The notes under the pieces are model-generated. The model saw only the letters and a program-made list of their open reading frames with translations. It was not told the DNA's origin and ran no database searches. The translations under genes were made by a program, and so were the position numbers. 64,000 nucleotides of DNA from an uncultured Gammaproteobacteria bacterium (GTDB taxonomy: Bacteria; Pseudomonadota; Gammaproteobacteria; SZUA-229): positions 121 through 64,120 of the forward strand of contig CAWKAL010000110.1 in the NCBI GenBank assembly GCA_963847575.1. Reading direction: 5' to 3'. Shown one piece after another: positions 1 through 64,000 of the stretch. How positions within the stretch are numbered: position 1 is the first letter of the stretch; each line of letters begins with the position of its first letter.

Positions 1-47
1 CTGGCGAATGTTTCCATCAGGTGTGACTGAAAAGCTGGCGCACAGAA

Positions 48-809
48 TTAGAGAACGTCGTAGCCGTGGTTGCGAATAATGCTGGCGGCTTTAGCTGACT
101 GCATGAATTGCCAGAACGCTGACACTGCAGGCTTATCCTGTGATTGTTTGAGTACGACCATTTTCTGCCTGACTGGTGCATATAAATCGATGGGCACTTC
201 CCACTCACAGGCGCGCTTGATGATGGCATCGCCCGACAGCAAGGATTTTGCCACAAACCCGGCATTGGCACTGGTGCTCGATACAAACTGCAGGGTTTGC
301 GCGATATTTTCGCCCATCACCAGCCTGGCCTGCAGCTTGTCCCAGAGATTGAGTTTCTCCATCACTTGCTGTGCAGCACTACCATAAGGCGCAGTATCGG
401 GATTTGCGATAGCCAGCCATTTGAGATCAGCACTTGAAAGCACACTCACGCAATCGCCCACAGGTTCTATATTGGATATAAAGACAAGCTTGCCGAGCGC
501 ATACACCCGCGCAAACCCAGCATTGGCCTTACCCTCATGCACCAGCATATCGGCGCGCTTTTCATCAGCTGACATAAACACATCAAATGGTGCGCCGTGT
601 TGAATCTGGGCATAGAGCTTACCCGTCGAGGCGCTGCTTGTTTTAAGCGTGTGGCCTGTTTGTGCATGATAAGCAAGCGCAATATCTTGCAAGGTAGCAG
701 TGAAATTGCTTGCCACTGCAACCAGCAGCGTTTCGGCTGATGCGAAAGATGCACCACAGATAAAGAGTATTAATGCCCTGCCGGCTGATTTAAATATTTT
801 AAATTGCAC
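48..809 (-). CDS. modA: Molybdate ABC transporter periplasmic substrate-binding protein
   Basis: 253-aa ORF with an N-terminal signal peptide (LILFICGASFASA). ModA-like PBP motifs are present (VAVASNFT, SASTGKLYAQIQHGAPFDVFMSAD, AIANPDTAPYG). Family recognition from memory only. Confidence 0.8.
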   Translation of the reverse strand: MQFKIFKSAGRALILFICGASFASAETLLVAVASNFTATLQDIALAYHAQTGHTLKTSSASTGKLYAQIQHGAPFDVFMSADEKRADMLVHEGKANAGFARVYALGKLVFISNIEPVGDCVSVLSSADLKWLAIANPDTAPYGSAAQQVMEKLNLWDKLQARLVMGENIAQTLQFVSSTSANAGFVAKSLLSGDAIIKRACEWEVPIDLYAPVRQKMVVLKQSQDKPAVSAFWQFMQSAKAASIIRNHGYDVL

Positions 810-846
810 GACAAAACAAACGGGCAGATCGAGTAAAAGGCTTATG

Positions 847-2103
847 TCAGCCTTTCATCGAATCAAAAAATTCACTATTGGTCTTGGTGGCCTGCAACTT
901 GCTCATCAGGAATTCGATCGCACCGACTTCATCCATCGGCTGCAATAACCTGCGCAGTATCCACATTTTCTGTAACTCGTCCGGCTTGGTCAGCAGTTCT
1001 TCGCGACGCGTACCGGAGCGGTTTATGTTGATCGCCGGGAAAATACGTTTTTCGGTTATACGACGATCAAGGTGGATTTCCATGTTACCGGTGCCCTTGA
1101 ATTCTTCGTAAATAACTTCATCCATTTTTGAACCGGTATCGACCAGCGCGGTAGCGATAATGGTGATGCTGCCGCCTTCTTCGATGTTACGTGCCGCACC
1201 GAAGAAACGTTTCGGACGGTGCAATGCATGTGCATCGACACCACCGGTCAGTACTTTGCCGGAAGACGGGATAACGGTGTTGTAAGCACGCGCAAGACGC
1301 GTAATCGAATCGAGCAGGATCACCACGTCTTTTTTATGCTCGGCCAGGCGCTTGGCTTTTTCGATGACCATTTCGGCTACCTGCACGTGACGGGTGGCCG
1401 GTTCATCAAAGGTGCTCGAGACCACTTCGCCGCGCACGCTGCGCTGCATTTCGGTGACTTCTTCCGGGCGCTCATCAATCAGCAGCACGATCAGTACACA
1501 TTCGGGATGATTGGCTGCAATCGATTGCGCGATATTGCTCATCATCATGGTTTTACCGGCTTTCGGTGGTGACACGATCAGGCCGCGCTGGCCTTTGCCA
1601 ATGGGTGCAACCAGATCGATGATGCGCGCCGTAATGTCTTCGGTGCTGCCGTTACCGCGCTCCATGGTCATGCGTTCGTTCGGATGCAGCGGCGTCAGGT
1701 TTTCAAACGCGACCTTGTTACGCGAGTTTTCCGGGGTATCAAAGTTGATGGTATCGACCTTGAGCAGGGCAAAATAACGCTCACCTTCTTTCGGCGGACT
1801 GATTTTTCCGGAAATAGTGTCGCCGGTACGCATGTTAAAGCGTCGAATCTGGCTGGGCGAAACATAAATATCATCCGGGCCGGCCAGGTATGAACTGTCT
1901 GCAGCGCGCAGAAATCCGAAACCGTCCTGCAAAATTTCCAGTACACCATCACCAAATATATCTTCGCCTTTCTTGGCATGCGCCTTGAGAATGGAAAATA
2001 TGATGTCCTGTTTTTTTGTACGCGCCACATTATCGAGTTTCATTTCGGTGGCGATATCGAGAAGTTCCTGGACAGGCTTTAATTTAAGTTCGGTAAGATT
2101 CAT
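847..2103 (-). CDS. rho: Transcription termination factor Rho
   Basis: 418 aa. N-terminus MNLTELK..ELLDIA, RNA-binding domain ([14 protein letters not shown]), Walker A (PPKAGKT), full-length Rho architecture. Confidence 0.97.
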
Positions 2104-2263
2104 AGGCTGGATTTTCTGGTTATTGAGTTAGTTGTGTAATTAGACTGGATGATTATTGTTTTTCCCGGCCAGAGTGGACGGGGATTTTCGCGAGAGTTGC
2201 GACAGGTTTTTGTTATGCGGTACAAAGAAACAGCGTTCGGTGTGCCGTATGCGCAAATCTCTC

Positions 2264-2590
2264 TTATAAATTACTGTCGATAAATGCTGTTAGTTGTGAC
2301 TTTGAAAGTGCACCCACCTTGGTGGCTTCTACTTCACCGTTCTTGAACAGGATCAGTGTCGGAATTCCGCGAATACCAAACTTGGGCGGTGTTTGCGGGT
2401 TTTCATCAATATTCAACTTGGCAATTTTCAGGCGACCATCGTAGTCACCGACAATATCTTCAAGGATTGGTGCGATCATCTTGCAGGGGCCACACCACTC
2501 TGCCCAGTAATCTACAAGCACTGGAACGTCAGACTGTAATACATCTTTTTCAAAACTGTCGTCTGTTACATAAGAAATCTTGTCGCTCAC
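2264..2590 (-). CDS. trxA: Thioredoxin 1
   Basis: WCGPC active site. A likely GTG start at 2590 (VSDKISYV..) is preceded by GGAGG; the ORF-track start at 2635 is probably too long. The trxA-rho adjacency is conserved in gammaproteobacteria. Confidence 0.93.
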
Positions 2591-2878
2591 CTTTAGAATG
2601 CCTCCGGATAATTGAACTGGTAGTCGCCTGACCACAGAATGGCCCGCTGGATAAATCAGATGGTGTTTAGTAGTGCTGAGTTGGACTGAGTTGATATATT
2701 GAATTGAATTTGGCGCTATCTTAGACTATTTTGCGCTTTTGTACAGCCCCGCCCTGAAATAATCATGCTGCCGTGCAGTGTCTCCCGGGCCCCTGATTTG
2801 CCGTCGAATCGCCCACCCGGTGCATGTTTATTAGCATGACGTTAGCGTTTATCGCATATGCAGGTTAAGCTACGCGCC

Positions 2879-4193
2879 ATGAGTGAACACCATTTGACCG
2901 AAACCCGCTTTTCTGACTTCCAGATCGACCCCAGTATCCTGCACGGCCTGAACGATGCCGGCTTTGAATTCTGCACCCCGATCCAGGCAGAAAGCCTGCC
3001 GATTGCCCTCAAAGGCACGGATGTCGCCGGCGAAGCCCAGACCGGCACCGGTAAAACCGCCGCCTTCATGGTCGCCTGTTTTAATCATTTATTGCTTAAT
3101 CCGGCACCGGAAACACGCAAGCTCAACCAGCCGCGCGCGCTGCTGCTGGCACCGACGCGTGAGCTTGCTATCCAGATCCACAAGGATGCCCTGGTGATCG
3201 GTAAACACACCGGGCTCAAACTGGGCCTGGCCTATGGCGGCACCGGTTATGAACAACAGCGCGACGACATTACCAGCGGTGTTGATCTGCTGATTGGCAC
3301 CCCGGGCCGCATTATCGATTATTTCCAGCAGAACGTATTCGACCTGAAGATGTGCCAGGTGGTGGTGATTGATGAAGCCGACCGCATGTTCGATCTCGGC
3401 TTTATCAAGGATATTCGCTACCTGATAAGGCGCTGCCCCGATCCGGATAAAAGACTGAGCCTGCTGTTTTCAGCCACGCTTTCACATCGCGTTGCAGAAC
3501 TCGCTTACATGCACATGAACAGACCCGGAAGAAGTGCGCATCAAGGCCGACACCAAAACCGCGGACAAGGTCAAACAGTCGGTGTTTTACCCCGCCAACG
3601 ACGAAAAAATCCCGCTGCTGCTCGGCCTGATGCAAAAACTGCAGCCCCAGCGCAGCATTATTTTTATTAACACCAAGCGCATCGCTGACCGCGTGTATGA
3701 ATGGCTGGCGGGCAATGATTATAAATCCGGCCTGCTCTCGGGTGATGTGCCGCAAACCAAGCGCCAGACCCTGCTCAAACGTTTTGCGGATGGCGAGTTC
3801 AATATCCTGGTCGCGACCGATGTTGCCGCCCGCGGCCTGCATATTCCCGAAGTCAGCCACGTGTTTAATTTCGATCTGCCGCAAAGCGGTGAAGATTACG
3901 TGCATCGCGTTGGCCGTACCGCGCGCGCCGGCGCCAGTGGCGCAGCAGTGAGTTTCGCCTGCGAAGATTATGCACACTACCTGATGGATATCGAAGAATA
4001 CATCGGCCACCGCATTAACAACGAAGCGGTATCTGCCGAGTTGCTGGTCAAACCCAAACCCCCGATCAAGCGCATCTCAAGACCGCCGACACACGGCAAG
4101 GGCGGCCGCCCCGGCGGCGGCAGGTCAGGCGATCGCAACCGCCGTCCACGGCAAACCGAGAAACTACTGCCCGGCGTTAGTGTTTACACATAG
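2879..4193 (+). pseudogene. rhlB: ATP-dependent DEAD-box RNA helicase RhlB, reading frame broken once near 3525
   Basis: Two overlapping ORFs (2858..3670, 3534..4193) together give a complete RhlB. Motifs: Q-motif/[18 protein letters not shown] ([10 protein letters not shown]), SAT, then [10 protein letters not shown] and an Arg/Gly-rich tail. The junction reads cccGGaagaagtgcgc, and removing one G restores ..[11 protein letters not shown].. Confidence 0.88.
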
Positions 4194-4201
4194 AAATACA
4201 T

Positions 4202-4313
4202 TTGCCGCAAATAACGCAAATAAACGCGATAAGAGTTTTTTAACTGTAACTATGGCATAAGCTGTATACGGCTTATTGTTTTAATTTGCGAGTATTTGCG
4301 TTCATTTGCGGCC
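4202..4313. repeat. Palindromic intergenic element (CGCAAAT/GAACGC word type) between convergent rhlB and purK
   Basis: The left arm tgccgcaaataacgcaaataaacgcga (about 4202-4230) is the imperfect reverse complement of the right arm tcgcgagtatttgcgttcatttgcggcc (about 4286-4313). A small central hairpin ataagc..gcttat is present. Confidence 0.75.
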
Positions 4314-4330
4314 AATACCTTTTTACGTTT

Positions 4331-5458
4331 TTATTGTTTATCAGCCAACCTCGCAAACACGTCCTCGGCGATCGCCAGCGCAGCTTCTACATTGTCTGAC
4401 AATACATTGAAGTGCCCCATCTTGCGTCCCGGGCGGGCGTGTTGCTTGCCGTAGAGATGCAGCTTGATTTCGGGGTGTTGCAGAATTTCCAGCCAGCTGG
4501 GCGGCCACAGATCACCCAGCATGTTGACCATCACCACCGGCGAGGTCAGCCGGGCATCGCCAGCCGGCAGGCCGCACATCATGCGCACCTGTTGTTCAAA
4601 CTGCGAAGTGACGCAGGCATCCCTGGTGTAATGCCCGCTGTTGTGCGGGCGCGGCGCCATTTCGTTGAAATACAGCGTGCCGTCCTTCGCCAGAAAAAAT
4701 TCCACTGCCAGCACCCCGGTGTAATCCATCGCCTCGGCAAGCTTCATCGCCTGCGCGCGCGCCGTATGGGTAATGCCCTGCTCGACCCGTGCGGGCACAA
4801 TGCTGAGATGTAAAATCCCGTCGAGATGCTGGTTTTCCGCCACCGGGAAACTGACTGAAGAAATCGAGTTGCGCGCGATAATGGCAGACACTTCCAGCTG
4901 CAAATCAATTTTTTTCTCCAGTACGCACTCGACCTGCTGCATGCCATGCCAGGCATCGCGCAGCTCGGCCTCGGTGGTCACCACCACCTGGCCCTTGCCG
5001 TCGTAACCCAGGGTGGCGCTTTTTAAAATACCTGGAAGCCCGACGTCAGCCAGCGCCGGTTCAAGATCACTTTCGCTACGGATCACGTGATACGGCACCG
5101 GCAACAGGCCGGCATCACGTGCAAAGTGTTTTTCACGGTTTCGATTTTGCGCAATTTCGAGCGCATCGGGCGACGGGAACACCGGGCATTTGTTTGCCAG
5201 GTAACGCAGGCTGTCAGCGGGAACGTTTTCAAATTCGGTGGTGATCGCATCACATAATTTCGCGAGCCGGTCGAGCGCGGCATGATCAGTGAAATCAGCC
5301 TGGATATGATGATCCGCAATACGCCCGGCAGGACTGCCCGCATCGGGATCGAGCACCGCAAGCTGGTAACCCATGGTGCGCGCCGCCACGCAGAACATGC
5401 GGCCGAGCTGGCCGCCGCCCAGTACACCCAGTGTAGCCCCGGGTAAAATCACGCTCAT
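4331..5458 (-). CDS. purK: N5-carboxyaminoimidazole ribonucleotide synthase
   Basis: 375 aa with an ATP-grasp fold. N-terminus LGVLGGGQLGRM, located directly downstream of purE. Confidence 0.9.
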   Translation of the reverse strand: MSVILPGATLGVLGGGQLGRMFCVAARTMGYQLAVLDPDAGSPAGRIADHHIQADFTDHAALDRLAKLCDAITTEFENVPADSLRYLANKCPVFPSPDALEIAQNRNREKHFARDAGLLPVPYHVIRSESDLEPALADVGLPGILKSATLGYDGKGQVVVTTEAELRDAWHGMQQVECVLEKKIDLQLEVSAIIARNSISSVSFPVAENQHLDGILHLSIVPARVEQGITHTARAQAMKLAEAMDYTGVLAVEFFLAKDGTLYFNEMAPRPHNSGHYTRDACVTSQFEQQVRMMCGLPAGDARLTSPVVMVNMLGDLWPPSWLEILQHPEIKLHLYGKQHARPGRKMGHFNVLSDNVEAALAIAEDVFARLADKQ

Positions 5459-5470
5459 GACTTTCGCTGA

Positions 5471-5974
5471 TTAACCTGCGGGCGGGAGGTGCATCGCAAA
5501 CACCGCCTGCTGCTGGGTGTCGCGGAAAGCATCGAGCTTGCCGGCAAGTGTGGCGTCGCTGACAGCGAGAATAGATATCGCGTAGAGCGCCGCATTAATC
5601 GCCCCGGCTTCACCAATTGCAAACGTCGCCACCGGGATACCCTTGGGCATTTGCACGATAGACAGCAATGAATCCATGCCCTTGAGATAACGCGAAGGCA
5701 CCGGTACACCCAGTACCGGCACGGTCGTTTTTGATGCCAGCATGCCCGGCAGATGTGCAGCGCCACCGGCACCGGCAATAATGCAGGCAAAGCCCTGGTC
5801 ACGCGCTGCCGCCGCATATTCGAACAAAAGATCCGGAGTGCGGTGCGCAGACACCACGCGCGCCTCGTACGGCACACCAAAGGCTTCGAGCTGTTTTACC
5901 GCATGTTCCATCACCGGCCAGTCGCTATCACTGCCCATCACCACGCCTACTTTCAAAGTCGCCATTTTGACCAC
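5471..5974 (-). CDS. purE: N5-carboxyaminoimidazole ribonucleotide mutase
   Basis: 167 aa. Motifs [14 protein letters not shown] and [10 protein letters not shown] are typical of PurE. An alternative start lies at 5965. Confidence 0.93.
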
Positions 5975-6065
5975 CCCTGTAAAGAGGAAAAGCGGGGCAT
6001 TCTATACGAAATCTACGACACGCGGAAATGTGTGTTATCTGGTAAATAATACGGCGGAGGAAAAC

Positions 6066-6420
6066 ATGGTGGTTATGGGTGGACTTGAACCTCTGTTGCG
6101 GGTCAGGGCGACCCGCGGATTATGGGTGCGTAGCACTCCGCATTCACTACCACGGATGTTCGGTAATGTGATGCGGGAAGAGTATGGTGGTTATGGGTGG
6201 ACTTGAACCTTTGTTGCGGGTCAGGGCGACCCGCGGATTATGGGTGCGTAGCACTCCGCATTCACTACCACGGATGTTCGGTAATGTGATGCGGGAAAAG
6301 TATGGTGGTTATGGGTGGACTTGAACCTTTGTTGCGGGTCAGGGCGACCCGCGGATTATGGGTGCGTAGCACTCCGCATTCACTACCACGGATGTTCGGT
6401 AATGTGATGCGGGAAAAGTA
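6066..6420 (-). repeat. Three tandem ~118-119-bp units, each a degenerate tRNA-Met-derived pseudo-tRNA ending in the exact 3' 25 nt of the adjacent tRNA-Met
   Basis: Units start at 6066, 6185 and 6303, and the real tRNA starts at 6421. The units differ by only about 2 substitutions. Each minus-strand unit contains GGTAGTG-AA-TGCG-GAGTGCTA-CGCA (acceptor/D-arm-like), CATAAT..GGGTCG (an anticodon-loop remnant at the same spacing as in the real tRNA), and GGTTCAAGTCCACCCATAACCACCA. Confidence 0.85.
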
Positions 6421-6497
6421 TGGTGGTTATGGGTGGACTTGAACCACCGACCCCAGCATTATGAATGCTGTGCTCTAACCAACTGAGCTACATAACC
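6421..6497 (-). tRNA. tRNA-Met (anticodon CAT), elongator-like
   Basis: The reverse complement GGTTATGTAGCTCAGTTGGTTAGAGCACAGCATTCATAATGCTGGGGTCGGTGGTTCAAGTCCACCCATAACCACCA folds as a cloverleaf and closely resembles E. coli metT. tRNA-Ile2 (lysidine-modified CAT) cannot be formally excluded. Confidence 0.9.
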
Positions 6498-6559
6498 ATA
6501 GATTTGAAGGGCGCAGATTGTGGACTTTCAGACCGAAATTGTCAATCCGACCTGGCCGA

Positions 6560-7651
6560 TTAGACGTTAAACCGAAAGTGCATGACATCGCCGTCCTTGA
6601 CGATGTAATCCTTGCCTTCGACGCGCAGCTTGCCCGCTTCTTTCGCGCCCTGCTCACCCTTGTGTGCAACAAAGTCATCGTAGGCGATGGTTTCGGCGCG
6701 GATAAAGCCTTTTTCGAAATCGGTGTGGATCACCGCGGCGGCTTTGGGTGCGGTGGCACCTACGGCGACGGTCCAGGCGCGCACTTCTTTGACCCCGGCG
6801 GTGAAGTAGGTTTGCAGGCCGAGCAAGCTGTAGCCGGCGCGGATCACCCGGTTCAGGCCCGGCTCTTCCAGCCCCAGTGCTTCTAAAAACTCGGTGCGCT
6901 CAGCGTCTTCGAGTTCAATCAGCTCGGCTTCGATCGCCGCGCATACCGGCACCACCAGCGCGTTTTCATCTGCGGCGTGTGCGACAACGCTATCCAGATA
7001 GGGATTATTTTCGAAGCCGTCTTCATTGACATTGGCGATGTACATCACCGGCTTCATGGTGATCAGGTGAAACTCGTAGAGGTCAGCGCGTTCTTCCTTG
7101 CTCAGTTCCATCGCGCGAATCGGTTTGCCAGTGTCGAGCTGGACTTTTACTTTTTCCAGCAGTTCGAGTTTGGCTTTGGCGGCTTTATCACCGCTCTTGG
7201 CAACCCGCGCCATGCGGTAGATGCCTTTCTCGATGCCTTCGAGATCGGCCAGCGCCAGTTCGGTATTGATCACTTCGATATCCGACAGCGGGTTGATCTT
7301 GCCGGCGACGTGCACGATGTCGTCGTTCTCGAAACAGCGCACCACGTGCGCGATGGCATCGGTCTCGCGAATATTGGCAAGAAACTGGTTGCCCAGGCCT
7401 TCACCTTTGGAGGCACCCGCGACCAGGCCGGCGATGTCGACGAACTCCATGGTGGTCGGCACCACGCGCTGTGGCTTGACGATCTCGGCAAGTTTGTCGA
7501 GCCGTGGATCGGGCACCGGGACGATGCCGACATTGGGCTCGATGGTGCAGAACGGATAATTTTCCGCCTGGATGCCCGCCTTGGTCAGCGCATTGAACAG
7601 CGTGGATTTACCCACATTCGGCAAGCCGACGATACCGCACTTGAATCCCAC
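6560..7651 (-). CDS. ychF: Ribosome-binding ATPase YchF
   Basis: 363 aa. G1 motif [10 protein letters not shown]-terminal TGS domain, pth-ychF synteny. Confidence 0.96.
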
Positions 7652-7654
7652 GTT

Positions 7655-8245
7655 TTACCTCGGACTATGTAATTGTTGCATCGCCTGTTCCCAGGCACCT
7701 TCGGCCAGTAGCGGCACCACTTTCAGCGACTCTGCAACCGCGTCATCGATCAGTCGGTGCTCTTCCATGGAGGCGCGGTGTAACACGTAATCTGCCACCT
7801 GTTCCTTGTTACCCGGATGACCCACACCCAGGCGCAGGCGCTGAAACTCCCTGGTACCAAGGTGGCTGACAATATCACGCAGGCCATTATGACCGCCGTG
7901 ACCACCGCCGGATTTAAGTTTTACTGCACCGACATCAAGATCAATTTCGTCATGCGCCACCAGCATATTTTCCGGCTTGAGCTTGTAGAAAGACAGCAGG
8001 CTTTGCACTGCAATGCCGCTGCGATTCATGAAGGTATCGGGTTTCAACAACCAGATATCATTGCCATGCACATCAATGCGCGTGACTTCACCATGAAACT
8101 TGCGATCCACTGCAAACCGAGCGCCATAGGCACTGGCGAGCTCATCCACAAACCAAAACCCGGCGTTATGCCGGGTTTCAGAGTATTTTGCGCCGGGATT
8201 ACCGAGGCCGACAATGGCGTGGATATCAATTGTCAGTGCCGCCAC
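7655..8245 (-). CDS. pth: Peptidyl-tRNA hydrolase
   Basis: 196 aa. Motifs GLGNPG..Y..TRHN(A)GF and GHGGHNGLRD. Confidence 0.95.
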   Translation of the reverse strand: MAALTIDIHAIVGLGNPGAKYSETRHNAGFWFVDELASAYGARFAVDRKFHGEVTRIDVHGNDIWLLKPDTFMNRSGIAVQSLLSFYKLKPENMLVAHDEIDLDVGAVKLKSGGGHGGHNGLRDIVSHLGTREFQRLRLGVGHPGNKEQVADYVLHRASMEEHRLIDDAVAESLKVVPLLAEGAWEQAMQQLHSPR

Positions 8246-8287
8246 CTTATCTCCACATGCGCGCTGGGTTGAACTGCATCAACAGGA

Positions 8288-8953
8288 TTAATCCTTGTCC
8301 TTGTCCTTATCGTCTTCATCCTCAGACGCAACTTCTGGTGCTTCTGGTGCTTCCGGTGCCTCTTCATCAACTTCAACAGCCTTGCGCTGATGCACATTAG
8401 CCACCGCAGAGTCATGATCTTCACCCTGTCTCAACGCCAGCAGTTCAACACCCGCCGGTATATTGAGGTCAGACAAATGAATGATGTCGCCCATGTGCAT
8501 GCCAGACAGGTCCACTTCGATAAACTCGGGGATATCTTTTGGCAAACATTCGACTTCAACTTCACTCACCACGTGGCTGATGGCACCGCCTTCAGTCTTG
8601 ACGCCCGGCGCTTCTTCATCACCGATGAAATGCAGCGGCACGTGCACGTGGACCACTTTCTTCGCGTCAACGCGCAGAAAATCCATGTGCATAATGTCGA
8701 TCTTGTACGGATGATGTTGCAGGTCACGCAACAGCACGTCTACTTTCTTGCCGGCCACATTGAGTGCCAACACCTGTGTATAGAAAGCTTCGTTGTGCAT
8801 TTGATACTGCACGTCTTTCTGTTCCAGCGTGAGGTTCTGCGGGTCCTTGCCGGCACCGTAGACAATTGCCGGGATTTTATTTACGCGACGCAGGCGGCGG
8901 CTCGCACCCTTCCCCATGTCCTCGCGTAATTCAGCGTTAAGTTCAATACTCAT
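8288..8953 (-). CDS. rplY: 50S ribosomal protein L25 / general stress protein Ctc
   Basis: Long-form L25 with an acidic C-terminal tail. The start at 8953 (MSIELNA..) is preceded by GGAG at about 6 nt spacing. Confidence 0.9.
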   Translation of the reverse strand: MSIELNAELREDMGKGASRRLRRVNKIPAIVYGAGKDPQNLTLEQKDVQYQMHNEAFYTQVLALNVAGKKVDVLLRDLQHHPYKIDIMHMDFLRVDAKKVVHVHVPLHFIGDEEAPGVKTEGGAISHVVSEVEVECLPKDIPEFIEVDLSGMHMGDIIHLSDLNIPAGVELLALRQGEDHDSAVANVHQRKAVEVDEEAPEAPEAPEVASEDEDDKDKDKD

Positions 8954-8993
8954 AATAATCTCCAATAACTCGCTCTTGCCTGGGGCTCAAGCG

Positions 8994-9023
8994 AAATAAA
9001 AAACTTCTCCGCGACCAGAGAAG
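8994..9023 (-). terminator. Rho-independent terminator-like hairpin downstream of prs, in the rplY leader
   Basis: The minus strand reads CTTCTC-tggtcgcg-GAGAAG followed by TTTTTTATTT. A second perfect 9-bp hairpin (CTGCTGTGA-atga-TCACAGCAG) lies just upstream on the same strand. Confidence 0.5.
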
Positions 9024-9115
9024 CACTGCTGCTGTGATCATTCACAGCAGGTTTCCGCACCCGCACCGGCGAATCTAAGCCGTGCAGGTCCAAAATTCTT
9101 TTCGATTCAATCAAT

Positions 9116-10074
9116 CAGTCGATATACATTTCGCTGACTGATTCTTCGTAATGTATACGTCGAATCGTTTCCGCCAGCATGGTCGAAATCGACACCTGGC
9201 GGATACGACTGCAGGTCTTTGCTTCCTCGCTGAGCGGGATGGTGTCGGTCACCACCAGTTCATCGAGCATCGAGTTAGCGATGTTTTCGATCGCATTGCC
9301 CGATAGTACCGGGTGGGTACAATACGCCGAAACACTCGCAGCGCCATGCTATTTTAACGCACTCGCGGCCTTGCACAGGGTGCCGGCGGTATCGACCAGG
9401 TCATCCACCAGCACACAATTCTTGCCTTCGACTTCACCGATAATGTTCATGATCTCGGCTACATTCGCCTTCGGGCGACGTTTGTCGATAATCGCCAGTT
9501 CGGCATCACCGAGGCGTTTTGCCAGCGCTCTCGCCCTGACCACGCCGCCGACATCCGGCGACACTACCAGCAGGTCCTGGAAACCTTTCTGCCAGACATC
9601 GGCCAGCAGGATCGGCGAGGCATAGACATTATCGATCGGTATATCAAAAAATCCCTGGATCTGGTCAGCATGCAGATCGACGGTTAACAGCCGGTTTACT
9701 TTCACACTGGTCAGCATGTTCGCCACCACTTTCGCCGTGATCGGCACCCGCGCCGAACGCGGTTTTCTGTCCTGGCGTGAATAGCCGTAATACGGTATCA
9801 CTGCGGTAATGCGTTTCGCCGAGGCACGCCGCATGGCGTCGATCATCACGATCAGCTCCATCAGGTTGTCGTTGGTCGGCTGGCATGTCGGCTGGATCAG
9901 GAACACATCCCGGCCACGCACGTTTTCCATCACTTCGATGCAAATTTCGCCATCACTGAAGGTCTCGACACTGATTCTGCCCAGCGAGGTATTCAGATGC
10001 GACGCAATCTTCTGCGACAGCTCGGGATTAGCATTACCCGAAAATATTCTCAACCGGCTGTCTTCTTTGGTCAC
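9116..10074 (-). pseudogene. prs: Ribose-phosphate pyrophosphokinase with an in-frame TAG at 9349..9351
   Basis: Prs homology is colinear along the full length (..[48 protein letters not shown]). The same frame continues after the TAG down to a TGA at 9116. The start is probably GTG at 10074 or TTG at 10053. Confidence 0.88.
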
Positions 10075-10100
10075 GTCTGGTCTCGTCTGTGCTTCAAAAA

Positions 10101-10371
10101 TGGCTGGGTCGGGAGGATTTTCTCGCGCCTCCCACATTCACCAGATCACTGCGTAATTACCACTTTGCAATCCGGCACATCTATTCTATATGGCTGGGCC
10201 GGGAGGATGACTCGGGCGCCTGCCCTTCGCCCTGCGGGCCAGCCTTCGGCTGTTCTGATTTGCGCCAGGCAAATCAGTCGAACCTGTCTATTATTCCGGA
10301 GGTTCGAACCCTCCCGCATTACCAGATGTCTTCGTCTCAAACTCTTAGCAATCAGGCACATCTATTCTATA
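10101..10371 (-). repeat. Two degenerate tRNA-Gln-derived units (about 90 and 181 bp), each ending in the tRNA-Gln 3' terminus
   Basis: tggctggg(t/c)cgggaggat recurs at 10101, 10191 and 10372 (the real tRNA). A 35-nt duplication ggcacatctattctatatggctgggccgggaggat is present. The larger unit contains a perfect T-arm-like GGAGGTTCGAACCCTCC and a 9-bp hairpin ctgatttgc-gccag-gcaaatcag. Confidence 0.75.
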
Positions 10372-10446
10372 TGGCTGGGCCGGGAGGATTCGAACCTCCG
10401 AATGCCAGGATCAAAACCTGGTGCCTTACCGCTTGGCGACGGCCCA
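10372..10446 (-). tRNA. tRNA-Gln (anticodon TTG)
   Basis: The reverse complement TGGGCCGTCGCCAAGCGGTAAGGCACCAGGTTTTGATCCTGGCATTCGGAGGTTCGAATCCTCCCGGCCCAGCCA is close to E. coli tRNA-Gln. The ispE-tRNA-Gln-prs position is conserved. Confidence 0.93.
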
Positions 10447-10530
10447 ATAATTCAAACTTGCTAACAACCAGCAGTCATACATGACTCACTGTGACTTGCC
10501 AGTTCAGGCTCGTCGGCCAGTCAACGCTAT

Positions 10531-10597
10531 CGAACCTCCGGATGCCAGGATCAAAACCTGGTGCCTTGCCCCAATATCATAGAGCCGCGACGGCCCA
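10531..10597 (-). pseudogene. Truncated or disrupted tRNA-Gln copy
   Basis: It matches the real tRNA-Gln from the 5' end through the anticodon arm to the T-loop (..CAGGTTTTGATCCTGGCATCCGGAGGTTCG). The D-arm region is disrupted, and the 3' T-stem and acceptor are missing. Confidence 0.65.
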
Positions 10598-10612
10598 ATA
10601 ATATCTTGCTGC

Positions 10613-11512
10613 TTACGTGCCGTTCATGAAGCGTATCAACGGTGACTGGTTGCAGCCGCGGGCGACAAATGCATTCCAGTGGCCCTGCGCAGATGCCTTC
10701 AAGCGTTCATGAACAGCTACTGCGGCCTGGCGGTCTTCAAAACGTGCAAATACCGATGCCCCGGTGCCACTCATACGCGCACTTGCGTAGCCATCAAGCC
10801 AGTCCAGCGCCTGTTTCACTTCGGGATACCTGGCCACCACCACGGGTGTGCAGACATTACCCCAGCTGCTGCTAAAAAGGTCGCGTATTTTGATTGCTGG
10901 GCTATCGCGTGTCAATTCAGATGCAGCAAAGATTTCAGCCGTAGACACCGATATTGCCGGCGTAATCACCAGGTACCAGGGCTGTTCCAGCTCGACCGGG
11001 GTCAGTTGCTCACCAATGCCTTCGGCAAAAGCCGCAAAGCCGTGCACAAACACCGGCACATCGGCGCCCAGTTTCAGGCCGATATTCGCCAGTTGCGTGT
11101 CAGTTAATCCTGTTTGCCAGAGGCGGTTGAGTGCATGCAGCGTGGTCGCCGCGTCCGAGCTGCCGCCCCCGAGGCCGCCGCCCATCGGCAGGCGCTTATC
11201 AATCTCGATTTCGACGCCTTTGCGACAACCCGCATGTGACTGTAACAGGCGCGCTGCGCGCACCGCCAGATCCTGAGACGGTGGAAATTGGGCATTTCCC
11301 CGGGTGCGGATAATTTCACCATCCTCGCGCAGCCGAAATTGCAGCTCATCACCAAAATCCAGAAACTGGAACAGGGTTTGTAGATTGTGATATCCATCGT
11401 CGCGGCGGCCAGTGATATGCAACATCAGGTTGAGCTTGGCCGGTGCTGGCCAGGCGCGTGCCGGCCCGGTCACGGCCGCGTTTCGAGAGCGGGTAAATCC
11501 TGAAACTGCCAT
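10613..11512 (-). CDS. ispE: 4-diphosphocytidyl-2-C-methyl-D-erythritol kinase
   Basis: GHMP kinase. Motifs WPAPAKLNL, KRLPMGGGLGGGSSDAA. The true start may lie downstream of 11512. Confidence 0.9.
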   Translation of the reverse strand: MAVSGFTRSRNAAVTGPARAWPAPAKLNLMLHITGRRDDGYHNLQTLFQFLDFGDELQFRLREDGEIIRTRGNAQFPPSQDLAVRAARLLQSHAGCRKGVEIEIDKRLPMGGGLGGGSSDAATTLHALNRLWQTGLTDTQLANIGLKLGADVPVFVHGFAAFAEGIGEQLTPVELEQPWYLVITPAISVSTAEIFAASELTRDSPAIKIRDLFSSSWGNVCTPVVVARYPEVKQALDWLDGYASARMSGTGASVFARFEDRQAAVAVHERLKASAQGHWNAFVARGCNQSPLIRFMNGT

Positions 11513-12072
11513 GATCTGAGCAGCAGCCGCACCATCAGTTCCGGCTGGTCGGCACGCGAGAGATAAAATGCATGCGGTAGATTATATTCTGCCTCGGGCC
11601 GGTAGCGCGTCATCTCTACCCGCCAGCCGAGTTGCTCGACAATATTTAGCTGGCCCTGCTCGTCCCATTGCAGGCGCGTATCGCCTTCGGCGGGCAGGCC
11701 GCGCAGCCAGTAGTGCAGGCTGGCGAGTGGCAGGCGCACGCCGAGGCTCTGGCGAAACAGCTCGTCGGCATTGTCACTGGTGGATATCGAACCATCCGCA
11801 TGGGTCAGGCGTACGCGGCGGCTATCACCCTGGATGAAATACGCCCCCTGGCCCATGGGTGCGATTAGCCGAATCTGGTAATGCTCGCCCTGCTGGTTCC
11901 AGAATACATCCAGGCTGCCGCCCTGTTTCTCGGTCTGCACGCCCAGCCGCCCCTGGAGGTACCAGCTATCGATCGAACTGTTGCGGCTTTGCTGCGCAGC
12001 CCAGCTGGCAGGTGCCTGCGAGGTTTTGTCATGCACATGGCCGCAGGCGGATAGCGCTAAAACCCATGGCAA
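11470..12072 (-). CDS. lolB: Outer-membrane lipoprotein LolB
   Basis: Lipobox LALSAC, W..QGRLGV..W.Q....Y.IRL pattern, lolB-ispE synteny. The ORF-track start is a TTG, so the exact start is uncertain. Confidence 0.8.
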   Translation of the reverse strand: MPWVLALSACGHVHDKTSQAPASWAAQQSRNSSIDSWYLQGRLGVQTEKQGGSLDVFWNQQGEHYQIRLIAPMGQGAYFIQGDSRRVRLTHADGSISTSDNADELFRQSLGVRLPLASLHYWLRGLPAEGDTRLQWDEQGQLNIVEQLGWRVEMTRYRPEAEYNLPHAFYLSRADQPELMVRLLLRSWQFQDLPALETRP

Positions 12073-12120
12073 AATCAGCGCTCGCCAGCAGCACTGGCCG
12101 CGTTGGCTGGGTATTGAATT

Positions 12121-13881
12121 TCAAAATTTGAATCGTTTCAGGGTTTCGATCAGCACGGGGTGTTTGGCATCGAGTTCACGACCGCGGGTCCAGACTTTGC
12201 GCGCCTTGTCCTGCTGATTGGATTTCCACAGCACTTCGCCATAGTGCGCGGCGATTTCAGCATCTTCGAGCTTGGTGAATGCCATCTCCAGCCACTTCAG
12301 CGCTTCTTCCATCTTGCCAAGGCGATAACTTACCCAGCCGAGGCTGTCGAGAATGGCGGGATCATCCGGCACCAGTGCGGCCGCGCGTTTGATGTAATCC
12401 AGCGCCTCTTCCAGGCGTCCGGTACGATCAGCCAGGGTATAGCCCAGCGCGTTGAGTGCATTGACGTTTTCCGGTTCATTCGAGAGTACTTTCAGTAAAT
12501 CGGTTTCCGTGATATCGATGCGGTCGACTTTTTCCGCGATGATGGCGCGCGCATAGAGCAGGTCTGGATCGTCCGGCTTCTGTATCAATACCCGGCTGAA
12601 CATTTCGAAGCCTTCCTTGTATTTATGCAGGCTGCGTAATATTTCGCCCTGTGCAAGGTACACCCTGACCCGGTCCGACCATTCGGTTTTCTGTTCGGCG
12701 AGCACTTCGAGCTGTTGCAGGCCTTCGCGTTCGCGGCCCAGCTGTGCAAACAGGCCGGCAATGCGCAGCCTGGAATCGAATTCGTAATCACCGCTGGTCA
12801 CCCGCAGGTAATACGAAATCGCGACCTTGGCTTTATCCCGGCTCTGCGCGATGCGCCCCAGGTAATAATTCGCCACGTCGACTTTTTTATCCAGCTTGAG
12901 CAGCTTCTGCAGGTAATCATCGGCCTGGTCAAGTTCGCGGGTATCGATGTATAACAGGGCCAGGCTCAACAGCACATCCGGGTTTTCCGGCTGTTGCTGG
13001 TGCAGAATCAGAAACTGCTCGCGCGCGCCGACCAGGTCTTTTTGCTCGACCAGCATGCGCGCGTACTGCAGGCGTATCGATGCGTTTTTGGGCGCTTGTC
13101 GCAACAGCTCGGCCATCACCGCGATGGCTTCATCCTGCCTGCCCTGAACACTGAGAATCCTGGATTTAATCAGGTGCACATCATCCAGTGCAGGGTCCTG
13201 GGCCAGCACCCTGTCGAGCAGCGCGAGCGCGGCATCATAGTGTTCCAGCTGGGCCTCGTAGCGCGCCTGCAGCGCCAGCATGTGCAGGTTGGTGTCATCT
13301 TGCTGGTTGAGTACCGCCAGTATCGCCAGTGCAGTCTCGGTATCGGTTTCTTTCTGCAGCATGGTCTTGACTGCGAGCGCGCGGGTGCGGTCATCATCGG
13401 ATTCGCGTTCGAGAATTTTTTGTATGGAGACCGCTGCCTGCTCGGGCTGCTTCAGCTTGACGTAGGTGGTGGCATACATGCGGTCGATTTCCGCGTCCGC
13501 AGGATCGAGTGCCTGCCAGCGTTCGAGCAGCTTGAGGCCCTGCTGGTAATCACCCGCGTAAATTGCAATATAGGTGGCACGCGCGGCCACCCGGCTATCA
13601 TCAGTGTCAGCCGCGGCCTTGCTGTAAAACGCGGTCGCGGTTTTGAGGTCGCCGGTATTGCCGGCGAATTCTGCTGCCAGCAGCTCGTACAACAGGTCAC
13701 CGCTTAATGCCTGGCCGGCATCGGACGCCGCGGTCCTGGCCGTGGCAGATTTTGTACCCTGGCCAGCACAGCCGCCGACAATCGCTGTGATTGCGGCCAG
13801 CAGCAAGGCCAGTGCGCACAGGTTTAAGCCGGATCGCCGCGGTGGCGGTACCTCAATGGATGTATATGTATGCTGATTCAT
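12121..13881 (-). CDS. TPR-repeat lipoprotein (counterpart of the Pseudomonas TPR gene upstream of lolB)
   Basis: 586 aa. Signal peptide plus lipobox (IVGGC), then many 34-residue TPR-like A/L/Y-rich helical repeats. Confidence 0.75.
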   Translation of the reverse strand: MNQHTYTSIEVPPPRRSGLNLCALALLLAAITAIVGGCAGQGTKSATARTAASDAGQALSGDLLYELLAAEFAGNTGDLKTATAFYSKAAADTDDSRVAARATYIAIYAGDYQQGLKLLERWQALDPADAEIDRMYATTYVKLKQPEQAAVSIQKILERESDDDRTRALAVKTMLQKETDTETALAILAVLNQQDDTNLHMLALQARYEAQLEHYDAALALLDRVLAQDPALDDVHLIKSRILSVQGRQDEAIAVMAELLRQAPKNASIRLQYARMLVEQKDLVGAREQFLILHQQQPENPDVLLSLALLYIDTRELDQADDYLQKLLKLDKKVDVANYYLGRIAQSRDKAKVAISYYLRVTSGDYEFDSRLRIAGLFAQLGREREGLQQLEVLAEQKTEWSDRVRVYLAQGEILRSLHKYKEGFEMFSRVLIQKPDDPDLLYARAIIAEKVDRIDITETDLLKVLSNEPENVNALNALGYTLADRTGRLEEALDYIKRAAALVPDDPAILDSLGWVSYRLGKMEEALKWLEMAFTKLEDAEIAAHYGEVLWKSNQQDKARKVWTRGRELDAKHPVLIETLKRFKF

Positions 13882-14026
13882 CTGGTAAATATAACGTATT
13901 TTTAGCGCCGAGCTTTATTGTATCGTGCAAATGCACAACACTGTATATTTCATGTTAGCAGCAGAGCTTGAGTTCAACCCATGCATACCGCAAAATTAGC
14001 CGTTTTCTCGCCAGCCTTAGCACCCT

Positions 14027-15301
14027 ATGTCCAATAGCCCGCCAGGCCTCTTTACCCTGGGTCTTAATCACAAAACCGCGCCGGTGGAGTTGCGCGAACG
14101 GCTGGCGTTCACCCCGCAAACCCTGCCCGAAGCGCTGGTCAGCCTGTCGCGCCTGCCGGGCGTGGCGGAAGCGGCGATTTTATCCACCTGCAATCGCACT
14201 GAACTCTATTGCACGGTTTCAGAGCTTAATGATCAGGCGCTGGTCGAATGGTTCAGTCAGTTTCATGGGCTTGATGCAAAGTCGTTGCAGGGCCATCTCT
14301 ATAATTACGACCACGAAGCCACGGTACGGCACGCCATGGAAGTCGCCAGCGGGCTGGATTCGATGGTGCTGGGCGAGCCCCAGATCACCGGGCAAATGAA
14401 AGAAGCCTATTCCATGGCCAGCCACCAGGGCACCATCGGTCCGTTACTGGGCAAGTTGTTTCAGCACGCGTTTGCCGTCGCCAAGCAGGTGCGCACCGAT
14501 ACCGCGATAGGTTCCAGCCCGGTGTCTGTCGCGTTTGCCGCGGTCAGCCTGGCCAAGCAGATTTTTGGCGAGCTGGAAAATTCCACCGCGCTGCTGATCG
14601 GCGCAGGCGATACCATCGAACTTACCGCGCGGCATCTACACGCGCACGGGATTCGCCACATGATTGTGGCCAACCGCAGTGTTGAACGCGCGCAAAACCT
14701 GGCAGACCTGTTCAATGGCGAAGCCATCGGCCTGCAGCATATCGGCGAACACCTGCACCGTGCGGATATCGTGATTGCCTCCACCGCCAGCCCCCTGCCC
14801 ATCCTCGGCAAGGGCACGGTTGAACGCGCGCTTAAAGTGCGCCGCCATGAGCCTATCTTCATGGTCGACCTCGCGGTGCCGCGCGATGTCGAACCCGAAG
14901 TCAATACGCTCGATGATGTCTACCTCTACAGTGTCGATGATTTACAGGCCGTGATCGACGAGAACCTGCAATCGCGCATCCAGGCGGCGGAACAGGCGCG
15001 CGATATTATCGAAGAGCAGGTCAGCCAGTACCTGGTGTGGCAACACTCGCTCGGTGCCGTCGACGTGATATCCGAAATCCGCAGCAACACCCAGATGCTA
15101 AGCCAGCAGGTGCTGGAAAAAGCCCTGAAGCAGCTCGCCGCCGGCCAGTCACCCGAACAGGCGATGGAATTTCTCGCCCACAGCCTGACCAACAAGTTTC
15201 TGCATCAGCCCTGCACCCGGCTGCGCCAGGCCAGCCACCACGAACAGGAAGAACTGTTACGCACCGCTCGCCAGCTGTTTTTTGACAACACCGAAAACTA
15301 A
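14027..15301 (+). CDS. hemA: Glutamyl-tRNA reductase
   Basis: 424 aa. Motifs [30 protein letters not shown] (NADPH site). Confidence 0.95.
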
Positions 15302-15351
15302 AGACTGTAAACTCGCCATCCTGCCTGCCGGCAGTGCAGCGCGAAACTAGC

Positions 15352-16437
15352 ATGAAAGACTCCATACACAACAAGCTCAACCGATTGCTCGACCGCCACG
15401 AAGAAGTGTCCGGGTTGCTGTCAGAAGCAGACGTCATTTCAGACCAGAACAAGTTTCGCGAGCTGTCGCGCGAGTATTCACAGCTCGAACCGGTCGTTAA
15501 CAGTTTTCGCGACTATCAGAAAACCCAGGACGATCTTGCCGCGGCCGAGGAAATGTTGCGCGACGACGACCCCGAAGTGCGCGACATGGCGAAAGAAGAA
15601 GCCAGCACGAATAACGAACGCCTGGCTGCGCTCGAACTCGAACTGCAAAAACAGCTGCTACCAACAGACCCGCACGATAACAGCAACATCTTTCTCGAAA
15701 TTCGTGCTGGCACCGGCGGTGACGAAGCCGCAATTTTTGCCGGCGACCTGTTCCGCATGTATTCGCGTTATGCAGAACTCAAGCACTGGCAGGTTGAAAT
15801 CATTAACCAGAACGCCGGCGAGCACGGGGGTTACAAGGAAATTATCGCGCGCATTATCGGCAACGGTGCTTATTCAAGGATGAAATTCGAATCCGGTGCG
15901 CACCGCGTACAACGCGTGCCCGAAACCGAATCACAGGGGCGCGTGCACACCTCGGCGGCGACGGTGGCAATCATGCCCGAAGTCGATGACGTCGAGCAGA
16001 TCGAAATCAACCCGGCTGACCTGCGTATCGACACCTACCGCGCGTCCGGCGCCGGCGGTCAGCATGTCAACAAAACCGATTCTGCAGTGCGTCTTACCCA
16101 CATACCCACCGGCACCGTGGTCGAATGCCAGGACGAACGTTCGCAACACAAGAACAAGGCGCGTGCGATGTCCTTGTTACAGGCACGCATCATGGACGCC
16201 AAAATCGAAAAGCAACGCAGTGAACAGGCGCAGACACGAAAATCACTTGTCGGCAGTGGTGATCGCTCAGAGCGCATCCGCACCTACAATTTCCCGCAGG
16301 GCCGCGTCACTGACCATCGTATTAACCTCACGCTGTACAAGCTCGATGAATTTGTCGGCGGCAACATCGACCAGGTGATTGACCCGCTGATCAATGAATA
16401 CCAGGCTGAGCAGCTGGCACAGCTCGCCGACCTGTAA
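15352..16437 (+). CDS. prfA: Peptide chain release factor 1
   Basis: GGQ motif ([14 protein letters not shown]) and RF1-type PET/PxT region ([10 protein letters not shown]). The start MKDSIHNKL at 15352 is preferred over 15334. Confidence 0.95.
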
Positions 16438-16438
16438 G

Positions 16439-17284
16439 GTGGCGACTATTTCCGAGCTGCTGAAACAGGCCGGCAGCACGCTGAAAAACTCAGCCGACGC
16501 GAGAATTGATGCCGAGGCACTGTTGTGCCACGTGCTGCAATGTGACCGCAGCTGGCTGTATACCTGGCCGGAAAAAATCATCAATACCGCACAGGTGGAA
16601 CAATTTACCTCCCTGGTCAGCGAACGCGCTCGCGGCACGCCGGTGGCTTATCTCACAGGTAAACGTGAATTCTGGTCGCTGGCTTTTGAAGTCACGCCAG
16701 ACACATTAATTCCACGCCCCGAGACCGAGCTGCTGGTGGAAACCCTATTGCAGAAGTTCACCGCAGAGCATCTCGAAGTACTCGATCTGGGTACCGGCTG
16801 CGGTGCGATTGCAATTGCGCTGGCACATGCAAGGCCACGCTGGCAGCTTACCGCGACCGATGTTTCCAGTGCAGCGCTGGAGGTAGCACGGCGTAATGCT
16901 GTTCGAAACTCGTTACATAACCTGCGCCTGTTACACAGTGACTGGTTCGAAAACCTCGGCAATCAACGCTTCGATGTTATCGTCAGCAACCCGCCCTACA
17001 TCGCCGAGAGTGATGTGCATCTTGCCCAGGGCGATGTGCGTTTTGAACCGCAGGGCGCACTGCGCTCCGGCAGCCAGGGGCTGGATGACATTCAGTATCT
17101 TTGCGCACATGCAAGCGGGCACCTGCATCCGTCGGGCTGGTTTTTTTGCGAGCACGGATATGATCAGAAAGCCGCAGTTAAACAGTGCTTCGAGCAGAAC
17201 GGCTTTAGCACTATTGTGCAGCTTGAAGACCTTGCCGGTCTGCCACGCGTGACCGGCGGGCGAATCCACCGGGGCGAAGCTTAA
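16439..17284 (+). CDS. prmC: Release factor glutamine N5-methyltransferase
   Basis: NPPY motif (VSNPPYI), SAM-binding DLGTGCGAIA. A probable GTG start lies 2 nt after the prfA stop. Confidence 0.9.
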   Translation: MATISELLKQAGSTLKNSADARIDAEALLCHVLQCDRSWLYTWPEKIINTAQVEQFTSLVSERARGTPVAYLTGKREFWSLAFEVTPDTLIPRPETELLVETLLQKFTAEHLEVLDLGTGCGAIAIALAHARPRWQLTATDVSSAALEVARRNAVRNSLHNLRLLHSDWFENLGNQRFDVIVSNPPYIAESDVHLAQGDVRFEPQGALRSGSQGLDDIQYLCAHASGHLHPSGWFFCEHGYDQKAAVKQCFEQNGFSTIVQLEDLAGLPRVTGGRIHRGEA

Positions 17285-17417
17285 ATTGCCGGGCTGTTTT
17301 ATTTTCCAGGATCGCTATCAATATTTAGATAATCAGCAGCGATTTGCAGGAAAACAGTCTGTCGGCAACAACCACACAGTTCTTGCGTTTATGTCTCAGC
17401 AGCGCTAGATTCAATCT

Positions 17418-17804
17418 ATGCAAATTTGTCGTGATGTCATCAAAACCCGTGAGCTGCAGTTTTTATCAAAACTGCCGGGCGTCGATGAAGCTGAAAAAGC
17501 GCGCCGCCTGCTCAGCGGTGTGAAAGGCATCGAGGGCGTCAAGCTGATTCGCGTCGGTCACTTAAGCCTGCGTTACGATGTTCGAATGCTGACCCTGCAA
17601 ATGATCGAGTCTGCTTTACGCGACGTCGGCTTCTTTCTCGATAACCGGCTGACGACACGTATCCAGCGCAGCCTGTTTGCCTATTGCGAAGATGCCCAGC
17701 GTGCCAGCCTGGGTGTTGAACATGATCCAGAGCATGTGATCTTTTCCCACCACGATAGCGCCACGCACGATCCCCGCCCGCACAACTGGCGAAACTATAT
17801 TTAA
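17418..17804 (+). CDS. Hypothetical small protein with a possible HMA-like beta-alpha-beta fold lacking a CxxC
   Basis: 128-aa ORF on the same strand upstream of moeB. The segment GVKGIEGVKLIRVGHLSLRYDV..MIESALRDVGF resembles a ferredoxin-like or HMA topology. No family assignment is possible from the sequence alone. Confidence 0.45.
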   Translation: MQICRDVIKTRELQFLSKLPGVDEAEKARRLLSGVKGIEGVKLIRVGHLSLRYDVRMLTLQMIESALRDVGFFLDNRLTTRIQRSLFAYCEDAQRASLGVEHDPEHVIFSHHDSATHDPRPHNWRNYI

Positions 17805-17939
17805 ATAGCCGGATTGGTCGGATTAATGGTCGGATTTTAATGGTCGACAGTCACAGCGTGTAGTTTCACTGCACACTGACACATTTCATGCTGCCCTACC
17901 CGGCAACACAATTCACTCCCGCTCAAGTAAACTTGGCCC

Positions 17940-18692
17940 ATGGATGATTCACAGTTACTGCGTTACAACCGCCACATCATGCTGCCACAAATCAGCATTG
18001 AAGGTCAGCAGCGCCTGCTCGATGCCCATGTACTTATTATTGGACTGGGCGGGCTGGGTTCACCGGCTGCAATGTATCTCGCCTCGGCAGGTGTTGGCAC
18101 TATCACCCTGGTGGATGATGACAGCGTTGAAATCACCAACCTGCAACGCCAGATTGTGCATCGCACTGCGAATATTGGCACGGCCAAGGTAGACTCGGCG
18201 CGCGATAACCTGCTCGCACTCAATCCACTGATTCAGATCAACTGTATACACCAGCGTTTAAAAACGCATGAACTCGAACAGGCCGTGAGCAATGCCGATA
18301 TTGTGATCGATGCCACCGACAATTTTGAATCACGTTATGCCATCAATGCCGCCTGCGTAAAACAGCAGACACCACTGGTCTCGGGTGCTGCGATTCGCTT
18401 TGAAGGTCAGCTTGCGGTGTTTGATCTGCGCCAGCCGGATTCACCGTGTTACCACTGTCTTTATCCGTACAGTGACGATATAGAAGAGGAAACCTGCAGC
18501 GAGAATGGCATTCTTGCACCCGTGGTGGGTATTATTGGCAGCATGCAGGCGCTGGAAGCCATAAAACTGATCTGCGGTGTTGGTGAAACATCAACGGGTA
18601 GATTGTTACTGTTTGATGCACTCGCGCTGGAATGGCGCACGATGAATTTTAAACACGATCCCCATTGCCCGGTGTGCGGCGAGGAAGCTTGA
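17940..18692 (+). CDS. moeB: Molybdopterin-synthase adenylyltransferase (MoeB/ThiF-type E1-like enzyme)
   Basis: 250 aa, colinear with E. coli MoeB. Motifs LRYNRHI, GLGGLGS, NLQRQ, and two CxxC pairs (CYHC, CPVC). Confidence 0.85.
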   Translation: MDDSQLLRYNRHIMLPQISIEGQQRLLDAHVLIIGLGGLGSPAAMYLASAGVGTITLVDDDSVEITNLQRQIVHRTANIGTAKVDSARDNLLALNPLIQINCIHQRLKTHELEQAVSNADIVIDATDNFESRYAINAACVKQQTPLVSGAAIRFEGQLAVFDLRQPDSPCYHCLYPYSDDIEEETCSENGILAPVVGIIGSMQALEAIKLICGVGETSTGRLLLFDALALEWRTMNFKHDPHCPVCGEEA

Positions 18693-19099
18693 TGAACACT
18701 AAACTCGTGCTACCGCGGCCACTGGTGAATCAAATGCTGGCGCATGCACAGCAAAATCCTCAACGGGAAATTTGTGGACTAATTGCAATTGATGACAGGC
18801 AAGGCATGCGCTATGTGCGCATCGACAATCGCGCGACCGACAGCACACACCGCTACCAGATGGATGACAAACAGCTGGTGGACAACATGCGGCAATTCAG
18901 ACTAAACCACGAGACCTTATACGCTATCGTGCACTCGCATCCAGCGTCAGAAGCGCAACCGTCAATACTCGACATCGAACAGGCGAATTACCCCGATGTG
19001 TATTACCTGATTATTTCGTTGAATACACGCGGCGTGCTGGAAATGCGCGCCTATAAAATAAACCACGGATCGGTCACCGAAGTTGAAGTAAATATCTAG
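18692..19099 (+). CDS. JAB/MPN (JAMM) family metalloisopeptidase
   Basis: Motifs EICG and HSHPxxxxxPSxxD (HSHPASEAQPSILD). Its ATG overlaps the moeB TGA (ATGA), implying translational coupling. Confidence 0.8.
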   Translation: MNTKLVLPRPLVNQMLAHAQQNPQREICGLIAIDDRQGMRYVRIDNRATDSTHRYQMDDKQLVDNMRQFRLNHETLYAIVHSHPASEAQPSILDIEQANYPDVYYLIISLNTRGVLEMRAYKINHGSVTEVEVNI

Positions 19100-19141
19100 G
19101 CGAACACTGGCTTACGACCGCCGGCAAACATCAGCAAAGGC

Positions 19142-20245
19142 TTAGAGCTTTTCACCGTTATCTTCGGGCTGACGATGGAATACACGCGTCATGCCCTTGT
19201 CATCGCGGGTGATGAGCTTGTTATTCTTTACCTTGTAGCGATAGCGAATTTCCTTGTCGTAATCATCCACCGTTGCCACCAGGTCTTTGATGGTGGCCTG
19301 CATTTTACCACTGAGTGTACGCTCCCCGCCGTCACTCCAGTCGAAACGATTATCCTTGATGGTCAGGGTTTCGCCCGACTCGTTTTTCCATACGCCTTCG
19401 AGTGCCTTTTTCACCTGAATGCGGTCGCATAAACCACTCGGACATATACCGCTTTCGGCAAACAATGGATTTGTAATTCGTCGCGGGAATCCGCCTGCTG
19501 AATAACCGGCGGGATAGCCATTCACACCTGCCGGCAGACGCCGACCCCAGCGATTAGTATACGCATAAGGATTTACATTATGGCTGGCATAGCCGGGCTG
19601 CCAGGGACGGGTCGCGAATGGTGACGCGCCCCACGGAGCCCCGGCGTAGGGCGAGCCACCCCAGGGTGAACCACCGTAGGGTGAACCACCCCAGGGTGAA
19701 CCACCCCAGGGCGAACCACCCCAGGGTGAAGCGCCCCACGGAGAACCGCCGTATGGCGCACCCCCCCAGGGAGATCCACCATATCTATTACCGCGGTAAG
19801 GAGAACCGCCCCAGGGAGATCCACCATATCGAGAACCACCATATCGAGAACCGCGGTAGGGTGCACCATAGGGTGCTCCACCCAACTGGCCAGCGTTGTA
19901 TGGCGAACCACCCCACGGTGACCCGGCGTATGGCGAACCACCCCACGGTGAAATACCGGGGCCAGATAACATCCACGGTGAAGCCCCCTGACCACCCCAT
20001 GGACTTGTGCCCCAGGGTGAGCGACTGTAGTTACCCCAGCTGGAATAAGGACTGCCAAAGGATGCAGGGTAACCGCCATAGCCACCAACAGGCACACGAT
20101 CGAGCATACCCATGGCGACCATCATGTTGATCATCATTTCAACAAACGGGATATCGGTAGTGGAACGGTAATATTTGACGGAGGCAAAGGTACTGAAACT
20201 CGTGGTGAGCATCAGCAATGCGACAATAATGCGTCGTCTCTTCAT
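19142..20245 (-). CDS. Secreted protein with a Met-rich segment, about 165 residues of (G)-S/A-P-W/Y-G pentapeptide repeats, and a small beta-rich C-terminal domain
   Basis: Signal peptide MKRRRIIVALLMLTTSFSTFASV, then EMMINMMVAMGM. The repeat block contains 12 SPW and 6 SPY tripeptides by my count, plus APY, APW and SRY variants. No known family recognised. Confidence 0.7.
   Translation of the reverse strand: MKRRRIIVALLMLTTSFSTFASVKYYRSTTDIPFVEMMINMMVAMGMLDRVPVGGYGGYPASFGSPYSSWGNYSRSPWGTSPWGGQGASPWMLSGPGISPWGGSPYAGSPWGGSPYNAGQLGGAPYGAPYRGSRYGGSRYGGSPWGGSPYRGNRYGGSPWGGAPYGGSPWGASPWGGSPWGGSPWGGSPYGGSPWGGSPYAGAPWGASPFATRPWQPGYASHNVNPYAYTNRWGRRLPAGVNGYPAGYSAGGFPRRITNPLFAESGICPSGLCDRIQVKKALEGVWKNESGETLTIKDNRFDWSDGGERTLSGKMQATIKDLVATVDDYDKEIRYRYKVKNNKLITRDDKGMTRVFHRQPEDNGEKL
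19589..20086. repeat. Degenerate 15-nt-period tandem repeats encoding the SPWGG block
   Basis: Runs such as ccaccccagggtgaa occur many times with variants. All three frames on both strands stay open here, which produces spurious ORFs. Confidence 0.8.
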
Positions 20246-20319
20246 GTGGGCAATGTCTGTTCGATATTTATTATTATAGCTCAGGCACGTTCGAACATTT
20301 TGCGTATCCGCCTGAGGAT

Positions 20320-21180
20320 GTGTTACATGATATATTCATTTGCAGTGAAAGCAAAGGCCGGTTGTATACAATTATGTCACCTGACCAGTTTATCTCGACT
20401 GTTACCGGCTGGCCTGGCCGCCAGCTCATCCAGCGATTTCTATATGTTGTTGATCTGACTAGCTTTGGCATGCTGGCCGTACGCGACTGGACGCTTAAAG
20501 CACGCCTCTTCGATTCGCGCAGTTACAGCACCATTGTTTCACAAATTATTTTTACCGGCGTCGACGCCCTGCCCACGATCACTTTCCTCGGCCTGCTCAC
20601 CGGGTTTCTGTTTACTTTTCGACTGATCGGAATTCTCGACTCGGTTGGTGGCGCGAGTGACCTGGTCGATATTCTATCTGCCGTCATCGGTCTCGAAATC
20701 GGCCCTCTGCTGGCCGCTTTTATTCTCATCAGTCGCACCGGCTCAGCCATTGTGGTCGATATCGGCAATATGAAACTGCACGGCGAAATCGAAGGCCTGG
20801 AAAACCTCGGTATAAACATCAATGATTACCTGGTCGCCCCGCGACTGATTGGCGCTGCCATCTCGCAACTCGCGATCACAGTGTATTTCACCTTCATCAC
20901 CCTGGTGTTTGGCATAATTCTCAGCGGGGTGTTCCTGTCTTCAGCGCATTTTGAGTTCCTGACCACGCTGGAGAGCGCATTTGATTTTCAAATCGTCGGC
21001 GCTTTCGTCGTCAAAAACCTGCTGTTCGGCTATATCATTGCCACCACGGCGTGTTATCACGGCCTGTCGGTACACAGTTCGGCGACCGAAGTGCCGCAGC
21101 AAACCCAGCGTGCCATCGTAAATTCACTGGTCATCATTTTTATCGTCGATGGCCTGATGGGCATTGCCCTGCTGACCTGA
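20320..21180 (+). CDS. MlaE/YrbE-family ABC transporter permease
   Basis: Polytopic membrane protein with MlaE-like core motifs (..EIGPLLAAFILISRTGSAIVVDIGNMKL..EIEGLE..G). The real start is possibly MSPDQF at about 20374. Confidence 0.8.
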   Translation: MLHDIFICSESKGRLYTIMSPDQFISTVTGWPGRQLIQRFLYVVDLTSFGMLAVRDWTLKARLFDSRSYSTIVSQIIFTGVDALPTITFLGLLTGFLFTFRLIGILDSVGGASDLVDILSAVIGLEIGPLLAAFILISRTGSAIVVDIGNMKLHGEIEGLENLGININDYLVAPRLIGAAISQLAITVYFTFITLVFGIILSGVFLSSAHFEFLTTLESAFDFQIVGAFVVKNLLFGYIIATTACYHGLSVHSSATEVPQQTQRAIVNSLVIIFIVDGLMGIALLT

Positions 21181-21181
21181 C

Positions 21182-21925
21182 ATGGAAACCGCACTCGACA
21201 TACAGCACTGCATTTCGCAGATACCCCGCGCTGACTACAGCGGCAGCCCGATTTCATTCAGTATCGGTCGCGGTGAAATCGTCAGCATCATCGGCCCGGA
21301 CTATAACGGCAAGTCTGAATGGCTGCGAACTTTCGCCGGACTCATCAGGCCGGCCAGTGGCAAAGTGATCAGCGGTGAAATAAGCACTGACTGTGAAAAT
21401 CGTGCACAGTGGGAGCAATTGAGACGCAAGCTGGCTTTTGTCAGCTCGGAAACAGCATTGTTATCCGCATCCAACGGGCTCGCCAACGTCATACTCGCCG
21501 CCAGCTATCACCAGCTCGGCGATAGTGATGACCTGCGCGACCGGGCCACCGAGCTGATGACCCAGTTGCATGTGCAATTTCAGGCTGACGCCCTGCCGGC
21601 ATTCATGCGTCGTGATCAACGTTACCGGCTGGCGCTAGCGCGTGCACTGATGCTGGAACCCGAAGTTCTAATGCTGGATAATCCATTCGCACACACCGAT
21701 GCCGCCGGCACAGGCAAACTCAAACAGTTTTTGCTCAAGCGCGTCGACGAACATGCGACTGCGCTGGTCATCATGTCGCATGACCTTGAATTCAGCCTCA
21801 AATATGCGCAACAGATTTTATTTGTTACGCGTGAACAGGTATATTGTTTCAAGGGCGCCAGTGAATTTCTCGGCAGCCAGGTTGAAAGCATTCGCCAGTA
21901 CATCGAAAAACCGGGGCTGCATTAA
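21182..21925 (+). CDS. MlaF-like ABC ATPase with degenerate catalytic motifs
   Basis: Walker A GPDYNGKS and H-loop MSHD are present. The Q-loop Gln is absent (AFVSSETALL), the LSGGQ signature is replaced by FMRRDQ, and Walker B reads VLMLDN (Asn in place of the catalytic Glu). Confidence 0.8.
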   Translation: METALDIQHCISQIPRADYSGSPISFSIGRGEIVSIIGPDYNGKSEWLRTFAGLIRPASGKVISGEISTDCENRAQWEQLRRKLAFVSSETALLSASNGLANVILAASYHQLGDSDDLRDRATELMTQLHVQFQADALPAFMRRDQRYRLALARALMLEPEVLMLDNPFAHTDAAGTGKLKQFLLKRVDEHATALVIMSHDLEFSLKYAQQILFVTREQVYCFKGASEFLGSQVESIRQYIEKPGLH

Positions 21926-22836
21926 TGGATCGCCGCAATACGCCACGTACACACTATATCCATCGCCTGAGTTACAGCGCCCAGGAACGGATCGTCGGTG
22001 CCTTCCTCTTGCTCGCTATCGGTATCCTGGTCTGGCTGCTGTTCACCGCAGGCTCATCAAAAATTTCCTTTGAAGACTATTTCACTCTCTATGGTGAGCT
22101 CGAAACCAACCAGGCAGTCAATACCAACACTGAAATTATTGTGTCAGGATTAACTGCCGGCAATGTAGAAGACGTCAGTATCAATGAACACAATAAAATC
22201 ATCGTCACGCTACGCATGCTTGAACGTTATCACTCGCTGATTCGCACTGACACTGTCGCACATATCGAAGCACTCAATTTTGGCGTTATCAACAAGTCGG
22301 TGATTGAATTTAGCGTAGGCAACCCGGCGCTTCCGCTGCTGGCCGACGGCAGTAAAATTAATATAGCGTCGTCGTTCGATGTTAAACAGCTGATGGCAAA
22401 ACTGGCACCTGCACTCGATAACCTGGTCAGTACCATTGAGCAGGCTAACCAGCTGTTAACGGCGATCGATCCCGCCGTGGTGACAGATTCGATTAATAAT
22501 CTCAATGCTATTTCCAGTGACGTGCGCGCAATTACAGCACAGGTAAAATCCGGCGACGGCATTGCCAACCAGGTGATTTATGATAATGCACTGGCAAATA
22601 ACATGAAGGCCATCGCCAGTAACCTGAATCTCGCCACTTCTCAGTTCGACAGACTACTCAGTGTAATCAACAAGGAACTTGAATCAGTTCCCGGACTAAT
22701 GAAAAAAGTCGAACCGCTAATTAAAGAAGCTGACAAAACCATCAAGGCGACACAGCGTATCTGGCCACTTTCCTCTGCGATCGGTGATGACAATAAAACC
22801 GAACGCCTGACACCGCAGGCACCGGCCAATGATTAG
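21925..22836 (+). CDS. MCE/MlaD-domain protein
   Basis: N-terminal TM helix, then an MCE beta-barrel-like segment (YFTLYGELE..VSGLTAGNVEDVSI..IVTLRM), then a long helical tail. Its start overlaps the ATPase stop. Confidence 0.8.
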   Translation: MDRRNTPRTHYIHRLSYSAQERIVGAFLLLAIGILVWLLFTAGSSKISFEDYFTLYGELETNQAVNTNTEIIVSGLTAGNVEDVSINEHNKIIVTLRMLERYHSLIRTDTVAHIEALNFGVINKSVIEFSVGNPALPLLADGSKINIASSFDVKQLMAKLAPALDNLVSTIEQANQLLTAIDPAVVTDSINNLNAISSDVRAITAQVKSGDGIANQVIYDNALANNMKAIASNLNLATSQFDRLLSVINKELESVPGLMKKVEPLIKEADKTIKATQRIWPLSSAIGDDNKTERLTPQAPAND

Positions 22837-23779
22837 CTGCATAAGCCGCCTGATTTCGTGTGCAATCCTCCTGCTGATAGCAGCCTGCACCAGTCAGCCC
22901 ACGGATAAACCGCCGGAACTGCTCGGCGAAGCCAATAGCCTTATCAGCAATGGCGTCGACCAGTACAACCAGGCAAACTATACAAAGGCCACTGTTCTGT
23001 TCGAGCAGGCAATGTATATCTACCGCAGCATCGACAATCCTGACGGCACTGCATCTGCGTACATCAACCTGGCTAAAACTGCGATAACACAGCATGAATT
23101 GACCCGTGCTACTCACTGGCTGACGCAAACCCGGTCGATTGTTGATGCTGAACAACTGACAGCACTGCAAAATCACATCACCATTATCGGCTCAAGCATT
23201 GCGATAGAACAGCATGATTACCCTGCTGCCAAAAACATGCTTGGCAGCCTGCTGGATGCGTCCAGTAAAAATATTGACCCTGAAACGCGACTCGCCGCCG
23301 TGCAAAACCGCACCCGCATTGCATTTGCAGAAAATGATAACGCGCAGGCATGGACAGAACGTTACGCCAGCCTCGCCAGTGACGACCAGCCACACGCACA
23401 GGCACGCCTCGCCCGCTTCCGCGCTGCGCTGAGCACCGACACTGGCGAGCAGGACACGTATTATCAGCACGCCCTGGACATCAACCGAAAACTGGCCTGG
23501 CGCCCCGGCATAGCCGCCACCCTCAGCGAGTGGGCCGAACAGAACATCAATGTGAACAATTACAGCGGCGCACAAAACAAACTCGAACGCGCTTTACTGA
23601 TCCGCCTCGACCTGCGTGACAATCACAACACCGCACAGGTGCTGAGCATGCTCGAATACACCTACGAACATCGGCAAGAACCCAAAAAGCAACAACGCGC
23701 AGCCTACTGGAAGCAACAGGTCGCGAATGCCGATTTTTATGACTGGGATAACGTAATGAAAGACTTCGAGAGTTTTTAA
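22829..23779 (+). CDS. Lipoprotein with TPR-like helical repeats, last gene of the MCE operon
   Basis: Lipobox LLIAAC. It overlaps the MCE gene by 8 nt. Helical repeats (..YNQANYTKATVLFEQAMYIY..) are present. Confidence 0.6.
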   Translation: MISCISRLISCAILLLIAACTSQPTDKPPELLGEANSLISNGVDQYNQANYTKATVLFEQAMYIYRSIDNPDGTASAYINLAKTAITQHELTRATHWLTQTRSIVDAEQLTALQNHITIIGSSIAIEQHDYPAAKNMLGSLLDASSKNIDPETRLAAVQNRTRIAFAENDNAQAWTERYASLASDDQPHAQARLARFRAALSTDTGEQDTYYQHALDINRKLAWRPGIAATLSEWAEQNINVNNYSGAQNKLERALLIRLDLRDNHNTAQVLSMLEYTYEHRQEPKKQQRAAYWKQQVANADFYDWDNVMKDFESF

Positions 23780-23788
23780 CCCACTAAC

Positions 23789-23932
23789 GGCCGCAGATAT
23801 AAACAAAATAAATTAAAATCTGGCCGCGAAATACGCAAAGAACGCAGAAAGAACGCAAAGCGAATTAATTTCAAATATTGTTTGGCGTACTTTGCGTATT
23901 TCGCGGCAAAATTATTTTCTTGCAATCTGTTT
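23789..23932. repeat. Nested palindromic intergenic element
   Basis: Inner arms are ggccgcgaaatacgcaaagaacgc and gcgtactttgcgtatttcgcggc. Looser outer arms are cagatataaacaaaataa and ttattttcttgcaatctg. The element abuts the cyaY stop codon. Confidence 0.7.
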
Positions 23933-24271
23933 TTATCGACGCTCGTCTGTTGACAAACTAACAACTTCCCCGCCCTGCTCGGTGGCGAGGCGGCTTAGCA
24001 TGGCGTAGAGTTCTTCGTGGTCGGCGTTGTCACAAATCCAGCGCGATGATGCTTCATCGTAGTCAAAGTGAAAACCGCCGGATTTTGCCGCCATCCACAA
24101 CTGCTTGACCGGCGGCTGCTTGCTGAAAATAATCTTGCTGCCGTTTTCGAATTCCAGCGTCAATACGCCACCGCTTTCTTCGTAGTCGATATCGGCGCCG
24201 CTATCGTCGATAGCCGTCTGGATGTTTTCGATAGTTTCATCGGCCAGGTCACGAAATTCTGATTCGTTCAT
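23933..24271 (-). CDS. cyaY: Frataxin homolog CyaY
   Basis: 112 aa. Motifs F..LAD.T...I...ID, GGVLTLEF.NGSKIIFSKQ.P..QLW.A.KSGG.HF. Confidence 0.9.
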   Translation of the reverse strand: MNESEFRDLADETIENIQTAIDDSGADIDYEESGGVLTLEFENGSKIIFSKQPPVKQLWMAAKSGGFHFDYDEASSRWICDNADHEELYAMLSRLATEQGGEVVSLSTDERR

Positions 24272-24335
24272 AATGATATTAAATCGCCACAGAGGGCATA
24301 GAGATCACTGGGGAAAACAAACGCGTAATGATTTG

Positions 24336-24439
24336 TCCGCGAATGAACGCAAATGAACGCGAATAAAACTTTTGTATGCTGTAAAAGCGGACCGCAGGCG
24401 CATCTAATTATCTGCGTTCATTTGCGTTCATTCGCGGCT
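24336..24439. repeat. Palindromic intergenic element (AATGAACGCA word type)
   Basis: The left arm tccgcgaatgaacgcaaatgaacgcgaataaaa faces the right arm ctgcgttcatttgcgttcattcgcggct, a near-perfect reverse complement. Confidence 0.8.
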
Positions 24440-24461
24440 AATATAATTTTAATCTTTTAAT

Positions 24462-25881
24462 TTATTTCGTATCAGCTGCGTTGACCTGGCCCGGGTTGGC
24501 TTTGCCTTTCGACGCTTTTAGCACCTGGCCGACGAAGAAGCCCATCAGCTTGTCTTTGCCGCCCTTGAGTTCGGCAAACTGTTCCGGGTTGTTGGCGATG
24601 ACTTCATCCACCATGGCTTCGATGGCGCCGCTGTCGGTGATCTGTTTCAGGCCGCGGCTTTCGATGACGGCATCTGCGCTGCCTTCACCGTTCCACATGG
24701 CGTCGAATACTTCTTTGGCGATCTTGCCGGATATCGTGTTGTCCTTGATGCGCGTGAGCAAACCGGCGAAGGCTTCAGCATCGACTTTCGACTGGCTGAT
24801 GCCGAGTTCTTCCTTGTTCAGGCGCGCGGACATTTCACCACTGATCCAGTTGGCGGACAGTTTTGCATCGGCGGATTTTTCGGCCACGGTTTCAAAGTAA
24901 TCCGCCAGTTCGCGTGATGCTGTTAGTACCGCCGCATCATAGGCTGACAGGCCGAACGCATCTATGTAACGCTGTTTTTTCTGTTCCGGCAGTTCCGGCA
25001 GCTCGGCGCGCACTGTTCGAGATAGTCTTCGGTCACTACCACCGGCAGCAAATCCGGGTCCGGGAAATAGCGATAATCGTTGGCCTCTTCCTTGCTGCGC
25101 ATGGAACGGGTTTCATCACGATCAGAATCGTACAGCCGGGTTTCCTGCACTATGCTGCCACCGTCTTCGATGAGGTCGATCTGGCGTTCGATTTCGTGGT
25201 TGATTGCACGTTCGACAAAACGGAACGAGTTGATGTTTTTGATTTCCGCGCGGGTACCGAACTCTTCCTGGCCCACCGGCCGCACTGAGACATTGGCATC
25301 ACAACGGAACGAACCTTCCTGCATGTTGCCATCACAGATATCGAGGTAGGTCACCAGCGCGTGCATTTTTTTCATGTAGGCCACGGCTTCTGCGGCTGAA
25401 CGCATGTCGGGCTCGGACACCACTTCGAGCAACGGCGTGCCGGCGCGATTCAGGTCGATCCCGGTCATGCCGGCATAATCTTCGTGCAGCGATTTACCGG
25501 CATCTTCTTCGAGATGCGCGCGGGTCACGCCAATGCGCTTGGTGTCGCCATTTTCGAGTTCGATATCGATATGCCCCATGCCCACGATCGGCAGTTCAAC
25601 TGGCTGATCTGGTAACCCTTGGGCAAATCCGGATAAAAATAATTCTTGCGCGCGAACACCGAGCGCGGCGCAACTTTCGCGTCAATCGCCAGACCGAACT
25701 TGACCGCCATGCGCACCGCTTCCTTGTTTAACACCGGCAACACACCCGGCAGCGCGATATCGACCGCGCAGGCCTGGGTATTGGGCTCGGCACCATAGGC
25801 GGTACTCGCCGCCGAAAATATTTTCGACTTCGTCGCCAGCTGCACGTGTATTTCAAGACCGATAACTGCTTCGTAATTCAT
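24462..25881 (-). pseudogene. gatB: Asp/Glu-tRNA amidotransferase subunit B, frame broken twice (near 25013 and 25596)
   Basis: Three overlapping ORFs (25525..25881, 24962..25585, 24462..25013) are colinear with a complete GatB. Adding one G at each junction (TTGAACTG to TTGGAACTG; CAGTGCGC to CAGGTGCGC) restores ..[15 protein letters not shown].. and ..[14 protein letters not shown].. Confidence 0.9.
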
Positions 25882-25913
25882 GTTAAAAATTAGTCATAAG
25901 GAAAAAACTGTAT

Positions 25914-26044
25914 ATCCACAGATGAACGCGGATAAACACAGATAATTATTGTTCAAACACTCCGGATCACAATTCACTATTCACTATTCACTATTCACTA
26001 TTACACTATTCTACATTATTCACTTATTCATTATTCATTATTCA
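25914..26044. repeat. Half palindromic element plus a TTCACTA/TTCATTA heptamer array between gatB and gatA
   Basis: atccacagatgaacgcggataaacacagataa is followed by 4 perfect TTCACTA copies (25973-26000) and degenerate TTCATTA copies that run into the gatA stop codon (26042-26044). Confidence 0.8.
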
Positions 26045-27505
26045 TTCGAATCCCTTCGGGATTCGCGTATGCCAGTCAGTTTCCTGCTGATATTGATGCG
26101 CAACGTTCAGCAGGCGGCTTTCTTCAAAGTAATTTCCGATCAATTGCAGGCCTACCGGCATGCCATTGGCAAACCCGGCCGGGATCGACATGCCGGGCAG
26201 GCCGGCGAGGTTGACTGCAATGGTGTAGATGTCAGACAGATACATCGATATCGGGTCATCGGCTTTTTCACCGATTTTGAATGCCGTGCCCGGGGCGGTC
26301 GGCCCCATGATGACATCGACTTTTTCGAATGCCTTTTTAAAATCGTCACTGATGAGGTGGCGCAACTGCTGTGCTTTGAGGTAATACGCATCGTAATAAC
26401 CGGCAGACAGGGCATAGGTACCGACCATGATGCGGCGCTTCACTTCAGCACCAAAACCTTCGCCGCGCGAACGTTCGTATAAATCTGTCAGGTCTTTCGG
26501 ATCTTCACAGCGATAACCGTAACGTACACCATCAAACCGTGACAGGTTGGCGGAGCATTCCGCCGGCGCGACCACGTAATACACCGGTACTGAAAGCTCG
26601 CTGTTGGGCAGTTCGATTTCAATCAGCTCGGCGCCCATGGATTTGTAGTGTTGCAGTGCCTGCTGAATGACGCTTTCTACAGCTGCGTCCATGCCGTGTG
26701 CAAAATATTCTTTCGGCAGACCGATGCGCAGCCCGCGCAGCGGCAGGTTGAGCGCATTGGTGTAATCTTCCGTTTCGCGCTCCAGGCTGGTGGAATCCTT
26801 TTCATCAAACCCGGTCATGCTGTTTAACATCAATGCGCAATCTTCCGCGCTTTGCGCCATCGGCCCGCCCTGGTCGAGGCTGGAGGCAAACGCAATCATG
26901 CCGTAACGCGACACTGTGCCATACGTCGGTTTCAGCCCGGTAATGCCGCACAGCGCAGCTGGCTGGCGAATCGAGCCGCCGGTATCCGTGCCAGTCGCAG
27001 CGGGTGCCAGCCGTGCTGCCACGCTCGCAGCCGAACCGCCGGAGGATCCACCGGGGACACATTCAAGGTCCCATGGATTTTTGACTGCACCGTAGTAACT
27101 GGTTTCATTGGATGAACCCATGGCAAATTCATCCATGTTGGTTTTACCCAGCATGACGACGCCGGCGCGTTTAAATTTTGCCACCACGGTCGCATCGTAA
27201 GGTGAAATAAAATTGTCCAGCATTCTCGAGCCGCAACTGGTGCGCACGCCTTCGGTGCAAAAAATATCTTTATGCGCCAGCGGAATTCCACAGAGCGCAT
27301 CGGCATTGCCGGTTTTCAATGTTGCATCAGCCGACAGTGCAGCCTGCATCGCCAGTTCTTCAGTCAGGGTGACAAAGCTGTTGAGCTGCGCATCGTGCTG
27401 TTTAATACGCGCCAGGAAATGTTCTGTCAGCTGCTGGCTGCTGACGTCGCCGGACTGCAGCAGGGCTGACAGCTCGCTCAGTGACTGGGTGTGATACTCA
27501 CTCAT
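26042..27505 (-). CDS. gatA: Glutamyl-tRNA(Gln) amidotransferase subunit A
   Basis: 487 aa. Amidase signature GGSSGGSAA, full-length GatA. Confidence 0.96.
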
Positions 27506-27556
27506 TAGTATGCTTTGGTTTAGGCTAATCGGTATAACAAATACAGGTTACAGGAC

Positions 27557-27844
27557 TTACTCGATGACCCGGGGCACCAGGTAGAGCCCGTTTTCGGTAC
27601 TCGGTGCGATGCGTTGAAAAACCTCGCGCTGGTTGGTTTCACGCACCTCGTCTTCACGCAGGCGCTGCACCGCATCGAGCGGATGCGACATCGGCACTAC
27701 CTTGCTGGTGTCGACAGCATTCATCTGCTCGAACATGTGCAGAATATTGCCCAGGTTGGTAACATAGCCCGGCACATCCGACTCATCTATTTTGAGGCGT
27801 GCGAGATGGGCAATTTTTTTGACTTGCTCGGCGTCGAGTGACAT
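27557..27844 (-). CDS. gatC: Asp/Glu-tRNA amidotransferase subunit C
   Basis: 95 aa from MSLDAEQVKKIAHLARL, with GGAG 5 nt upstream. The ORF-track start at 27880 is probably too long. Confidence 0.9.
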   Translation of the reverse strand: MSLDAEQVKKIAHLARLKIDESDVPGYVTNLGNILHMFEQMNAVDTSKVVPMSHPLDAVQRLREDEVRETNQREVFQRIAPSTENGLYLVPRVIE

Positions 27845-28099
27845 GGAAACTCCGCATTGCGCGTTATGGACGTTCTTCAAGAAGGCGGCAAGTTAGCATA
27901 CTCTGCGCTTTGTCTCCATACACCAGACTTTATAGATGGAACCCCAGGCCCTTATTAAGGTCTGTTAGTGCGCACTACCGGCGCCGATTCCACTTGCCCG
28001 CAGAGGGTGCGATTGTTACAGTACGCGCACATTTTTCGGCAAATATGACTTTATTTTGTCAGTTTGACCTATATTCTCTAGCTATAATTAAAACTATAA

Positions 28100-29173
<1,074 letters not shown>

Positions 29174-29257
29174 GGCCATTGCAGGGCAGATCAGCGTGTC
29201 CTGTCCTGTGCACACAGCACAACTGACTGAATCCAACAACTCGAAGCTGTTGTTCTG

Positions 29258-30211
29258 ATGCAAACACTTTTTCTCCAGGGGCCACCGGTTTTTTTCAGAA
29301 CACTGGTTCTGATCGTGGCGTCTATCGTGCTGATGACGGCCGACCACCGCTGGCACCAGCTGGAAATTGTGCGCAATGCCCTGTCACACCTGCTCTACCC
29401 CCTGCAGTACACCATCGACCTGCCGATCCGGCTGTATTACTGGGGCGACGAAACCCTTAGCGAGCACCAGACCCTGCTCGATGAAAACCGCAAGTTAAAA
29501 GATCTCCACCTGCAAAGCCGTGTGCAATTGCAGAAACTTGATATCCTCGAAAAAGAAAACGCCCGCCTGCGCGAACTGCTCAGCGCCACGCCCAAGATCA
29601 GTGAGCGTGTACTGGTGGCTGAAATCATGAGCGTCGATGTCGATCCCTATCGCCAGTTATTAATCCTCAACAAGAGCAGTCGCGACGACGTGTATGACGG
29701 CCAGCCGGTAATCGATGCACAGGGTGTTATGGGCCAGATTGTGCACGTCAGTGCCAGCAGTTCCACCATGATGCTGATCACCGACGCCAGCCACGCACTG
29801 CCGGTACAGATTGACCGCACCGGTTTGCGTGCAGTGGCATTCGGCACCGGCAAAATTGATTATCTCGACCTGCGGCATATTCCACACAATGCCGATGTGC
29901 GCGAAGGTGACCTGCTGATTACCTCCGGGCTCGGCGGTCGCTTTCCGCCCAATTACCCGGTGGCAAAAATCACCCATATTGAACGCCCGATGGGTGAACC
30001 GTTTGTAAACGTGCGCGCCGAACCGCTCGCACTACTCGATCGCAGTCGCGAGGTTCTGCTGGTCTGGCACAACCCGCCGACAGAAACCGCACCGCCGGTG
30101 GATGAACTACCTGTGGTCGAGCCTGCAGCTGACCCGGCCGAAAAGCCTGCCGCAGAGGCCGCCACCCAGGCGGATACACCGCCGGCCACAAATGTGAGCA
30201 GCGATGAATAA
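29258..30211 (+). CDS. mreC: Rod shape-determining protein MreC
   Basis: N-terminal TM helix, coiled coil (LLDENRKLKDLHLQ..), two beta-barrel domains (GVMGQIV.., LLITSGLGGRFP..YPVA), Pro/Ala-rich tail. Confidence 0.9.
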   Translation: MQTLFLQGPPVFFRTLVLIVASIVLMTADHRWHQLEIVRNALSHLLYPLQYTIDLPIRLYYWGDETLSEHQTLLDENRKLKDLHLQSRVQLQKLDILEKENARLRELLSATPKISERVLVAEIMSVDVDPYRQLLILNKSSRDDVYDGQPVIDAQGVMGQIVHVSASSSTMMLITDASHALPVQIDRTGLRAVAFGTGKIDYLDLRHIPHNADVREGDLLITSGLGGRFPPNYPVAKITHIERPMGEPFVNVRAEPLALLDRSREVLLVWHNPPTETAPPVDELPVVEPAADPAEKPAAEAATQADTPPATNVSSDE

Positions 30212-30686
30212 TAACGCGCGCATCAGCACACTCACGATCATCGCCGCATTCATGCTGACGATTATGCCGCTGCCTGAATGGGCACAGGCATTCAGGCCTG
30301 ACTGGGTAACACTGGTATTGATTTACTGGGTGATGGCACTGCCTGCCAGTATTGGCGTCACCATCGCGTGGGGACTTGGACTGATGCTCGATGTCACCCA
30401 CGGCGCCCTGCTCGGCCAGCATGCGCTCGGCCTGGTCATCGCGGTTTATATTGTACATAGCCAGCACCAGCGTCTGCGCGTGGCATCATTACTGCAACAG
30501 GCAATTGTGTTTTTCTTTTTATTATTATTAAAACAGCTGCTGGTGTTGTGGGTGTACGGCATCATGGGACAGGCACCGGACACCGGGCTTTATTTTGCAC
30601 CCAGCCTGGTCGGAGCACTGCTGTGGCCGTGGATTTATATCATCCTGCGCGACCTGAGAAGGCGCTTCGGCTACCGGGCAATGTAA
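30204..30686 (+). CDS. mreD: Rod shape-determining protein MreD
   Basis: 160-aa polytopic membrane protein overlapping the mreC stop. Position and hydrophobicity pattern fit MreD. Confidence 0.85.
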   Translation: MNNNARISTLTIIAAFMLTIMPLPEWAQAFRPDWVTLVLIYWVMALPASIGVTIAWGLGLMLDVTHGALLGQHALGLVIAVYIVHSQHQRLRVASLLQQAIVFFFLLLLKQLLVLWVYGIMGQAPDTGLYFAPSLVGALLWPWIYIILRDLRRRFGYRAM

Positions 30687-31495
30687 TGAAACATCTGCCC
30701 GGTAAATCCCTGCTCGACAAGTACATCAAGCCGATTACCCGGCTGCATGTCGATCAGACCATCGCTGACGAAAAAAACACCCATGAAATTCGCGTGTGCA
30801 TAAAACGCATACGCGCCATGCTGGTGCTGCACGAAGCACTTAGCGGACACCAGCCGGAATTCGCGCAGCTGGATGATTACCTGAAACAGCTTAAAAAGAC
30901 CCTTTCTGCCTGCCGCGATCATGATGTTTTGCTGGTACTGCTCGACAGCATTATTGCAAAAGTAGATGAGCCAAACGTGCTCCAGCTGTTCAGCAGCACC
31001 CGGACCAGCATCGCCGAATCCAGCCTGCCGCAGCTGTACGATGTCAACCAGGTCGAGCACATGACTACTGACATACTGAACGCCTACCAGGCATTCCCGC
31101 TGATCGATGTCCGGGTTAAAAACATACGCAACTACCTGAAAAAAAGACTGCGGAAAACCTGCAAACAAGCCGACCTGCTGATCAGGGAAGCCGACTGCAT
31201 CGCCCTGCATTCATGGCGTAAACAGGTCAAGCGACTGTATTACCAGGCTGATGCGCTGCGCGCTGTCAGCGGCAAATCACCCCTGCCAAACAAAACCCTC
31301 GAAAAGCTCGGCGAAAAGCTCGGTGATATTCATGATTTATGCGTACTGGAAACGACCCTGCAACACCAGCTTGCCATGCACCCAGAGCTGGCAAGCCCGT
31401 CGACCTGGCAGCAGGCACGCCAGCTGTTAAATACAAAACGCGCCCGCCTGCTGAAACAATGTCAGCGCCTTTCTAAAAAAGCCTGTGTAAAATAA
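30686..31495 (+). CDS. CHAD-domain protein
   Basis: About 269 aa from MKHLPG, with the ATG overlapping the mreD TAA. CHAD-like conserved His/Arg helices are present (HEIRVCIKRIRAML; LHSWRKQVKRLYYQADAL). Confidence 0.6.
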   Translation: MKHLPGKSLLDKYIKPITRLHVDQTIADEKNTHEIRVCIKRIRAMLVLHEALSGHQPEFAQLDDYLKQLKKTLSACRDHDVLLVLLDSIIAKVDEPNVLQLFSSTRTSIAESSLPQLYDVNQVEHMTTDILNAYQAFPLIDVRVKNIRNYLKKRLRKTCKQADLLIREADCIALHSWRKQVKRLYYQADALRAVSGKSPLPNKTLEKLGEKLGDIHDLCVLETTLQHQLAMHPELASPSTWQQARQLLNTKRARLLKQCQRLSKKACVK

Positions 31496-31579
31496 GCAGG
31501 CGCACACCTGCTGCAGCACCCGCGGGCATGCACAAACAAGCACCATCCACCCAATCGCCACAACCCGCGTGAGACACTT

Positions 31580-32323
31580 ATGTTTGAATGGGTAACACAA
31601 CCGGAAGCCTGGATCGCGCTTAGCACACTGATTGCATTAGAGATCGTGCTGGGTATCGACAATATTATTTTCATTTCCATCCTGGTGGGAAAATTACCGA
31701 GCCATCAGCGCAACAGTGCACGACAGATTGGACTGGTGCTGGCCATGCTGATGCGACTGGCGTTGTTGCTCAGTATCGTCTGGGTCATGGGCCTGGTAAG
31801 TCCATGGTTTACTATTTTCGATAACGCGATTTCCGGACGTGACGTGATCCTGATTGTCGGCGGGCTATTCCTGTTAACCAAGTCGACCCACGAAATCCAC
31901 AACAGCCTGGAAATTGTCCACCCTGACCAGGCGAGTCCAGCGAAAAGCAGTTACCTGTCAGTCATCGTGCAAATCGGATTGCTGGATATCGTGTTCTCGC
32001 TCGATTCCGTAATCACCGCGGTTGGTCTGGTCCAGCATGTCAGCATCATGGTGATTGCCATCTTGCTGTCGGTGGTGGTGATGATTTTTGCAGCCAGGCC
32101 CATTGGCGAGTTTGTCGACGCCAACCCCACCATTAAAATGCTGGCGCTTTCATTCCTCATGCTGATTGGTGTCACCCTGATTGCAGAAGGCTTCGATGTG
32201 CACGTGCCCAAGGGCTATATTTATTTCGCCATGGCATTCTCGGTTGGTGTAGAACTACTCAACATCAGGGTGCGCAGGAAAATCAAAACCGAGGTCATAC
32301 AGCTCAGCAAAAATATATCCTGA
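31580..32323 (+). CDS. TerC-family integral membrane protein
   Basis: Motif LEIVLGIDNIIFISI and a second DSV..A half-motif (FSLDSVITAVG). About 7 TM segments. Confidence 0.85.
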   Translation: MFEWVTQPEAWIALSTLIALEIVLGIDNIIFISILVGKLPSHQRNSARQIGLVLAMLMRLALLLSIVWVMGLVSPWFTIFDNAISGRDVILIVGGLFLLTKSTHEIHNSLEIVHPDQASPAKSSYLSVIVQIGLLDIVFSLDSVITAVGLVQHVSIMVIAILLSVVVMIFAARPIGEFVDANPTIKMLALSFLMLIGVTLIAEGFDVHVPKGYIYFAMAFSVGVELLNIRVRRKIKTEVIQLSKNIS

Positions 32324-32418
32324 TTGATTGCATCGAATCACGCCGCAGTTTGCAAGCTGTTGAAACCTGCGTGCCGAACAAACCGGTATTGTAAATATGA
32401 ACTATCTATGAACTATCT

Positions 32419-33315
32419 ATGAATTATGGCGCCATCATGCGTTCAGCACGCATCCCGTTCCTGGTACTGACGCCGGTGTGTATTTTCCTCGGCGCCAGCA
32501 TCGCGATCGCAAACCAGTCAAGTATAGATACACGCATGCTGGCGCTGGTTTTCACCGGCGCTTTACTGGCACACATCAGCGTCAACATGCTGAATGAATA
32601 CCAGGATTTCAAAAGCGGACTTGATCTGCAAACAACCAAAACACCATTTAGCGGCGGCAGCGGCGCATTACCAGAAAACCCAGGCATGGCGAACACTGTG
32701 CTGCTGGCAAGCATATTGACCCTGCTGGCCTGCGCTGGTATTGGCATTTACCTGTACATGCTATACGGCCCCGGTATTTTACCCATCGGCATTGCCGGGC
32801 TGGCACTGGTGGTGAGTTATACGCGCTGGGTCAACCGCCATCCCGTGCTATGCCTGCTCGCACCCGGCGCAGGCTTTGGACTGCTGATGGTCGCGGGCAC
32901 ACAGTTTGTGCTTGAGGGCCACTACACGGCCACTGCTTTCCTCGCCGGCGGTGTGCCGTTTTTCCTGGTGAATAATGTATTACTGTTGAACCAGTATCCC
33001 GACATGGCAGCTGACGCCAGCGCAGGACGCAGGACGCTGCCGATTGTCTATGGTACACATAAGTCTAACCGTGTGTACCTCGCGTTTGTGATTGCATCTA
33101 TCATGCTGATCACAACTGGTGTTACGTTCAATATATTTCCCGCCCTCGCCCTGGCCGCACTAGCACCGTCACCACTGGCACTCTATGCATTGAATGGCGC
33201 CAGAAAATTTAATGAAACAATAGGCGATCATCCGCGCTACCTCGCTGCTAACGTTGCCGCATCCGTGTTAACACCTTTGTTACTCGGACTTGCGATAATT
33301 TATGGTTCTGCATGA
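32419..33315 (+). CDS. UbiA-superfamily (MenA-like) prenyltransferase
   Basis: Asp-rich motifs NMLNEYQDFKSGLD and NQYPDMAADASAGRRTLP. About 8-9 TM helices. Confidence 0.75.
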   Translation: MNYGAIMRSARIPFLVLTPVCIFLGASIAIANQSSIDTRMLALVFTGALLAHISVNMLNEYQDFKSGLDLQTTKTPFSGGSGALPENPGMANTVLLASILTLLACAGIGIYLYMLYGPGILPIGIAGLALVVSYTRWVNRHPVLCLLAPGAGFGLLMVAGTQFVLEGHYTATAFLAGGVPFFLVNNVLLLNQYPDMAADASAGRRTLPIVYGTHKSNRVYLAFVIASIMLITTGVTFNIFPALALAALAPSPLALYALNGARKFNETIGDHPRYLAANVAASVLTPLLLGLAIIYGSA

Positions 33316-33328
33316 GACGAGTTAATAA

Positions 33329-33475
33329 TTATCCATGGATGAACGCTGATGAACTCGGATAAAAAGCAGGTCAATGTCTGCGAAAAACGTAAAACCAGTT
33401 AATTTTTGTTTTGCGTTTTTCGCAGACTATTATTTTTGTTGTTATCTGTGTTCATCAGCGTTCATCCGTGGATAA
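33329..33475. repeat. Doubly nested palindromic intergenic element
   Basis: Outer arms are ttatccatggatgaacgctgatgaactcggataa and ttatctgtgttcatcagcgttcatccgtggataa. Inner arms are gtctgcgaaaaacgtaaaac and gttttgcgtttttcgcagac. Confidence 0.85.
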
Positions 33476-33521
33476 TTGTTCTTTGTTATGAAGATGAAAT
33501 GACGCGCAGGTTATCAAACTG

Positions 33522-34274
33522 TTAACGCTGCCTGCATTCAGCCGGTGCGCCTTCTGCCATCAATGGCTTGAGCGTAGTCAGCAAAGACTTGAACAGTGTT
33601 TTGTTGCTCGCTTCCTCGCCAGCCAGGAGCTCTTTCATGTGCTGACGCTGTGTTGGCATACTGAAACAGGCGGGACAGGAATCTGCAATCACCGGCAATT
33701 TGTTATTGTATGCAAAATCACGCGTCATGCGTTCACGCGCATAGACCAGCGGCCGGATAACACGCAGGTCGCCGTCATCAGTCACATAGTGCGCTTTCAT
33801 GGTATTGAGCTTGCCACCATGAAAAGCCGACATTAAAAAGCTTTCTGCAAGATCGTCGAGATGCTGCGCCAGTGCAATCACGTTGTAATTATTCTTGCGC
33901 GCGACACTATAAATCACACCACGCTTGATGCGCGAACAAAAAGCACAATAGGATTTTTTCCCCATGTGTTCATTCGCCATATCCATGATCGGCTCGCGCA
34001 TATAATGATAATCAACGCCCAGGTCAGCCAGGTAAGGAATCATTGGCGAGGGGTCGAAGTCGCCCGCCATCGGGTCCACTGTAATCGCGCCAAATTCAAA
34101 CTTCACCGGCGACACCTTGCGGTAATGATGCAGTATATGCAGCAGTGAAAGTGAATCCTTGCCGCCGGAAAGCCCGAGCAGCACACGGTCACCCTCGCGC
34201 AACATCAGGAATTCCCCCATCGCACGCCCGACCAGGGTCAACAGGGTTTTCGACGGTTTGATAAATTCAGCCAT
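33522..34274 (-). CDS. ttcA: TtcA-family PP-loop ATPase (tRNA 2-thiocytidine synthetase-like)
   Basis: PP-loop SGGKDS, Fe-S cysteines CAFCSRIKRG and CPAC, 250 aa. The symbol is given at family level only. Confidence 0.75.
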   Translation of the reverse strand: MAEFIKPSKTLLTLVGRAMGEFLMLREGDRVLLGLSGGKDSLSLLHILHHYRKVSPVKFEFGAITVDPMAGDFDPSPMIPYLADLGVDYHYMREPIMDMANEHMGKKSYCAFCSRIKRGVIYSVARKNNYNVIALAQHLDDLAESFLMSAFHGGKLNTMKAHYVTDDGDLRVIRPLVYARERMTRDFAYNNKLPVIADSCPACFSMPTQRQHMKELLAGEEASNKTLFKSLLTTLKPLMAEGAPAECRQR

Positions 34275-34362
34275 GGCTATACTTCCACAGGCAATCAGCA
34301 GGAGTCGCCAATTTTAACAGGTAGCTGGCGGTGGCGCTCACTGAGTTATAAAGCAAAACTCA

Positions 34363-34546
34363 AAAGCGAAACCGCAAAGGCGCAAAGATTGCAAAGAAAA
34401 TCTAAATTACAGGGCGGGCTACGCCCGCTAAAAGATACATGCAAGCGTTCATTTCTTACTTTGCGTCCTTTGCGCCTTTGCGGTCAATTTTTTTACCCTT
34501 ATCGGTTTTCTCTGCGACCTCTGCGCTCGTCTGCGGTTTCGCCTTT
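34363..34546. repeat. Nested palindromic intergenic element (GCGCAAAG / CTCTGCG word types)
   Basis: Arms are accgcaaaggcgcaaagattgcaaag and ctttgcgtcctttgcgcctttgcggt. The core hairpin is gcgggc-tac-gcccgc. Outer arms are agcgaaaccgca and tgcggtttcgcc. Confidence 0.8.
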
Positions 34547-34559
34547 AAATCCGTTATAC

Positions 34560-36032
34560 CTAATCCACCGCCACAGTTCGGTTTGAGGCCCAGTCGCGGA
34601 GTTGTGTTATGTGTTCTGCCATGACCACGGATAACGGCCGGGTTGTACTGATTTCATTCAGCAGGGTTTGCGTCGTCACCGGTTCGCCGCTGGCATGGCT
34701 GGCGTAATGCGCACTAACGATTACCTGTTCTATTTCCGAGCCGGAGAAGCCTTCACTGGCGTCGATCAGTTCATCGAGTTTTACCGCGCTCGATTCGAGA
34801 CCGCGTTTTTGCATATGGATGCTGAAGATTTGTTTGCGGATATCTGCCGAGGGTAAATCGACAAAGAAAATTTCGTCCAGTCGGCCTTTGCGTATCAGCT
34901 CCGGCGGCAGATCGTGAATGTTGTTTGCTGTTGCCACCACGAATACATGCTGTTTATTTTCTGCCAGCCAGGTCAGGAATGCTCCGAGCACACGTTTTGA
35001 TGTACCGTCGTCATTACCGCCGGAAATGCCTTTTTCGATTTCATCAATCCAGAGCACACACGGCGACATCACCTGCGCGGTTTTCAATGATTCACGCAAA
35101 TTACGTTCTGTCTCACCGATGTACTTGTTATACAAGGCGGCGAAATCAAACCGCAGCAAAGGTACTCTCCAGATTCCTGCGATGGCCTTGGCGGCGAGGC
35201 TCTTGCCGCAGCCCTGCACGCCCAGCAGCAATACACCACGCGGACGGTCGAGGGACTTGCCGTTATTTGCGTCGAGAAATGCCGACTCGCGGGTTTGCAG
35301 CCATTGCTTAAGCCGGGCCATGCCGCCGACTTCGCTGAACTTTGCGGTTTCGTATTCAAATGAAATTACATCATCGCGATTCAGCAGGCGGTATTTTGCC
35401 TGCATCACTTCGGGCAGGTCATCGCTGGTAATTGCGCCGTCATCAACAATGGCATTGCGGATCAGGCGACGTGCGTCGTTGTAACTCAGGCCGCCCAGGT
35501 TTTTCACCAGCCGAGAAATATTGTCACGACTGGTCGACAGGCGCTTGCCGCTTTCCTGCTGCCAGCGTGTGGCTTCTTCACCCACCAGTTTATTGAGTGC
35601 AGCCTCATTCGGCAGGCTGAGTTCAAACTTGACGACCAGGTGTTTCAGGCTTGATGGCAGACTGATGTCATGACTCACCAGCACCAGCTTGCTGCGCGTG
35701 CCTTCCATTCTCATTGCAATTTCTTTCAGATGGCGGGCGTTCACCGGGTCCTGGCAATAGGGTTCGAAATCGAGCAGGATATATACACCTTCACGCTCAA
35801 CTGCAGCAATATGCTTGAGGACTTCAACCGGCTCGGCGATGTGTTTCTGAGTGCCGAGATCAATATCCAGCCGCGCCAGTCCTTGCGTCACCGACCATTT
35901 AAATATAGACAGGGTATTGCGCGTGGCAATTTCGACCAGCAGTTTGAGCGCGCGTTTTTCTTCGTGGGTTTCGATCTGCAGGATGGGTGCGTGGCCGAGC
36001 AGCAGCAGTTCTAGATCGCGGGTATCCGGCAT
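34560..36032 (-). CDS. AAA+ ATPase, Ycf46-like architecture
   Basis: 490 aa. A roughly 250-aa N-terminal domain is followed by one AAA module (Walker A GVQGCGKS, Walker B VLWIDEIEK, ATANN, second region of homology). Confidence 0.8.
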   Translation of the reverse strand: MPDTRDLELLLLGHAPILQIETHEEKRALKLLVEIATRNTLSIFKWSVTQGLARLDIDLGTQKHIAEPVEVLKHIAAVEREGVYILLDFEPYCQDPVNARHLKEIAMRMEGTRSKLVLVSHDISLPSSLKHLVVKFELSLPNEAALNKLVGEEATRWQQESGKRLSTSRDNISRLVKNLGGLSYNDARRLIRNAIVDDGAITSDDLPEVMQAKYRLLNRDDVISFEYETAKFSEVGGMARLKQWLQTRESAFLDANNGKSLDRPRGVLLLGVQGCGKSLAAKAIAGIWRVPLLRFDFAALYNKYIGETERNLRESLKTAQVMSPCVLWIDEIEKGISGGNDDGTSKRVLGAFLTWLAENKQHVFVVATANNIHDLPPELIRKGRLDEIFFVDLPSADIRKQIFSIHMQKRGLESSAVKLDELIDASEGFSGSEIEQVIVSAHYASHASGEPVTTQTLLNEISTTRPLSVVMAEHITQLRDWASNRTVAVD

Positions 36033-36080
36033 GAGTTGTTGTTATTTTTACGGCCAGGGGATGCATAAAGATTAGCACAT

Positions 36081-36121
36081 AAATAAAAAAACCCCCGCCA
36101 GGGACTACCGAGGCCGGGGTT
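36081..36121 (-). terminator. Rho-independent terminator downstream of the cytochrome c/FTR1 gene
   Basis: The minus strand reads ACCCCGGCC-tcggtagtccct-GGCGGGGGT followed by TTTTTTTATTT. Confidence 0.7.
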
Positions 36122-36143
36122 TGATCGGCGCCCGCCAAAGGCT

Positions 36144-38096
36144 TCAGCTGCTTCTGCGCTGGTACATCATCAGGCCAACGCCTGTGAGCAATACCAGCAA
36201 CTGCAGGCCCAGGCTTTGCGCGGTGGGATATACGCCGAGCATTTCGATGCGTGGGAAATTCATCAGGCTGGTGCTGACTATGCCGGCTTCCTGCAAGGCA
36301 GCAATCCCCTGACCGGTGAAAATGACCGCGAGCAGGAACAGCAGCACCGCATTAATCTGGAAAAACTGGCGGATTGGCAGCCTGATGCCAAGGCGATACA
36401 CCAGCAGAGACAGCACCACCAGCAGCACGATCGCCGCACCGATGCCCATCAGGAAACTTTGTTCGGAACCCTCGTCCACCTGCACCCACATCGCCTGGTA
36501 GAACAGCACGGTTTCAAACATTTCGCGGTACACCGCGATAAACGACACCAGCGCCAGTACCCACAGCGTGCTGCCTTCCATCGCGCTCGATACTTTGTGC
36601 TGCACGAACTGCTGCCAGCGCTTGCTGTGGCTGGCATTGTGCAACCAGAAACCAACGTAGATCAGGATCAATGCCGCGACCAGTGCGGCCGCGCCCTCGG
36701 TGACTTCGCGACTGGCACCGCTGATGCTGATAATATTTTCCGCCACCCACCAGGTGAATATGCCAAGTACAATCGCGCCAATCCAGCCAATGTGAATATA
36801 TTTCATCGCATCGCGACGACCGGTCTTGATCAGTGCCGCCATGATCGCGGCCAGCACCAGGATGGCTTCCACGCCTTCGCGCAGCAAAATAATAAATGCA
36901 CCGGTAAACGCGGCTTCGCCAGACATGCTGCCACTGCCCAGCAAACGCTTGGCATCGATCAACAGCGCCACGGCTTCAATACGCTTTTGTTCCAGCGCGT
37001 CGATATTTGAACTGCGCGAGAGCTCGCGAAATTCAAGCATGGCCTGTTCGATTTTGAGTTTGAGCGCTTTATCCAGGACTAACACGCTCGGCTCTGCCAG
37101 CTCGAAACCATCAAGGTAGGCTGACAGTGCGGTTTTATGTGCATTGACTGCATCACCGGCGCGGGCAAATTCAACGCTTTCTGCGAGCTTTGCAATACTG
37201 GTATCCAGCGCAGCATGATCACTCACCTGCAACACTTCAGGTGTATCGCGAAGATAGGTCAGCACCGCCTCGCCGTCTTTGTCTGACAGGCCAGCGAGCA
37301 ATGCCAGCTCACCTGCTTGGGCATACGAGGTCGAAGTGATATCTGCGATCGTCATGAACTTGTCGTGCAGATGCCCCTGCCGCCAGAGCAGCTCACCGTT
37401 CTGGCTTTGCACCGTGCTACCTGAAAAACGGCTCACCATGAATGCCAGCGCCCAGCGTTGTTCATCAGCCAGATGCGCGAACGATGCCATCGGGGTGCCG
37501 GGCACGCCCAGGCTGATAGTGTTATAGAGATCGAATACGCTGCGTGAGTACTGTCGCGCGCTATCATGGAAATTACTCGGCGCCGGCGACATTCCCGCGG
37601 CCAGCTCACCATCGCCATAGCCCTGCGCGCCGTGACAACTCGCACAACTGGAGTCGTACAGGCTGCTCACCTGGTCCATCGCCGGTAGATGTGCAGGCGC
37701 CACCACCAGGTCATAACTGCTGATCAGGGCCAGCTTGAGCTGTGCGGTCAAACGCGCGACCTCGCCGCCGTCCACGCGGCGCTCAACCGAAGAGCTGATG
37801 CGCTCAGCAGCCTGCTGAAGCTCGGCTTTGTTCGCCACCGGCGGCAGGGTCTTGAGCAGGTTCAGAATTTCCCCTGAAAACTCCTGCATCTCGGCATACT
37901 CGACGCCATCGATCACCCGCCCCTCGCTGACCGTTGGCGCATAGTCCACACCCACGTAATCCAGCATTTGCAACAGGCGCTGCGACGAATCCGCAGCGGC
38001 CATAGTATCGGCATAGGCACTGAATGAAGATAAATAAGTAGCAAATACAAAAACTTGTAGAATTCTGGCTGTCATGGTCGGGAACCGTTTAAACAC
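36144..38096 (-). CDS. Fusion protein: periplasmic cytochrome c domain plus FTR1/EfeU-type iron permease
   Basis: Signal peptide, one CxxCH (CASCHG), then a C-terminal 7-TM FTR1 module with two REXXE-type motifs (REGVEA, YREMFET). Confidence 0.8.
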   Translation of the reverse strand: MFKRFPTMTARILQVFVFATYLSSFSAYADTMAAADSSQRLLQMLDYVGVDYAPTVSEGRVIDGVEYAEMQEFSGEILNLLKTLPPVANKAELQQAAERISSSVERRVDGGEVARLTAQLKLALISSYDLVVAPAHLPAMDQVSSLYDSSCASCHGAQGYGDGELAAGMSPAPSNFHDSARQYSRSVFDLYNTISLGVPGTPMASFAHLADEQRWALAFMVSRFSGSTVQSQNGELLWRQGHLHDKFMTIADITSTSYAQAGELALLAGLSDKDGEAVLTYLRDTPEVLQVSDHAALDTSIAKLAESVEFARAGDAVNAHKTALSAYLDGFELAEPSVLVLDKALKLKIEQAMLEFRELSRSSNIDALEQKRIEAVALLIDAKRLLGSGSMSGEAAFTGAFIILLREGVEAILVLAAIMAALIKTGRRDAMKYIHIGWIGAIVLGIFTWWVAENIISISGASREVTEGAAALVAALILIYVGFWLHNASHSKRWQQFVQHKVSSAMEGSTLWVLALVSFIAVYREMFETVLFYQAMWVQVDEGSEQSFLMGIGAAIVLLVVLSLLVYRLGIRLPIRQFFQINAVLLFLLAVIFTGQGIAALQEAGIVSTSLMNFPRIEMLGVYPTAQSLGLQLLVLLTGVGLMMYQRRSS

Positions 38097-38170
38097 AAAT
38101 GAAAACGATTCGCATTATGATATAAGGACTTACTTATGTCAAATACCACCGCGTGCGCATTGGGGATAGG

Positions 38171-38322
38171 GAATAATTAATAATGAATAATGTAATAGTG
38201 AATAGTGAATAGTGAATAGTGAATAGTGAATAGTGAATAGTGAATTTTAAAATTAGCTACCTGCTCGGTTCAGGTTTTTTTTCATTATTCATTATTCATT
38301 ATTAATCATTCATTATTAATTG
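38171..38322. repeat. Palindromic intergenic element with an AATAGTG heptamer array
   Basis: Seven perfect tandem AATAGTG copies (38194-38242) lie in the left arm. The right arm cattattcattattcattattaatcattcattattaattg is the imperfect reverse complement of gaataattaataatgaataatg. Confidence 0.85.
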
Positions 38323-38328
38323 CTTCCC

Positions 38329-40341
38329 TCATTCCAGCATCGCGCGCAGTCCGGCGAGGTGCGACTTGCCCTTGTCCTGGGTGGTTTTTTCCTGGCGTGC
38401 GCCGCCGTGCCATTCGAGTTCGTCCTGTGGCAGCTCTTCGATGAAGCGGCTGGGTTCGCAAATGTTACGTTCACCGTAGCGTTTGCGGGTTTTTGCCATG
38501 GTCATGGTCAGTGTGCGTTGCGCGCGGGTGATCCCGACATAGGCGAGGCGGCGTTCTTCTTCGATGGTGTCCTGCTGAATGCTGGTGGCATGCGGCAGCA
38601 ACTGTTCTTCAAAGCCGACCAGGAATACATGCGGAAACTCCAGTCCCTTGGCGGCGTGCAGGGTCATCAGTTGCACGCCATCGACATCACGCTCATCTTT
38701 ATTGCGCTGCAGGATATCCATCAGTGACAAACGCGAAATCAGGTCGGCCAGCGACCGGGTTTCTTCCTGTTTTTGCAGGCGCGTGATCCATTCACGCAAT
38801 TCCAGCACATTCGCCCAGCGGCGTTCGGCGGTTTCCACATCCTTGCTCTGCTCCATCAGCCAGCCTTCGAAACCGATATCATCCAGCAGACTTTGCATAA
38901 TAGTGCTGGCTGCGTCATCTTCGGCGCGGTGTGCGAGACGCAGCAGCCAGTCGGTAAACTTGTCGAGGTGTTTGATCGCACTGGCGGGCACGTGCGACTG
39001 CAGCCCGACTTCACCGCAGGCGGTGAGCAGGCTGACGCCTCGATCAGTCGCATAACGGCCAATTTTTTCCAGCGTGACTGAGCCGATATTGCGCCGCGGG
39101 GTGTTGATCACGCGCAAAAACGCGGCATCATCATCCGGGTTTGCCAGCAACCGCAAATACGCAGTGACATCCTTGATCTCGGTACGATCAAAAAATGACA
39201 GGCCACCGCTGACCACGTACGGAATATTGAGATTACGCAACTGCTGTTCAAATAAACGTGCCTGGAAATTGCCGCGGTATAAAATCGCGTAATCGCGGTA
39301 GCGACCATTGTTCTGCAATTTGTGCGACTGCAGTTCGATACAGACGCGCTCGGCTTCTGCATTTTCACTGCTGCATTCAATCACCCGTAGCGGATCACCA
39401 TAACCCAGCTCGCTCCACAGGTTTTTTTCATAGACATGCGGGTTGTTGCGTATCAGCTGGTTGGCGACCTTGAGGATGCGGCCGCAGGAACGATAATTTT
39501 GTTCGAGCTTGATCACATTCAGTTTGGGAAAATCGATCGACAGCTGCTCGAGGTTCTCCGGCCGTGCGCCACGCCAGGCGTAGACCGACTGGTCATCATC
39601 GCCGACCGCGGTCAGGCAATGGCGTTTCGCGGTGAGCAGCTTGACCAGCTCGTACTGCATTGCATTGGTGTCCTGGTATTCATCCACCAGTAAATAATGA
39701 ATGCTGTTTTGCCAGTTTTCGAGAATATCCAGCCGCTGCCTGAACAGCGCCACCGGCTGTAATATCAGGTCGTCGAGGTCGAAGGCGTTGTAGGCGTGCA
39801 ACTGGCGCTGGTATTTCACATAGGCACGCGCGGCCTGCAGTTGCGAATCGTCTTCTGCCGCGGCAATCGCCTGCTCGGGCAGCAGGCCGTCGTTCTTCCA
39901 GCTGGAGATCTGCGCCTGCACCCTGCCCGCAAGATCGAGGCCGCGTTCACCGCGCGCACTCAGCAGCTCCTGCAGGGTGGAAATGGCGTCCTGGGTATCA
40001 AACACGGTAAACCCGGCCTTGTAATCCAGCGCGGTGTATTCCTTGTGCAGAATATTCAGCCCGAGGCGATGAAAGGTAGACACGCGCAGGCCTTTCGAGG
40101 CCTTCGATCCGACCAGGCTTTTGACCCTGGATTTCATTTCTTCCGCGGCCTTGTTGGTAAACGTCACCGCCGCGATATGGCTGGCCGAGATGCCGCAGGG
40201 CCCCAGCAGGTAGGCAATTTTTTCGGTAATGACGCGGGTCTTGCCGCTGCCGGCGCCCGCCAGCACCAGCATCGGGCCATCAATACGCTTCACCGCGCGC
40301 GCCTGCTGCGGATTTAAGCTGGGACTGGATTTTTGACTCAC
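38329..40341 (-). CDS. rep: ATP-dependent DNA helicase Rep
   Basis: 670 aa, UvrD/Rep SF1 motifs (AGAGSGKT, LVDEYQDTN, TLHAAKGLEF, YVGITRA). Length and N-terminus (LNPQQ..AV) fit Rep. Confidence 0.92.
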   Translation of the reverse strand: MSQKSSPSLNPQQARAVKRIDGPMLVLAGAGSGKTRVITEKIAYLLGPCGISASHIAAVTFTNKAAEEMKSRVKSLVGSKASKGLRVSTFHRLGLNILHKEYTALDYKAGFTVFDTQDAISTLQELLSARGERGLDLAGRVQAQISSWKNDGLLPEQAIAAAEDDSQLQAARAYVKYQRQLHAYNAFDLDDLILQPVALFRQRLDILENWQNSIHYLLVDEYQDTNAMQYELVKLLTAKRHCLTAVGDDDQSVYAWRGARPENLEQLSIDFPKLNVIKLEQNYRSCGRILKVANQLIRNNPHVYEKNLWSELGYGDPLRVIECSSENAEAERVCIELQSHKLQNNGRYRDYAILYRGNFQARLFEQQLRNLNIPYVVSGGLSFFDRTEIKDVTAYLRLLANPDDDAAFLRVINTPRRNIGSVTLEKIGRYATDRGVSLLTACGEVGLQSHVPASAIKHLDKFTDWLLRLAHRAEDDAASTIMQSLLDDIGFEGWLMEQSKDVETAERRWANVLELREWITRLQKQEETRSLADLISRLSLMDILQRNKDERDVDGVQLMTLHAAKGLEFPHVFLVGFEEQLLPHATSIQQDTIEEERRLAYVGITRAQRTLTMTMAKTRKRYGERNICEPSRFIEELPQDELEWHGGARQEKTTQDKGKSHLAGLRAMLE

Positions 40342-40449
40342 GGGGGCTCCACAAACGAAGCCGCCATTGTACGCAAGATGCGGGAAATATCATCCTGTCA
40401 TGGGGGTGATGGATCTGGTCGGTGAATTAGGGTATGGAAGATTACTAAT

Positions 40450-40614
40450 ATCCACAGATGAACGCAGATGAACACGGATAAAAGCAAATAATATTGTCCG
40501 CGAAAAACGCAAATGACGCGAATAAAAACATTAAGTTTGTATTTTGCGTTCTTTGCGTTATTCGCGGCTGATATCTTTGCTTTTATCTGTGTTCATCTGC
40601 GTTCATCCGCGGAC
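40450..40614. repeat. Doubly nested palindromic intergenic element
   Basis: Outer arms are atccacagatgaacgcagatgaacacggataaaagcaaa and tttgcttttatctgtgttcatctgcgttcatccgcgga. Inner arms are tccgcgaaaaacgcaaatgacgcgaataaaaac and gtattttgcgttctttgcgttattcgcgg. Confidence 0.88.
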
Positions 40615-40699
40615 GATTTTTTGTCTGCAGTTCAAAAACACCCCCTGAACCAGCTAGACTCTGTTAACTAACGAATAAATAACAAATTTTAAATACCAC

Positions 40700-41276
40700 A
40701 TGCAGATTGATCCCAGCACTGGCCTGATTCGCGAAGCGCGCCAGGTGGCCTCGCCCAACGCCGATGACCGGCCTGCGGGTGCGCCGCTGGATCTCGTGGT
40801 GCTGCATTCCATCAGCCTGCCGCCGGGTGAGTTTGGCGGGCCGTGGATAGAGCAGCTGTTCTGCAATACCCTGCCGCCGGATGAGCACCCCTATTTCGCC
40901 GAGATTCACGCCGTTAAAGGTCTCTGCGCATGTGCTTATCAGGCGCGATGGCGAGCTGGTCCAGTTTGTCCCCTTCCAGCAGCGTGCCTGGCACGCCGGG
41001 CAGTCAAATTACTGCGGCCGCGAGGCCTGCAACGATTTTTCCATCGGCATCGAACTTGAAGGCACCGATGATTCGGCATTCGAAGCCATCCAGTATGAAA
41101 CCCTGGCCGCGCTGATCACCGCGCTCTGCGCCACCTACCCGGGGATCAACCGTGACCACATCACCGGCCACAGCGATATTGCACCGGGACGAAAAACAGA
41201 CCCCGGCAGTGGATTTGAATGGGATAAACTTTATGCCCTGCTGGATAGCAGCGCGCCCGATCAACAATCGGCGTGA
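40700..41276 (+). pseudogene. ampD: 1,6-anhydro-N-acetylmuramyl-L-alanine amidase AmpD, frame broken once near 40910
   Basis: ORFs 40700..41059 and 40881..41276 together give a full AmpD (..SPN.DDRP..LVVLHSISLPPGEFGG.., then VSAHVLIRRDGELVQFV..RAWHAG.S..GRE.CNDFSIGIELEG..GHSDIAPGRKTDPG). Total length is 3n+1. Confidence 0.85.
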
Positions 41277-41301
41277 GACTGGCGCTGCCACGTTACTAAT
41301 T

Positions 41302-42147
41302 ATGTCACTCATAACCGTCATTATTGCCCTGATTCTTGATCGCCTGTTGCGCGAGCATCATGACCTGCGCGACCTTGGCTGGTTCGAGCATTATTCCGGC
41401 TGGCTCAGCAAGCGGCTGCCCATTGGCAGCCCCGTGCTGAACATCATCCTGATCCTGTTGTTACCGCTGGGCCTGATCCTGCTGGTTCAGCTAGCGCTGC
41501 ATGACACCCTGTTTAATGGCCCTTATTTTATATTTGGTGTGCTGGTCGTGATTTATTGTCTCGGCCCGGCCTGCCTGGCCAGCGACATCGAAGCCTACCT
41601 GGACGCACGCAGCCTGGGTGATGATGAAGAAGCCATGCATTATGCAGGCGTGATCACCGAACGCTCGGCATCGACCGTGCCTGACCAGCAAACCTCCGAT
41701 GTCACGCGCGCCATTCTGTATGTCGCCAACCAGCGCATATTTTCGGTACTGGTCTGGTTCGTATTGCTCGGCCCGATTGGCGCAGTGCTGTTTCGCTTCA
41801 TCACCCAGCTCGCCAGGGACGACGACAATTCTCCCGGGCAAATCCAGCTGGCGAAAAAACTCCACGCCTGGATGGCCTGGTTACCTGCACGCATGCTCGC
41901 CCTTGGCTACGCGATGATGGGAAATTTTGAAAGCGCCGTACAGGCGTATCGTTCTCGTACCCCCGAACCTGACCTCGGCTTACGCAATTATGACGTGCTG
42001 GTGACTACCGGTATCGGCGCTATCAAGGACCACGCCGAACTGGACGAGGTGGCCAGCATCCACGCCGTGCGTGGACTGGTGATGCGCTCTGTGCTGCTCT
42101 GGGTCACCATGCTTGCCTTACTCACCATGGGTGGCTGGTTAAGTTGA
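41302..42147 (+). CDS. ampE: AmpE-like inner-membrane regulatory protein
   Basis: The start MSLITVIIALILDRLL matches the AmpE N-terminal pattern. Polytopic membrane protein located directly after ampD. Confidence 0.7.
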   Translation: MSLITVIIALILDRLLREHHDLRDLGWFEHYSGWLSKRLPIGSPVLNIILILLLPLGLILLVQLALHDTLFNGPYFIFGVLVVIYCLGPACLASDIEAYLDARSLGDDEEAMHYAGVITERSASTVPDQQTSDVTRAILYVANQRIFSVLVWFVLLGPIGAVLFRFITQLARDDDNSPGQIQLAKKLHAWMAWLPARMLALGYAMMGNFESAVQAYRSRTPEPDLGLRNYDVLVTTGIGAIKDHAELDEVASIHAVRGLVMRSVLLWVTMLALLTMGGWLS

Positions 42148-42740
42148 AAACCCGGATTGATGTCATACGCCATGGCGAACCCGTGGGTGGCAGACGTTAT
42201 CGTGGCCACGGTGTTGATGACCCCTTGACCGAAACAGGCTGGCAGCAAATGTGGGCATCTACACCTGAAACCCTACAATGGGATGTGATTATCAGCTCGC
42301 CATTGTTGCGCTGTGCGGAATTTTCCCAGGCGCTTGCCGCGCGTATGCAGTGTCCGTATGAAATTGTAGATGCGATGAAAGAAATCGGCTTTGGCGCCTG
42401 GGAAGGCAAAACGCCCGAAGAAATCATTGCGGCCGATGCCATGGCACTGGAGCGGTTTTACGCAGACCCGGTACATAACCGCCCTGCCGGCGCCGAATCA
42501 CTCGAAGATTTTTCCGCACGCGTGTGGCAGGCCTATAGCGAGATTGCCGAGAAACACCCGGGCAAACGCGTGCTCATCGTAGCGCACGCCGGCGTCGCGC
42601 GCGCGGTCATCGCCAATGTACTGCGCATGTCACTCGATGATGTCTACAGCCGCCTGAAAATCGAATACGGCGCGGTGGTGTCCACCCTGATCGAAAAAGA
42701 AGGCGGCACACCCAAGATGCTGGTGGCGAATTGTTTATAG
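42144..42740 (+). CDS. Histidine phosphatase family protein (CobC/alpha-ribazole phosphatase-like)
   Basis: RHG motif (VIRHGEP) and a second catalytic His (IVAHAGV). 198 aa. Its start overlaps the ampE stop. Confidence 0.78.
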   Translation: MKTRIDVIRHGEPVGGRRYRGHGVDDPLTETGWQQMWASTPETLQWDVIISSPLLRCAEFSQALAARMQCPYEIVDAMKEIGFGAWEGKTPEEIIAADAMALERFYADPVHNRPAGAESLEDFSARVWQAYSEIAEKHPGKRVLIVAHAGVARAVIANVLRMSLDDVYSRLKIEYGAVVSTLIEKEGGTPKMLVANCL

Positions 42741-42753
42741 AAAGTTAAAACCT

Positions 42754-42994
42754 AAGGCGCAACCGCAGAGGCGCAGAGGACGCTGAGAAAACATTCTTAA
42801 AATTGTAAAAATGATTGGCCGCAAATTACGCAAAGAACGCAAATAAAATCTTTATGTCTGGACGGGCTTCGCCCGCCGAATAGCCACCGATTTATTTTTA
42901 CTTTGCGTCCTTTGCGTAATTTGCGGCAATTAATTTTTTTGCATATAACCTGTAATCTTTCTCTGCGTCCTCTGCGCCTCTGCGGTTGCGCCTT
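42754..42994. repeat. Triply nested palindromic intergenic element
   Basis: Outer arms are aaggcgcaaccgcagaggcgcagaggacgctgagaaa and tttctctgcgtcctctgcgcctctgcggttgcgcctt. Middle arms are ggccgcaaattacgcaaagaacgcaaataaaat and atttatttttactttgcgtcctttgcgtaatttgcggc. The core hairpin is gggc-ttc-gccc. Confidence 0.88.
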
Positions 42995-43010
42995 TATCTT
43001 TGTAATCCAC

Positions 43011-43797
43011 CTACGCACTCTTCTTCGACAGGTTCACCAGTTCTATGGTGGGTAAATCCAGTTGGTAGTGTTTTGCCAGTGCTAGTGCGCGTTCGAGCCG
43101 TGCCGGGGCGCTGCGGCCCATGCACTTGTGATCGAGGTCGCCCTTGAAGGCCTCCAGCATGCCGTTCATCAGCCTGCCCGGTTCAATGATTTCGCCGGTC
43201 ATGGCGAACTGCAGTTGCATGACTTCGCGCGCAATATCCTGCGCCAGCTCGCGGTGGTTACGCCAGAGTTCACCGACAGTGCCACCGACGCGTAGACCCG
43301 CGATATTGGTGGTGATGATATACACATTTTTCAGAATCAGCTCGAACAGCAGCGCAGTTTCGTCCTCGAGTACCCGTACCGGGATAGCGAGTGTGCCAAG
43401 CGCATCCGCCAGCTGCTGTGCGTGTTTCCCATAGGCGGGTGACGGAATCAGTACTTTCACATCCTGGCCTTTTTTCTTTTCGAACCATACTGATATCACC
43501 GTCGGTTCGATACCGTGCTGTTTCCAGTCCGCCGGCAGCAGCTCGTTTTGCAGCAGTACAATGCGATCGCGCCAGCGCGCTGGCACCTGCTCGAGCATGG
43601 GCTGTAAATCAGCTTCAGCGACCGCGATCAGCACCAGCTCGGGATCGGGCAGTTCGGCCGCCTGTTGAGCCATGCTGGTGTCCACGCACCACCGGCACCA
43701 CCGGGTAGCCGGCGCGCAGAAATCCGCGGGCAAATACGCTGCCCATTTCACCCAGACCGACGATCACAACAGGTTTATGCATAACAGTTCCGCTCAT
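43011..43797 (-). pseudogene. Rossmann-fold (ketopantoate-reductase-like N-terminus) protein of unknown function, frame broken near 43680
   Basis: The N-terminal fragment MHKPVVIVGLGEMGSVFARGFLRAGYPV (GxGxxG) is in ORF 43615..43923. The remainder (..ELPDPELVLIAV..) is in ORF 43011..43751. Confidence 0.5.
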
Positions 43798-43826
43798 AAG
43801 ACACACTTTCTCCACAGGCTGATAGA

Positions 43827-44859
43827 ATGGCGGCGAATTATAACAATGACCGAGCCAGAAAATTGAGACCCGTAGCGCAATCGCAGGACCGCATTTCCCT
43901 GCTGACACAATGGTTAAACACACTCGCCGAGGGAAATTTTAGCGCACCGCTGCCGGCCTCTGCCGACGCCAGCTTCCGCCGTTATTTCCGTGTACATGAT
44001 AGCGCCGCCAATACCGACCGTATCGTTATGGATGCACCGCCGGACAAAGAAGACTGCAGCGCGTTTATTCATGTCACGCATTTACTCAGGGGGGTCGGTG
44101 TAAATGCGCCCGCGATCCTGGCGCAGGACCCGTCGCTGGGATTTTTGCTGCTGGAAGACCTGGGCAGCGAACCCTACCTGGACCTGCTGAATGACAACAG
44201 TGCGGACAGCCTGTATGCCGATGCTATCGGCGCCCTGGTCAGGATGCAGGCCATCAAAAATAATTTACCCGCCTATGACAGCCCAGCGCCTGCAAACTGA
44301 AATGGGACTGTTCGAAACATGGTACCTCAACCGGCACCTTGGCGTGCAGCTGGATGCAAGGCAGCAGCAAACACTTGCACAGTGCTGCAAGCTGCTTATA
44401 GACAACGCCACGCAACAGCCGCAGGTATTTGTGCATCGTGATTATCATTCGCGCAACCTGATGAAAACCAGCAGCAATAATCCCGGCGTGATTGATTACC
44501 AGGATGCGGTCATCGGACCGATCAGCTATGACCTCGTGTCCCTGTTCAAGGACTGTTACATAGAATGGCCGCGTGATCGCATCGAAGCCTGGCTGAAAAA
44601 CTATCTTGCAACTGCACAGCTCAAGGTTGATTTTAAAACGTTCCTGCGCTGGTTTGACCTGATGGGCGTGCAACGCCATCTGAAAGTACTCGGCATATTT
44701 TCAAGATTGAATTACCGTGATGGCAAAGCGCAATACCTGGATGATCTGCCGCTAACACTTAAGTATGTTGTGGATGTGTGCGAACGCTATGCAGAACTCA
44801 AACCTTTGCTTGAATTGCTGCAGACATGCGTTCTTAGCCATCCACAGCTGGGCGACTGA
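43827..44859 (+). pseudogene. amgK: Aminoglycoside-phosphotransferase-fold kinase, AmgK-like (anomeric MurNAc/GlcNAc kinase), frame broken near 44275
   Basis: ORFs 43827..44300 and 44191..44859 are colinear (..ASFRRYFRV.., ..HRDYHSRNLM.., ..IDYQDA..GP.SYDLVSL..). The gene sits directly upstream of a MurU-like nucleotidyltransferase, as in Pseudomonas. Confidence 0.72.
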
Positions 44860-44889
44860 CACTATGTGCTTCAGCCTGTTATTTATTCC

Positions 44890-45573
44890 ATGAATAAGAA
44901 AATCACCCGCGCCATGATACTCGCCGCCGGCCGCGGTGAACGCCTGCGCCCGTTGACTGACCGCACACCCAAGCCGCTGCTTGAAGTCGCCGGAAAAAAA
45001 CTGATTGAATACCATATCGAAAACCTCGCGCGGGCAGGCATTACTGATATCGTCATCAACACCGCGTGGCTGAGTGAGCAGATTCATTCGGCACTCGGCG
45101 ATGGTACACGCTACGGCGTGAACATACGCTATTCGAATGAAGGCGAAGCACTCGAAACCGCGGGCGGTATTATTCGCGCATTGCCCTTGCTCGGTGAAAC
45201 CTTCATTGTCGTCAATGGCGACATCTGGTGTGATTTTGATTTTTCGACCTGGGCAAATAAAAAACTCGATACGCAGGCACATCTTTTGCTGGTTGAAAAT
45301 CCTGACCATAATACCTCGGGAGACTTTGGCATTGAACACGGCATGCTGACCAATACAGCTTCCAGCATGTATACCTACAGCGGCATTGGTATTTACAGCG
45401 CAGATTTATTCAACAACATGCCCGATGGCAAGGCTGCGCTCGCACCGATTCTTCGCAATAGAAGCCAGCAGGGATTAATCAGCGCAGAACTCTATACAGG
45501 CAAATGGACCGATGTCGGTACCCTGGAGCGCCTGCAGCAGCTGGAAATTGAACCTGGCGCTGGCAACCACTAA
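44890..45573 (+). CDS. murU: MurNAc-alpha-1-phosphate uridylyltransferase-like nucleotidyltransferase
   Basis: Motif AMILAAGRGERLRPLTDRTPKPLL, about 227 aa, paired with the amgK-like gene. An alternative start lies at 44866. Confidence 0.75.
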   Translation: MNKKITRAMILAAGRGERLRPLTDRTPKPLLEVAGKKLIEYHIENLARAGITDIVINTAWLSEQIHSALGDGTRYGVNIRYSNEGEALETAGGIIRALPLLGETFIVVNGDIWCDFDFSTWANKKLDTQAHLLLVENPDHNTSGDFGIEHGMLTNTASSMYTYSGIGIYSADLFNNMPDGKAALAPILRNRSQQGLISAELYTGKWTDVGTLERLQQLEIEPGAGNH

Positions 45574-45628
45574 AGTCACAGGAACAAACACGACTCTCGG
45601 CCAATGATGCACACCCCGGATACCAACA

Positions 45629-47837
45629 ATGCGCAGGCCTGAAACTCGCTACATAATAGTGCTGGTTCTGTTGATACTGTTATCTGGGCTCTGGCTGGCA
45701 CGCGTAACACTTGCAGAATTCGTGTTTTTGGCAGCCCTGCGTAATGCCGGAATGCAGGACGTCAGTGCCGACATACAGCAGCTCGACCTTGATCACACAA
45801 AGCTGGCACGCCTTGGTTTCAGTCTTGCCAATGACGCGGGCCTGCTCAAGCTAGAATCACAAGATCTTGATATTGGCTACAGCTTTGGCCAGCTCGCCAG
45901 CGGCCGGATTGAATCACTGACAATTAAACGGCTCGACGTACACTATACGCCTGCCCAGGACGTGCAGCCTGAATCCTCTGCCACAGCAAAGGTGATGCAA
46001 CCTGTACAAGTGCTTGCGGCAATCAGGCATGGATTGCACGAATATGCATTCGCAAATCGCGTCAGCGTTCACACCATGGTGCTTGCACGGCGAGCCGTTC
46101 GATGCCCTGCAGGACATGCCGATTGAACTCGACGTGATTCATGATGCCGGCACCTTACAGGCAAGCGTGACACTGCTACAGCCGCCGCAGTCAACCGACA
46201 CCCGTCAACGCCAGCTCGCAATTACACAATTCACAGCGGACAGACTTGCAGCTGAACTAAGATTTTCTGACACGCCCGGGGAATCTGCCGCAGGCATCAT
46301 GATTGATTTCCCGGACACGGATAATCACGAAACCACGCTAGCAGGCACCTACCAGCTCGACCCGCAAAGACTGCAGCACTGGCTAGATCCAACCAGGCAG
46401 CTGAACACCATCAATACCACAGGCACAATAAAAGGCGCAATCGCGGTTGATTTCAAACACACGGATGCAATCAGTACCCGCTTGAGCGCCAGCTCTAATC
46501 GCATCACTGCGGGCAGCTATAGTGCGGATAAAGCTGAAATCCATTTTTCCGGCATCTACTCAAACACGGAATCACAACATCGGCTGAGCCTGGATAAAGA
46601 CTCGTACGTGACATTTAACAAATTCAACTACGATACGATTGCACTCGTACCTGGAAAAATAATGCTGTCAGGTGTACTGCTGGCATCTGCCAGCGGCCGG
46701 GATTATAACGCCACAATCCATACCGACACACTCACATTAAACCTGCCAGAACAGGTTCTCCGGCTGAAAGAGCTCTCTACGCGCATACAGGCGAACGACC
46801 AGCAAGTGTCACTAGACGGCAGTTTCGCTCCAGCCGATCTGCCTGGAAAATTCAGCTTCGTTGCCAGGCACAATTTTACGACCGCAGCCGGCACGCTGCT
46901 GATCGACCCGCAAACACCGATAAACCTGAACACCGATACACATAAACTCAGCCAGCTACTATCGCCATGGCCCTGGCCGTTTGATCTTCTGGCAGGAACT
47001 TTGCACCTGTCATCACGGGCACACTGGTCACAGACAACTGACTTCACACTCACGACTAAAGTTACACTTGACGACGCCGGTGGCAGTATTGGCGAGCTGC
47101 TGTTCTCCGGCCTCAGTTTTGATCACGAACTTGGAATACAACCGACACTGCAATCACTTCGCCCAACACAATTTGAACTTAAGCACATGGACAGCGGTGT
47201 TATTGCAAGCAATATAAGCACTCTACTTAGACTCAAAACACCCGAAAAGAAATTACTGCCCGAGATCGAGATACAAAATCTACAGGGTGAAATATTTGGC
47301 GGAAAATTCACTGCAGATGATTTTATCTATAATTTGAATTCTGCTACAAACAGGCTAAAGGTAAATGCCACCAACATAGACCTCGCGAAAATTGTTGAGA
47401 CCCAGCAACTCGAAGATATCACGGTCACTGGCAGAATCGATGGCAACATACCGGTGACTATAAATGCGCAGGGTATTTCTATCGAACATGGCGCCTTCAT
47501 CAATGACGTTCGTGCCGGCACTATTCGCTACAATCCAGCCGCCGGTACTGAGCAGCTGAAACAGAATCCGCTCACTGGCATCACACTGGACGCTCTGCGG
47601 GATTTCCGCTACAGTGAATTATCTGCCGGCGTCGATTTCACCCCTGAAGGCGTATTGACCATAGATCTCAAGTTAAAAGGAACCAGCCCGGAGCTTGATA
47701 CAAATCGCCCCGTGCATTTGAATATAAATACTGAACAAAACTTGCTTTCACTACTCAAAAGCTTACGATATGCCAAAGGCGTCAGCGATGCGATCGACGC
47801 AAAAGTTCGCCGTCAGTATGAAAAAACCCAACAGTAA
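45629..47837 (+). pseudogene. ydbH: YdbH-like AsmA-family intermembrane transport protein, frame broken near 46085
   Basis: N-terminal TM anchor and a long beta-rich body. The C-terminal YdbH-type segment is ..IRYNP..LRDFRYSELSAGVDFTPEGVLTIDLKLKG..N.N.EQNL.SLL. It is followed by ynbE and ydbL. Total length is 3n+1. Confidence 0.72.
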
Positions 47838-47859
47838 CTACCAGGCCGGTAAAAAACAC

Positions 47860-48045
47860 ATGCAAAGACTACTTTTGATATTCACCCTGGGGATTTTTAT
47901 CATCGCCTGTTCCCCCACCGTCAAGGTTGAAGCACCCGACAAACCTATTACCATCAATCTCAATGTCAAAATCGAACATGAAATTCGCGTCAAGGTAGAT
48001 AAAGATCTTGAAGACGTATTCAGCAATGACAGCGGACTTTTCTAA
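47860..48045 (+). CDS. ynbE: YnbE-family lipoprotein
   Basis: 61 aa. Lipobox FIIAC, then SPTVKVEAPDKPITINLNVKIEHEIRVKVDKDLEDV, characteristic of YnbE. Confidence 0.82.
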   Translation: MQRLLLIFTLGIFIIACSPTVKVEAPDKPITINLNVKIEHEIRVKVDKDLEDVFSNDSGLF

Positions 48046-48060
48046 CGGAGGCCAGCCACA

Positions 48061-48384
48061 ATGAAACATTTATTAGCCCTATTTACCACATGCCTGCTGT
48101 TAATAGCGCAGCCAGCGTATGCAATCGACCTGCAAACAGCCAAAGACCAGGGGCTGGTGGGTGAGACCCCCAGTGGCTACCTGGCAGCCGTCAAATCACC
48201 CTCAGCCGATGTGACTTCGATGATGAACAGCGTCAATGCCCAGCGTAAAGAAAAATACCAGGAAATTGCCACCCGCAATAACACTTCACTACAGGCAGTA
48301 GAACAACTGGCAGGCAAGAAGGCCATTGAAAAGTCTGCCCCCGGCAGTTACATACAGATCAATGGTGCATGGCAGAAAAAGTAA
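48061..48384 (+). CDS. ydbL: YdbL-like periplasmic protein (DUF1318)
   Basis: Signal peptide, then LQTAKDQGLVGE...GYL, ..NAQRKEKYQEIA.., typical of YdbL. Third gene of the ydbH-ynbE-ydbL unit. Confidence 0.8.
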   Translation: MKHLLALFTTCLLLIAQPAYAIDLQTAKDQGLVGETPSGYLAAVKSPSADVTSMMNSVNAQRKEKYQEIATRNNTSLQAVEQLAGKKAIEKSAPGSYIQINGAWQKK

Positions 48385-48462
48385 GCCATATATTTTCACG
48401 GGTTATAAATATCGCGCTGTGCTTTAAAATCGCACCCGTTCAAAACAACTTGCCAAAACAAT

Positions 48463-49065
48463 ATGCCAGAGCAACAAATGTTTAACACCGCTATAAAACT
48501 CATCGATGCTGCAAACAGTGAAGATCCCAACATTGAATCCAGCGATGGCAAGGACTGGCCGAAAGAGCTGCTGTATTCACATCGCATGTCCGACATGATC
48601 GAACGTTACGCGCCGGAGGCCGACGATGCGATGAAAATCGCTGTGCGCGCCCAGCACATCCAGCGCTGGAAGTCCCCACGCAGTGACTACCCGATGGACC
48701 GCAAGGGCTACCACCAGTGGCGCACGCGTCTTTACACCTTTCATGCAGACACCGTGGCAGCGCTGCTGGTGAAGGCCGGCTACGATAATGACTTTATCGA
48801 ACGCGTTAAACTTGCCGTCAGCAAAAAATCACTCAAGACCAACCCCGACACCCAGATGCTGGAAGACGTGATTGGCCTGGTGTTTATCGAGCACTACATG
48901 CTGGAATTCGCCGGCAAGCATCCCGAGTACGACGAGGCGAAGTGGATCGACATTATCCGCAAGACCTGGCGAAAAATGTCTGAGCGGGCTCACCAGTTCG
49001 CCCTCGGTGGTAATATCACCCTGCCAGAACCGCTGGTTCCGCTGATTCAAAAAGCAGTCGCTTAA
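48463..49065 (+). CDS. Conserved hypothetical protein (DUF4202-like)
   Basis: 200 aa, all-helical. The motif RAQHIQRWKSPRSDYPMDRKGYHQWRTRLYTFHA recalls DUF4202. Assignment is from memory only. Confidence 0.5.
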   Translation: MPEQQMFNTAIKLIDAANSEDPNIESSDGKDWPKELLYSHRMSDMIERYAPEADDAMKIAVRAQHIQRWKSPRSDYPMDRKGYHQWRTRLYTFHADTVAALLVKAGYDNDFIERVKLAVSKKSLKTNPDTQMLEDVIGLVFIEHYMLEFAGKHPEYDEAKWIDIIRKTWRKMSERAHQFALGGNITLPEPLVPLIQKAVA

Positions 49066-49074
49066 AGTTGGTGT

Positions 49075-49743
49075 TCAGCGCCCCCACGGTACCATTTCAA
49101 CTGACATACATAAGCGCACTGATTCACTGATAAAGTACCGATAACTGTTCATATCAAATTCAAACCGGCTCACCTCGCCCCTTCCCTTCATATAAATTCG
49201 ATCGGGGCGGTGGTTTTCACCGTTCTCAAGTACGCGAAGGCTTATTTCAAATACCACCGGCTGGGTTACACCGTGCAGCGTAAGCTCACCGTGGACATGG
49301 CCCTGTTCCTGATTGTCCAGGTGCACCGCGCGCCCTACGAAGAGGATTTCGGGAAAGCGACTGGCATCAATAAAATCCCGCCCCTGCACCATCGGCAACA
49401 TATCGATGTTTTCTGATTCAAGGCTGGTGGTATGTATCAGTAACAATGCCTGCCCGACTTTCGAAAGCCCTGGCGGCACTGCAAGCCCACCAGTAAGGTG
49501 GGTAAACTCACCGCGAAATTCCTGGAACGGAAAATGACGCACGCAAAAACCCACTTTTGACCTGTCTGGATCTACTCGATACAGGCGACCATCTTCGGCA
49601 GCATCGCGCATGACACGCAAATGCTGCGGATCAACCTTGCCACCCTCGAAGATACTGCAGGGCTGTGATGCCATCACAACGCCCGCGATCAGCATGATCG
49701 TGCCAATGCAAACAAGGCGCGCAAAAGATAGCCTGCTGATCAT
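49075..49743 (-). CDS. YceI-like periplasmic polyisoprenoid-binding family protein
   Basis: Signal-anchor MISRLSFARLVCIGTIMLIAGVVMA, then YceI-like strands (S.VGF.V.H.....RG.F; HGELTLHGVTQPVVFE). The ORF track extends to 49842. Confidence 0.72.
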   Translation of the reverse strand: MISRLSFARLVCIGTIMLIAGVVMASQPCSIFEGGKVDPQHLRVMRDAAEDGRLYRVDPDRSKVGFCVRHFPFQEFRGEFTHLTGGLAVPPGLSKVGQALLLIHTTSLESENIDMLPMVQGRDFIDASRFPEILFVGRAVHLDNQEQGHVHGELTLHGVTQPVVFEISLRVLENGENHRPDRIYMKGRGEVSRFEFDMNSYRYFISESVRLCMSVEMVPWGR

Positions 49744-50098
49744 CGATATGTCGGCATGCAATACGCGTGTTGCAACAAGGTAGTTTCTGAGCACTGAATT
49801 AACGAGGCGCAATAACCCACGAACAACCACCCTCCCAATCATAGATAGTCATGAATACATTTAGACAATTATCAGGATAGTCTCAAGCCTGAAGTGGCTC
49901 GTTGACCCTGATCAAGACAGGACTCTATCCTGCGAGGCGTCAGGATACTGGATCCCGGCCAGAAACATGCCAGGATGACGGGATTAAAGCGGGTTAAGTA
50001 TATTGGTGCCGGAGTAACGTAACTGTAGCGGCCTGGCGCGTAGGATATAAGGTTGCAAACCTCTGCGTTCTCTGTGACCACTGTGGCAAATAGTATTT

Positions 50099-53000
50099 CT
50101 AAATCTTGCCAACCAGGTTAATAAAGAAGCCCTGTGAATCATAATCAAGATCCGTCAGGTCATCCGAGAAATCGGTGAAGTTGTAACCCACGCCGAATTT
50201 CAGGTTCTTGCCGACATGGCGGTAGATACCAAACAGGGTACCGCTGCGCTGATCCTGCGCGTCGGGCAGATCGAGCAGGCGGGCTTCCATCAACACATCC
50301 CACTTGTAGGTAAAGTGCCAGTCGGCACGCAGGATATACAGGCTGGCACGGCTGTCAAAGAACTCCGGGTTGACACGGTCCTGGCTGACCTGGCCGAGAC
50401 GATAGGCATATTTACCGCCAAGACTCCAGCGGGTTGTTAAATCATAAATCGTATCCAGCGACAGTATATGGCTCTTTTGCAGGAATTCGACCGAGGTGTT
50501 CTGCGTGGTGACCTGTTCCGCGGTGGGGACGTTGAAGAAATAGGTGTACTTGAATAATGAATTCCAGCGATCATTCAGGATCGGGCGATAACCATAACCC
50601 AGCACTGCCTCGGTGAATTTACCATCGAAGAATTCCCCCTGTGAACTCTTGCTGTCGGAATGATTCAGCTTGCCGATAAAACGCCAGGCCGGATCGAGCT
50701 GGTACTTGACACTGTTTTTCACCAGCCAGGTTTTACGATTATTGGTGCCGCCGATGGTGTTGTCGGTATCATCGGTGCGGTATTCAAGTGCACCCGAATA
50801 CTGCACAGCTTCATAGGTGTAGGAAGTTTTCAAACCCAGTGCACGGCGCTCGGTATCAGCACCGGTGTTGTCATCTGTCAGTGAGCCGGCTTCGAGTGAT
50901 GCACCGTAGGTCCAGCGATCATTCGGTGCCAGGTCAACACCCAGTGCGTGGGTCAGGCCGGTGGGTACATCACCGTGCGCATAACGTTCTTCTGCGTACA
51001 CGCTGACGCTATCACTGTAACGCGAGCGCACACCGGTGTTCATGTTACCGCGACGTGAACTCACGCCATTATCGGTGCGCTCGTTTTCCAGTGCATAATT
51101 AAGATAAACACTGCTGCGGTCTGATACCAGGTAATCTGTCCCCAGTTTTGCACCGGTGCCGGTCTGGCCGAATGACAGTTCACCATCGAGCTTGAGGTTT
51201 TCGGTGGCACGGATACTGCCACCGCCACCGACGCGATTATTTTCTTCACGATTACCGGTGGTGTTTGCTGTCACCTGGGTGAAACCGTAGGCGGTCCAGT
51301 CTTCTTTGGAATCAAACGCAGCTTCAAATGCCACATCGAAACGGTTACCGGTTTTTTGCGTAGCGGCGATCACCGCTGAATTATCTTCGCGGGTATCGAG
51401 TCGGCCACCTGTGCTCAGGCGCCAGTTTTCATCCAGCAGGTATTCAACATCAGCATCCACTGCCGAGGTGTTGAGTGAATTTTCCTGGTCGCGACTGTCG
51501 GCCTTGACGTTCAGGTTCATGTCTTCGCTCAGCGCCATGTTCAACTTACCGCCGAACTGTTCGGTTTCATTGGCAGTGAGCTGTCCGGGCGCGGAGAACC
51601 CGGCTTCACGATTCTGCGTGTACACGCTGGCGGTACCGCGTGAATTGTCCACCAGGTCTTCGAGCCGGGTGCTGGCCTCGATACGGTAGGCATCGGCCTT
51701 GGTGTTCGGATCCAGGTCCTGATCGAGCTGGTTAAAATTGAAACCACCGTCGTTCGAGTTCAGCGCGCCAGTGCCGTCGCCCTTGCTGCTGGCGATTTCT
51801 GCTTTCAGCCAGGTACCGGCGTTCTTACGCAGGGTCAGGTCGATGCCGTTTAAAGTGTTTTCATTATCGGCTTCATCCTGCTTGCTGGCGGTAATGCCCA
51901 GTTTTACATTATCGTTAAACCAGACATGGGCACGGCCACCGACAGCAACATCATTAATATCGGCGAAGCCCGGGGTGTATTCATAACGCGCAACCAGGAA
52001 CGCCGGGTTGCCGCTGAGTGAACCGTTATCCACCAGCAGGTCATCATTGGCCGTGGATGACAGGGGCTCACTCAGGATCACCCGGCCCTGGATATAATCA
52101 ATATCGTAATCAATCGCGGGCGTGAGGTTTTTCACGCCGATCACAATACCCGAATCCTTGTCACGCACTTCGATACGCAAACGTTCAGACCCGATCAACA
52201 GGTCCTGGTGACGCAGGAAGTAGAGCGAACCACCGGTGCCGCGGAATTCATCACGACCGGCAATGGTGCCCGGCTCGGCGGCGAAGCCATCAACCATGAT
52301 TGATTTTTCGCCGAACTCGGTAGCGCCCATGCTTTCATAATGGCCGTTGGCACCGTAGAGCCCGCGATCGATATGCGCGAGATCGGTATCGGTGTAGGCA
52401 ATCTTGAAATTACCCCACAGGCCAAAGCTGTCGTGCTGGCGTAACTTGACGTAGAACTTGCCCGAGGTCGGTGCGTTTTCGACCACGGTGGAATCATCGC
52501 CGAAGGTCGGATAAGCAAGGTCAGGATCAATTCGACGGAACAGTGACTGCGGATCTTTTTCGATGAAGTTGGTAAACAGTTCGTCGAACGGGCCTTCGAG
52601 AGTGTCGGCACTGGTGGTCAGTTCCCAGTCATCACCGAACTGGCCGTTGGCGTAAAACGCCAGTCGACCATCGACATTCAAATCATTGTCGTAATGCGTT
52701 TTATCACCCGTGACCAGTTGCGCCGGACCGTTGGTGCTGTCTTTCGCAATCGTGAGATCCGCAATGCCCACGTAGAACCAGTCACTCTTGTCAAACTGCA
52801 GCTCGCGCATGTACAGGTCACCGTTGCCCGCGGGATCGAGCACCGCAACTTCTACGGTGTGGAAACCTTTGGGGAAAATTTCTTCAGCGACAAAGGTATG
52901 TTCCGCACTAACCGGCATGCGACGCCCGGCCAGCCATACACTGAATCCCTCGGGTATATTGCTGCCGTTGACCAGCACGGTGCCACCCGCCAGTGGAATA

Positions 53001-55246
53001 TTTTGCATGCCGAGGTGGTTTTCACCATAGCCCACTAGCTGTTCGACGGCCGTGACATCCTCGTCAAACGCTGCCAGCGCATCTTCTTCGACACTGTCGA
53101 CCAGCCATAACGGCAGCGCCGTGGTTTCATCGAAGTTGCCCTTGTCATCATAAACCCGCAGCACATACTTGAGCTTGATCACCGGTGCGGTGAATTTTTC
53201 TATGTCAGCAGACCAGTGCGCGCGGTTATTTTCATCGACCGGTACGATGTTCATGGGTTCATCGCGGGTCGATTGTTCGTCTTCGAAGATGCGCACTTCT
53301 GCATGATGGATAAAACTCGGGTAATTACTGTAGACCTGGAAGCTGACCGCGTTTTCCGCCAGCTCAGTTTCAGTGTCATCCCGGTAACGCACCGTGTTCG
53401 GCCAGGCGGTAACATTCAGTCGTGGACGCATTTCAAGATTATCGAAACGGAACTGGATGTCGGCTTTTTCCAGTGCAACATCGGTACAGCGTTGCAGGTC
53501 AGCAATATTTTTATACGGATCATATTCCGGCACGCCATCGATGGTGATACGCATCAGGTTGAGTGCAAACGGGTTGTGCGCAGTGGCTTCGCGGTCGATG
53601 CGGGTGATATCGAGGCCTTCGTTTTCTTCCAGCACTGCAAGTTCGTCGTACAGCACCTGCACTTCGACGCGCGAGGTATCAAACTGTTTGAAGCCGGTGT
53701 TGGCCACATCTTTCGAATGCACATAACCGAGGCCTTCATATTCGACCTGCTTGTCGTCCAGGCCGAGTTCCTGTTTCACCATCTCCATGGCGCGACGCGC
53801 GCGTGAGGTTGAAAGACCGATATCATCGCCGTATACCATCGATGTACGACGATCCATGCGCTCGTTATTGGTATACCCGGTAAAGCCAAGACGTACATTG
53901 GACTTGTCAGAAATTTCATCCATGAGTTTTTTCAGGCGACTGGTGTAACCTTCCGGCAACATCGGCTTGCCTTCTTTATAACGTATCGCGCGGATCGGGC
54001 CCGAGGGCGGATCGTACGCCAGGGTGATGGTTTCGGCGACATCAGCATCTGGGCAAGCCTGCGGCTCGGCAGTGAATTCCTGAAATGGATCGTCGTGCCA
54101 GAACTCGACTTCAACACGCGTATTCAGTGCGCGGCCTTTCTCGGTATCATTCGAAGCCACCGGGAACGCCGAACCTTTGCCGGTCGAGCTCACCGCGTTG
54201 TTCTCCAGACCCATCGCATCCTGGATGCCGAGCGCGACACGGCGTCCACGCGCTTTCGACAAACCGGTGTGGTCACGATAAATACGTTCAGCACCGTCGG
54301 TCAACGGCAGGTTATCGGTATGGCCGACGAAGTGCACGACAACATTGTTCTTGTCACGCAGGTTGCCCAGCACCTCGCTAATCTGGCGAATAAATTCAGC
54401 AGGAATTTCGGTCTGGCCTACTTCGAGCCGTAGCGGCGACACCAGATTTTTCAGCCGCGCGCGTTTTGCATTGCCGGCGCGGTATTGCAGTTTACACACC
54501 GTTTCATTGCGGCAGACCTTGACACGGTTGAGACCGACAGCCGCGATCACAACTTCTTTATCAACCGCAGTCTCGGTGATTTCGTCGTACCACACCTGTA
54601 CTTCCACACGACGGTTCCTGCGCTTACCTTCTACCGTATCGTTGCTGGCTATCGGCTGGCTCTCGCCGGCACCGTCATAGCTGACGGACTCGGGTTCGAG
54701 ATCGAGTGCGCGCTGGAAAAATTCTGCGGTGATTTCTGCGCGGGCACGCGACAGGCCAATATTGTCACCGTATTTTGCTGTCAGCCCCGGGCCAAGCTTG
54801 TCAGTATCACTGTGGCCAATAAAGTGCACCCGTACATTGGCGCGGTGCTTCATGCCATTGAGCACTTCGCGTAATTGCGTTACCGCGGATTCGGGAATAT
54901 CGGCTTCACCTGAACGGAAACCAATCGGCGGCACTGCATTTTCGAGTTTGAAAGTATCAGCTTTCTTGTCGAGCACTTTCTGCATCTCGACACGGTCTTC
55001 CTCGCGCGGCCTGAAGAAAGTTTCATCCTGTATCCAGAGATTGAATACTTCATCCGGTGGCAACTGCTGTTCGGTGTTCTCGCCCAGCGGGTGCGACTGC
55101 AACTGTAATGCAGGCGACGCAGTAGTGCCTTCAGGCGCATCGTCAAAACCAAGCTCGGCATAGAGCGGCCCTGCCAGCGCACTCAGCAGCGTGCCGAACA
55201 ACAGGGTGTGCAGATATTTGTGCATCGCTCTAGTCATCGAAGCCAC
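50099..55246 (-). CDS. Giant outer-membrane protein: signal peptide, three OmpA-C-like domains, a central beta-rich region, and a C-terminal ~550-aa beta-barrel-like region
   Basis: Three OmpA-like modules are present: HFIGHSDTD..GLSRARAE..NRRVEVQV; HFVGHTDNL..GLSKARGRRVA..NTRVEVEF; GFTGYTNNE..GLSTSRARRA..TSRVEVQV. The C-terminal third shows alternating aromatic/polar strands and ends ..GFFINLVGKI. Candidate starts at 55246, 55237 and 55225 all lie within 17 nt of the upstream gene's stop. Confidence 0.75.
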   Translation of the reverse strand: MASMTRAMHKYLHTLLFGTLLSALAGPLYAELGFDDAPEGTTASPALQLQSHPLGENTEQQLPPDEVFNLWIQDETFFRPREEDRVEMQKVLDKKADTFKLENAVPPIGFRSGEADIPESAVTQLREVLNGMKHRANVRVHFIGHSDTDKLGPGLTAKYGDNIGLSRARAEITAEFFQRALDLEPESVSYDGAGESQPIASNDTVEGKRRNRRVEVQVWYDEITETAVDKEVVIAAVGLNRVKVCRNETVCKLQYRAGNAKRARLKNLVSPLRLEVGQTEIPAEFIRQISEVLGNLRDKNNVVVHFVGHTDNLPLTDGAERIYRDHTGLSKARGRRVALGIQDAMGLENNAVSSTGKGSAFPVASNDTEKGRALNTRVEVEFWHDDPFQEFTAEPQACPDADVAETITLAYDPPSGPIRAIRYKEGKPMLPEGYTSRLKKLMDEISDKSNVRLGFTGYTNNERMDRRTSMVYGDDIGLSTSRARRAMEMVKQELGLDDKQVEYEGLGYVHSKDVANTGFKQFDTSRVEVQVLYDELAVLEENEGLDITRIDREATAHNPFALNLMRITIDGVPEYDPYKNIADLQRCTDVALEKADIQFRFDNLEMRPRLNVTAWPNTVRYRDDTETELAENAVSFQVYSNYPSFIHHAEVRIFEDEQSTRDEPMNIVPVDENNRAHWSADIEKFTAPVIKLKYVLRVYDDKGNFDETTALPLWLVDSVEEDALAAFDEDVTAVEQLVGYGENHLGMQNIPLAGGTVLVNGSNIPEGFSVWLAGRRMPVSAEHTFVAEEIFPKGFHTVEVAVLDPAGNGDLYMRELQFDKSDWFYVGIADLTIAKDSTNGPAQLVTGDKTHYDNDLNVDGRLAFYANGQFGDDWELTTSADTLEGPFDELFTNFIEKDPQSLFRRIDPDLAYPTFGDDSTVVENAPTSGKFYVKLRQHDSFGLWGNFKIAYTDTDLAHIDRGLYGANGHYESMGATEFGEKSIMVDGFAAEPGTIAGRDEFRGTGGSLYFLRHQDLLIGSERLRIEVRDKDSGIVIGVKNLTPAIDYDIDYIQGRVILSEPLSSTANDDLLVDNGSLSGNPAFLVARYEYTPGFADINDVAVGGRAHVWFNDNVKLGITASKQDEADNENTLNGIDLTLRKNAGTWLKAEIASSKGDGTGALNSNDGGFNFNQLDQDLDPNTKADAYRIEASTRLEDLVDNSRGTASVYTQNREAGFSAPGQLTANETEQFGGKLNMALSEDMNLNVKADSRDQENSLNTSAVDADVEYLLDENWRLSTGGRLDTREDNSAVIAATQKTGNRFDVAFEAAFDSKEDWTAYGFTQVTANTTGNREENNRVGGGGSIRATENLKLDGELSFGQTGTGAKLGTDYLVSDRSSVYLNYALENERTDNGVSSRRGNMNTGVRSRYSDSVSVYAEERYAHGDVPTGLTHALGVDLAPNDRWTYGASLEAGSLTDDNTGADTERRALGLKTSYTYEAVQYSGALEYRTDDTDNTIGGTNNRKTWLVKNSVKYQLDPAWRFIGKLNHSDSKSSQGEFFDGKFTEAVLGYGYRPILNDRWNSLFKYTYFFNVPTAEQVTTQNTSVEFLQKSHILSLDTIYDLTTRWSLGGKYAYRLGQVSQDRVNPEFFDSRASLYILRADWHFTYKWDVLMEARLLDLPDAQDQRSGTLFGIYRHVGKNLKFGVGYNFTDFSDDLTDLDYDSQGFFINLVGKI

Positions 55247-58200
55247 CCTTCGTCGCCGGCTTGCCGCGACGCCAGAATACTTCGGTTTCGATTTCGAGGC
55301 GGTAACAACAATCCAGGCCTTCCCAGCGACGTTCGACTTCGTCTTTCACACTTTGCAGGCGATCTTCCACCAGCGAAGGCTCTTCAACATCTGCCAGGTA
55401 GGACAGGCGCAATACTGATGGCGCTTCGATTAATTTTTCCAGCAGCAGGCCAACACGCGACAGCCACTGGGTACGCATCTCGGTGGTGCCGGGCTCGAAC
55501 ACGGCATCGGCCATGTCGAGACGTACCACGCGATGGATAGTGGCACCGAAGTTATACTTCAGCATCTTGCCGCGGGTAGCGCGCTGTACTCGCGGATTTT
55601 CTGTGGTCATGCGATAACCGCTCGGCAGACTGCGTTCATCGAGCTTGATAATAAAGTTCGAACCGCGATCTTCATTCGGCACCACCGCACAGGTGATATG
55701 GAAGCGGCCGAATTCATCGGTCTTGGCTTCGATACCGCGCGCAGTGACCACGCGTGAACTCGGTATTCCCTCTTCACCTTCATCCTGGTAACCGTTCAGG
55801 TTCTTGTCATCGAACACCTTGCCGATGATGTCGGAACAGTCGAAGGTCGGGTCGGGCACGACGCGCACCGTGGCACTCGCCTGCTCTGAGGCGGCTTCGC
55901 CATTGCGGTTATTAATGACCTGCGCAAGGTTGATGTATTCACCTTCACCAACACCGGAACCGACCACCAGCAGCAGCTTGATGGTTCTGACTTCAGATGA
56001 ATTCAGTGTCAGGTTCGGCCAGGTCAGCATCAGGCCGTTGATTGTCGGTTCGGTCGGCACACCGTCGATACGCGCCGAGCCGGCCACGTACTTGAAGCCC
56101 GCCGGGAAGTTATCGACGATATCGAGATCCTGCAATGGCGCTGCCAGCGTATTGTTCAGCGTAATGGTGTACGGGATCAGCTGGCTACGGGTGACATTGA
56201 GCAGCGCCGAAGTTTTCGAAATCGCGATTGCAGCATCCAGCTCCGGATCGATCGGGATATGGTTGTTGTATATCTGGCTGGTGAACGGGCTCGCGCTATT
56301 GCCCAGGGTGTATTGCAGGTAATAATTCGTGCCCGTCGTGCGCGGTGCGATCGAAGTTGCCGGCGCCTGTTCAGAGACCTGGATTTCGCAACGATCCGGT
56401 ACCGTGCTGAGCTGGTCATCTGCACTGCCGGGACAGGTCGGTACGCTGAACGGTGGATCCGTCAGCGCCAGTGCCGGCGGAATTATCACCGAGGTGGTAC
56501 CAACATAGCCCGTGGCCGGTGGCGTAACTTCAATGACATACGCGTCGCCGACATCACAGTTACCGGCCACGCTGAAGTTCATGTCGAACTTGTAATAACC
56601 GTCTGCCAGTGTCACCTGGTTTTGTTGCGCGGGATCATTGAAGCAGCTCACCGGCACCGGCAGGCTGCCGTTGCTTGCATTCAACATAGTGAGCGTAACG
56701 CCTTCGACCGGGGTGCGCAGTATCGAATTGTAAACCACGCCGTTAGGATCAATCGGCAGGTTGAGGTTGAAGGTATTGCTACCGGCGCCAACGCTGATGC
56801 TGCTGATCAGTTGCAGGCCGTCGCTAAACGGCACGGCAGAACTCGCGGAGTCGGCCACACCCAGTAAGGCACTGCCGCCGCCTGCGCCCGGCGCGATAAA
56901 GCGCAGTTCGTATTCACCGCCTGCGATACTGCTCGGGGTCAGACCGATAATGCGGTACTGGCCGTTGGCGTCGGTGAACACGTTATCGAGCAACTGGGTG
57001 TTGAGATAAATTTCTACACTCCAGTTTTCCAGCAGGCGTTCATTGCTGTCGAGCACGTTATCAAAATTGGCATCGTGCCACGCGGTGCCGTTGAGCACGG
57101 CGATACCCGGTGCCGAACCGATATCTACATTGGCCGAGTCGGATGCGTTCTGTGCGCCCGCGTTCCAGCTAACATTGGCGGTGTTGTCGATCATGGTGCC
57201 GTCGGCGAGAGACGCATTCACATCAACTACAAAATTCAACGTGACCGAAACACCCGCTTCGAGTACGCCATAGGTGGTACCGAAATCGGCCGTAACCACG
57301 CCAGCGAGTTCGCTGACACCGTTGACAGAACCGTTCATGCGACCTGAACCGTTCACATAACTTATTTGTCCGGCCACCGGCAGGTTGAGATCGTCGGTGA
57401 TCAGCAGGTTGGTCACGTCGACGCTGCCGACGTTCTCAGCGCGGATAATATATTCGAGCTGGCCCCCGGCACGCGCGACACCGCCACCGACCACCTGCAC
57501 TTCCTTGGTGATGACGACCTGTTGTGCATTACCAATCGCGATCACGGTGGGCTGGTCGCCGTTCTCGTCGTTACCGTCGGCGTCGGATAACTCGTCGGGT
57601 AATTCGTTCGATGCCAGTGTTGCCTGGTTCGTCACTAACTGGCCGGCCGCACCCGTGACTGTTACATCGAAGGTCACCAGCGCTGACCGACCCGGGTTCA
57701 TCTGGCCGTTACCGGGTGTCGGTAATGGCAAGTCAGACGAACTGATATCGATGCCGGCGATCAGCGGAGATGTGCCGGGCACCGTATCGGTGATCGCATT
57801 ACCATTGATGGTGACACTGTCTGCAATATAGCTTGAATTGGCCGGCACGTTATCGCTGAGGATAACGCTGGTGCCAGGTATCGCGCCGGCATTGCTGATG
57901 TTGAATGTGTAACGCAGGGTATCGCCGGTATCAACCACGCCATCAAGCAATACATCGTTCAGCAGGGTCACGGTTTTCTGCACATCGAGTATCGGCAGGT
58001 TGCCAATCACGTCCTGCGTCGGGTCACCGAAGATATCGGTGGACGGATCATCCGACTGCTGTGTCGGGAACGGACCGCTGCCAACACCTTCGCCGGTGAC
58101 AAAGCCCTGGTTGGAAATAATCGTGCCGTTAACGATGTCAGTAGCCACTACTACATCAAATGTAATGGTGGCGACATTGGTCGTGGTGCCACTAGCATCG

Positions 58201-61200
58201 GCGCGCATGGTACCCGGCGTGGGATCTTCCGGTGCGTTGATCAGGATTCCGTTTTGCAGAGGCGAAACCCCGGCGGCCGGATCGGCAATGACGGCACCGT
58301 TCAAGGTGGTACTGCCGGCAACATACGTCGTATTCGCCGGTACCTGGTCACGCAGGAAGGTATTGATTGCGTTTTCGACACCGATGTTTTTCGCGGTGAT
58401 GGTGTAACGCAAGCTGTCACCCTGCGCGAGCACATTGGGATCGCCGGTTAAATCCTGCGACAGTTTTTGCAAGGCGGAATGTTGGTACCGAACCCACCAG
58501 GGTATTGGTGGTGTCTTCGTCACCGAAGATCAGCGGATTATCTGCGCCGTTGACGTTGGGATCATCCGACAACAGGGTGCTGAAGTTGGGCGCTTCTACC
58601 AGGGCCTGGTTGCGTATCAGGCTGCCGCTTGGCAGCACCGGCTGAATAGTGACATCAAACGTAATGGTGACATTGTCCGGTGTTACCAGGTTGCCGACAT
58701 CACCCAGGTTAATATTACTGATATCCACCAGGCCGGCGCCGTTAGCACCGCCATTGATAATACTGTTGTCAGTCCCTGCAGTGGTGGTGATATTTGCCAT
58801 CGAACCGGGGACAAACAGGCCCGGTGGTGTCGTTAACCTGTCGGGTTCATCAGTCACGCGTATGCCGTTAATAGCGACCGGGCCCGTGTTCTGGATAAAT
58901 ATGGTGTAGCTCAGGGTGTCACCCGGTTCTGCATTCACACCCGGATCCTGTCCCGAGGTAGTGTTGACCACGGTTTTCTGAATCACCAGGATCGGCGCCT
59001 CGGTCAACACCGTGTGGTTATCCTGGTTATCAACGACTAAGGGTGTACCGTCGGTGAGTACCCGCGTATAGGTTCTGACTTCACCGACAGCGCCTGCACC
59101 CGCAGTATCGGCACTGAACCATTCGGTGACACCCGCAACATTGGTTAATGACACAGCATTGATAGTATCGACATCGAGGAAAGCATCGTAAGTGATCACC
59201 AGGCGTTCATTGGCAGCAATTATCGCAGCCGGCTGCAACGGTGAAGAGGTCGTGGTAATAACAAACTCGCATGTTGGCGCCGGTGTGTGTACTAGCGTGT
59301 AATCCGTGTTGAGTACCAGGGTGCGCAATACCGCTAGCGCATCATCGGTCACCTGTACGATTACATTGTTCGGAGAAATATCGCAGGTACCGCCGGTTTG
59401 GGGTGGGCCGGCGTCTGTCACATCAGGCAAACGATCTCGAATGGTAATATCGTGCGCGGGACCTGTGCCGGTATTTTCAACTTCCAGTCGATACGCAATC
59501 GGACTGCCAAACTGCGCGATCGCCGGGCCGGTTTTAATCAGCGTCAACTCGGGTTCAACCACGGTCATGTTGCCGGTGGTGACCGGCACAGTCACACCCT
59601 GCGTGCCGTTGTCATCATCGACCATGTTGAAGGTGTAACTCGCGGTGTTGTTAAACAACAGCGGTGGAGTTGCGGTATTCACCGGCTGATTGCGCAGCTG
59701 CACGGTAATATCTATTTCAACCTGCTCATTCGCCGGGATATCAATCCCGTCGGGACCTGAATCCTGGATAATAAGATTTTTCGCATCGCCAACATTGACA
59801 GGTGTCCAGGGCAGCGAGCCCGAAACACGCGTCACGCTGACAAACACAAGATCTGCCGCGGACAGGGCGAGATTATCCAGGATGCGCACGTCATGGATCG
59901 CCGTTGGCTGCACCACGTCCGGAATGGTGATGCGATAGGTGAACGGTTCACCGATCGATGCGTTCAGATTCGCCGGGTTCTGTTTATCCAGCGGATTCGC
60001 CGCCGGCGTCATCAAGGTCGCGGTTGCGGTATTGCTCGGGCCGTAAATTTCACGCACACCGGTGACTCCACCCACCACCGGCACGGCATCATCATCAAAC
60101 GAGTAATACAGCTGCACCTGCGCCGAGTTGGTCATGGTGAGGCCGGCACCGATATCGGCTTCTGCCTGTACGCGGTAGACGATACGCAAGGTCTCACCCG
60201 GCGGAATGTTGTACTGGTTCGCTACACCGGAATCGAAATCCCAGGTCGCGACTCCTGTGGCCGCGTTATACACCGGCGCAACATTAGGTAACACTGTTGC
60301 TGCCACCACCAGTTGTGTACTGACCATGGTGATAGTCGCACCGCCGTTACGCAAACCGACAGGAATAATGTCGCGCAATACCGTGTCATACGCCGGCGCA
60401 GTGCCATTATTGGTAATATCGACGGTGTAATCGATCAGCTCGTTGGCATCAATAATGACATCACCGCCCGCAGGCAATGCGGTTTTGGCAACGCTTAGAT
60501 CAGGTTGTAGTACTGCAATTGCTTCGTTATCAGTTTCCGTGGTGGCTGCACCGAGCGCGGTGGTGTAATCCAGGGTCGCGGTATTGGTCAGCGCGATATT
60601 ATTGACTTGCGGATGCACAAGGTTGAGTACGCGCGCGCGATACACCAGGACAAATTCGTCATTCGCGGTATTGTTATCAGCAGCATTGACGATATCACCC
60701 AGGGTCCAGGTCACGGTGCTCGGGCCGGTGATCGGATTCCCTGCGACCGTGATGTTCGCTGCCAGAATATCGCTATGGGTGAAAGGCGGGATCGCCGCAT
60801 ACGGCGCTGCAGTATCACCGTTGATGCTGACAACACCTTCGAACGCAAGCCCCTGTGGTAATAGATCGCGTACCACCACCGCCGGCGTTGAACCTTCCTG
60901 TACGGTCAAACGCAATTCGTAATCAATAATGTCACCAATGCGCACATTGGCGTCACCCGCAACAAAGGTATCCGTGAGACGTGTTTTCACCACGGCGTTG
61001 TTATCACTGGTGGTGACGACCGCGATGATCGGTGCAGTACAGTAATCATTCGGCGCGGTAATCATGGGACAGCCCGCGCCGGTACGTTCATCTGCAGACA
61101 CACCGTTCAGCGAGGTCCAGTCGGCAAGCACGCTGTTGTTAATCGACAGGTCGGCGAGCACGTTGTCCTGCACCACTACGCGATAGGTCAGTACCAGTTG

Positions 61201-64000
61201 CTGCGCGGCACCGACCGGGATATCGAGGGTTTCGTCGGCATTGCCCCGGCCCCAGATCAGCGGGCCGCCCGGCGCGCCGGCAGGGACTGGATCAAACAGG
61301 GGAATGGCAGCGCCGCCGATAGTCGCACTCGCCGAGCCTGCAACAAACTGCAAGGCCGCCGGCAGGGTGTCGACAATATTGGTATCAAACGCGGTGCTGG
61401 TGCCGTTGTTAGTCAGCGTGAGTACGTACTCGATGATGTCACCACCGTCTGGCGGATCTGTGGCGACTTTGCCCGGCGTGACATTACTCGCCACCTTGGT
61501 GCCGACCAGTAACGGTTCTTCCACATCAACCTGCGGTGCGGCCACCGGCCCCGAAGTCGCCGTGCCGCCGTATGTCACCATTGGTGAAATCCGCGGTCGC
61601 CGCGTTGAGCATGGCATCACCGGCATCGGTGCTGAGGTTGTTTTCGATGCGCGCGAAATAATTGATGCGAATCGTTGGTACAATGGGACCCGGCGTTGCA
61701 TCATTTTCGGTATTCGTCACCACATTTCCGATAGTCCACGTCACCACGCTACTGGCGTTGACAGTGGGTGCGGCAATGGCCGGTGCAGCTCCGTTGATGG
61801 TGTTAATGCCGGAGAAACTATAGGTGATATCGCCGGGATTATTCAGCAGCACATAGGCCGCGTTCTGTGGCAAGCCGGAAGCGGCGAACAGGTCATCGTT
61901 AATCACCAGGTTATTGGTGACACCTTCCGGAATGGAAATCACCAGTTCGAAATTCTTGACTTCACCTATGGTGGGTACGACCGCGGGATTTAAATCGTTC
62001 TTGGCAATGTCTACCGGCAGTACGCTCAGGTTGATATTGGTGAACGTGGCTTCGTAATCATTCAGCAGACTGCCGGCGTTGGGTATCGCACCGATGCGCA
62101 TGCCGGTGGCGGTGCCGTCAGCACCAATCGTACCGCCCGAATTCAATGCGGTGTTCGCATCGGGCAATGATGTCCAGTCTGCCTGTATGGTGTTATCCAG
62201 CACTTCGAGCGGCTGCACCAGCGAACTGGCCAGTATGTCAAAGGTAAATACAAAGCTGCCACCGCTGGCCGCAATTGGCGCCGGTGTAGCCATGCTGAAG
62301 ATCGGTTTGTTTGCGCCCAGCGTGGCTGTATCAACACTGACGTTCGCCGAGTTACTCAGCGCTACATAGCTCAGGTTGGCGACCGCATCCAGATCATCCA
62401 GCACGCGCAGGTTATACGCTGGCGAAGTACCGTTGTTGGTCGCAGTCACCGTCACCGTGATGACGTCATCGGCATCGGCATTCGCGACGGCGTAGGACTT
62501 GTCGAGCACGATCAAAGGTTCGCGCACGGTGATATCGGCGGGGCCAAGATTAATCACCACCGGGTTGCCGCCGGCATCGGTGTAACTCACCGTGACCTGG
62601 GTACTGCCTGCACCAACACCACCGTTGCGTATCATGGCGTTTTCGACGTTGGCTGCCGTGTTTTCGACGCGCGCAATAAATGTCGCGGTGAAATTGAATG
62701 TCGGGCCGGTGGTTAATTGCTGGTTGCCGAAATTCCATTCGACCAGGTTGTCGGTACAGGTCGGCAACGAATGGGCCCGGGCCCGGATCGGGCGGATTTC
62801 CATTCCACACGAAACCCGCAGCTGCATAATTGGTGGTGTCGCCCACTGAATTTGTATAGCTGCCATTGAGGTCAATGGTCTGCGCTTCGATACAGCGGAT
62901 GCCGGGCGGTAACTCGTCACGAATCACGAAATTATTCAGGTTCGATACCGGCATTTCCACCTGCAGCTGGTATTCGATTTCTTCGCCCACGACTACATCC
63001 TGCGGACCCACGAACGGCGCCGCACCGCCGAGTGCAGTATGTGACAGGTTGAGTACGCCTTTCGAATCCGGCGGTGCGACCAGCGCGGTAATTTCGATAG
63101 TGGCGGTTTGCGCCGTGGTGCTGTATTCGCGCGCGCCGCCGAAGGTACCGCTGGCTTCCAGCGGTACATTCTGGTTACCGGACTCACCCGGCAAGGTGTC
63201 ATAGCGGGTGGTCACCGAGTTGAGCAATTGCTGCCCCGGTGCGACTGCATCATCCGGGTTGGCGCGGTAATACAGGAATACCGTGGTGCCTGGATCGATC
63301 TTTTGCAGCGCGGTACTGTTGGCCGACAGAATCGTCACTGTGCCTGCGCCTGCTGCGCCACCGCCCGGGGTGTTGTCCGGCAGAATGGTTATGGTGGCTT
63401 CGTCAGCCTCATCAGCCACGCCATCGCCATCATTGTCGAGGCCGTCAGTTGCCAAATTGGCAAGCGTCAATAAATCGCTTGGATCCAGCACATCGGTAAT
63501 ATCAACATCGTAAGCCGGGGCACGCTGGAGTAACCACCGTCTGGTCGCTTCGTTGGTAATCCTGATGCGATAGACATAATCATCATTGGTATCGCCATCG
63601 TTCACCAGCGGCAGGAAGGTGGTACAGGCAGCACCAATGCCGTTGATGGTTTCATTACAGACATCCTTGATGACTGTCAGGCTGGGCTCGATGACACGTA
63701 CATTTCGCTGACGCAATCCCGGTGGCGGATAACCCGGCGTCGTCGGACCAAATGAAATCACCGTGCCACCAAAGTTGACATCAAAAGTGGCATTTAATGT
63801 ATCTACTCGATTTGCCCCGTGCATGTTGGTGACCGGACTATCCGTATCATTCAATGTGCGCTCAACCAGGTCGACGCTGAAAACTTCATCTGTAGAGAAT
63901 GGATCAAATGTCCAGGTAATATCAGTTTCAGCCAGCGGGGCCGGCGCTGCGGGTACTTTTGTTACATTAAGAATGCCCGCCGAGCTGTTGGTAGTATCAT
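55230..64000 (-). pseudogene. Giant repeat surface protein (DUF11-type conserved repeats, Cna-B/SdrD-B-like domains, TSP3-like Ca-binding motif), 5'-truncated by the window edge, frame broken about 3 times
   Basis: Four overlapping same-strand ORFs (55230..58523, 58417..61704, 61526..62920, 62550..63854) are present, and the last stays open to base 64000. Recurrent ~100-aa modules have G(D/E)T(L/I).Y.(I/L).(I/V).N.G and N.A signatures. Other elements are DGLDNDGDGVADEADE and VFDDKNLNGYQDEGEEGIP. Junctions lie near 58465 (A5 run), 61580 and 62780 (GGGCCCGGGCCC). Confidence 0.75.

Follow-up and report, generated by a model that had tools for sequence, protein, structure and literature searches.

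The nested palindromes in the 64-kb stretch of DNA analyzed here (the window) are real, and they very probably represent gene-less members of a family of hairpin repeats whose full-length cassette carries a small gene, GxxExxY (TIGR04256/PF13366), the product of which is a predicted minimal RecB/Cas4-like PD-(D/E)XK nuclease. The full explanation that we favor, with a probability of roughly 55%, adds to this a resident nuclease that would act in trans on the repeats; the trans mechanism, taken by itself, is a more tentative proposal.

Ten intergenic loci of the window hold hairpins, with arms built from about three tandem 9-10-nt units that each start with CRC, and several of the hairpins are nested. 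A sequence-only reading had described nine loci and two orphan half-arms, all of which are present at or near the positions it gave. Its four word types are not discrete classes: types A (CRCNGATGAA), B (CGCAAA) and C (CRCAGAGG) are largely intergrading variants of one unit, C-R-C-N-R-A-..., with hybrid arms such as that at 24337 (CGCGAATGAA CGCAAATGAA CGCAGATAA), whereas the heptamers of type D follow another period. The features are listed below, with the strand where one is assigned.

4188-4328: type B hairpin between convergent genes, arms CCGCAAATAACGCAAATAAACGCG at 4205-4235 and complement at 4281-4313 (inverted-repeat search and arm pattern)
23789-23932: type B hairpin, arms 23817-23845 and 23885-23913 (inverted-repeat search, arm pattern; repeat 23817-23913), within decayed type A-like outer remnants (GCAGATATAAAC ... 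CAATCTGT); occupies the whole convergent cyaY/TPR gap as far as the cyaY stop
24286-24320, minus strand: orphan half arm, type C-like, reading CCACAGAGGGCATAGAGATCACTGGGG on the plus strand; also kept in L286
24335-24439: A/B hybrid hairpin CGCGAATGAA CGCAAATGAA CGCGAATAA in the gatB/cyaY spacer (inverted repeat 24337-24437); a small GC hairpin in the loop, GCGCCTGCGGTCCGC, is also seen inside type A elements of relatives
25914-25947, plus strand: solo type A arm TCCACAGATGAACGCGGATAAACACAGATAA (arm pattern, relatives, metagenome contigs)
25968-26044: type D tandem heptamer array, CACTATT/CATTATT, reaching into the gatA stop codon
33324-33480: nested, in the convergent ubiA/ttcA gap; type A outer arms 33324-33365 and 33439-33480 (inverted repeat, 42-nt arms, 88%), inner two-unit type B-like hairpin 33376-33395 and 33408-33427
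34362-34546: type C, in the AAA/ttcA spacer; single 5' arm 34362-34399, two alternative 3' arms at 34456-34484 (CGCAAAGG type) and 34508-34546 (CGCAGAGG type), GC core hairpin 34412-34431 (inverted repeat 34371-34484, outer 34362-34546)
38166-38321: type D hairpin (inverted repeat) in the rep/FTR1 spacer, heptamer-array arms GAATAGT/GAATAAT versus CATTATT, small core hairpin 38259-38275, then T8
40450-40614: nested; type A outer arms 40451-40488 and 40576-40613 (inverted repeat 40451-40613), type B hairpin inside, 40497-40527 and 40540-40568
42754-42996: triple-nested; type C outer arms with AAGGCGCAA prefix, 42754-42790 and 42958-42994 (inverted repeat, 37 nt, 97%), type B arms inside, 42807-42848 and 42897-42938 (inner repeat), GC core 42861-42878
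50057-50085, minus strand: orphan type C arm, CACAGTGGTCACAGAGAACGCAGAGG on that strand, adjoining the 3' side of the stop of a 1715-aa gene

The arm pattern (CRC followed by 5-8 non-C bases, three times over) matches the window 18 times, against 1.6 +/- 1.4 matches expected from Markov shuffles, and all but one of these 18 fall in the named loci or in the orphan at 50057-50085. Folding yields a dG of -136 (z -16.6) for 42745-43000, -96.8 (z -15) for 40440-40625 and -68.5 (z -5) for 34355-34555. Pairing between the arms is maintained by covariation, the R position of the outer unit being A-T in 56, G-C in 41 and otherwise in 7 of 104 cases, and the overlapping alternative inverted repeats found within loci bear out the several pairing registers proposed earlier. 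The inverted-repeat architecture claimed for each locus holds generally, but not at 25914-26044, where one type A arm and a heptamer array form no hairpin. The nesting order of A or C outside and B inside applies to every nested case in the window and its relatives, except that L288 interleaves two C types. That the elements fill almost every intergenic gap between 23.8 and 43 kb was overstated: 8 of the 14 gaps of at least 50 nt hold one, although all gaps of at least 150 nt are occupied apart from the gatC/mreB promoter region, and the FTR1/AAA gap is an ordinary terminator. Of the three stop codons said to be abutted, those of gatA and cyaY do adjoin or overlap elements, whereas that of rep is 7 nt away.

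The best evidence for a cassette origin comes from the gatA/gatB site (window 25882-26041). In L296, with a GatA identity of 80%, the two genes overlap, and the site is therefore empty. In L291, L292 and L293 (about 90% identity, mutually identical) it is taken up by a type C cassette whose GxxExxY gene is intact, with an internally deleted copy alongside; in the window and its relatives of 94-98% (L286, L287) it contains the heptamer array and the solo type A arm only. The gene-less forms come from internal deletion. Metagenome contigs with many different flanks start or stop at 25914/15 and 25945 of the solo arm, and the heptamer array beside this arm varies in copy number among relatives. 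At the gatB/cyaY, cyaY/TPR, AAA/ttcA and ttcA/ubiA sites, arm types differ among the window, L286 (98%), L287 (94%) and L288, L291 and L294 (about 90%); L286 and L287, for instance, carry type A hairpins at cyaY/TPR, where the window has type B. Relatives conserve both the FTR1/AAA terminator and the gatC/mreB promoter region. Located at the ends of genes and between genes of an operon, and stacked in each other, the hairpins are exchanged whole between strains with about 98% identical flanks, a shuffling at orthologous spacers which sets them apart from ordinary conserved terminators. The type D hairpin at rep/FTR1 recurs in L288 with compensated drift to GAAAAGT, and the C arms of 42754-42996 enclose other short loops in metagenome contigs, so that the inner module is separable.

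The link between arms and gene extends well beyond these relatives. The type A arm pattern occurs in at least 120 stretches of species-representative genomes, the matches listed including Planctomycetota, Cyanobacteria, Acidobacteriota, Verrucomicrobiota, several proteobacterial classes, Chloroflexi, NC10 and one Methanoperedens archaeon. Among these listed matches are 73 paired elements, seven of them with loops of 341-520 nt, and six of the seven enclose a single ORF that scores 136-147 bits against TIGR04256 and 141 bits against PF13366; its ATG is part of the arm's GATGAAC unit. Each of the arm types A, B and C is found on both sides of GxxExxY genes elsewhere, one such genome being that of a close relative with the cassette at an orthologous site, and most of 78 metagenome GxxExxY genes are flanked by inverted CRC-unit arms (judged by eye, uncounted). 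No such association was found here for type D. The AlphaFold model of the GxxExxY protein (pLDDT 93) has lambda exonuclease, Cas4 SSO0001 and LHK-Exo as its nearest folds. No GxxExxY gene lies within the window. Locus 40450-40614 matches both ends of the L275 cassette and lacks the gene between them; in that cassette, type B arms near-identical to those of window 40497-40568 precede a type A arm. The gene body of L275 is absent from sediment runs in which its arms abound, and sediment metagenome depth over the arms is 20-400 times that over flanking genes, an enrichment reaching well beyond the window. On the protein tree, arm variant labels change 24 times, against 26.5 +/- 1.35 in shuffles; as the labels barely cluster, a matched specificity of protein and arm at variable positions is not supported.

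Could gene and arms instead form an autonomous selfish cassette, transposing or homing by its own nuclease, with the window hairpins as its dead, MITE-like remains? The empty, full and deleted states of one orthologous site, the insertion between normally overlapping gatA and gatB, the deleted copy adjoining the full one, and arms that are near-identical across phyla though the proteins share only about 50% identity would all fit. However, the exact L291 protein is found at gatA/gatB in all ten contigs listed, out of 23 on record and from many samples; no target-site duplication, clean excision junction, second site or movement was seen. Gene-less copies also far exceed genes; phage contigs contain 85 stretches with arms and no more than 2 GxxExxY genes; and in the clade of about 90% identity all 12 detected hairpins share the type C arms of the single resident gene. 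We therefore regard an autonomous cassette as unlikely. Similarly improbable, if not a little more so, are RNA elements selected by the host as bidirectional terminators, operon insulators or mRNA stabilizers, with the nuclease gene an occasional passenger without a role. Their placement at 3' ends and in convergent gaps, the bordering A-rich and T-rich stretches, the terminator-like cores (34414-34428, 38259-38275, 40596-40613) and the preserved pairing speak for such a use, but the true terminators nearby are short and conserved while the elements are exchanged wholesale. Moreover, some lie between co-transcribed, normally overlapping genes such as gatA and gatB, where termination would be harmful, 40450-40614 sits in a divergent promoter region, folding of the elements has no consistent bias between sense and antisense, and the arms accompany the gene much too regularly for it to be a passenger.

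Arrays of phased sites that bind a nucleoid or regulatory protein, with no mobility of their own, would account for three units per arm, whose 9-10-nt period would align sites on one helix face; they are very improbable, since they leave unexplained the covarying inverted symmetry, the enclosed nuclease gene, the nesting and the wholesale exchange between near-identical strains. The least credible alternative follows a suggestion of the sequence-only reading, namely that a RAYT (HUH Y1 transposase) with its gene elsewhere mobilizes REPIN-like elements. In REPIN/RAYT systems, the gene is present in a single copy, keeps a fixed locus through vertical inheritance and is bordered by repeats of its own, lineage-specific type (PMC3116915, PMC3337134, 10.1101/2021.07.10.451892); a GTAG or CGTC tag reportedly defines REP superfamilies (PMC3733652). 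The general likeness is evident in the many intergenic, hairpin-forming inverted doublets of lineage-specific sequence types, and in the fixed locus of the L291 gene. However, every gene-carrying element examined has PF13366 and never PF01797 or another RAYT/IS200-like gene, the arms end in (T/G)A(A/G)CC-CRC without either tag, they are tandem-unit arrays and not single 20-40-nt palindromes, and one arm consensus is common to several phyla.

Enterobacterial BIMEs are intergenic mosaics of REP/PU palindromic units in alternating orientation at the 3' ends of genes, in which 35-40-nt PUs are joined by fixed linkers. We know of no gene enclosed by a BIME. The GxxExxY elements are likewise modular palindrome mosaics at 3' ends, but stand hairpin within hairpin where BIME modules stand side by side, and enclose a gene in the full form; the distinction from classical REP/BIME elements drawn earlier is borne out by word-array arms, nesting and modular shuffling. 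With MITEs (Correia/NEMIS, RPE, Nezha) the window elements share non-autonomy and an origin from gene-bearing parents that underwent internal deletion, as in the deleted copy of L291; they differ in lacking a transposase and a visible target-site duplication, and in ends that are short-unit arrays and not simple terminal inverted repeats. Tandem heptanucleotide arrays, termed STRR, were reportedly described in cyanobacterial intergenic DNA by Mazel and colleagues in 1990. Type D resembles them, and heptamer arrays and type A arms are found together in the cyanobacterial loci L087, L164 and L172, but in this gammaproteobacterium the arrays make up both hairpin arms or stand in for one arm of a CRC-type element. 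Also close in organization is Ssn, a small single-domain GIY-YIG nuclease (cd10448) framed by the NTS/SRM hairpin repeat, which has hundreds of gene-less intergenic copies in many phyla and is demonstrably cleaved (Chenal et al., 2025, PMC11893778). Both systems combine a nuclease gene between hairpin repeats with gene-less intergenic copies across phyla. In contrast to Ssn, GxxExxY has a predicted RecB/Cas4-like PD-(D/E)XK fold, its arms consist of three phased tandem units in place of the one short hairpin of NTS, neither nesting nor type replacement is described for NTS, and cleavage of the arms by GxxExxY is a prediction where that by Ssn is demonstrated.

Our preferred explanation suggests the following scenario. 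The full-length cassette consists of two inverted arms, each of about three tandem 9-10-nt CRC units, around one small GxxExxY gene. Encoded by a gene that stays resident at one locus, the nuclease would act in trans, on those hairpins that have its own type of arm, in the manner of RAYT on REPINs or Ssn on NTS repeats, cutting the extruded or single-stranded hairpin, with subsequent repair templated by another copy. Such cut-and-repair could spread the repeats and keep them uniform within a lineage, and new copies landing in the loops of resident hairpins would give rise to the nesting. A role as bidirectional terminators or RNA stabilizers, if there is one, would then be secondary. With no match in Rfam and with words not found in the literature, this very widespread family is apparently undescribed.

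What are the hairpin elements of this window, and to which family do they belong? The sequence-only reading had proposed modular, nested inverted repeats, and a repeat search finds an inverted repeat at every locus it named, with arms of 25-42 nt that are 76-97% complementary; the locus at 25914-26044, taken there for a hairpin, instead consists of one type A arm and a heptamer array. The arms follow a common grammar of about three tandem 9-10-nt units, each opening with CRC (CGC or CAC) and continuing in C-poor sequence. A regular expression for this grammar matches 18 times in the 64 kb, compared with 1.6 ± 1.4 times in Markov shuffles, and all matches but one (17/18) fall within the named loci or on an orphan arm at 50057-50085. 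The four word types distinguished earlier do recur, but A (CRCNGATGAA), B (CGCAAA/CGCGAA) and C (CRCAGAGG/CGCAAAGG) represent versions of a single unit, with hybrids such as the arm at 24337, CGCGAATGAA CGCAAATGAA CGCAGATAA, whereas type D (GAATAGT or GAATAAT, with a period of 7) is a different class. The flanking genes were guessed correctly (cyaY, gatB, gatA, ttcA, an AAA ATPase gene, an FTR1-cytochrome fusion, rep and cobC), but the claim that almost every gap is filled was too strong, as 8 of the 14 gaps of at least 50 nt between 23.8 and 43 kb carry an element; an ordinary terminator occupies the FTR1-AAA gap, and the gatC/mreB gap is a promoter region. The three composite loci that were folded fare far better than shuffled sequences:

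Folding of composite loci relative to shuffles
42745-43000: -136 kcal/mol, z -16.6
40440-40625: -96.8 kcal/mol, z -15
34355-34555: -68.5 kcal/mol, z -5; a single 5' arm with two alternative 3' arms

Type C arms bear an extra conserved outer module, AAAGGCGAAACC ... GGTTTCGCCTTT, which types A and B lack; it occurs at 42754-42762/42986-42994 and 34362-34370/34538-34546, and also in L288 and L291, contigs of relatives with about 90% GatA identity. Two small GC-rich hairpins recur innermost in different elements and sites, CGGGCT(A/T)CGCCCG (34412-34431, 42861-42878) and GCGC(C)CTGCGGCGC (24384-24400; 9255-9275 in L286 and 13115-13135 in L287, contigs of relatives with 98% and 94% identity); they may belong to the mobile unit itself or represent another very small family of repeats.

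Pairing between the arms is maintained. Among 104 type A hairpins drawn from many phyla, the outer unit's variable R position forms an A-T pair in 56 cases, G-C in 41 and another combination in 7, and this covariation weakens toward the loop. Likewise, in the heptamer hairpin between rep and FTR1, GAATAGT in the window corresponds to GAAAAGT in L288, with both arms changed. A terminator consensus scan has matches on the cores at 34414-34428, 38259-38275 and 40596-40613. Of 15 spacers, 11 have a negative difference between sense and antisense fold energy, but values near zero are frequent and one reaches +18 kcal/mol; these 15 show no consistent folding advantage of the sense strand.

Type A arms also occur in other genomes: with a 19-nt degenerate pattern, 85 stretches are retrieved from IMG/VR, and with a 23-nt pattern at least 120 from contigs representing one genome per species; counts from the species-contig and protein-profile collections are minimum values from non-random samples. 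Among the 23-nt matches listed are Planctomycetota, Cyanobacteria, Acidobacteriota, Verrucomicrobiota, Alpha-, Beta-, Gamma- and Deltaproteobacteria, Chloroflexi, NC10, Binatia, Leptospiraceae and a Methanoperedens archaeon. The consensus in other genomes is (N)A(A/G)CC-RC-N-GATGAAC, three times over, and it crosses the domain boundary, since a Candidatus Methanoperedens MAG (contig L100) carries a perfect three-unit arm, TAACCGCAGATGAACGCAGATGAACGCAGAT. The species-contig matches listed comprise at least 51 solo arms and at least 73 paired elements:

Loop lengths of the 73 paired type A elements among the matches listed
up to 60 nt: 34 elements
61-170 nt: 26 elements
171-340 nt: 4 elements
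341-520 nt: 7 elements
over 520 nt: 2 elements

Among these listed matches, six of the seven elements with loops of 341-520 nt contain exactly one ORF each, and all six ORFs are homologous, with bit scores of 136-147 for NCBIfam TIGR04256 ("GxxExxY protein") and 141 for Pfam PF13366 (PDDEXK_3). Their start ATG lies inside a GATGAAC unit of the 5' arm, giving proteins that begin MNAD... or MNTD.... A type A element in a Thiotrichales MAG (L111, 1503-1965) has a 389-nt loop with neither a GxxExxY ORF nor any other long ORF, and is either a decayed cassette or one with different cargo. On phage and prophage contigs (L001-L085, from IMG/VR), type A arms are mostly solo and upstream of structural genes. 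Wide arm separations on three of them (L020, L035, L047) were considered as cassettes and rejected, as ordinary phage genes lie between what are probably separate solo arms; the entire viral collection contains two GxxExxY genes, too few to reveal arm diversity.

Such a gene is found between arms of all three CRC types:

Arms around GxxExxY genes
type A: the six loaded elements
type B: two cassettes, L275 and L210, the latter with arms of the CGCAAATGAA type
type C: L291-L293, at the orthologous gatA-gatB site
type D (heptamers): no tie to the GxxExxY gene or to another gene in this analysis

A profile of the six proteins finds more than 594 relatives in JGI metagenome contigs, and most of the best 80, which were retrieved, appear to lie between inverted arms of CRC units. 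The window hairpins are members of this family, although an HMM built from the six proteins detects no GxxExxY ORF in the 64 kb and every copy there is gene-less. The cassette on L275 lies between carA and carB, its gene enclosed by the type B arms GTCCGCGAATAACGCAAAAGACGCGAAAAAAG ... CTTTTTTCGCGTCTTTTGCGTTATTCGCGG and followed by a solo type A arm; both its ends align to window 40440-40625, where the 440-nt gene is missing.

Deletion as the origin of the gene-less forms is recorded in place at the gatA-gatB spacer (window 25882-26041). Syntenic contigs were identified through GatA homologues at 98, 94, 90, 90, 89 and 80% (L286, L287, L288, L291-293, L294 and L296, respectively), and together with the window they present four states:

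States of the gatA-gatB spacer
empty: L296 (80%), where gatA and gatB overlap (ATGA)
full: L291, L292 and L293, a type C cassette of identical sequence in three samples
remnant with a type A arm: window, L286 and L287, a heptamer array of variable copy number and one type A arm
remnant with a type B arm: L288 and L294, heptamers and one type B arm

In the full state, the gatA stop codon TAG adjoins CCACAGAGGCGCAGAGTACAAGAGAAAAC, followed by a ribosome-binding site, a 124-aa PF13366 gene and TCTCTGCGGCCTCTGTGCC. As these type C arms enclose a gene within the window's own lineage, type C too belongs to GxxExxY cassettes. The L291 cassette is followed by a second copy in which both type C arms survive together with 17 codons from the start of the gene and its final bases, a MITE-like internal deletion preserved at the site. 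The exact L291 protein is recorded on 23 contigs from many samples, and the gatA-gatB locus is found on 10 of the 10 shown; the gene thus behaves as a resident gene, as RAYTs do, and not as a jumping one. No target-site duplication is visible at the gatA-gatB or cyaY-TPR junctions, the sole empty-site genome being, at 80%, too diverged for a clean junction, and no transposase was seen. The neighboring gatB (24462-25881) is split over three reading frames (24462-25013, 24962-25585 and 25525-25881); because close-strain metagenome contigs have an extra T after 25015 and after 25598 and one base fewer at 24479, these frameshifts probably reflect indels introduced in assembly and not a pseudogene.

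Are these then ordinary conserved terminators, or are modules shuffled between strains? At orthologous spacers the relatives carry other arm types, in agreement with shuffling:

Elements at orthologous spacers (X[Y], Y nested inside X)
gatB-cyaY: window, A/B hybrid; L286, the same with one arm partly deleted; L287, type A with a homologous loop; L288, L291 and L294, type C
cyaY-TPR: window, B inside a decayed A; L286 and L287, type A
AAA-ttcA: window, C[C[GC core]]; L287, A[B]; L288, two interleaved C types; L291, C around a one-unit hairpin
ttcA-ubiA: window, A[B]; L287, A[B] with a different B; L288, C

The FTR1-AAA terminator and the gatC/mreB promoter region, by comparison, are conserved across all genomes compared. 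The elements are stacked and rapidly replaced: L286 departs from the window at 1-2 positions per 80 nt in the coding flanks, yet no relationship is left in the cyaY-TPR spacer as a whole or in the final five or six codons of cyaY. The CyaY C-terminus (23933-23950) reads ...SLSTDERR* in the window and ...RLSESE* in L286, and in L291 (4634-4723) a type C arm adds a 19-residue C-terminal extension to TtcA (269 vs 250 aa). In strains that match at about 98% elsewhere, the sequence of operon spacers has been replaced, and so have the final codons of some housekeeping genes (cyaY, ttcA, gatA). All 12 hairpins detected in the ~90% clade are of type C, the arm type of that clade's cassette, while A, B and C are mixed in the window's clade. 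A type A element with the loop GTGCGC(C/A)CTGCGGCGCAA lies in cyaY-TPR in L286 and in gatB-cyaY in L287, so that whole gene-less units occur at different sites.

Sediment DNA runs are the only runs containing this stretch, and no RNA run is among them. Two of them, X2 and X3, show how far the arms outnumber the surrounding genes:

Summed contig depth in sediment runs
25927-26057, type A arm and heptamers: X2, 8718; flanking genes about 20
42968-42993, type C arm: X2, 511; flanking genes 22.7
42968-42993, type C arm: X3, 302; flanking genes 11.7

The arm borders at 25914/15, 25945 and 42995/96 are end points of many contigs with unrelated flanks. In several contigs the type C arms (42787 to 42956) are joined via other short loops instead of the nested B element, and the inner module is therefore separable. 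The L275 gene body is absent from sediment runs in which the L275 arms are abundant, and one sediment contig joins these arms without the gene.

Two further features of the window lie beside tRNA genes. A direct duplication of about 117 nt at 6207-6559 includes the 3' end of a tRNA gene (6424-6497, minus strand) and resembles the attachment site, or the scar, of an element that has integrated. A 20-nt inverted repeat at 10297-10400, CGGAGGTTCGAACCCTCCCG / CGGGAGGATTCGAACCTCCG, lies beside the tRNA at 10375-10446, the only one that Rfam reports here; the repeat may be the remnant of a second, oppositely oriented tRNA-like T-arm.

Could the encoded protein act on the arms? An AlphaFold model of the L291 protein, from a 34-sequence alignment, reaches a pLDDT of 93 and a pTM of 0.86, and Foldseek ranks as its neighbors in the PDB lambda exonuclease, Cas4 SSO0001, LHK-Exo, the Argonaute-associated Cas4-like ACE1 and the AdnAB nuclease domain. 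The modelled fold would place the protein in the RecB/Cas4 branch of PD-(D/E)XK, enzymes acting on single strands and DNA ends; a sequence search of the PDB finds no solved GxxExxY relative. An attempt to match the variable R/N arm positions to protein specificity was abandoned, as the arm-variant labels require 24 changes on the protein tree compared with 26.5 ± 1.35 after shuffling and barely cluster. We infer that the predicted nuclease acts on the arms.

The catalogues and literature searched contain no such family. On the window, Rfam matches only two tRNAs and has no family for the hairpin elements; 13-17-nt type A words are absent from the searchable literature; none of the papers retrieved that name GxxExxY, PF13366 or TIGR04256 is about repeats; a search on STRR and small dispersed repeats gave nothing usable; and a plasmid BLAST with the 42754-42994 element returned only three short, unannotated arm matches. 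The GxxExxY hairpin cassette family is uncatalogued. The Pfam source paper lists GxxExxY/PF13366 as of unknown function, with clades that mix bacteria and archaea.

The closest published system is Ssn/NTS, in which a small GIY-YIG nuclease cleaves, in single-stranded form, the hairpin on either side of its gene, and gene-less copies number in the hundreds (PMC11893778); REPIN/RAYT comes next. The architecture is common to all, but the GxxExxY system differs in its enzyme fold, its phased tandem-unit arms, its nesting and the near-identity of its arms across phyla. The enzymes decide against membership in either. A RAYT-like enzyme had been suggested, but the gene of every loaded element in other genomes is PF13366, not PF01797; neither is the REP tag present, the conserved GTAG or CGTC tetranucleotide that one account places at one end of a 20-40-nt palindrome in REP superfamilies (PMC3733652). 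Instead, 104 aligned elements end in (A/G)(A/G)CC followed by CRC, and the outer arm ends in the window read ATCCAC, GGCCGC or AACCGC. With respect to Ssn, the sole Pfam match is again PF13366, outside the GIY-YIG clade (cd10448), and the structural neighbors are lambda exonuclease and Cas4. There is also a likeness to MITEs, in the internal-deletion derivatives of a gene-bearing parent (the second L291 copy; window 40440-40625 relative to L275).

As the L291 gene behaves as a resident at one locus, we favor a trans-acting resident nuclease that would cut hairpins, with repair copied from other copies. Such copy-repair would yield homogeneity within a lineage and the replacement of whole spacers, and new copies would be inserted into loops because the outer arms supply homology. 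Of about 210 loci retrieved, 34, representing several phyla (among them L087, L097, L118, L164, L172, L178 and L192), combine type A arms with heptamers in tandem array, which often form inverted pairs separated by 100-200 nt; this suggests heptamer-armed hairpins as a widespread companion class. A more far-reaching reading, tentative at a probability of roughly 0.3, is that GxxExxY proteins, a very large family, may act in trans as the nucleases of a hairpin-repeat system found throughout prokaryotes, a parallel to REPIN/RAYT and NTS/Ssn. A resident single-copy RecB/Cas4-like nuclease would recognize stems of three helically phased units and cut the hairpin in its extruded or single-stranded form; copy-repair would then homogenize the elements across a lineage, replace whole spacers and place new copies at the apex of resident hairpins, so producing nesting, and heptamer-armed (STRR-like) hairpins would be a sister class following the same logic.

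If the nuclease cuts its own arms, this would be a third, structurally unrelated pairing of a small nuclease with dispersed hairpins, after RAYT and Ssn, and its phased three-unit recognition could serve as a programmable hairpin- or ssDNA-specific cutter. A link to the hairpins would give the orphan family GxxExxY/PF13366 a testable role, one that would explain intergenic hairpin repeats of many phyla together with spurious ORFs such as MNADER and ICVHLRSS.

Follow-up and report, generated by a model that had tools for sequence, protein, structure and literature searches.

We describe a gene of an uncultured gammaproteobacterium whose product is a member of a fairly widespread, unannotated protein family found mainly in uncultured Gammaproteobacteria. 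With moderate confidence, we read this as an exported four-part family in which an amplified linker acts as a disordered, multivalent aromatic tether between two putative binding modules in the periplasm. In the common architecture, a signal peptide is followed by a Met-faced helix capped by Pro, an uncharged linker of Gly, Pro, Ser, and Asn carrying [S/N]-P-[W/Y] motifs, and a small, lipocalin-like barrel of eight strands. Hundreds of sequence clusters share this conserved design, yet it has no Pfam or NCBIfam model, no solved relative, and no name. Describing the family would give an identity to many environmental gammaproteobacterial proteins now listed as "hypothetical."

Organization of the gene and its product

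The complete coding sequence lies on the reverse strand at positions 19142 to 20245 of the window, by which we mean the whole 64,000-nucleotide stretch that was analyzed. In the open reading frame listing it has an ATG start and 367 codons followed by a stop. The reading frame is fixed by N and C termini that are conserved among homologs, including the 10 relatives recovered in the first homolog search. Relatives are encoded at 6 loci in species-representative genomes and at 28 metagenome loci; the orthologs at L001 and L022 are 92 to 93% identical to the window protein, and the window and L001 alleles differ by 21 synonymous and 16 nonsynonymous codon changes. This is a genuine gene, and its product, judging from the leader, appears to be exported without being a lipoprotein. 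The first-pass annotation had proposed a signal peptide followed by a Met-rich stretch, and both are present. The Sec-type leader (aa 1 to 21; 20183 to 20245, reverse strand) was read from the sequence as MKRRR / IIVALLMLTTSF / STFA|SV with no lipobox Cys, and AlphaFold2 places a helix at residues 2 to 14. Other family members carry equivalent n-h-c leaders ending in A-x-A.

Behind the leader lies a conserved N-terminal module (aa 23 to 52, VKYYRSTTDIPFVEMMINMMVAMGMLDRVP; 20090 to 20179, reverse strand), delimited by family conservation and the AlphaFold2 model. Within it, a Pro-capped, Met-lined helix spans aa 33 to 49 (20099 to 20149, reverse strand), and the Met-rich segment EMMINMMVAMGM begins at aa 36. 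In the full-length AlphaFold2 model, residues 33 to 44 are helical with a pLDDT of ~80. Conservation in the family peaks at the Met positions, with M38, M41, and M42 each retained in at least 90% of 101 members, and the column logo of the helix reads P-[FM]-[VI]-[EQ]-M-M-L-N-M-M-x-A-M-G-[IV]-[LI]-[DE]-[RK]-[VI]-P. Five Met residues line one face (M-M-x-x-M-M-x-x-M), with acidic or polar residues opposite. Across the family, the helix segments (1,462 residues) are 32% Met and contain 141 Asp plus Glu, 30 Lys plus Arg, 2 His, and no Cys. Amphipathic helices that bind membranes are typically cationic; because the polar face here is acidic, simple membrane binding by the helix is disfavored.

The low-complexity linker that follows (aa 53 to 267; 19445 to 20089, reverse strand) was delimited by motif counts, periodicity, and AlphaFold2. 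Its core is an array of ~30 five-residue S-P-W/Y-G-G units (aa 60 to 225; 19571 to 20068, reverse strand), defined by motif counts and periodicity. On recount of the translation, the motif numbers given earlier matched exactly, with 12 SPW and 6 SPY along with 3 APY, 1 APW, 2 SRY, 1 NRY, 1 SPF, and 1 RPW. Between residues 130 and 215, 17 successive aromatic-to-aromatic steps are each of five residues. When residues 60 to 225 were shuffled 10,000 times with composition preserved, aromatic pairs at lag 5 numbered 5.5 ± 1.9 (maximum, 14), against 22 observed, and [SAN][PR][WYF] motifs numbered 1.7 ± 1.3 (maximum, 7), against 26 observed. The same residues are 27% Gly, 16% Pro, 16% Ser, and 19% Trp, Tyr, and Phe combined, with no Asp or Glu, and the 231-residue linker of the window protein contains a single Met (0.4%). 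At the DNA level, the most regular repeats occupy 19648 to 19854 (reverse strand). There, Tandem Repeats Finder bore out the tandem array of 15 nt that had been described, with 8.9 copies at 77% matches between 19648 and 19780; a super-period of 45 nt was reported from 19741 to 19854. AlphaFold2 assigned residues 61 to 265 a pLDDT of 40 to 50 without secondary structure, compared with ~80 for the helix and ~97 for the barrel. The array is thus predicted to be disordered, although a low AlphaFold2 score is also expected for a regular beta-spiral or polyproline-II assembly.

A Cys pair, CPSGLC (CxxxxC; aa 268 to 273; 19427 to 19444, reverse strand), separates the linker from the C-terminal domain and probably forms a small disulfide loop. 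The pair is conserved in the closer subfamily, where it varies as CMSGVC, CVGGSC, CITDFC, and CVTRSC, and is absent from subclade B and from distant members. The beta-rich domain of about 90 residues that had been suspected beyond it was modeled by AlphaFold2 as one helix and eight strands (aa 274 to 360; 19166 to 19426, reverse strand), with a mean pLDDT of 86.6 when modeled alone and ~97 in the full-length model; Foldseek and sequence conservation also delimit this barrel. It contains the motif LEGVW at aa 282, and G284, W286, and G313 are invariant among 101 sequences; the invariant G-x-W lies at the first strand. No Met, His, or Cys is conserved in the barrel across the family alignment.

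The top Foldseek matches were small calycin-type barrels at TM scores of 0.5 to 0.6, none at an E value of 1e-3 or below: BACUNI_01346 (4qrl), potempin E (8ehd), Atu4866 (2jmb), and the BT domain of 3-methylcrotonyl-CoA carboxylase. Eight antiparallel strands closed into a barrel, with G-x-W near the N terminus, characterize the lipocalin-like, or calycin, fold. The C-terminal 85 residues of the window protein are modeled in this way, as a helix and then eight antiparallel strands, a layout shared with the lipocalin-like barrels of Lipocalin_4 (PF13648) and DUF5640 (PF18692). A transitive link exists as well, in that the family profile also matches P0081, P0082, and P0108, multidomain proteins that carry Pfam DUF5640/Lipocalin_4 domains as repeats. 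However, the window protein itself has no above-threshold Pfam match, and none of the lipocalin-like relatives has a Met helix or an aromatic linker. A ligand calyx is doubtful because a true lipocalin is roughly twice as large as this barrel.

Family distribution and evolution of the linker

As had been suggested earlier, the C-terminal part was profiled separately. Against 1.84 billion proteins, the C-terminal profile matched at least 408 cluster representatives (50% identity) at an E value of ≤1e-3 and 95 at ≤1e-10. The protein is therefore not an orphan, since at least 408 clusters at 50% identity share its architecture. Among 158 retrieved proteins, 100 have a leader followed by a segment with at least 3 Met per 14 residues, and many of the others are fragments beginning inside the linker or barrel. 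Judged by sequence conservation, what the family has kept is the Met helix together with the barrel, not the SPWGG array.

The impression that no characterized family has this repeat held up: Pfam and NCBIfam gave nothing significant, PDB sequence matches were spurious, and no source supplied a name. Searched with the whole protein and with the barrel, Pfam and NCBIfam returned only sub-threshold DUF6287 and Avidin at the G-x-W strand. The barrel profile recovered a designed trefoil knot and Rhs repeats from the PDB, both rejected as spurious. A protein search with the 101-sequence alignment gave 17 matches, dominated by low-complexity words and without names, and cluster look-up returned only "hypothetical protein." There was no tblastn match in a plasmid collection. 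Searched with Rfam and for tRNAs, the window yielded just two tRNAs, neither near 19142 to 20245. For SPWGG-type strings, the literature search turned up nothing beyond eukaryotic peptides and T-cell receptor sequences, all of them unrelated.

Two named repeat classes were considered and rejected. The unit of the Pfam SPW repeat (PF03779) consists of two transmembrane helices with a buried SPW (PMC8078820). In contrast, the window array is rich in Gly and Pro, is predicted to be disordered, and lacks hydrophobic helices; only the S-P-W string is shared, and there was no Pfam match at an E value of ≤10. With the right-handed quadrilateral beta-helix of pentapeptide repeat proteins (PF00805), the array has only the five-residue period in common. 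S-P-W/Y-G-G is unlike A(D/N)LXX, strands are absent from the model (pLDDT of 40 to 46), and Pfam gave no match.

Composition and motif content characterize the linker family-wide. Median values among 153 members are 12.8% Gly, 13.1% Pro, 11.1% Ser, 6.7% Asn, 4.1% Trp, 4.9% Tyr, 4.5% Asp plus Glu, and 5.7% Lys plus Arg. When the window lineage and P0010 are set aside, the other 150 members contain 180 SPW motifs where 12.2 would be expected (z = 47, a score inflated by a shuffle test that counts related sequences as independent), and NPW, NPY, and SPY are enriched 9-fold, 6-fold, and 3.8-fold, respectively. The [S/N]-P-[W/Y] motif is thus found throughout the family, and Met takes the place of the aromatic residue in some lineages. 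The regular SPWGG array, on the other hand, is confined to the window lineage (relatives at 93% and 56% identity) and one distant member, P0010.

In the window lineage, the array arose from the family linker motif through 15-nt and 45-nt tandem duplication. Comparison of repeat copy number, as had been suggested, showed whole-unit differences among three near-identical alleles (367, 378, and 383 aa), with indels of 10, 1, and 5 aa inside the array; some of these differences may be assembly artifacts. The window itself has frameshifts in gatB. Other lineages carry independent arrays at the same position, built from (PGYT)n, (SPYS)n, (MNTG)n, or W-rich units of 16 aa. In P0002, SPWGG and SPMGG alternate, and several members have Met-rich linkers, among them P0157 and P0098, the latter with MPMTG repeats and 23% Met in the linker. 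The family thus offers a natural series in which one disordered linker has been re-expanded with SPWGG, PGYT, SPYS, MNTG, or W-rich 16-mers, depending on the lineage. Because the expanding units differ, selection appears to act on the length, composition, and motif number, or valence, of the linker rather than on its exact sequence.

Proposed mechanism and alternative functions

How the tether might work is a more tentative matter than the four-part design itself. We suggest, as one possibility, that the array is a flexible, elastomer-like "sticker-and-spacer" chain and not a folded repeat domain, with evenly spaced Trp and Tyr as stickers and turn-forming Pro-Gly-Gly-Ser as spacers. Such a chain would be a long, multivalent, and weakly self-associating hydrophobic tether linking the helix and the barrel. 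The Met face could serve as a flexible hydrophobic surface that packs on aromatic side chains or on a partner, and the barrel could be a compact interaction domain, probably too small for a lipocalin-type cavity. With these three parts, the protein would be able to coat some component of the cell envelope, bridge it, or tie it into a network.

Elastomeric and sticker-and-spacer proteins include elastin (VPGVG), flagelliform silk (GPGGX), abductin (FGGMG), resilin, and prion-like domains with evenly spaced aromatics. The window array likewise repeats every five residues, each unit containing two Gly and a single Pro, and it has even aromatics and predicted disorder. Elastomers reportedly have a 2P+G value of about 0.6 or more (Rauscher and colleagues, 2006); aa 60 to 225 reach 0.60, a perfect unit would arithmetically give 0.8, and the array has this composition together with lag-5 aromatics and predicted disorder. 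The unit sequence differs, however, and the known elastomers are eukaryotic extracellular or cytoplasmic materials. If the linker were a periplasmic gel, coat, or spring, or if the Met face bound Cu(I), it would represent a new mechanism in envelope biology; otherwise, this would be one more exported protein that evolves fast and has undergone repeat expansion, with nothing unusual about it.

A different function, which we consider unlikely, is that of a periplasmic buffer or chaperone for Cu(I) or Ag(I), with the thioethers of the Met helix (and of Met-rich linkers) as ligands and Trp contributing cation-pi contacts as in CusF. The conservation of the Met positions above all others speaks for metal binding, as do the strongly Met-rich linkers of members such as P0098 and P0157 and the interchange of Trp and Met at the repeat position in P0002. 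In Ctr1, CopA, and PcoA, Cu(I) is bound by Met-only motifs such as MxxM and MxM, and the family helix resembles the Met-rich insert of CueO. The Cu(I) site of CusF is made of Met, His, and Trp, whereas neither Met nor His is conserved in the window barrel, nor is Cys. With the CueO insert, SilE, PcoE, and CusF, the window protein has in common a presumed periplasmic location, clustered helix Met, and Trp paired with Met, but its helix is nearly His-free, its linker is almost Met-free, and no metal-resistance genes lie nearby. SilE is described as a disordered periplasmic silver sponge rich in Met and His (PMC5008109). CusF-, SilE-, and PcoE-type proteins are marked by conserved Met plus His motifs (HxxM/MxxH) or by a Met/His/Trp site in an OB fold, within a resistance-operon context; this combination was not found. 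Two His and no Cys among 1,462 helix residues, 0.4% Met in the 231-residue window linker, the absence of cop, cus, sil, and pco genes from ~35 contexts, and the lack of a match in the plasmid collection all weigh against a metal-handling role.

Somewhat less probable again is a new class of periplasmic scaffold, in which a multivalent sticker-and-spacer chain of Trp, Tyr, and Met would connect a Met-faced helix with a mini-barrel. Contacts of aromatic residues with Met and with one another would make the chain self-associate, or else [S/N]-P-W would be bound by the barrel; in both cases the outcome would be an envelope gel or condensate tuned by repeat slippage. If true, Gram-negative bacteria would possess a dedicated phase-separating or elastomeric periplasmic material.

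We give a low probability to a role as the coat or scaffold of a periplasmic hydrophobic inclusion, such as stored sulfur, with the aromatic-Pro-Gly chain laid over the surface. The model would be SgpA to SgpD of Allochromatium vinosum, which are Sec-exported, repetitive proteins with regularly spaced prolines that envelop the sulfur globules of the periplasm (PMC10386293). A Sec leader and regular Pro, here at every fifth array residue, are also features of the window protein, and both would be structural rather than enzymatic. One related genome is labeled Thiotrichaceae, and a rhodanese gene lies near one homolog. The parallel weakens with size and design: Sgps are given as 11 to 13 kDa, whereas the mature window protein has 346 aa and carries a Met helix and a barrel, conserved modules that the Sgps lack; the Sgp description consulted mentions no globular domain. 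Furthermore, no similarity to named families emerged from Pfam or NCBIfam, although these libraries may lack an Sgp model, and no sulfur-oxidation genes were found among the window proteins scanned.

Another reading, which we find very doubtful, treats the protein as a sacrificial oxidant sink of the periplasm, in which reactive species of oxygen, chlorine, or sulfur would be scavenged by exposed Met, Trp, and Tyr side chains. A Met-rich peptide, MrpX, is said to act in this way together with MsrP (Melnyk and colleagues, mBio, 2015). The most oxidizable side chains are indeed enriched in helix and linker, at 19% Trp, Tyr, and Phe in aa 60 to 225 and up to 23% Met in other linkers, and the predicted disorder would expose them. 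Yet no msrP, msrQ, or stress-regulator genes were found in the contexts examined, and a simple sink should have no use for either the conserved barrel or a helix kept so precisely.

The Mla operon and the gene neighborhood

Upstream of the gene, on the forward strand, lies an operon of mlaE, an ABC ATPase gene, mlaD, and a TPR lipoprotein gene (20374 to 23779), assigned from context and the Pfam families MlaE, ABC_tran, MlaD, and TPR. The Pfam hits and the measured gap confirm the divergent arrangement reported in the first-pass annotation, with less than ~130 bp of common upstream region beside an MCE/Mla operon. Measured to the ATG at 20374, the intergenic region (20246 to 20373) spans 128 bp; to the GTG at 20320 that begins the longest open reading frame, the distance is 75 bp. 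The mlaE orthologs use the ATG equivalent to 20374. A TATAAT box lies ~31 nt upstream of the ATG of our gene, and an imperfect palindrome, GAATATATCATGTAAC, occurs at 20322 to 20337 in the intergenic region. A promoter and terminator scan around 19142 to 20245 gave only weak, unconvincing signals.

One could propose that the protein is an accessory or substrate-handling partner of the MlaE/MlaF/MlaD (MCE) lipid transporter, coregulated from the divergent promoter region, but we rate the probability of this as slighter still than that of the oxidant sink. Adjacency is kept at 13 loci despite MlaF identities of 37 to 44% and MlaE identities of 59 to 67%, and a palindrome, ATATCATGATAT, is conserved within the common intergenic region at Mla-adjacent loci. 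The expectation that homologs always neighbor an MCE operon failed, however. Of ~32 related loci, only the 13 keep the mla genes, 2 retain an mlaE remnant, and 14 lack them, with cyaY or other genes upstream; two relatives are located elsewhere in the genome, away from the conserved locus. Obligatory co-occurrence is therefore contradicted at no fewer than 16 related loci, and also around five distant members, where mla genes are absent and the neighbors are unrelated. L009 lacks both mla and the palindrome, though the promoter-like block of our gene remains there, which points to the palindrome belonging to mlaE. Nor did MlaA, MlaB, or MlaC match the protein, for which a Pfam scan at an E value of ≤10 gave only DUF6287.

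Shared ancestry of the whole region accounts for the adjacency. The block gatCAB, cyaY, target gene, JAB, thiF, prmC, prfA, and hemA is syntenic, and because the whole block has conserved gene order, adjacency does not imply a functional link between Mla and the protein. The same applies to the JAB-ThiF pair, which lies downstream at all 22 conserved-locus loci with downstream sequence. We rejected it as a functional partner, since the housekeeping neighbors are 70 to 88% identical and proximity reflects conserved gene order; the pair is absent around distant members. No conserved gene neighbor pointing to a process was found in the contexts examined.

Finally, it is scarcely credible that the open frame arose by chance across stop-free, microsatellite-like DNA: two further frames are open across the array (170 and 174 aa), the ATG lacks a clear Shine-Dalgarno sequence, and the window assembly is frameshifted elsewhere, but the two extra frames are mechanical shadows of the stop-free repeat, allele indels are in-frame without exception, and the nonrepetitive termini are kept down to ~25% overall identity across hundreds of clusters, conservation that effectively refutes a chance origin. 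The conserved barrel, modeled at a pLDDT of ~97, likewise excludes an artifact of repeat annotation.

A conserved, undescribed protein family

An ATG-initiated ORF on the minus strand (19142..20245) codes for a protein of 367 residues. Its leader, read by eye from the sequence as MKRRR, a hydrophobic core and STFA|SV, lacks cysteine and resembles a Sec/SPase I signal, consistent with the signal peptide proposed in the first-pass annotation. The Met-rich stretch (starting at aa 36) and the Cys pair CPSGLC (aa 268) described there were also recovered. An initial database search with the protein returned 11 matches, including an orthologue (93% identity) and a partial relative (56%). What full-length relatives at 26-30% identity have in common is a leader, a near-invariant Met-containing stretch that reads K-x-Y-x-Y-x(3)-[IL]-P-[FM]-V-[EQ]-M-[MS]-[LI]-N-M-M-V-A-M-G-[MLIV]-L-x-x-[VI]-P, and a conserved C-terminal domain of ~90 residues; the region separating these parts aligns poorly and is alike in composition.

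Profiled separately, as had been suggested, the C-terminal domain (profile A2) matched 408 of 1.84 billion cluster representatives at E<=1e-3, of which 95 reached E<=1e-10. A leader and a Met-rich segment were paired in 100 of 158 retrieved proteins; many of the others are fragments beginning within the C-terminal barrel or the linker that precedes it. Across an alignment of 101 sequences, three positions (G284, W286 and G313) never vary, and conservation reaches at least 90% at M38, M41 and M42. The helix logo of 86 members reads P-[FM]-[VI]-[EQ]-M-M-L-N-M-M-x-A-M-G-[IV]-[LI]-[DE]-[RK]-[VI]-P, with 32% Met, 141 D+E versus 30 K+R, two His and no Cys. Because the Met residues are spaced i, i+1, i+4, i+5 and i+8, five of them fall on a single helical face.

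No scanned member matched a Pfam family at threshold, no NCBIfam match was found, and database sources name these proteins "hypothetical protein" at most, in line with the earlier remark that no characterised bacterial family with this periodicity is known. The family is real and unannotated, and its repeat expansion in the window lineage is unusually regular; it falls among known kinds of protein, namely exported repeat proteins of low complexity and domains of the lipocalin-like type. Judging from the leader, the ORF product is a putatively exported member of this conserved but undescribed family. We rejected the Pfam SPW repeat (PF03779), which is a transmembrane helix pair, and the pentapeptide-repeat beta-helix, with which the array agrees neither in consensus nor in predicted structure. 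A non-gene reading of the ORF is effectively excluded, and further open frames across the repeats are shadows of a stop-free array.

Predicted barrel and repeat-bearing linker

AlphaFold2 predicted one helix and eight strands for the C-terminal domain alone (mean pLDDT, 86.6), in agreement with the beta-rich domain proposed earlier. In a full-length model built from 101 aligned sequences, pLDDT was ~97 in the barrel, ~80 in the Met helix (residues 33-44) and 40-50 across residues 61-265, where secondary structure was absent. A Foldseek search of the C-terminal domain against the PDB gave no match at E<=1e-3; the top matches, at TM 0.5-0.6, were small calycin-type barrels (methylcrotonyl-CoA carboxylase BT domain, potempin E, lipocalin-like BACUNI_01346, Atu4866, avidins, and FABPs). 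The A2 profile also matched three multidomain proteins (P0081, P0082, and P0108) in which the repeated modules belong to Pfam DUF5640/Lipocalin_4. Together, these matches suggest a barrel of miniature size that belongs, distantly, to the lipocalin-like group, which it resembles in fold and, only indirectly, in sequence. Since the sheet spans only ~75 residues, a ligand calyx is doubtful.

A script reproduced the earlier counts of 12 SPW and 6 SPY exactly and gave 3 APY, 1 APW, 2 SRY, 1 NRY, 1 SPF, and 1 RPW for the variants, and an aromatic residue occupies each fifth position from 130 to 215. Across residues 60-225, there were 22 lag-5 aromatic pairs versus 5.5 +/- 1.9 in 10,000 shuffles, and 26 [SAN][PR][WYF] motifs versus 1.7 +/- 1.3. 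Tandem Repeats Finder recovered the reported 15-nt tandem array at 19648-19780 (8.9 copies, 77% matches), together with a 45-nt super-period.

Among 153 members, the linker running from helix to barrel has a median of 96 residues and median contents of 12.8% G, 13.1% P, 11.1% S, 6.7% N, 4.1% W, 4.9% Y, 2.5% F and 2.8% M, with charged and aliphatic residues scarce. In 150 linkers, with the window lineage and P0010 left out, SPW occurred 180 times versus 12.2 expected from per-sequence shuffles, and NPW, NPY and SPY were enriched 9-, 6- and 3.8-fold; z-scores are inflated by relatedness of the sequences, but the direction of enrichment is clear. The window's array is thus a short motif, common to the family, that has been amplified in tandem, and it makes this the most periodic linker of the set (lag-5 fraction, 0.57). 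Three near-identical alleles, encoding proteins of 367 aa (window), 378 aa (L001) and 383 aa (L022) and with flanking genes 95-100% identical, differ inside the array. Their in-frame indels of 10, 1 and 5 residues represent whole-unit gain or loss, although short-read assemblies can miscount repeats.

Other lineages have arrays of their own at this position: L046 has (PGYT)n, L037 has (SPYS)n, L034 has both (MNTG)n and (SPYSM)n, W-rich 16-residue units occur in L032, L035, L036 and L038, and L040 has Asn/Gln repeats. In P0002, SPWGG alternates with SPMGG, and P0098 carries MPMTG repeats. The linker is a repeat-expansion hotspot in which composition and motif valence are conserved and sequence is not, and the repeated re-invention of its arrays offers a useful natural experiment. 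Separately, P0011 (479 aa, on a 1.34-Mb contig) ends in six tandem GSPWG-G units, aligns with the family in the repeat only (12% query coverage) and lacks the barrel, so the same pentapeptide array exists outside the family.

Possible roles in the envelope

The conserved design is striking: a predicted Met-faced helix and a lipocalin-like mini-barrel, separated by an aromatic linker, predicted disordered, which in the window lineage carries a length-variable, lineage-specific tandem array. Our leading proposal, possible rather than probable, is an envelope tether or scaffold that is disordered and multivalent. The array, in which every five residues include one Pro and two Gly, Trp/Tyr recur at even intervals and acidic residues are absent, could form an elastomer-like sticker-and-spacer chain joining two binding modules. 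The flexible Met face could pack on aromatic side chains or on a partner, and the helix's polar face, being acidic, would argue against plain membrane binding.

Buffering of Cu(I)/Ag(I) is unlikely, as the His motifs and resistance-gene context of CusF/SilE-type metal binders are absent. Even less probable is a coat on hydrophobic inclusions by analogy with sulfur globule proteins, since the likeness is limited to export and proline periodicity. A role as an oxidant sink seems very unlikely.

Gene neighborhood and the Mla operon

The ORF is divergent from an mla operon (MlaE, ABC ATPase, MlaD, and TPR lipoprotein; 20374..23779, plus strand), and on its convergent side lie genes for a JAB-domain protein, ThiF/MoeB, a conserved 128-aa protein, PrmC, PrfA and HemA. 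The comparison drew on loci from genomes (6) and metagenomes (28) and on contigs carrying individual homologues. The recurring block is gatCAB - cyaY - [variable] - ORF - JAB - thiF - (128-aa gene) - prmC - prfA - hemA, with housekeeping proteins 70-88% identical. The divergent MCE/Mla adjacency noted earlier is real and moderately persistent, occurring at 13 loci (the window, L001, L006, L022-L030, and L040), but does not characterise the family as a whole, and homologues do not always adjoin an MCE operon. Only an 86-aa mlaE remnant is left at two loci (L002 and L003), and the gene lies elsewhere in the genome at two (L008 and L013). At 14 loci mla is absent (L004, L005, L009-L012, L033, L035-L038, L042, L046, and L047), with cyaY upstream or, in L005, a rhodanese and an RRM gene between cyaY and the ORF. 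Five distant members have unrelated neighbors (arsenate-reductase-like phosphatase and ProS; ABC2 transporter and restriction enzyme; TauE; MetH with SerS). The adjacency is most simply explained by conserved gene order. An accessory function in Mla transport, lacking both homology to Mla accessory proteins and obligatory co-occurrence, is likewise very unlikely.

An imperfect palindrome, GAATATATCATGTAAC, lies between the ORF and mlaE (20322..20337). It is perfect, as ATATCATGATAT, in the shared intergenic region of other Mla-adjacent loci and is missing from L009, where mla is absent and the promoter-like block of the ORF is kept. We tentatively assign it to mlaE, possibly as an operator or as part of the promoter.

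Sub-clade B homologues, which are cyaY-adjacent and continue into a long extension at the C-terminus, have two elements in common ~10-90 nt upstream of ATG: a promoter-like TTGATT-N17-TA(G/C)AAT and a 6-bp 5'UTR hairpin, CUUGGU-loop-ACCAAG, right before the start codon, with compensatory changes in two pairs (L004, L010-L012, L033, L035-L038, L042, L046, and L047). Neither element is present upstream of the ORF in the window. The proteins bearing the extension (L010-L012, L032, L033, L035-L038, L042, L046, and L047) reach 600-860 aa; beyond the barrel, the long, low-complexity extension holds two conserved islands, DP(N/Y)TYLYSY(L/M)KD and NIWKPN..FPDRR.

No Pfam family matches the 128-aa ORF (17418..17804, plus strand) that separates prmC from thiF; at the same position it is 47-51% identical in L004, L010, L011 and L049 and 96% in L001 and L022. 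gatB (24449..25881, minus strand) is split over three frames (tblastn frames -2, -1, and -3; 94% nucleotide identity, 3 gaps) relative to the intact 477-aa L001 orthologue, and the prs ORF (9349..10137, minus strand) encodes 262 aa versus 340 aa in L001; these disruptions are either assembly indel errors or pseudogenes. Elsewhere on the minus strand, 36144..38096 encodes a cytochrome c fused to FTR1 iron permease, and 50099..58523 holds two adjacent huge ORFs, of 1715 aa (OmpA domain) and 1097 aa (DUF11/SdrD-B repeats), whose products are likely cell-surface proteins.

Follow-up and report, generated by a model that had tools for sequence, protein, structure and literature searches.

How might the product of a giant repeat gene be carried out of the cell and held there when no secretion system is encoded beside it, and is the gene that follows it part of the answer? 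The question arises from 64,000 nucleotides of DNA from an uncultured gammaproteobacterium (the whole analysed stretch, hereafter the window), in which the 3′ part of a fibre gene adjoins, on the minus strand, a gene for a predicted outer-membrane barrel protein. A sequence-only reading had seen in the pair a dedicated export or anchoring module with a peptidoglycan-fixed barrel. Synteny, the barrel model and the lack of another secretion system support that proposal, within which we infer the respective roles of export and anchoring. We consider it fairly probable that the pair works as a single unit: an autotransporter-like module in split form, tied to peptidoglycan, by which the fibre is exported, anchored or both.

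The fibre gene and its junction with the barrel gene

The fibre gene, of the giant DUF11/CLIPPER repeat type, was traced on the minus strand from ORF pieces, translations and domain matches (55230–64000). Its frame is open at 63998, in agreement with the earlier description of a surface-repeat gene longer than 8.7 kb that is still open at the window edge, so the window holds the 3′ 8.77 kb and the 5′ end lies outside. The frame ends at a TAG (55232–55230) and contains three frame changes, weighed below. In Pfam and NCBIfam searches the pieces match DUF11/CLIPPER, DUF7507, DUF7619, SdrD_B, TIGR01451 and TIGR04226, and they are collinear with intact homologues of 4,347 aa and 5,022 aa. Fibre homologues comprise 3,500–5,000 residues of tandem Ig-like domains of CLIPPER/DUF11 and isopeptide type, and CLIPPER/DUF11 stalks are a recognised part of fibrillar adhesins, Gram-negative ones included (PMC12617251). 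Identity to the fibre of one relative (L001, tblastn) drops from the C-terminus to the N-terminus (65, 51, 49 and 46%), a gradient to be expected if the C-terminus lies near the cell and the tip is exposed and diversifies.

The conserved C-terminal tail of the fibre is constant: it consists of an SdrD_B sandwich and, in most cases, a beta-alpha-beta-alpha-beta module behind it. The sandwich (SdrD_B/CnaB-like, 55533–55850, minus strand) was modelled by AlphaFold2 with a pLDDT of 86.7 and has SdrD and UafA as its top Foldseek matches; the Pfam SdrD_B match of this piece alone is weak. The module of ~100 aa behind it (55233–55532, minus strand; AlphaFold2 secondary structure, model residues 191–277) has no Pfam or NCBIfam match and is kept in most fused proteins. 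The sequence-only reading had described a Cna-B-like domain followed by an OmpA-like alpha/beta segment. The sandwich and the alpha/beta fold stand, but the likeness to OmpA is not confirmed: hhalign gives a partial, weak match (probability 48–85% over 40 columns), and OmpA is absent among the Foldseek matches. Across taxa the tail is 60–80% identical, whereas the partner’s OmpA region is merely 45–51% identical in Microbulbifer. Cysteines are common in the tail and linkers.

At the junction (55225–55246, minus strand) the fibre gene reads ...GGC TTC GAT GAC TAG, and the three candidate starts that had been placed close to this stop (GTG 55246, ATG 55237 and ATG 55225) are all present in the sequence. 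The database copy of the barrel protein (P0001, 1,712 aa) begins at ATG 55237, which overlaps the fibre stop by 8 nt and is preceded by a Shine-Dalgarno-like GGGTGG; this is the probable start. Overlap of stop and start is the usual state, with 4 nt and 8 nt in relatives, and the overlaps here and in relatives indicate that the two genes are translationally coupled.

OmpA, middle and predicted barrel regions of the partner

The partner gene (50099–55237, minus strand), delimited by its ORF and homologues, encodes 1,712 aa, or 1,715 aa from GTG 55246. It has >2,000 homologues, and the full-length ones are 61–85% identical. All features that follow lie on the minus strand. The N-terminus, MTRAMHKYLHTLLFGTLLSALAGPLYA/ELG, has the look of a typical Sec signal peptide (55157–55237), recognised by eye rather than by a predictor, and this segment is missing from fused homologues. 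Between it and the first OmpA module lies a conserved N-terminal segment of ~80 aa (54920–55156), whose columns in alignment A1 hardly vary and which is kept behind the tail in the fused protein P0246. OmpA_C modules 1 (aa 110–218; 54593–54919) and 2 (aa 277–385; 54092–54418) are strong (Pfam PF00691, E=9e-22), with NCBIfam and PDB OmpA-domain matches. A divergent third module (aa ~414–551; 53594–54007) has no Pfam match even at E≤10 and is homologous to the first two by BLAST cross-matches (down to 3e-19) and hhalign (probability 100%).

The middle region (aa 560–1099) matches no Pfam or NCBIfam family. AlphaFold2 predicts two beta-sandwich domains in the first part of this conserved region (aa ~596–818; 52793–53461; model residues 37–259, pLDDT 75–90). 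The rest (aa ~819–1099; 51950–52792) models poorly, with pLDDT <50 over most of its length, and is highly conserved, with many invariant columns and the motifs GNGELFLRE and RIEVRDKDS, which served as search patterns for related loci.

The remaining 616 aa (aa 1100–1715; 50102–51949) are predicted to form an outer-membrane beta-barrel of ~32–34 strands. DSSP on the AlphaFold2 model counts 33 consecutive antiparallel strands (pLDDT about 65–85), an odd number that implies at least one wrong strand assignment. Hydrophobicity in this region alternates with a period of two (z=5.1 above shuffles, against z ~1 in other regions). The model is of moderate quality (mean pLDDT 61.8, pTM 0.40), and Foldseek returned generic large barrels alone (LptD, TonB-dependent receptors; TM 0.17–0.28). 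A terminal aromatic residue is expected in the typical C-terminal beta-signal of proteobacterial outer-membrane proteins; the protein ends in ...NLVGKI, with none. The order first proposed for this protein (signal peptide, three OmpA-C-like modules, beta-rich middle, barrel-like C-terminus) is thus upheld, its third module by homology, and the C-terminal region does model as antiparallel strands, as predicted for a barrel.

Pairing, fusions and competing explanations

That the two genes belong together, as had been supposed, is borne out by their neighbourhoods. Wherever enough upstream DNA was available to count, a fibre tail lies directly upstream of the barrel gene on the same strand (132/132 related loci: 74/74 from genomes and 58/58 divergent ones from metagenomes), and the remaining neighbours vary between loci. 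The genome loci come from Microbulbifer, Thiohalomonas, Thiobacillus, Sideroxydans, Alcanivorax and Moraxellaceae MAGs, and carriers comprise Gamma- and Betaproteobacteria as well as MAGs labelled Deltaproteobacteria. Barrel partners have 0–3 OmpA modules, and members with none still hold the middle region and barrel. Among the 150 best cluster representatives (50% identity), ~29 are natural fusions, single chains of 2,000–6,889 aa that run from the repeats through tail, 0–3 OmpA modules and middle region to the barrel. A Sec signal peptide stands at the start of many fused proteins, and none of 12 inspected tail-to-middle linkers contains an internal signal-peptide-like stretch (maximal 15-residue Kyte-Doolittle hydropathy ≤1.3).

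In the mechanism that we propose, the partner’s barrel would insert into the outer membrane following Sec export, and the fibre would cross through, or beside, this very wide barrel. The variable N-terminal part would then lie outside and the conserved tail in the periplasm, bound to the partner’s periplasmic part in the split form and covalently continuous with it in the fused form. OmpA modules would tie the base of the assembly to peptidoglycan and so allow it to bear load. The width of the barrel may let through domains that have folded and formed their disulfide bonds before leaving the periplasm, much as folded pilins pass an usher. In topological terms, the fused order, with periplasmic tail and OmpA modules before the barrel at the end, agrees with a single membrane crossing by the passenger.

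Could the barrel protein be an anchor and nothing else? It would then be a peptidoglycan-tethered socket (compare OmpA/OprF and OmpM) that grips the tail of a fibre, while general machinery at another locus (BAM/TAM or a type II system) takes the fibre across the outer membrane. Attachment is indeed suggested by the conserved tail and by OmpA_C modules in as many as three copies, passage of the fibre through the barrel rather than its being held there is what we infer, and T9SS type-B CTD proteins supply a precedent: giant adhesins held by PorP-like barrels whose genes lie next to theirs, yet exported by another machine (PMC9143113). We nevertheless find this unlikely, though the most serious of the alternatives. 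Fused chains place periplasmic OmpA modules between fibre and barrel, so a fibre that reaches the surface must pass the membrane where its own barrel sits; moreover, ~33 strands are far more than an anchor needs, OmpA-less members retain the middle region and barrel, and the examined loci carry no further export genes. Less likely again is a fibre that never leaves the envelope, forming a cross-linked structural layer, either periplasmic or lining the outer membrane from within, joined to the barrel protein and peptidoglycan. OmcB, a DUF11 protein of Chlamydia, has been interpreted in this way, and the frequent cysteines of tail and linkers, the direct continuity of the fibre C-terminus with periplasmic OmpA modules in fused forms, and the fact that the barrel’s exporter role is a prediction are all compatible with it. 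However, Ig-like fibres of this size are by estimate far longer than the periplasm is wide, conservation declines toward the N-terminus as for an exposed tip, CLIPPER/DUF11 repeats typify fibrillar adhesins outside the cell (PMC12617251), and a very large barrel would be left without a role.

Since the window lacks the 5′ end of the fibre gene and the region upstream, the fibre might also be a type I (LapA/RTX-like) or two-partner adhesin with transporter genes outside the window and the OmpA/barrel gene as an unrelated neighbour. In Gammaproteobacteria, type I secretion often handles giant repeat adhesins. This explanation is already contradicted, and we regard it as very improbable. As first noted, the large ORFs of the window include no genes for type I secretion, POTRA proteins or autotransporters, and the loci examined have no T1SS, TPS or usher genes flanking split-type fibres. 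In complete loci only housekeeping genes lie upstream of the fibre gene, with no ABC, MFP, TolC or TpsB genes. Split-type fibres of relatives (L083, L084 and Microbulbifer sediminum L022) start with cleavable Sec signal peptides, and the fibre N-termini examined showed neither a TPS nor an ESPR domain; together these observations leave type I or two-partner export without explanatory value. In place of RTX repeats and a secretion signal, the fibre also has a conserved, folded domain at its C-terminus, and the barrel gene is invariably adjacent and in many lineages fused. A different doubt concerns this copy, which could be inactive given its three frame breaks. Each is a single-base insertion relative to L085, a relative whose barrel protein is 93% identical and whose fibre gene is intact: at 62760–62770 and 61566–61576 (blastn gaps at ~62765 and ~61571, with tblastn frame changes) and at 58468–58478 (gap at ~58473, read from the sequence), all on the minus strand. 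We see little likelihood that the fibre gene is a decaying pseudogene and the pair a non-functional remnant in this genome. Because neighbouring genes on the same contig (ApbA-like, APH-like and YdbH-like, all intact in L085) are broken too, the breaks are probably indel errors of assembly. On the relative’s contig it is the barrel gene that is broken instead, the fibre fragments here each stay open for 400–1,100 codons in collinearity with homologues, and the fibre gene is intact at almost every other locus.

Comparison with known systems

The sequence-only reading did not recognise a described system, and we found none: no Pfam, NCBIfam or PDB-sequence match covers the middle-plus-barrel module or the tail, and a literature search returned nothing on the pair. 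Given the constant pairing and the single-protein form in some bacteria, it looks like an undescribed, widespread means of exporting or anchoring giant fibres.

Several known systems share parts of the design. Type I giant adhesins such as LapA, SiiE and MpIBP are repeat fibres that stay attached to the outer membrane and leave one end in the periplasm, as proposed here. They have no Sec signal, however, depend on ABC and MFP genes, and are held in a TolC-like channel by their N-terminus; the fibres here have a Sec signal and a tail at the C-terminus, and none of these genes beside them. In chaperone-usher pili, a 24-strand usher barrel with flanking beta-sandwich domains passes a chain of folded Ig-like units. 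The large barrel and the two predicted sandwiches of the middle region are similar, although the fibre here is a single polypeptide rather than polymerised subunits, with no chaperone gene and no usher family match. Inverse autotransporters (type Ve, intimin/invasin) also combine a periplasmic peptidoglycan-binding domain (LysM), a barrel and a passenger of tandem Ig-like domains; here the polarity is opposite, OmpA_C takes the place of LysM, and the barrel is far larger and without detected homology.

OmpA/OprF and OmpM/SlpA likewise join a beta-barrel and a peptidoglycan-binding domain in one protein. They are stand-alone tethers or porins, whereas the protein here always comes with a giant fibre, as neighbour or as fusion partner, and can do without OmpA modules. 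In SlpA the binding domain is N-terminal to the barrel. The same order, as here, is given for OmpM in PMC10628300. PMC9143113 and PMC12773672 describe T9SS type-B CTD adhesins (SprB/SprF) in similar terms, as giant adhesins with a conserved C-terminal domain, an adjacent gene for a PorP-like barrel partner, and anchoring that involves an OmpA_C protein (PorE). Such adhesins are a system of Bacteroidota that requires the T9SS translocon, unlike the proteobacterial carriers here, in which no CTD or PorP family matches were found. Acinetobacter silvestris B9T28_05395 (PDB 9IFR) is a Gram-negative CLIPPER/DUF11 fibrillar adhesin that shares the stalk of CLIPPER and related isopeptide-type domains and has an OmpA-like C-terminal anchor, with neither a barrel partner nor an export route mentioned (PMC12617251). 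Here, the OmpA modules are on the partner or, in fused forms, behind the tail.

Two-partner secretion (type Vb, TpsA/TpsB) offers adjacent genes for a large Sec-dependent fibre and an outer-membrane barrel protein, but the system here lacks POTRA, an Omp85 barrel and, at the N-terminus of the fibre, a TPS domain, its recognition element appears to be C-terminal, and the fibre gene precedes the barrel gene. Classical autotransporters (type Va) differ in a 12-strand barrel as against the ~32–34 predicted here, which has no Pfam Autotransporter match; here passenger and barrel are kept apart by 540 aa of middle region plus as many as three peptidoglycan-binding modules, and the two are mostly encoded by separate genes. 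As in classical autotransporters, however, no dedicated ATPase or inner-membrane component is encoded nearby, the C-terminal end of the passenger adjoins the barrel, and fused relatives carry a Sec signal peptide, a large N-terminal passenger and a C-terminal outer-membrane beta-barrel in a single chain.

Conservation and fusion of the fibre and barrel genes

The giant DUF11/CLIPPER repeat gene (the fibre gene, 55230-64000, minus strand, with its 5' end beyond the window edge) and the barrel gene that follows it (50099-55237, minus strand) had been read from sequence as a coupled pair, and this pairing is real. Of the genome loci retrieved, 74 include upstream DNA, and in all 74 the barrel gene is directly preceded, in the same orientation, by the fibre C-terminus, or tail. 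A profile built on the OmpA-less, most divergent members recovered 80 metagenome loci; 58 of these extend > 2.5 kb upstream, and the tail is upstream in all 58. Other neighbours of the pair vary between loci. Between the tail and the middle region of the barrel protein, the 58 metagenome loci encode three (36 loci), two (7), one (12) or no (3) OmpA modules.

Relatives of residues 560-1715 of the barrel protein occur in 499 GTDB species genomes. Carriers include cultured Microbulbifer species, Thiohalomonas and Biformimicrobium, as well as MAGs assigned to Thiobacillus, Sideroxydans, Alcanivorax and Moraxellaceae. The Microbulbifer sediminum TT37 genome (NZ_JAJSAP010000001.1) encodes two complete fibre-barrel modules in tandem, 16,075 nt apart (loci L021 and L022). 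Their tail and barrel regions are 100% identical over 6,489 nt; either the module was duplicated very recently or the duplication arose in assembly. The second of the two fibre genes spans about 3,490 codons.

In many relatives the two parts are joined in one polypeptide. When 1.84 billion cluster representatives were searched exhaustively with HMMER, 3,630 relatives were returned; among the best 150 of these, 30 are at least 1,800 aa long, and 29 of the 30 combine the tail with the middle region and barrel in a single chain. The order is constant: the repeats come first, then the SdrD_B tail, in most cases including the alpha/beta module, and then zero to three OmpA modules, the middle region and the barrel. 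Many fusions have a clear N-terminal Sec signal peptide (P0246, P0247, P0256, P0260, P0265, P0283, P0300 and P0389). No internal signal peptide-like stretch was found in the 12 fusions whose tail-to-middle linker was inspected, which indicates that these are true fusions and not neighbouring genes wrongly called as one. Two fusions, from Pseudomonadota and Deltaproteobacteria MAGs, are named 'SdrD B-like domain-containing protein' and 'DUF11 domain-containing protein' in NCBI.

Architecture of the two proteins

The start of the barrel gene overlaps the fibre stop, and the gene ends at 50099. An exact look-up of the window's own barrel protein gave no record; a public, 100% identical copy (P0001, 1,712 aa) starts at ATG 55237, 8 nt within the upstream gene, and a GGGTGG motif precedes this ATG by 5-6 nt. 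Scans for promoters and terminators from 49000 to 56000 gave nothing exceeding background. Publicly, the barrel protein is named 'flagellar motor protein MotB' or 'OmpA family protein', and the fibre 'DUF11 domain protein'. Both names of the barrel protein follow from the OmpA_C domains alone, and MotB is misleading for a secreted barrel protein of 1,700 aa.

Counting residues from GTG 55246, the barrel protein begins with a Sec-type signal peptide read from the sequence (1-30) and a conserved N-terminal segment evident in the alignment (31-109). Two OmpA_C modules (110-218 and 277-385) are matched in Pfam, NCBIfam and PDB sequences, and both exceed the Pfam cut-off for PF00691 (77.7 versus 27.2 bits). 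A third, divergent OmpA_C-like module (~ 414-551; nucleotides 53594-54007) is without a Pfam match, its homology resting on BLAST cross-hits and hhalign. It has lost the usual TD motif, with GYTNNE in place of the GH(S/T)D of modules 1 and 2, so peptidoglycan binding may be lost or altered there. AlphaFold2 then predicts two beta-sandwich domains (~ 596-818, pLDDT 75-90), followed by a stretch that is very conserved in the alignment and poorly modelled (~ 819-1099), and finally 33 consecutive antiparallel strands (1100-1715, pLDDT about 65-85).

An outer-membrane barrel protein is expected to have a signal peptide, a C-terminal beta-signal and an even number of amphipathic antiparallel strands that close into a barrel. 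The barrel protein starts with a signal peptide, and its period-2 hydrophobicity is significant solely in residues 1100-1715 (z = 5.1, versus about 1 elsewhere); it ends, atypically, in ...NLVGKI. Because strand numbers in such barrels are as a rule even, the predicted count of 33 is approximate, about 32-34. LptD has 26 strands and SprA 36, and the barrel modelled here is predicted to be among the largest formed by a single chain. Foldseek matched the middle-plus-barrel model to generic large barrels only (LptD and TonB-dependent receptors, TM 0.17-0.28), and the fold assignment therefore stops at 'large barrel'. No Pfam, NCBIfam or PDB-sequence family covers residues 560-1715, even when searched with profiles from diverse homologues. 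Across the middle, barrel and tail searches, which used single sequences and two alignment profiles (A1 and A3), matches were to OmpA_C or noise only (DUF2490, YadA_anchor, TP0733 and a FadL homologue at E = 0.56), and the tail matched no Pfam, NCBIfam or PDB-sequence family beyond noise.

The fibre frame is open from 63998, at the window edge, to a TAG at 55232-55230, with three frame changes inside. Its pieces match DUF11 (renamed CLIPPER; 5e-25 and 6e-20), TIGR01451 (9e-35 and 2e-38), DUF7507 (CLIPPER_2), DUF7619, SdrD_B and TIGR04226 (5e-25) in Pfam and NCBIfam. The tandem PF01345/TIGR01451 repeats, with DUF7507 and DUF7619 repeats, in a very long protein place it in the CLIPPER/DUF11 class; the TIGR04226 'isopeptide-forming domain' match is at family level only. 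In the AlphaFold2 model of the last 290 aa (mean pLDDT 86.7), a DUF11-type and an SdrD_B-type sandwich precede a terminal beta-alpha-beta-alpha-beta module. The best Foldseek matches to the tail (SdrD, UafA and Gram-positive shaft pilins) are all via the sandwich domains. The suggestion from the sequence-only reading that the terminal module is OmpA-like could not be established, given a partial hhalign match of 40 columns (probability 48-85%) and no OmpA match in a sandwich-dominated Foldseek search with the whole tail.

Conservation in the fibre peaks in the tail, which contains a CC motif and is 60-80% identical between taxa. Fibre identity to that of related locus L001 drops from 65 to 46% from the C-terminus towards the N-terminus, a gradient that fits a cell-proximal C-terminus. 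Fibres encoded separately from the barrel share a conserved, cysteine-containing domain after the signal peptide (APCD...HDL(S/T)SSYCELC.YGY(V/I)TIV(I/V).NPYEGADMT; L083 8408-9118 and L084 8451-10031). This domain has no Pfam match in the L083 and L084 fibres and may be a distal tip or adhesive domain.

Genomic neighbourhood and the frame breaks

The remaining genes of the window are housekeeping (rho, purK, hemA, prfA, an Mla-like transporter, mreBCD, rep and others), with no secretion genes among them, and the nearest relatives are uncultured Gammaproteobacteria and Thiotrichales-type MAGs. Downstream of the barrel gene, after a gap of 256 nt and in the same orientation, comes a YceI-like gene (49075-49842, minus strand), which is also present in L085. 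It is not downstream in L001 or L002 and is thus probably outside the module. Elsewhere in the window, a 367-aa ORF (19142-20245, minus strand) with no Pfam match at E ≤ 1e-5 adjoins the MlaE/MlaF/MlaD-like operon (20320-22836).

The locus L085, the closest relative with long context, has the same flanking genes and a barrel protein 93% identical to that of the window. Relative to L085, the window fibre gene has single-base insertions at ~ 62765, ~ 61571 and ~ 58473. The neighbouring ApbA-like, APH/kinase-like and YdbH-like genes of the window (~ 43679, ~ 44270 and ~ 46080) each have one frame change compared with intact L085 genes, pointing to contig-wide indel errors at about one per 3.5 kb in that stretch. 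In L085 the fibre gene is intact and the barrel gene (10001-15140) is split instead, into 1,439 and 290 aa, supporting random assembly frameshifts in long-read-style contigs. The fibre frame is open to the locus start in nearly all other loci with upstream DNA (about 8.3 kb where the flank is full), and a short fibre ORF in L076 is only apparent, due to a run of N in the record. From these sequence comparisons, assembly indel errors are the most likely source of the three breaks, and a very recent pseudogene is the less likely account. Programmed frameshifting is rejected, since relatives lack the breaks and nearby genes are broken as well.

A proposed export and anchoring role, and comparison with known systems

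As the 5' end of the window fibre gene is missing, fibre N-termini were taken from loci with separate fibre and barrel genes: L083, L084 and L022 of Microbulbifer sediminum. All three have Sec-type signal peptides and DUF11-type matches only, with no TPS or ESPR domain, and the genes upstream of the fibre in L083 and L084 are housekeeping. Together these observations exclude a type I or two-partner explanation. A type I-secreted repeat adhesin would lack a Sec signal and end in an RTX/secretion signal; it is further at odds with the folded, conserved C-terminal domain and with the lack of transporter genes, as ABC, MFP and TolC-like genes are absent from the window neighbours and from the L083 and L084 loci. 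Two-partner secretion (type Vb) is likewise rejected, as the partner has no POTRA or Omp85-type match. Nor were usher or periplasmic chaperone Pfam matches, as in chaperone-usher systems, found in the partner or neighbours.

The sequence-only reading had cautiously proposed an export or anchoring role, and the evidence now supports it: gene coupling is invariant, fusion is recurrent, both parts carry Sec-type signals, the tail is conserved, OmpA_C modules are present in variable number and the predicted barrel is very large. We consider it reasonably probable that the pair both exports and anchors the fibre. The main rival is that the barrel protein serves as an anchor only, for which PorP-like partners of T9SS type-B CTD adhesins offer a parallel (PMC9143113). 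A periplasmic structural role for the fibre is less likely, being disfavoured by its length and domain type.

If the pair does act in export and anchoring, the barrel would reside in the outer membrane, and the periplasm would contain the tail and OmpA modules, probably along with the sandwiches of the middle region. The fibre would then cross the membrane once, at its own barrel, leaving the variable N-terminal part outside. The order in the fused proteins is topologically consistent with a single crossing, as in a classical autotransporter whose linker comes back to the periplasmic side ahead of the first strand of the barrel. By analogy with ushers, and speculatively, the size of the barrel could allow folded Ig-like domains to pass. 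More specifically, though only tentatively, the middle region and barrel might constitute a new class of outer-membrane protein translocator, a 'giant-barrel autotransporter' that exists in split and fused versions. A lumen of about 32-36 strands would pass a beads-on-a-string fibre of Ig-like domains, folded beforehand and stabilised by both disulfide and isopeptide bonds, with the tail as a periplasmic stopper and the optional OmpA modules as a peptidoglycan foot. Were this so, Sec-exported proteins would have one more way of reaching the cell surface, without sequence relationship to types V, I and IX or the usher pathway, and it would be found in no fewer than 499 species-level genomes and in metagenomic protein clusters numbering in the thousands.

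How Gram-negative bacteria display fibres of several thousand residues is well established where type I, type V, usher or type IX systems are used. The new element is a candidate machine, without a family in Pfam, NCBIfam or PDB sequences, that always accompanies one large class of CLIPPER/DUF11 fibres and is fused to the fibre in many lineages. The occurrence of the module in cultured Microbulbifer species opens it to direct genetics and cryo-electron tomography, and both genes could be given proper annotations. Short fused forms, such as a P0390-like protein of 2,406 aa, might also be used to display passengers that are very large or folded in advance.

The presence of isopeptide-domain (CLIPPER/DUF11) fibres in Gram-negative bacteria is a recent finding, reported with a crystal structure of an Acinetobacter adhesin (PDB 9IFR), in a paper that describes neither a barrel partner nor an export route (PMC12617251). 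Full-text literature searches found no description of the fibre-barrel gene pair. OmpA proper has an N-terminal 8-strand barrel followed by OmpA_C, whereas here the order is reversed, with ~ 33 predicted strands and no OmpA_membrane match. Classical autotransporters (type Va) have a C-terminal 12-strand translocator, unlike the ~ 33 strands predicted here, and residues 1001-1715 have no Autotransporter Pfam match at E ≤ 10. The type Va arrangement of signal peptide, passenger and barrel in one polypeptide is seen in the fused relatives only; in the window, it is divided between two genes. We regard the pair as an autotransporter-like module for fibres, in most cases encoded by two genes, with a giant, unrelated barrel and a foot in peptidoglycan, and see an appreciable chance that it is a separate system for translocation across the outer membrane. 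The logic is similar to that of type V secretion, yet none of the tested family features was found here, whether an autotransporter barrel, a POTRA or TPS domain, an usher or chaperone, or type I components.
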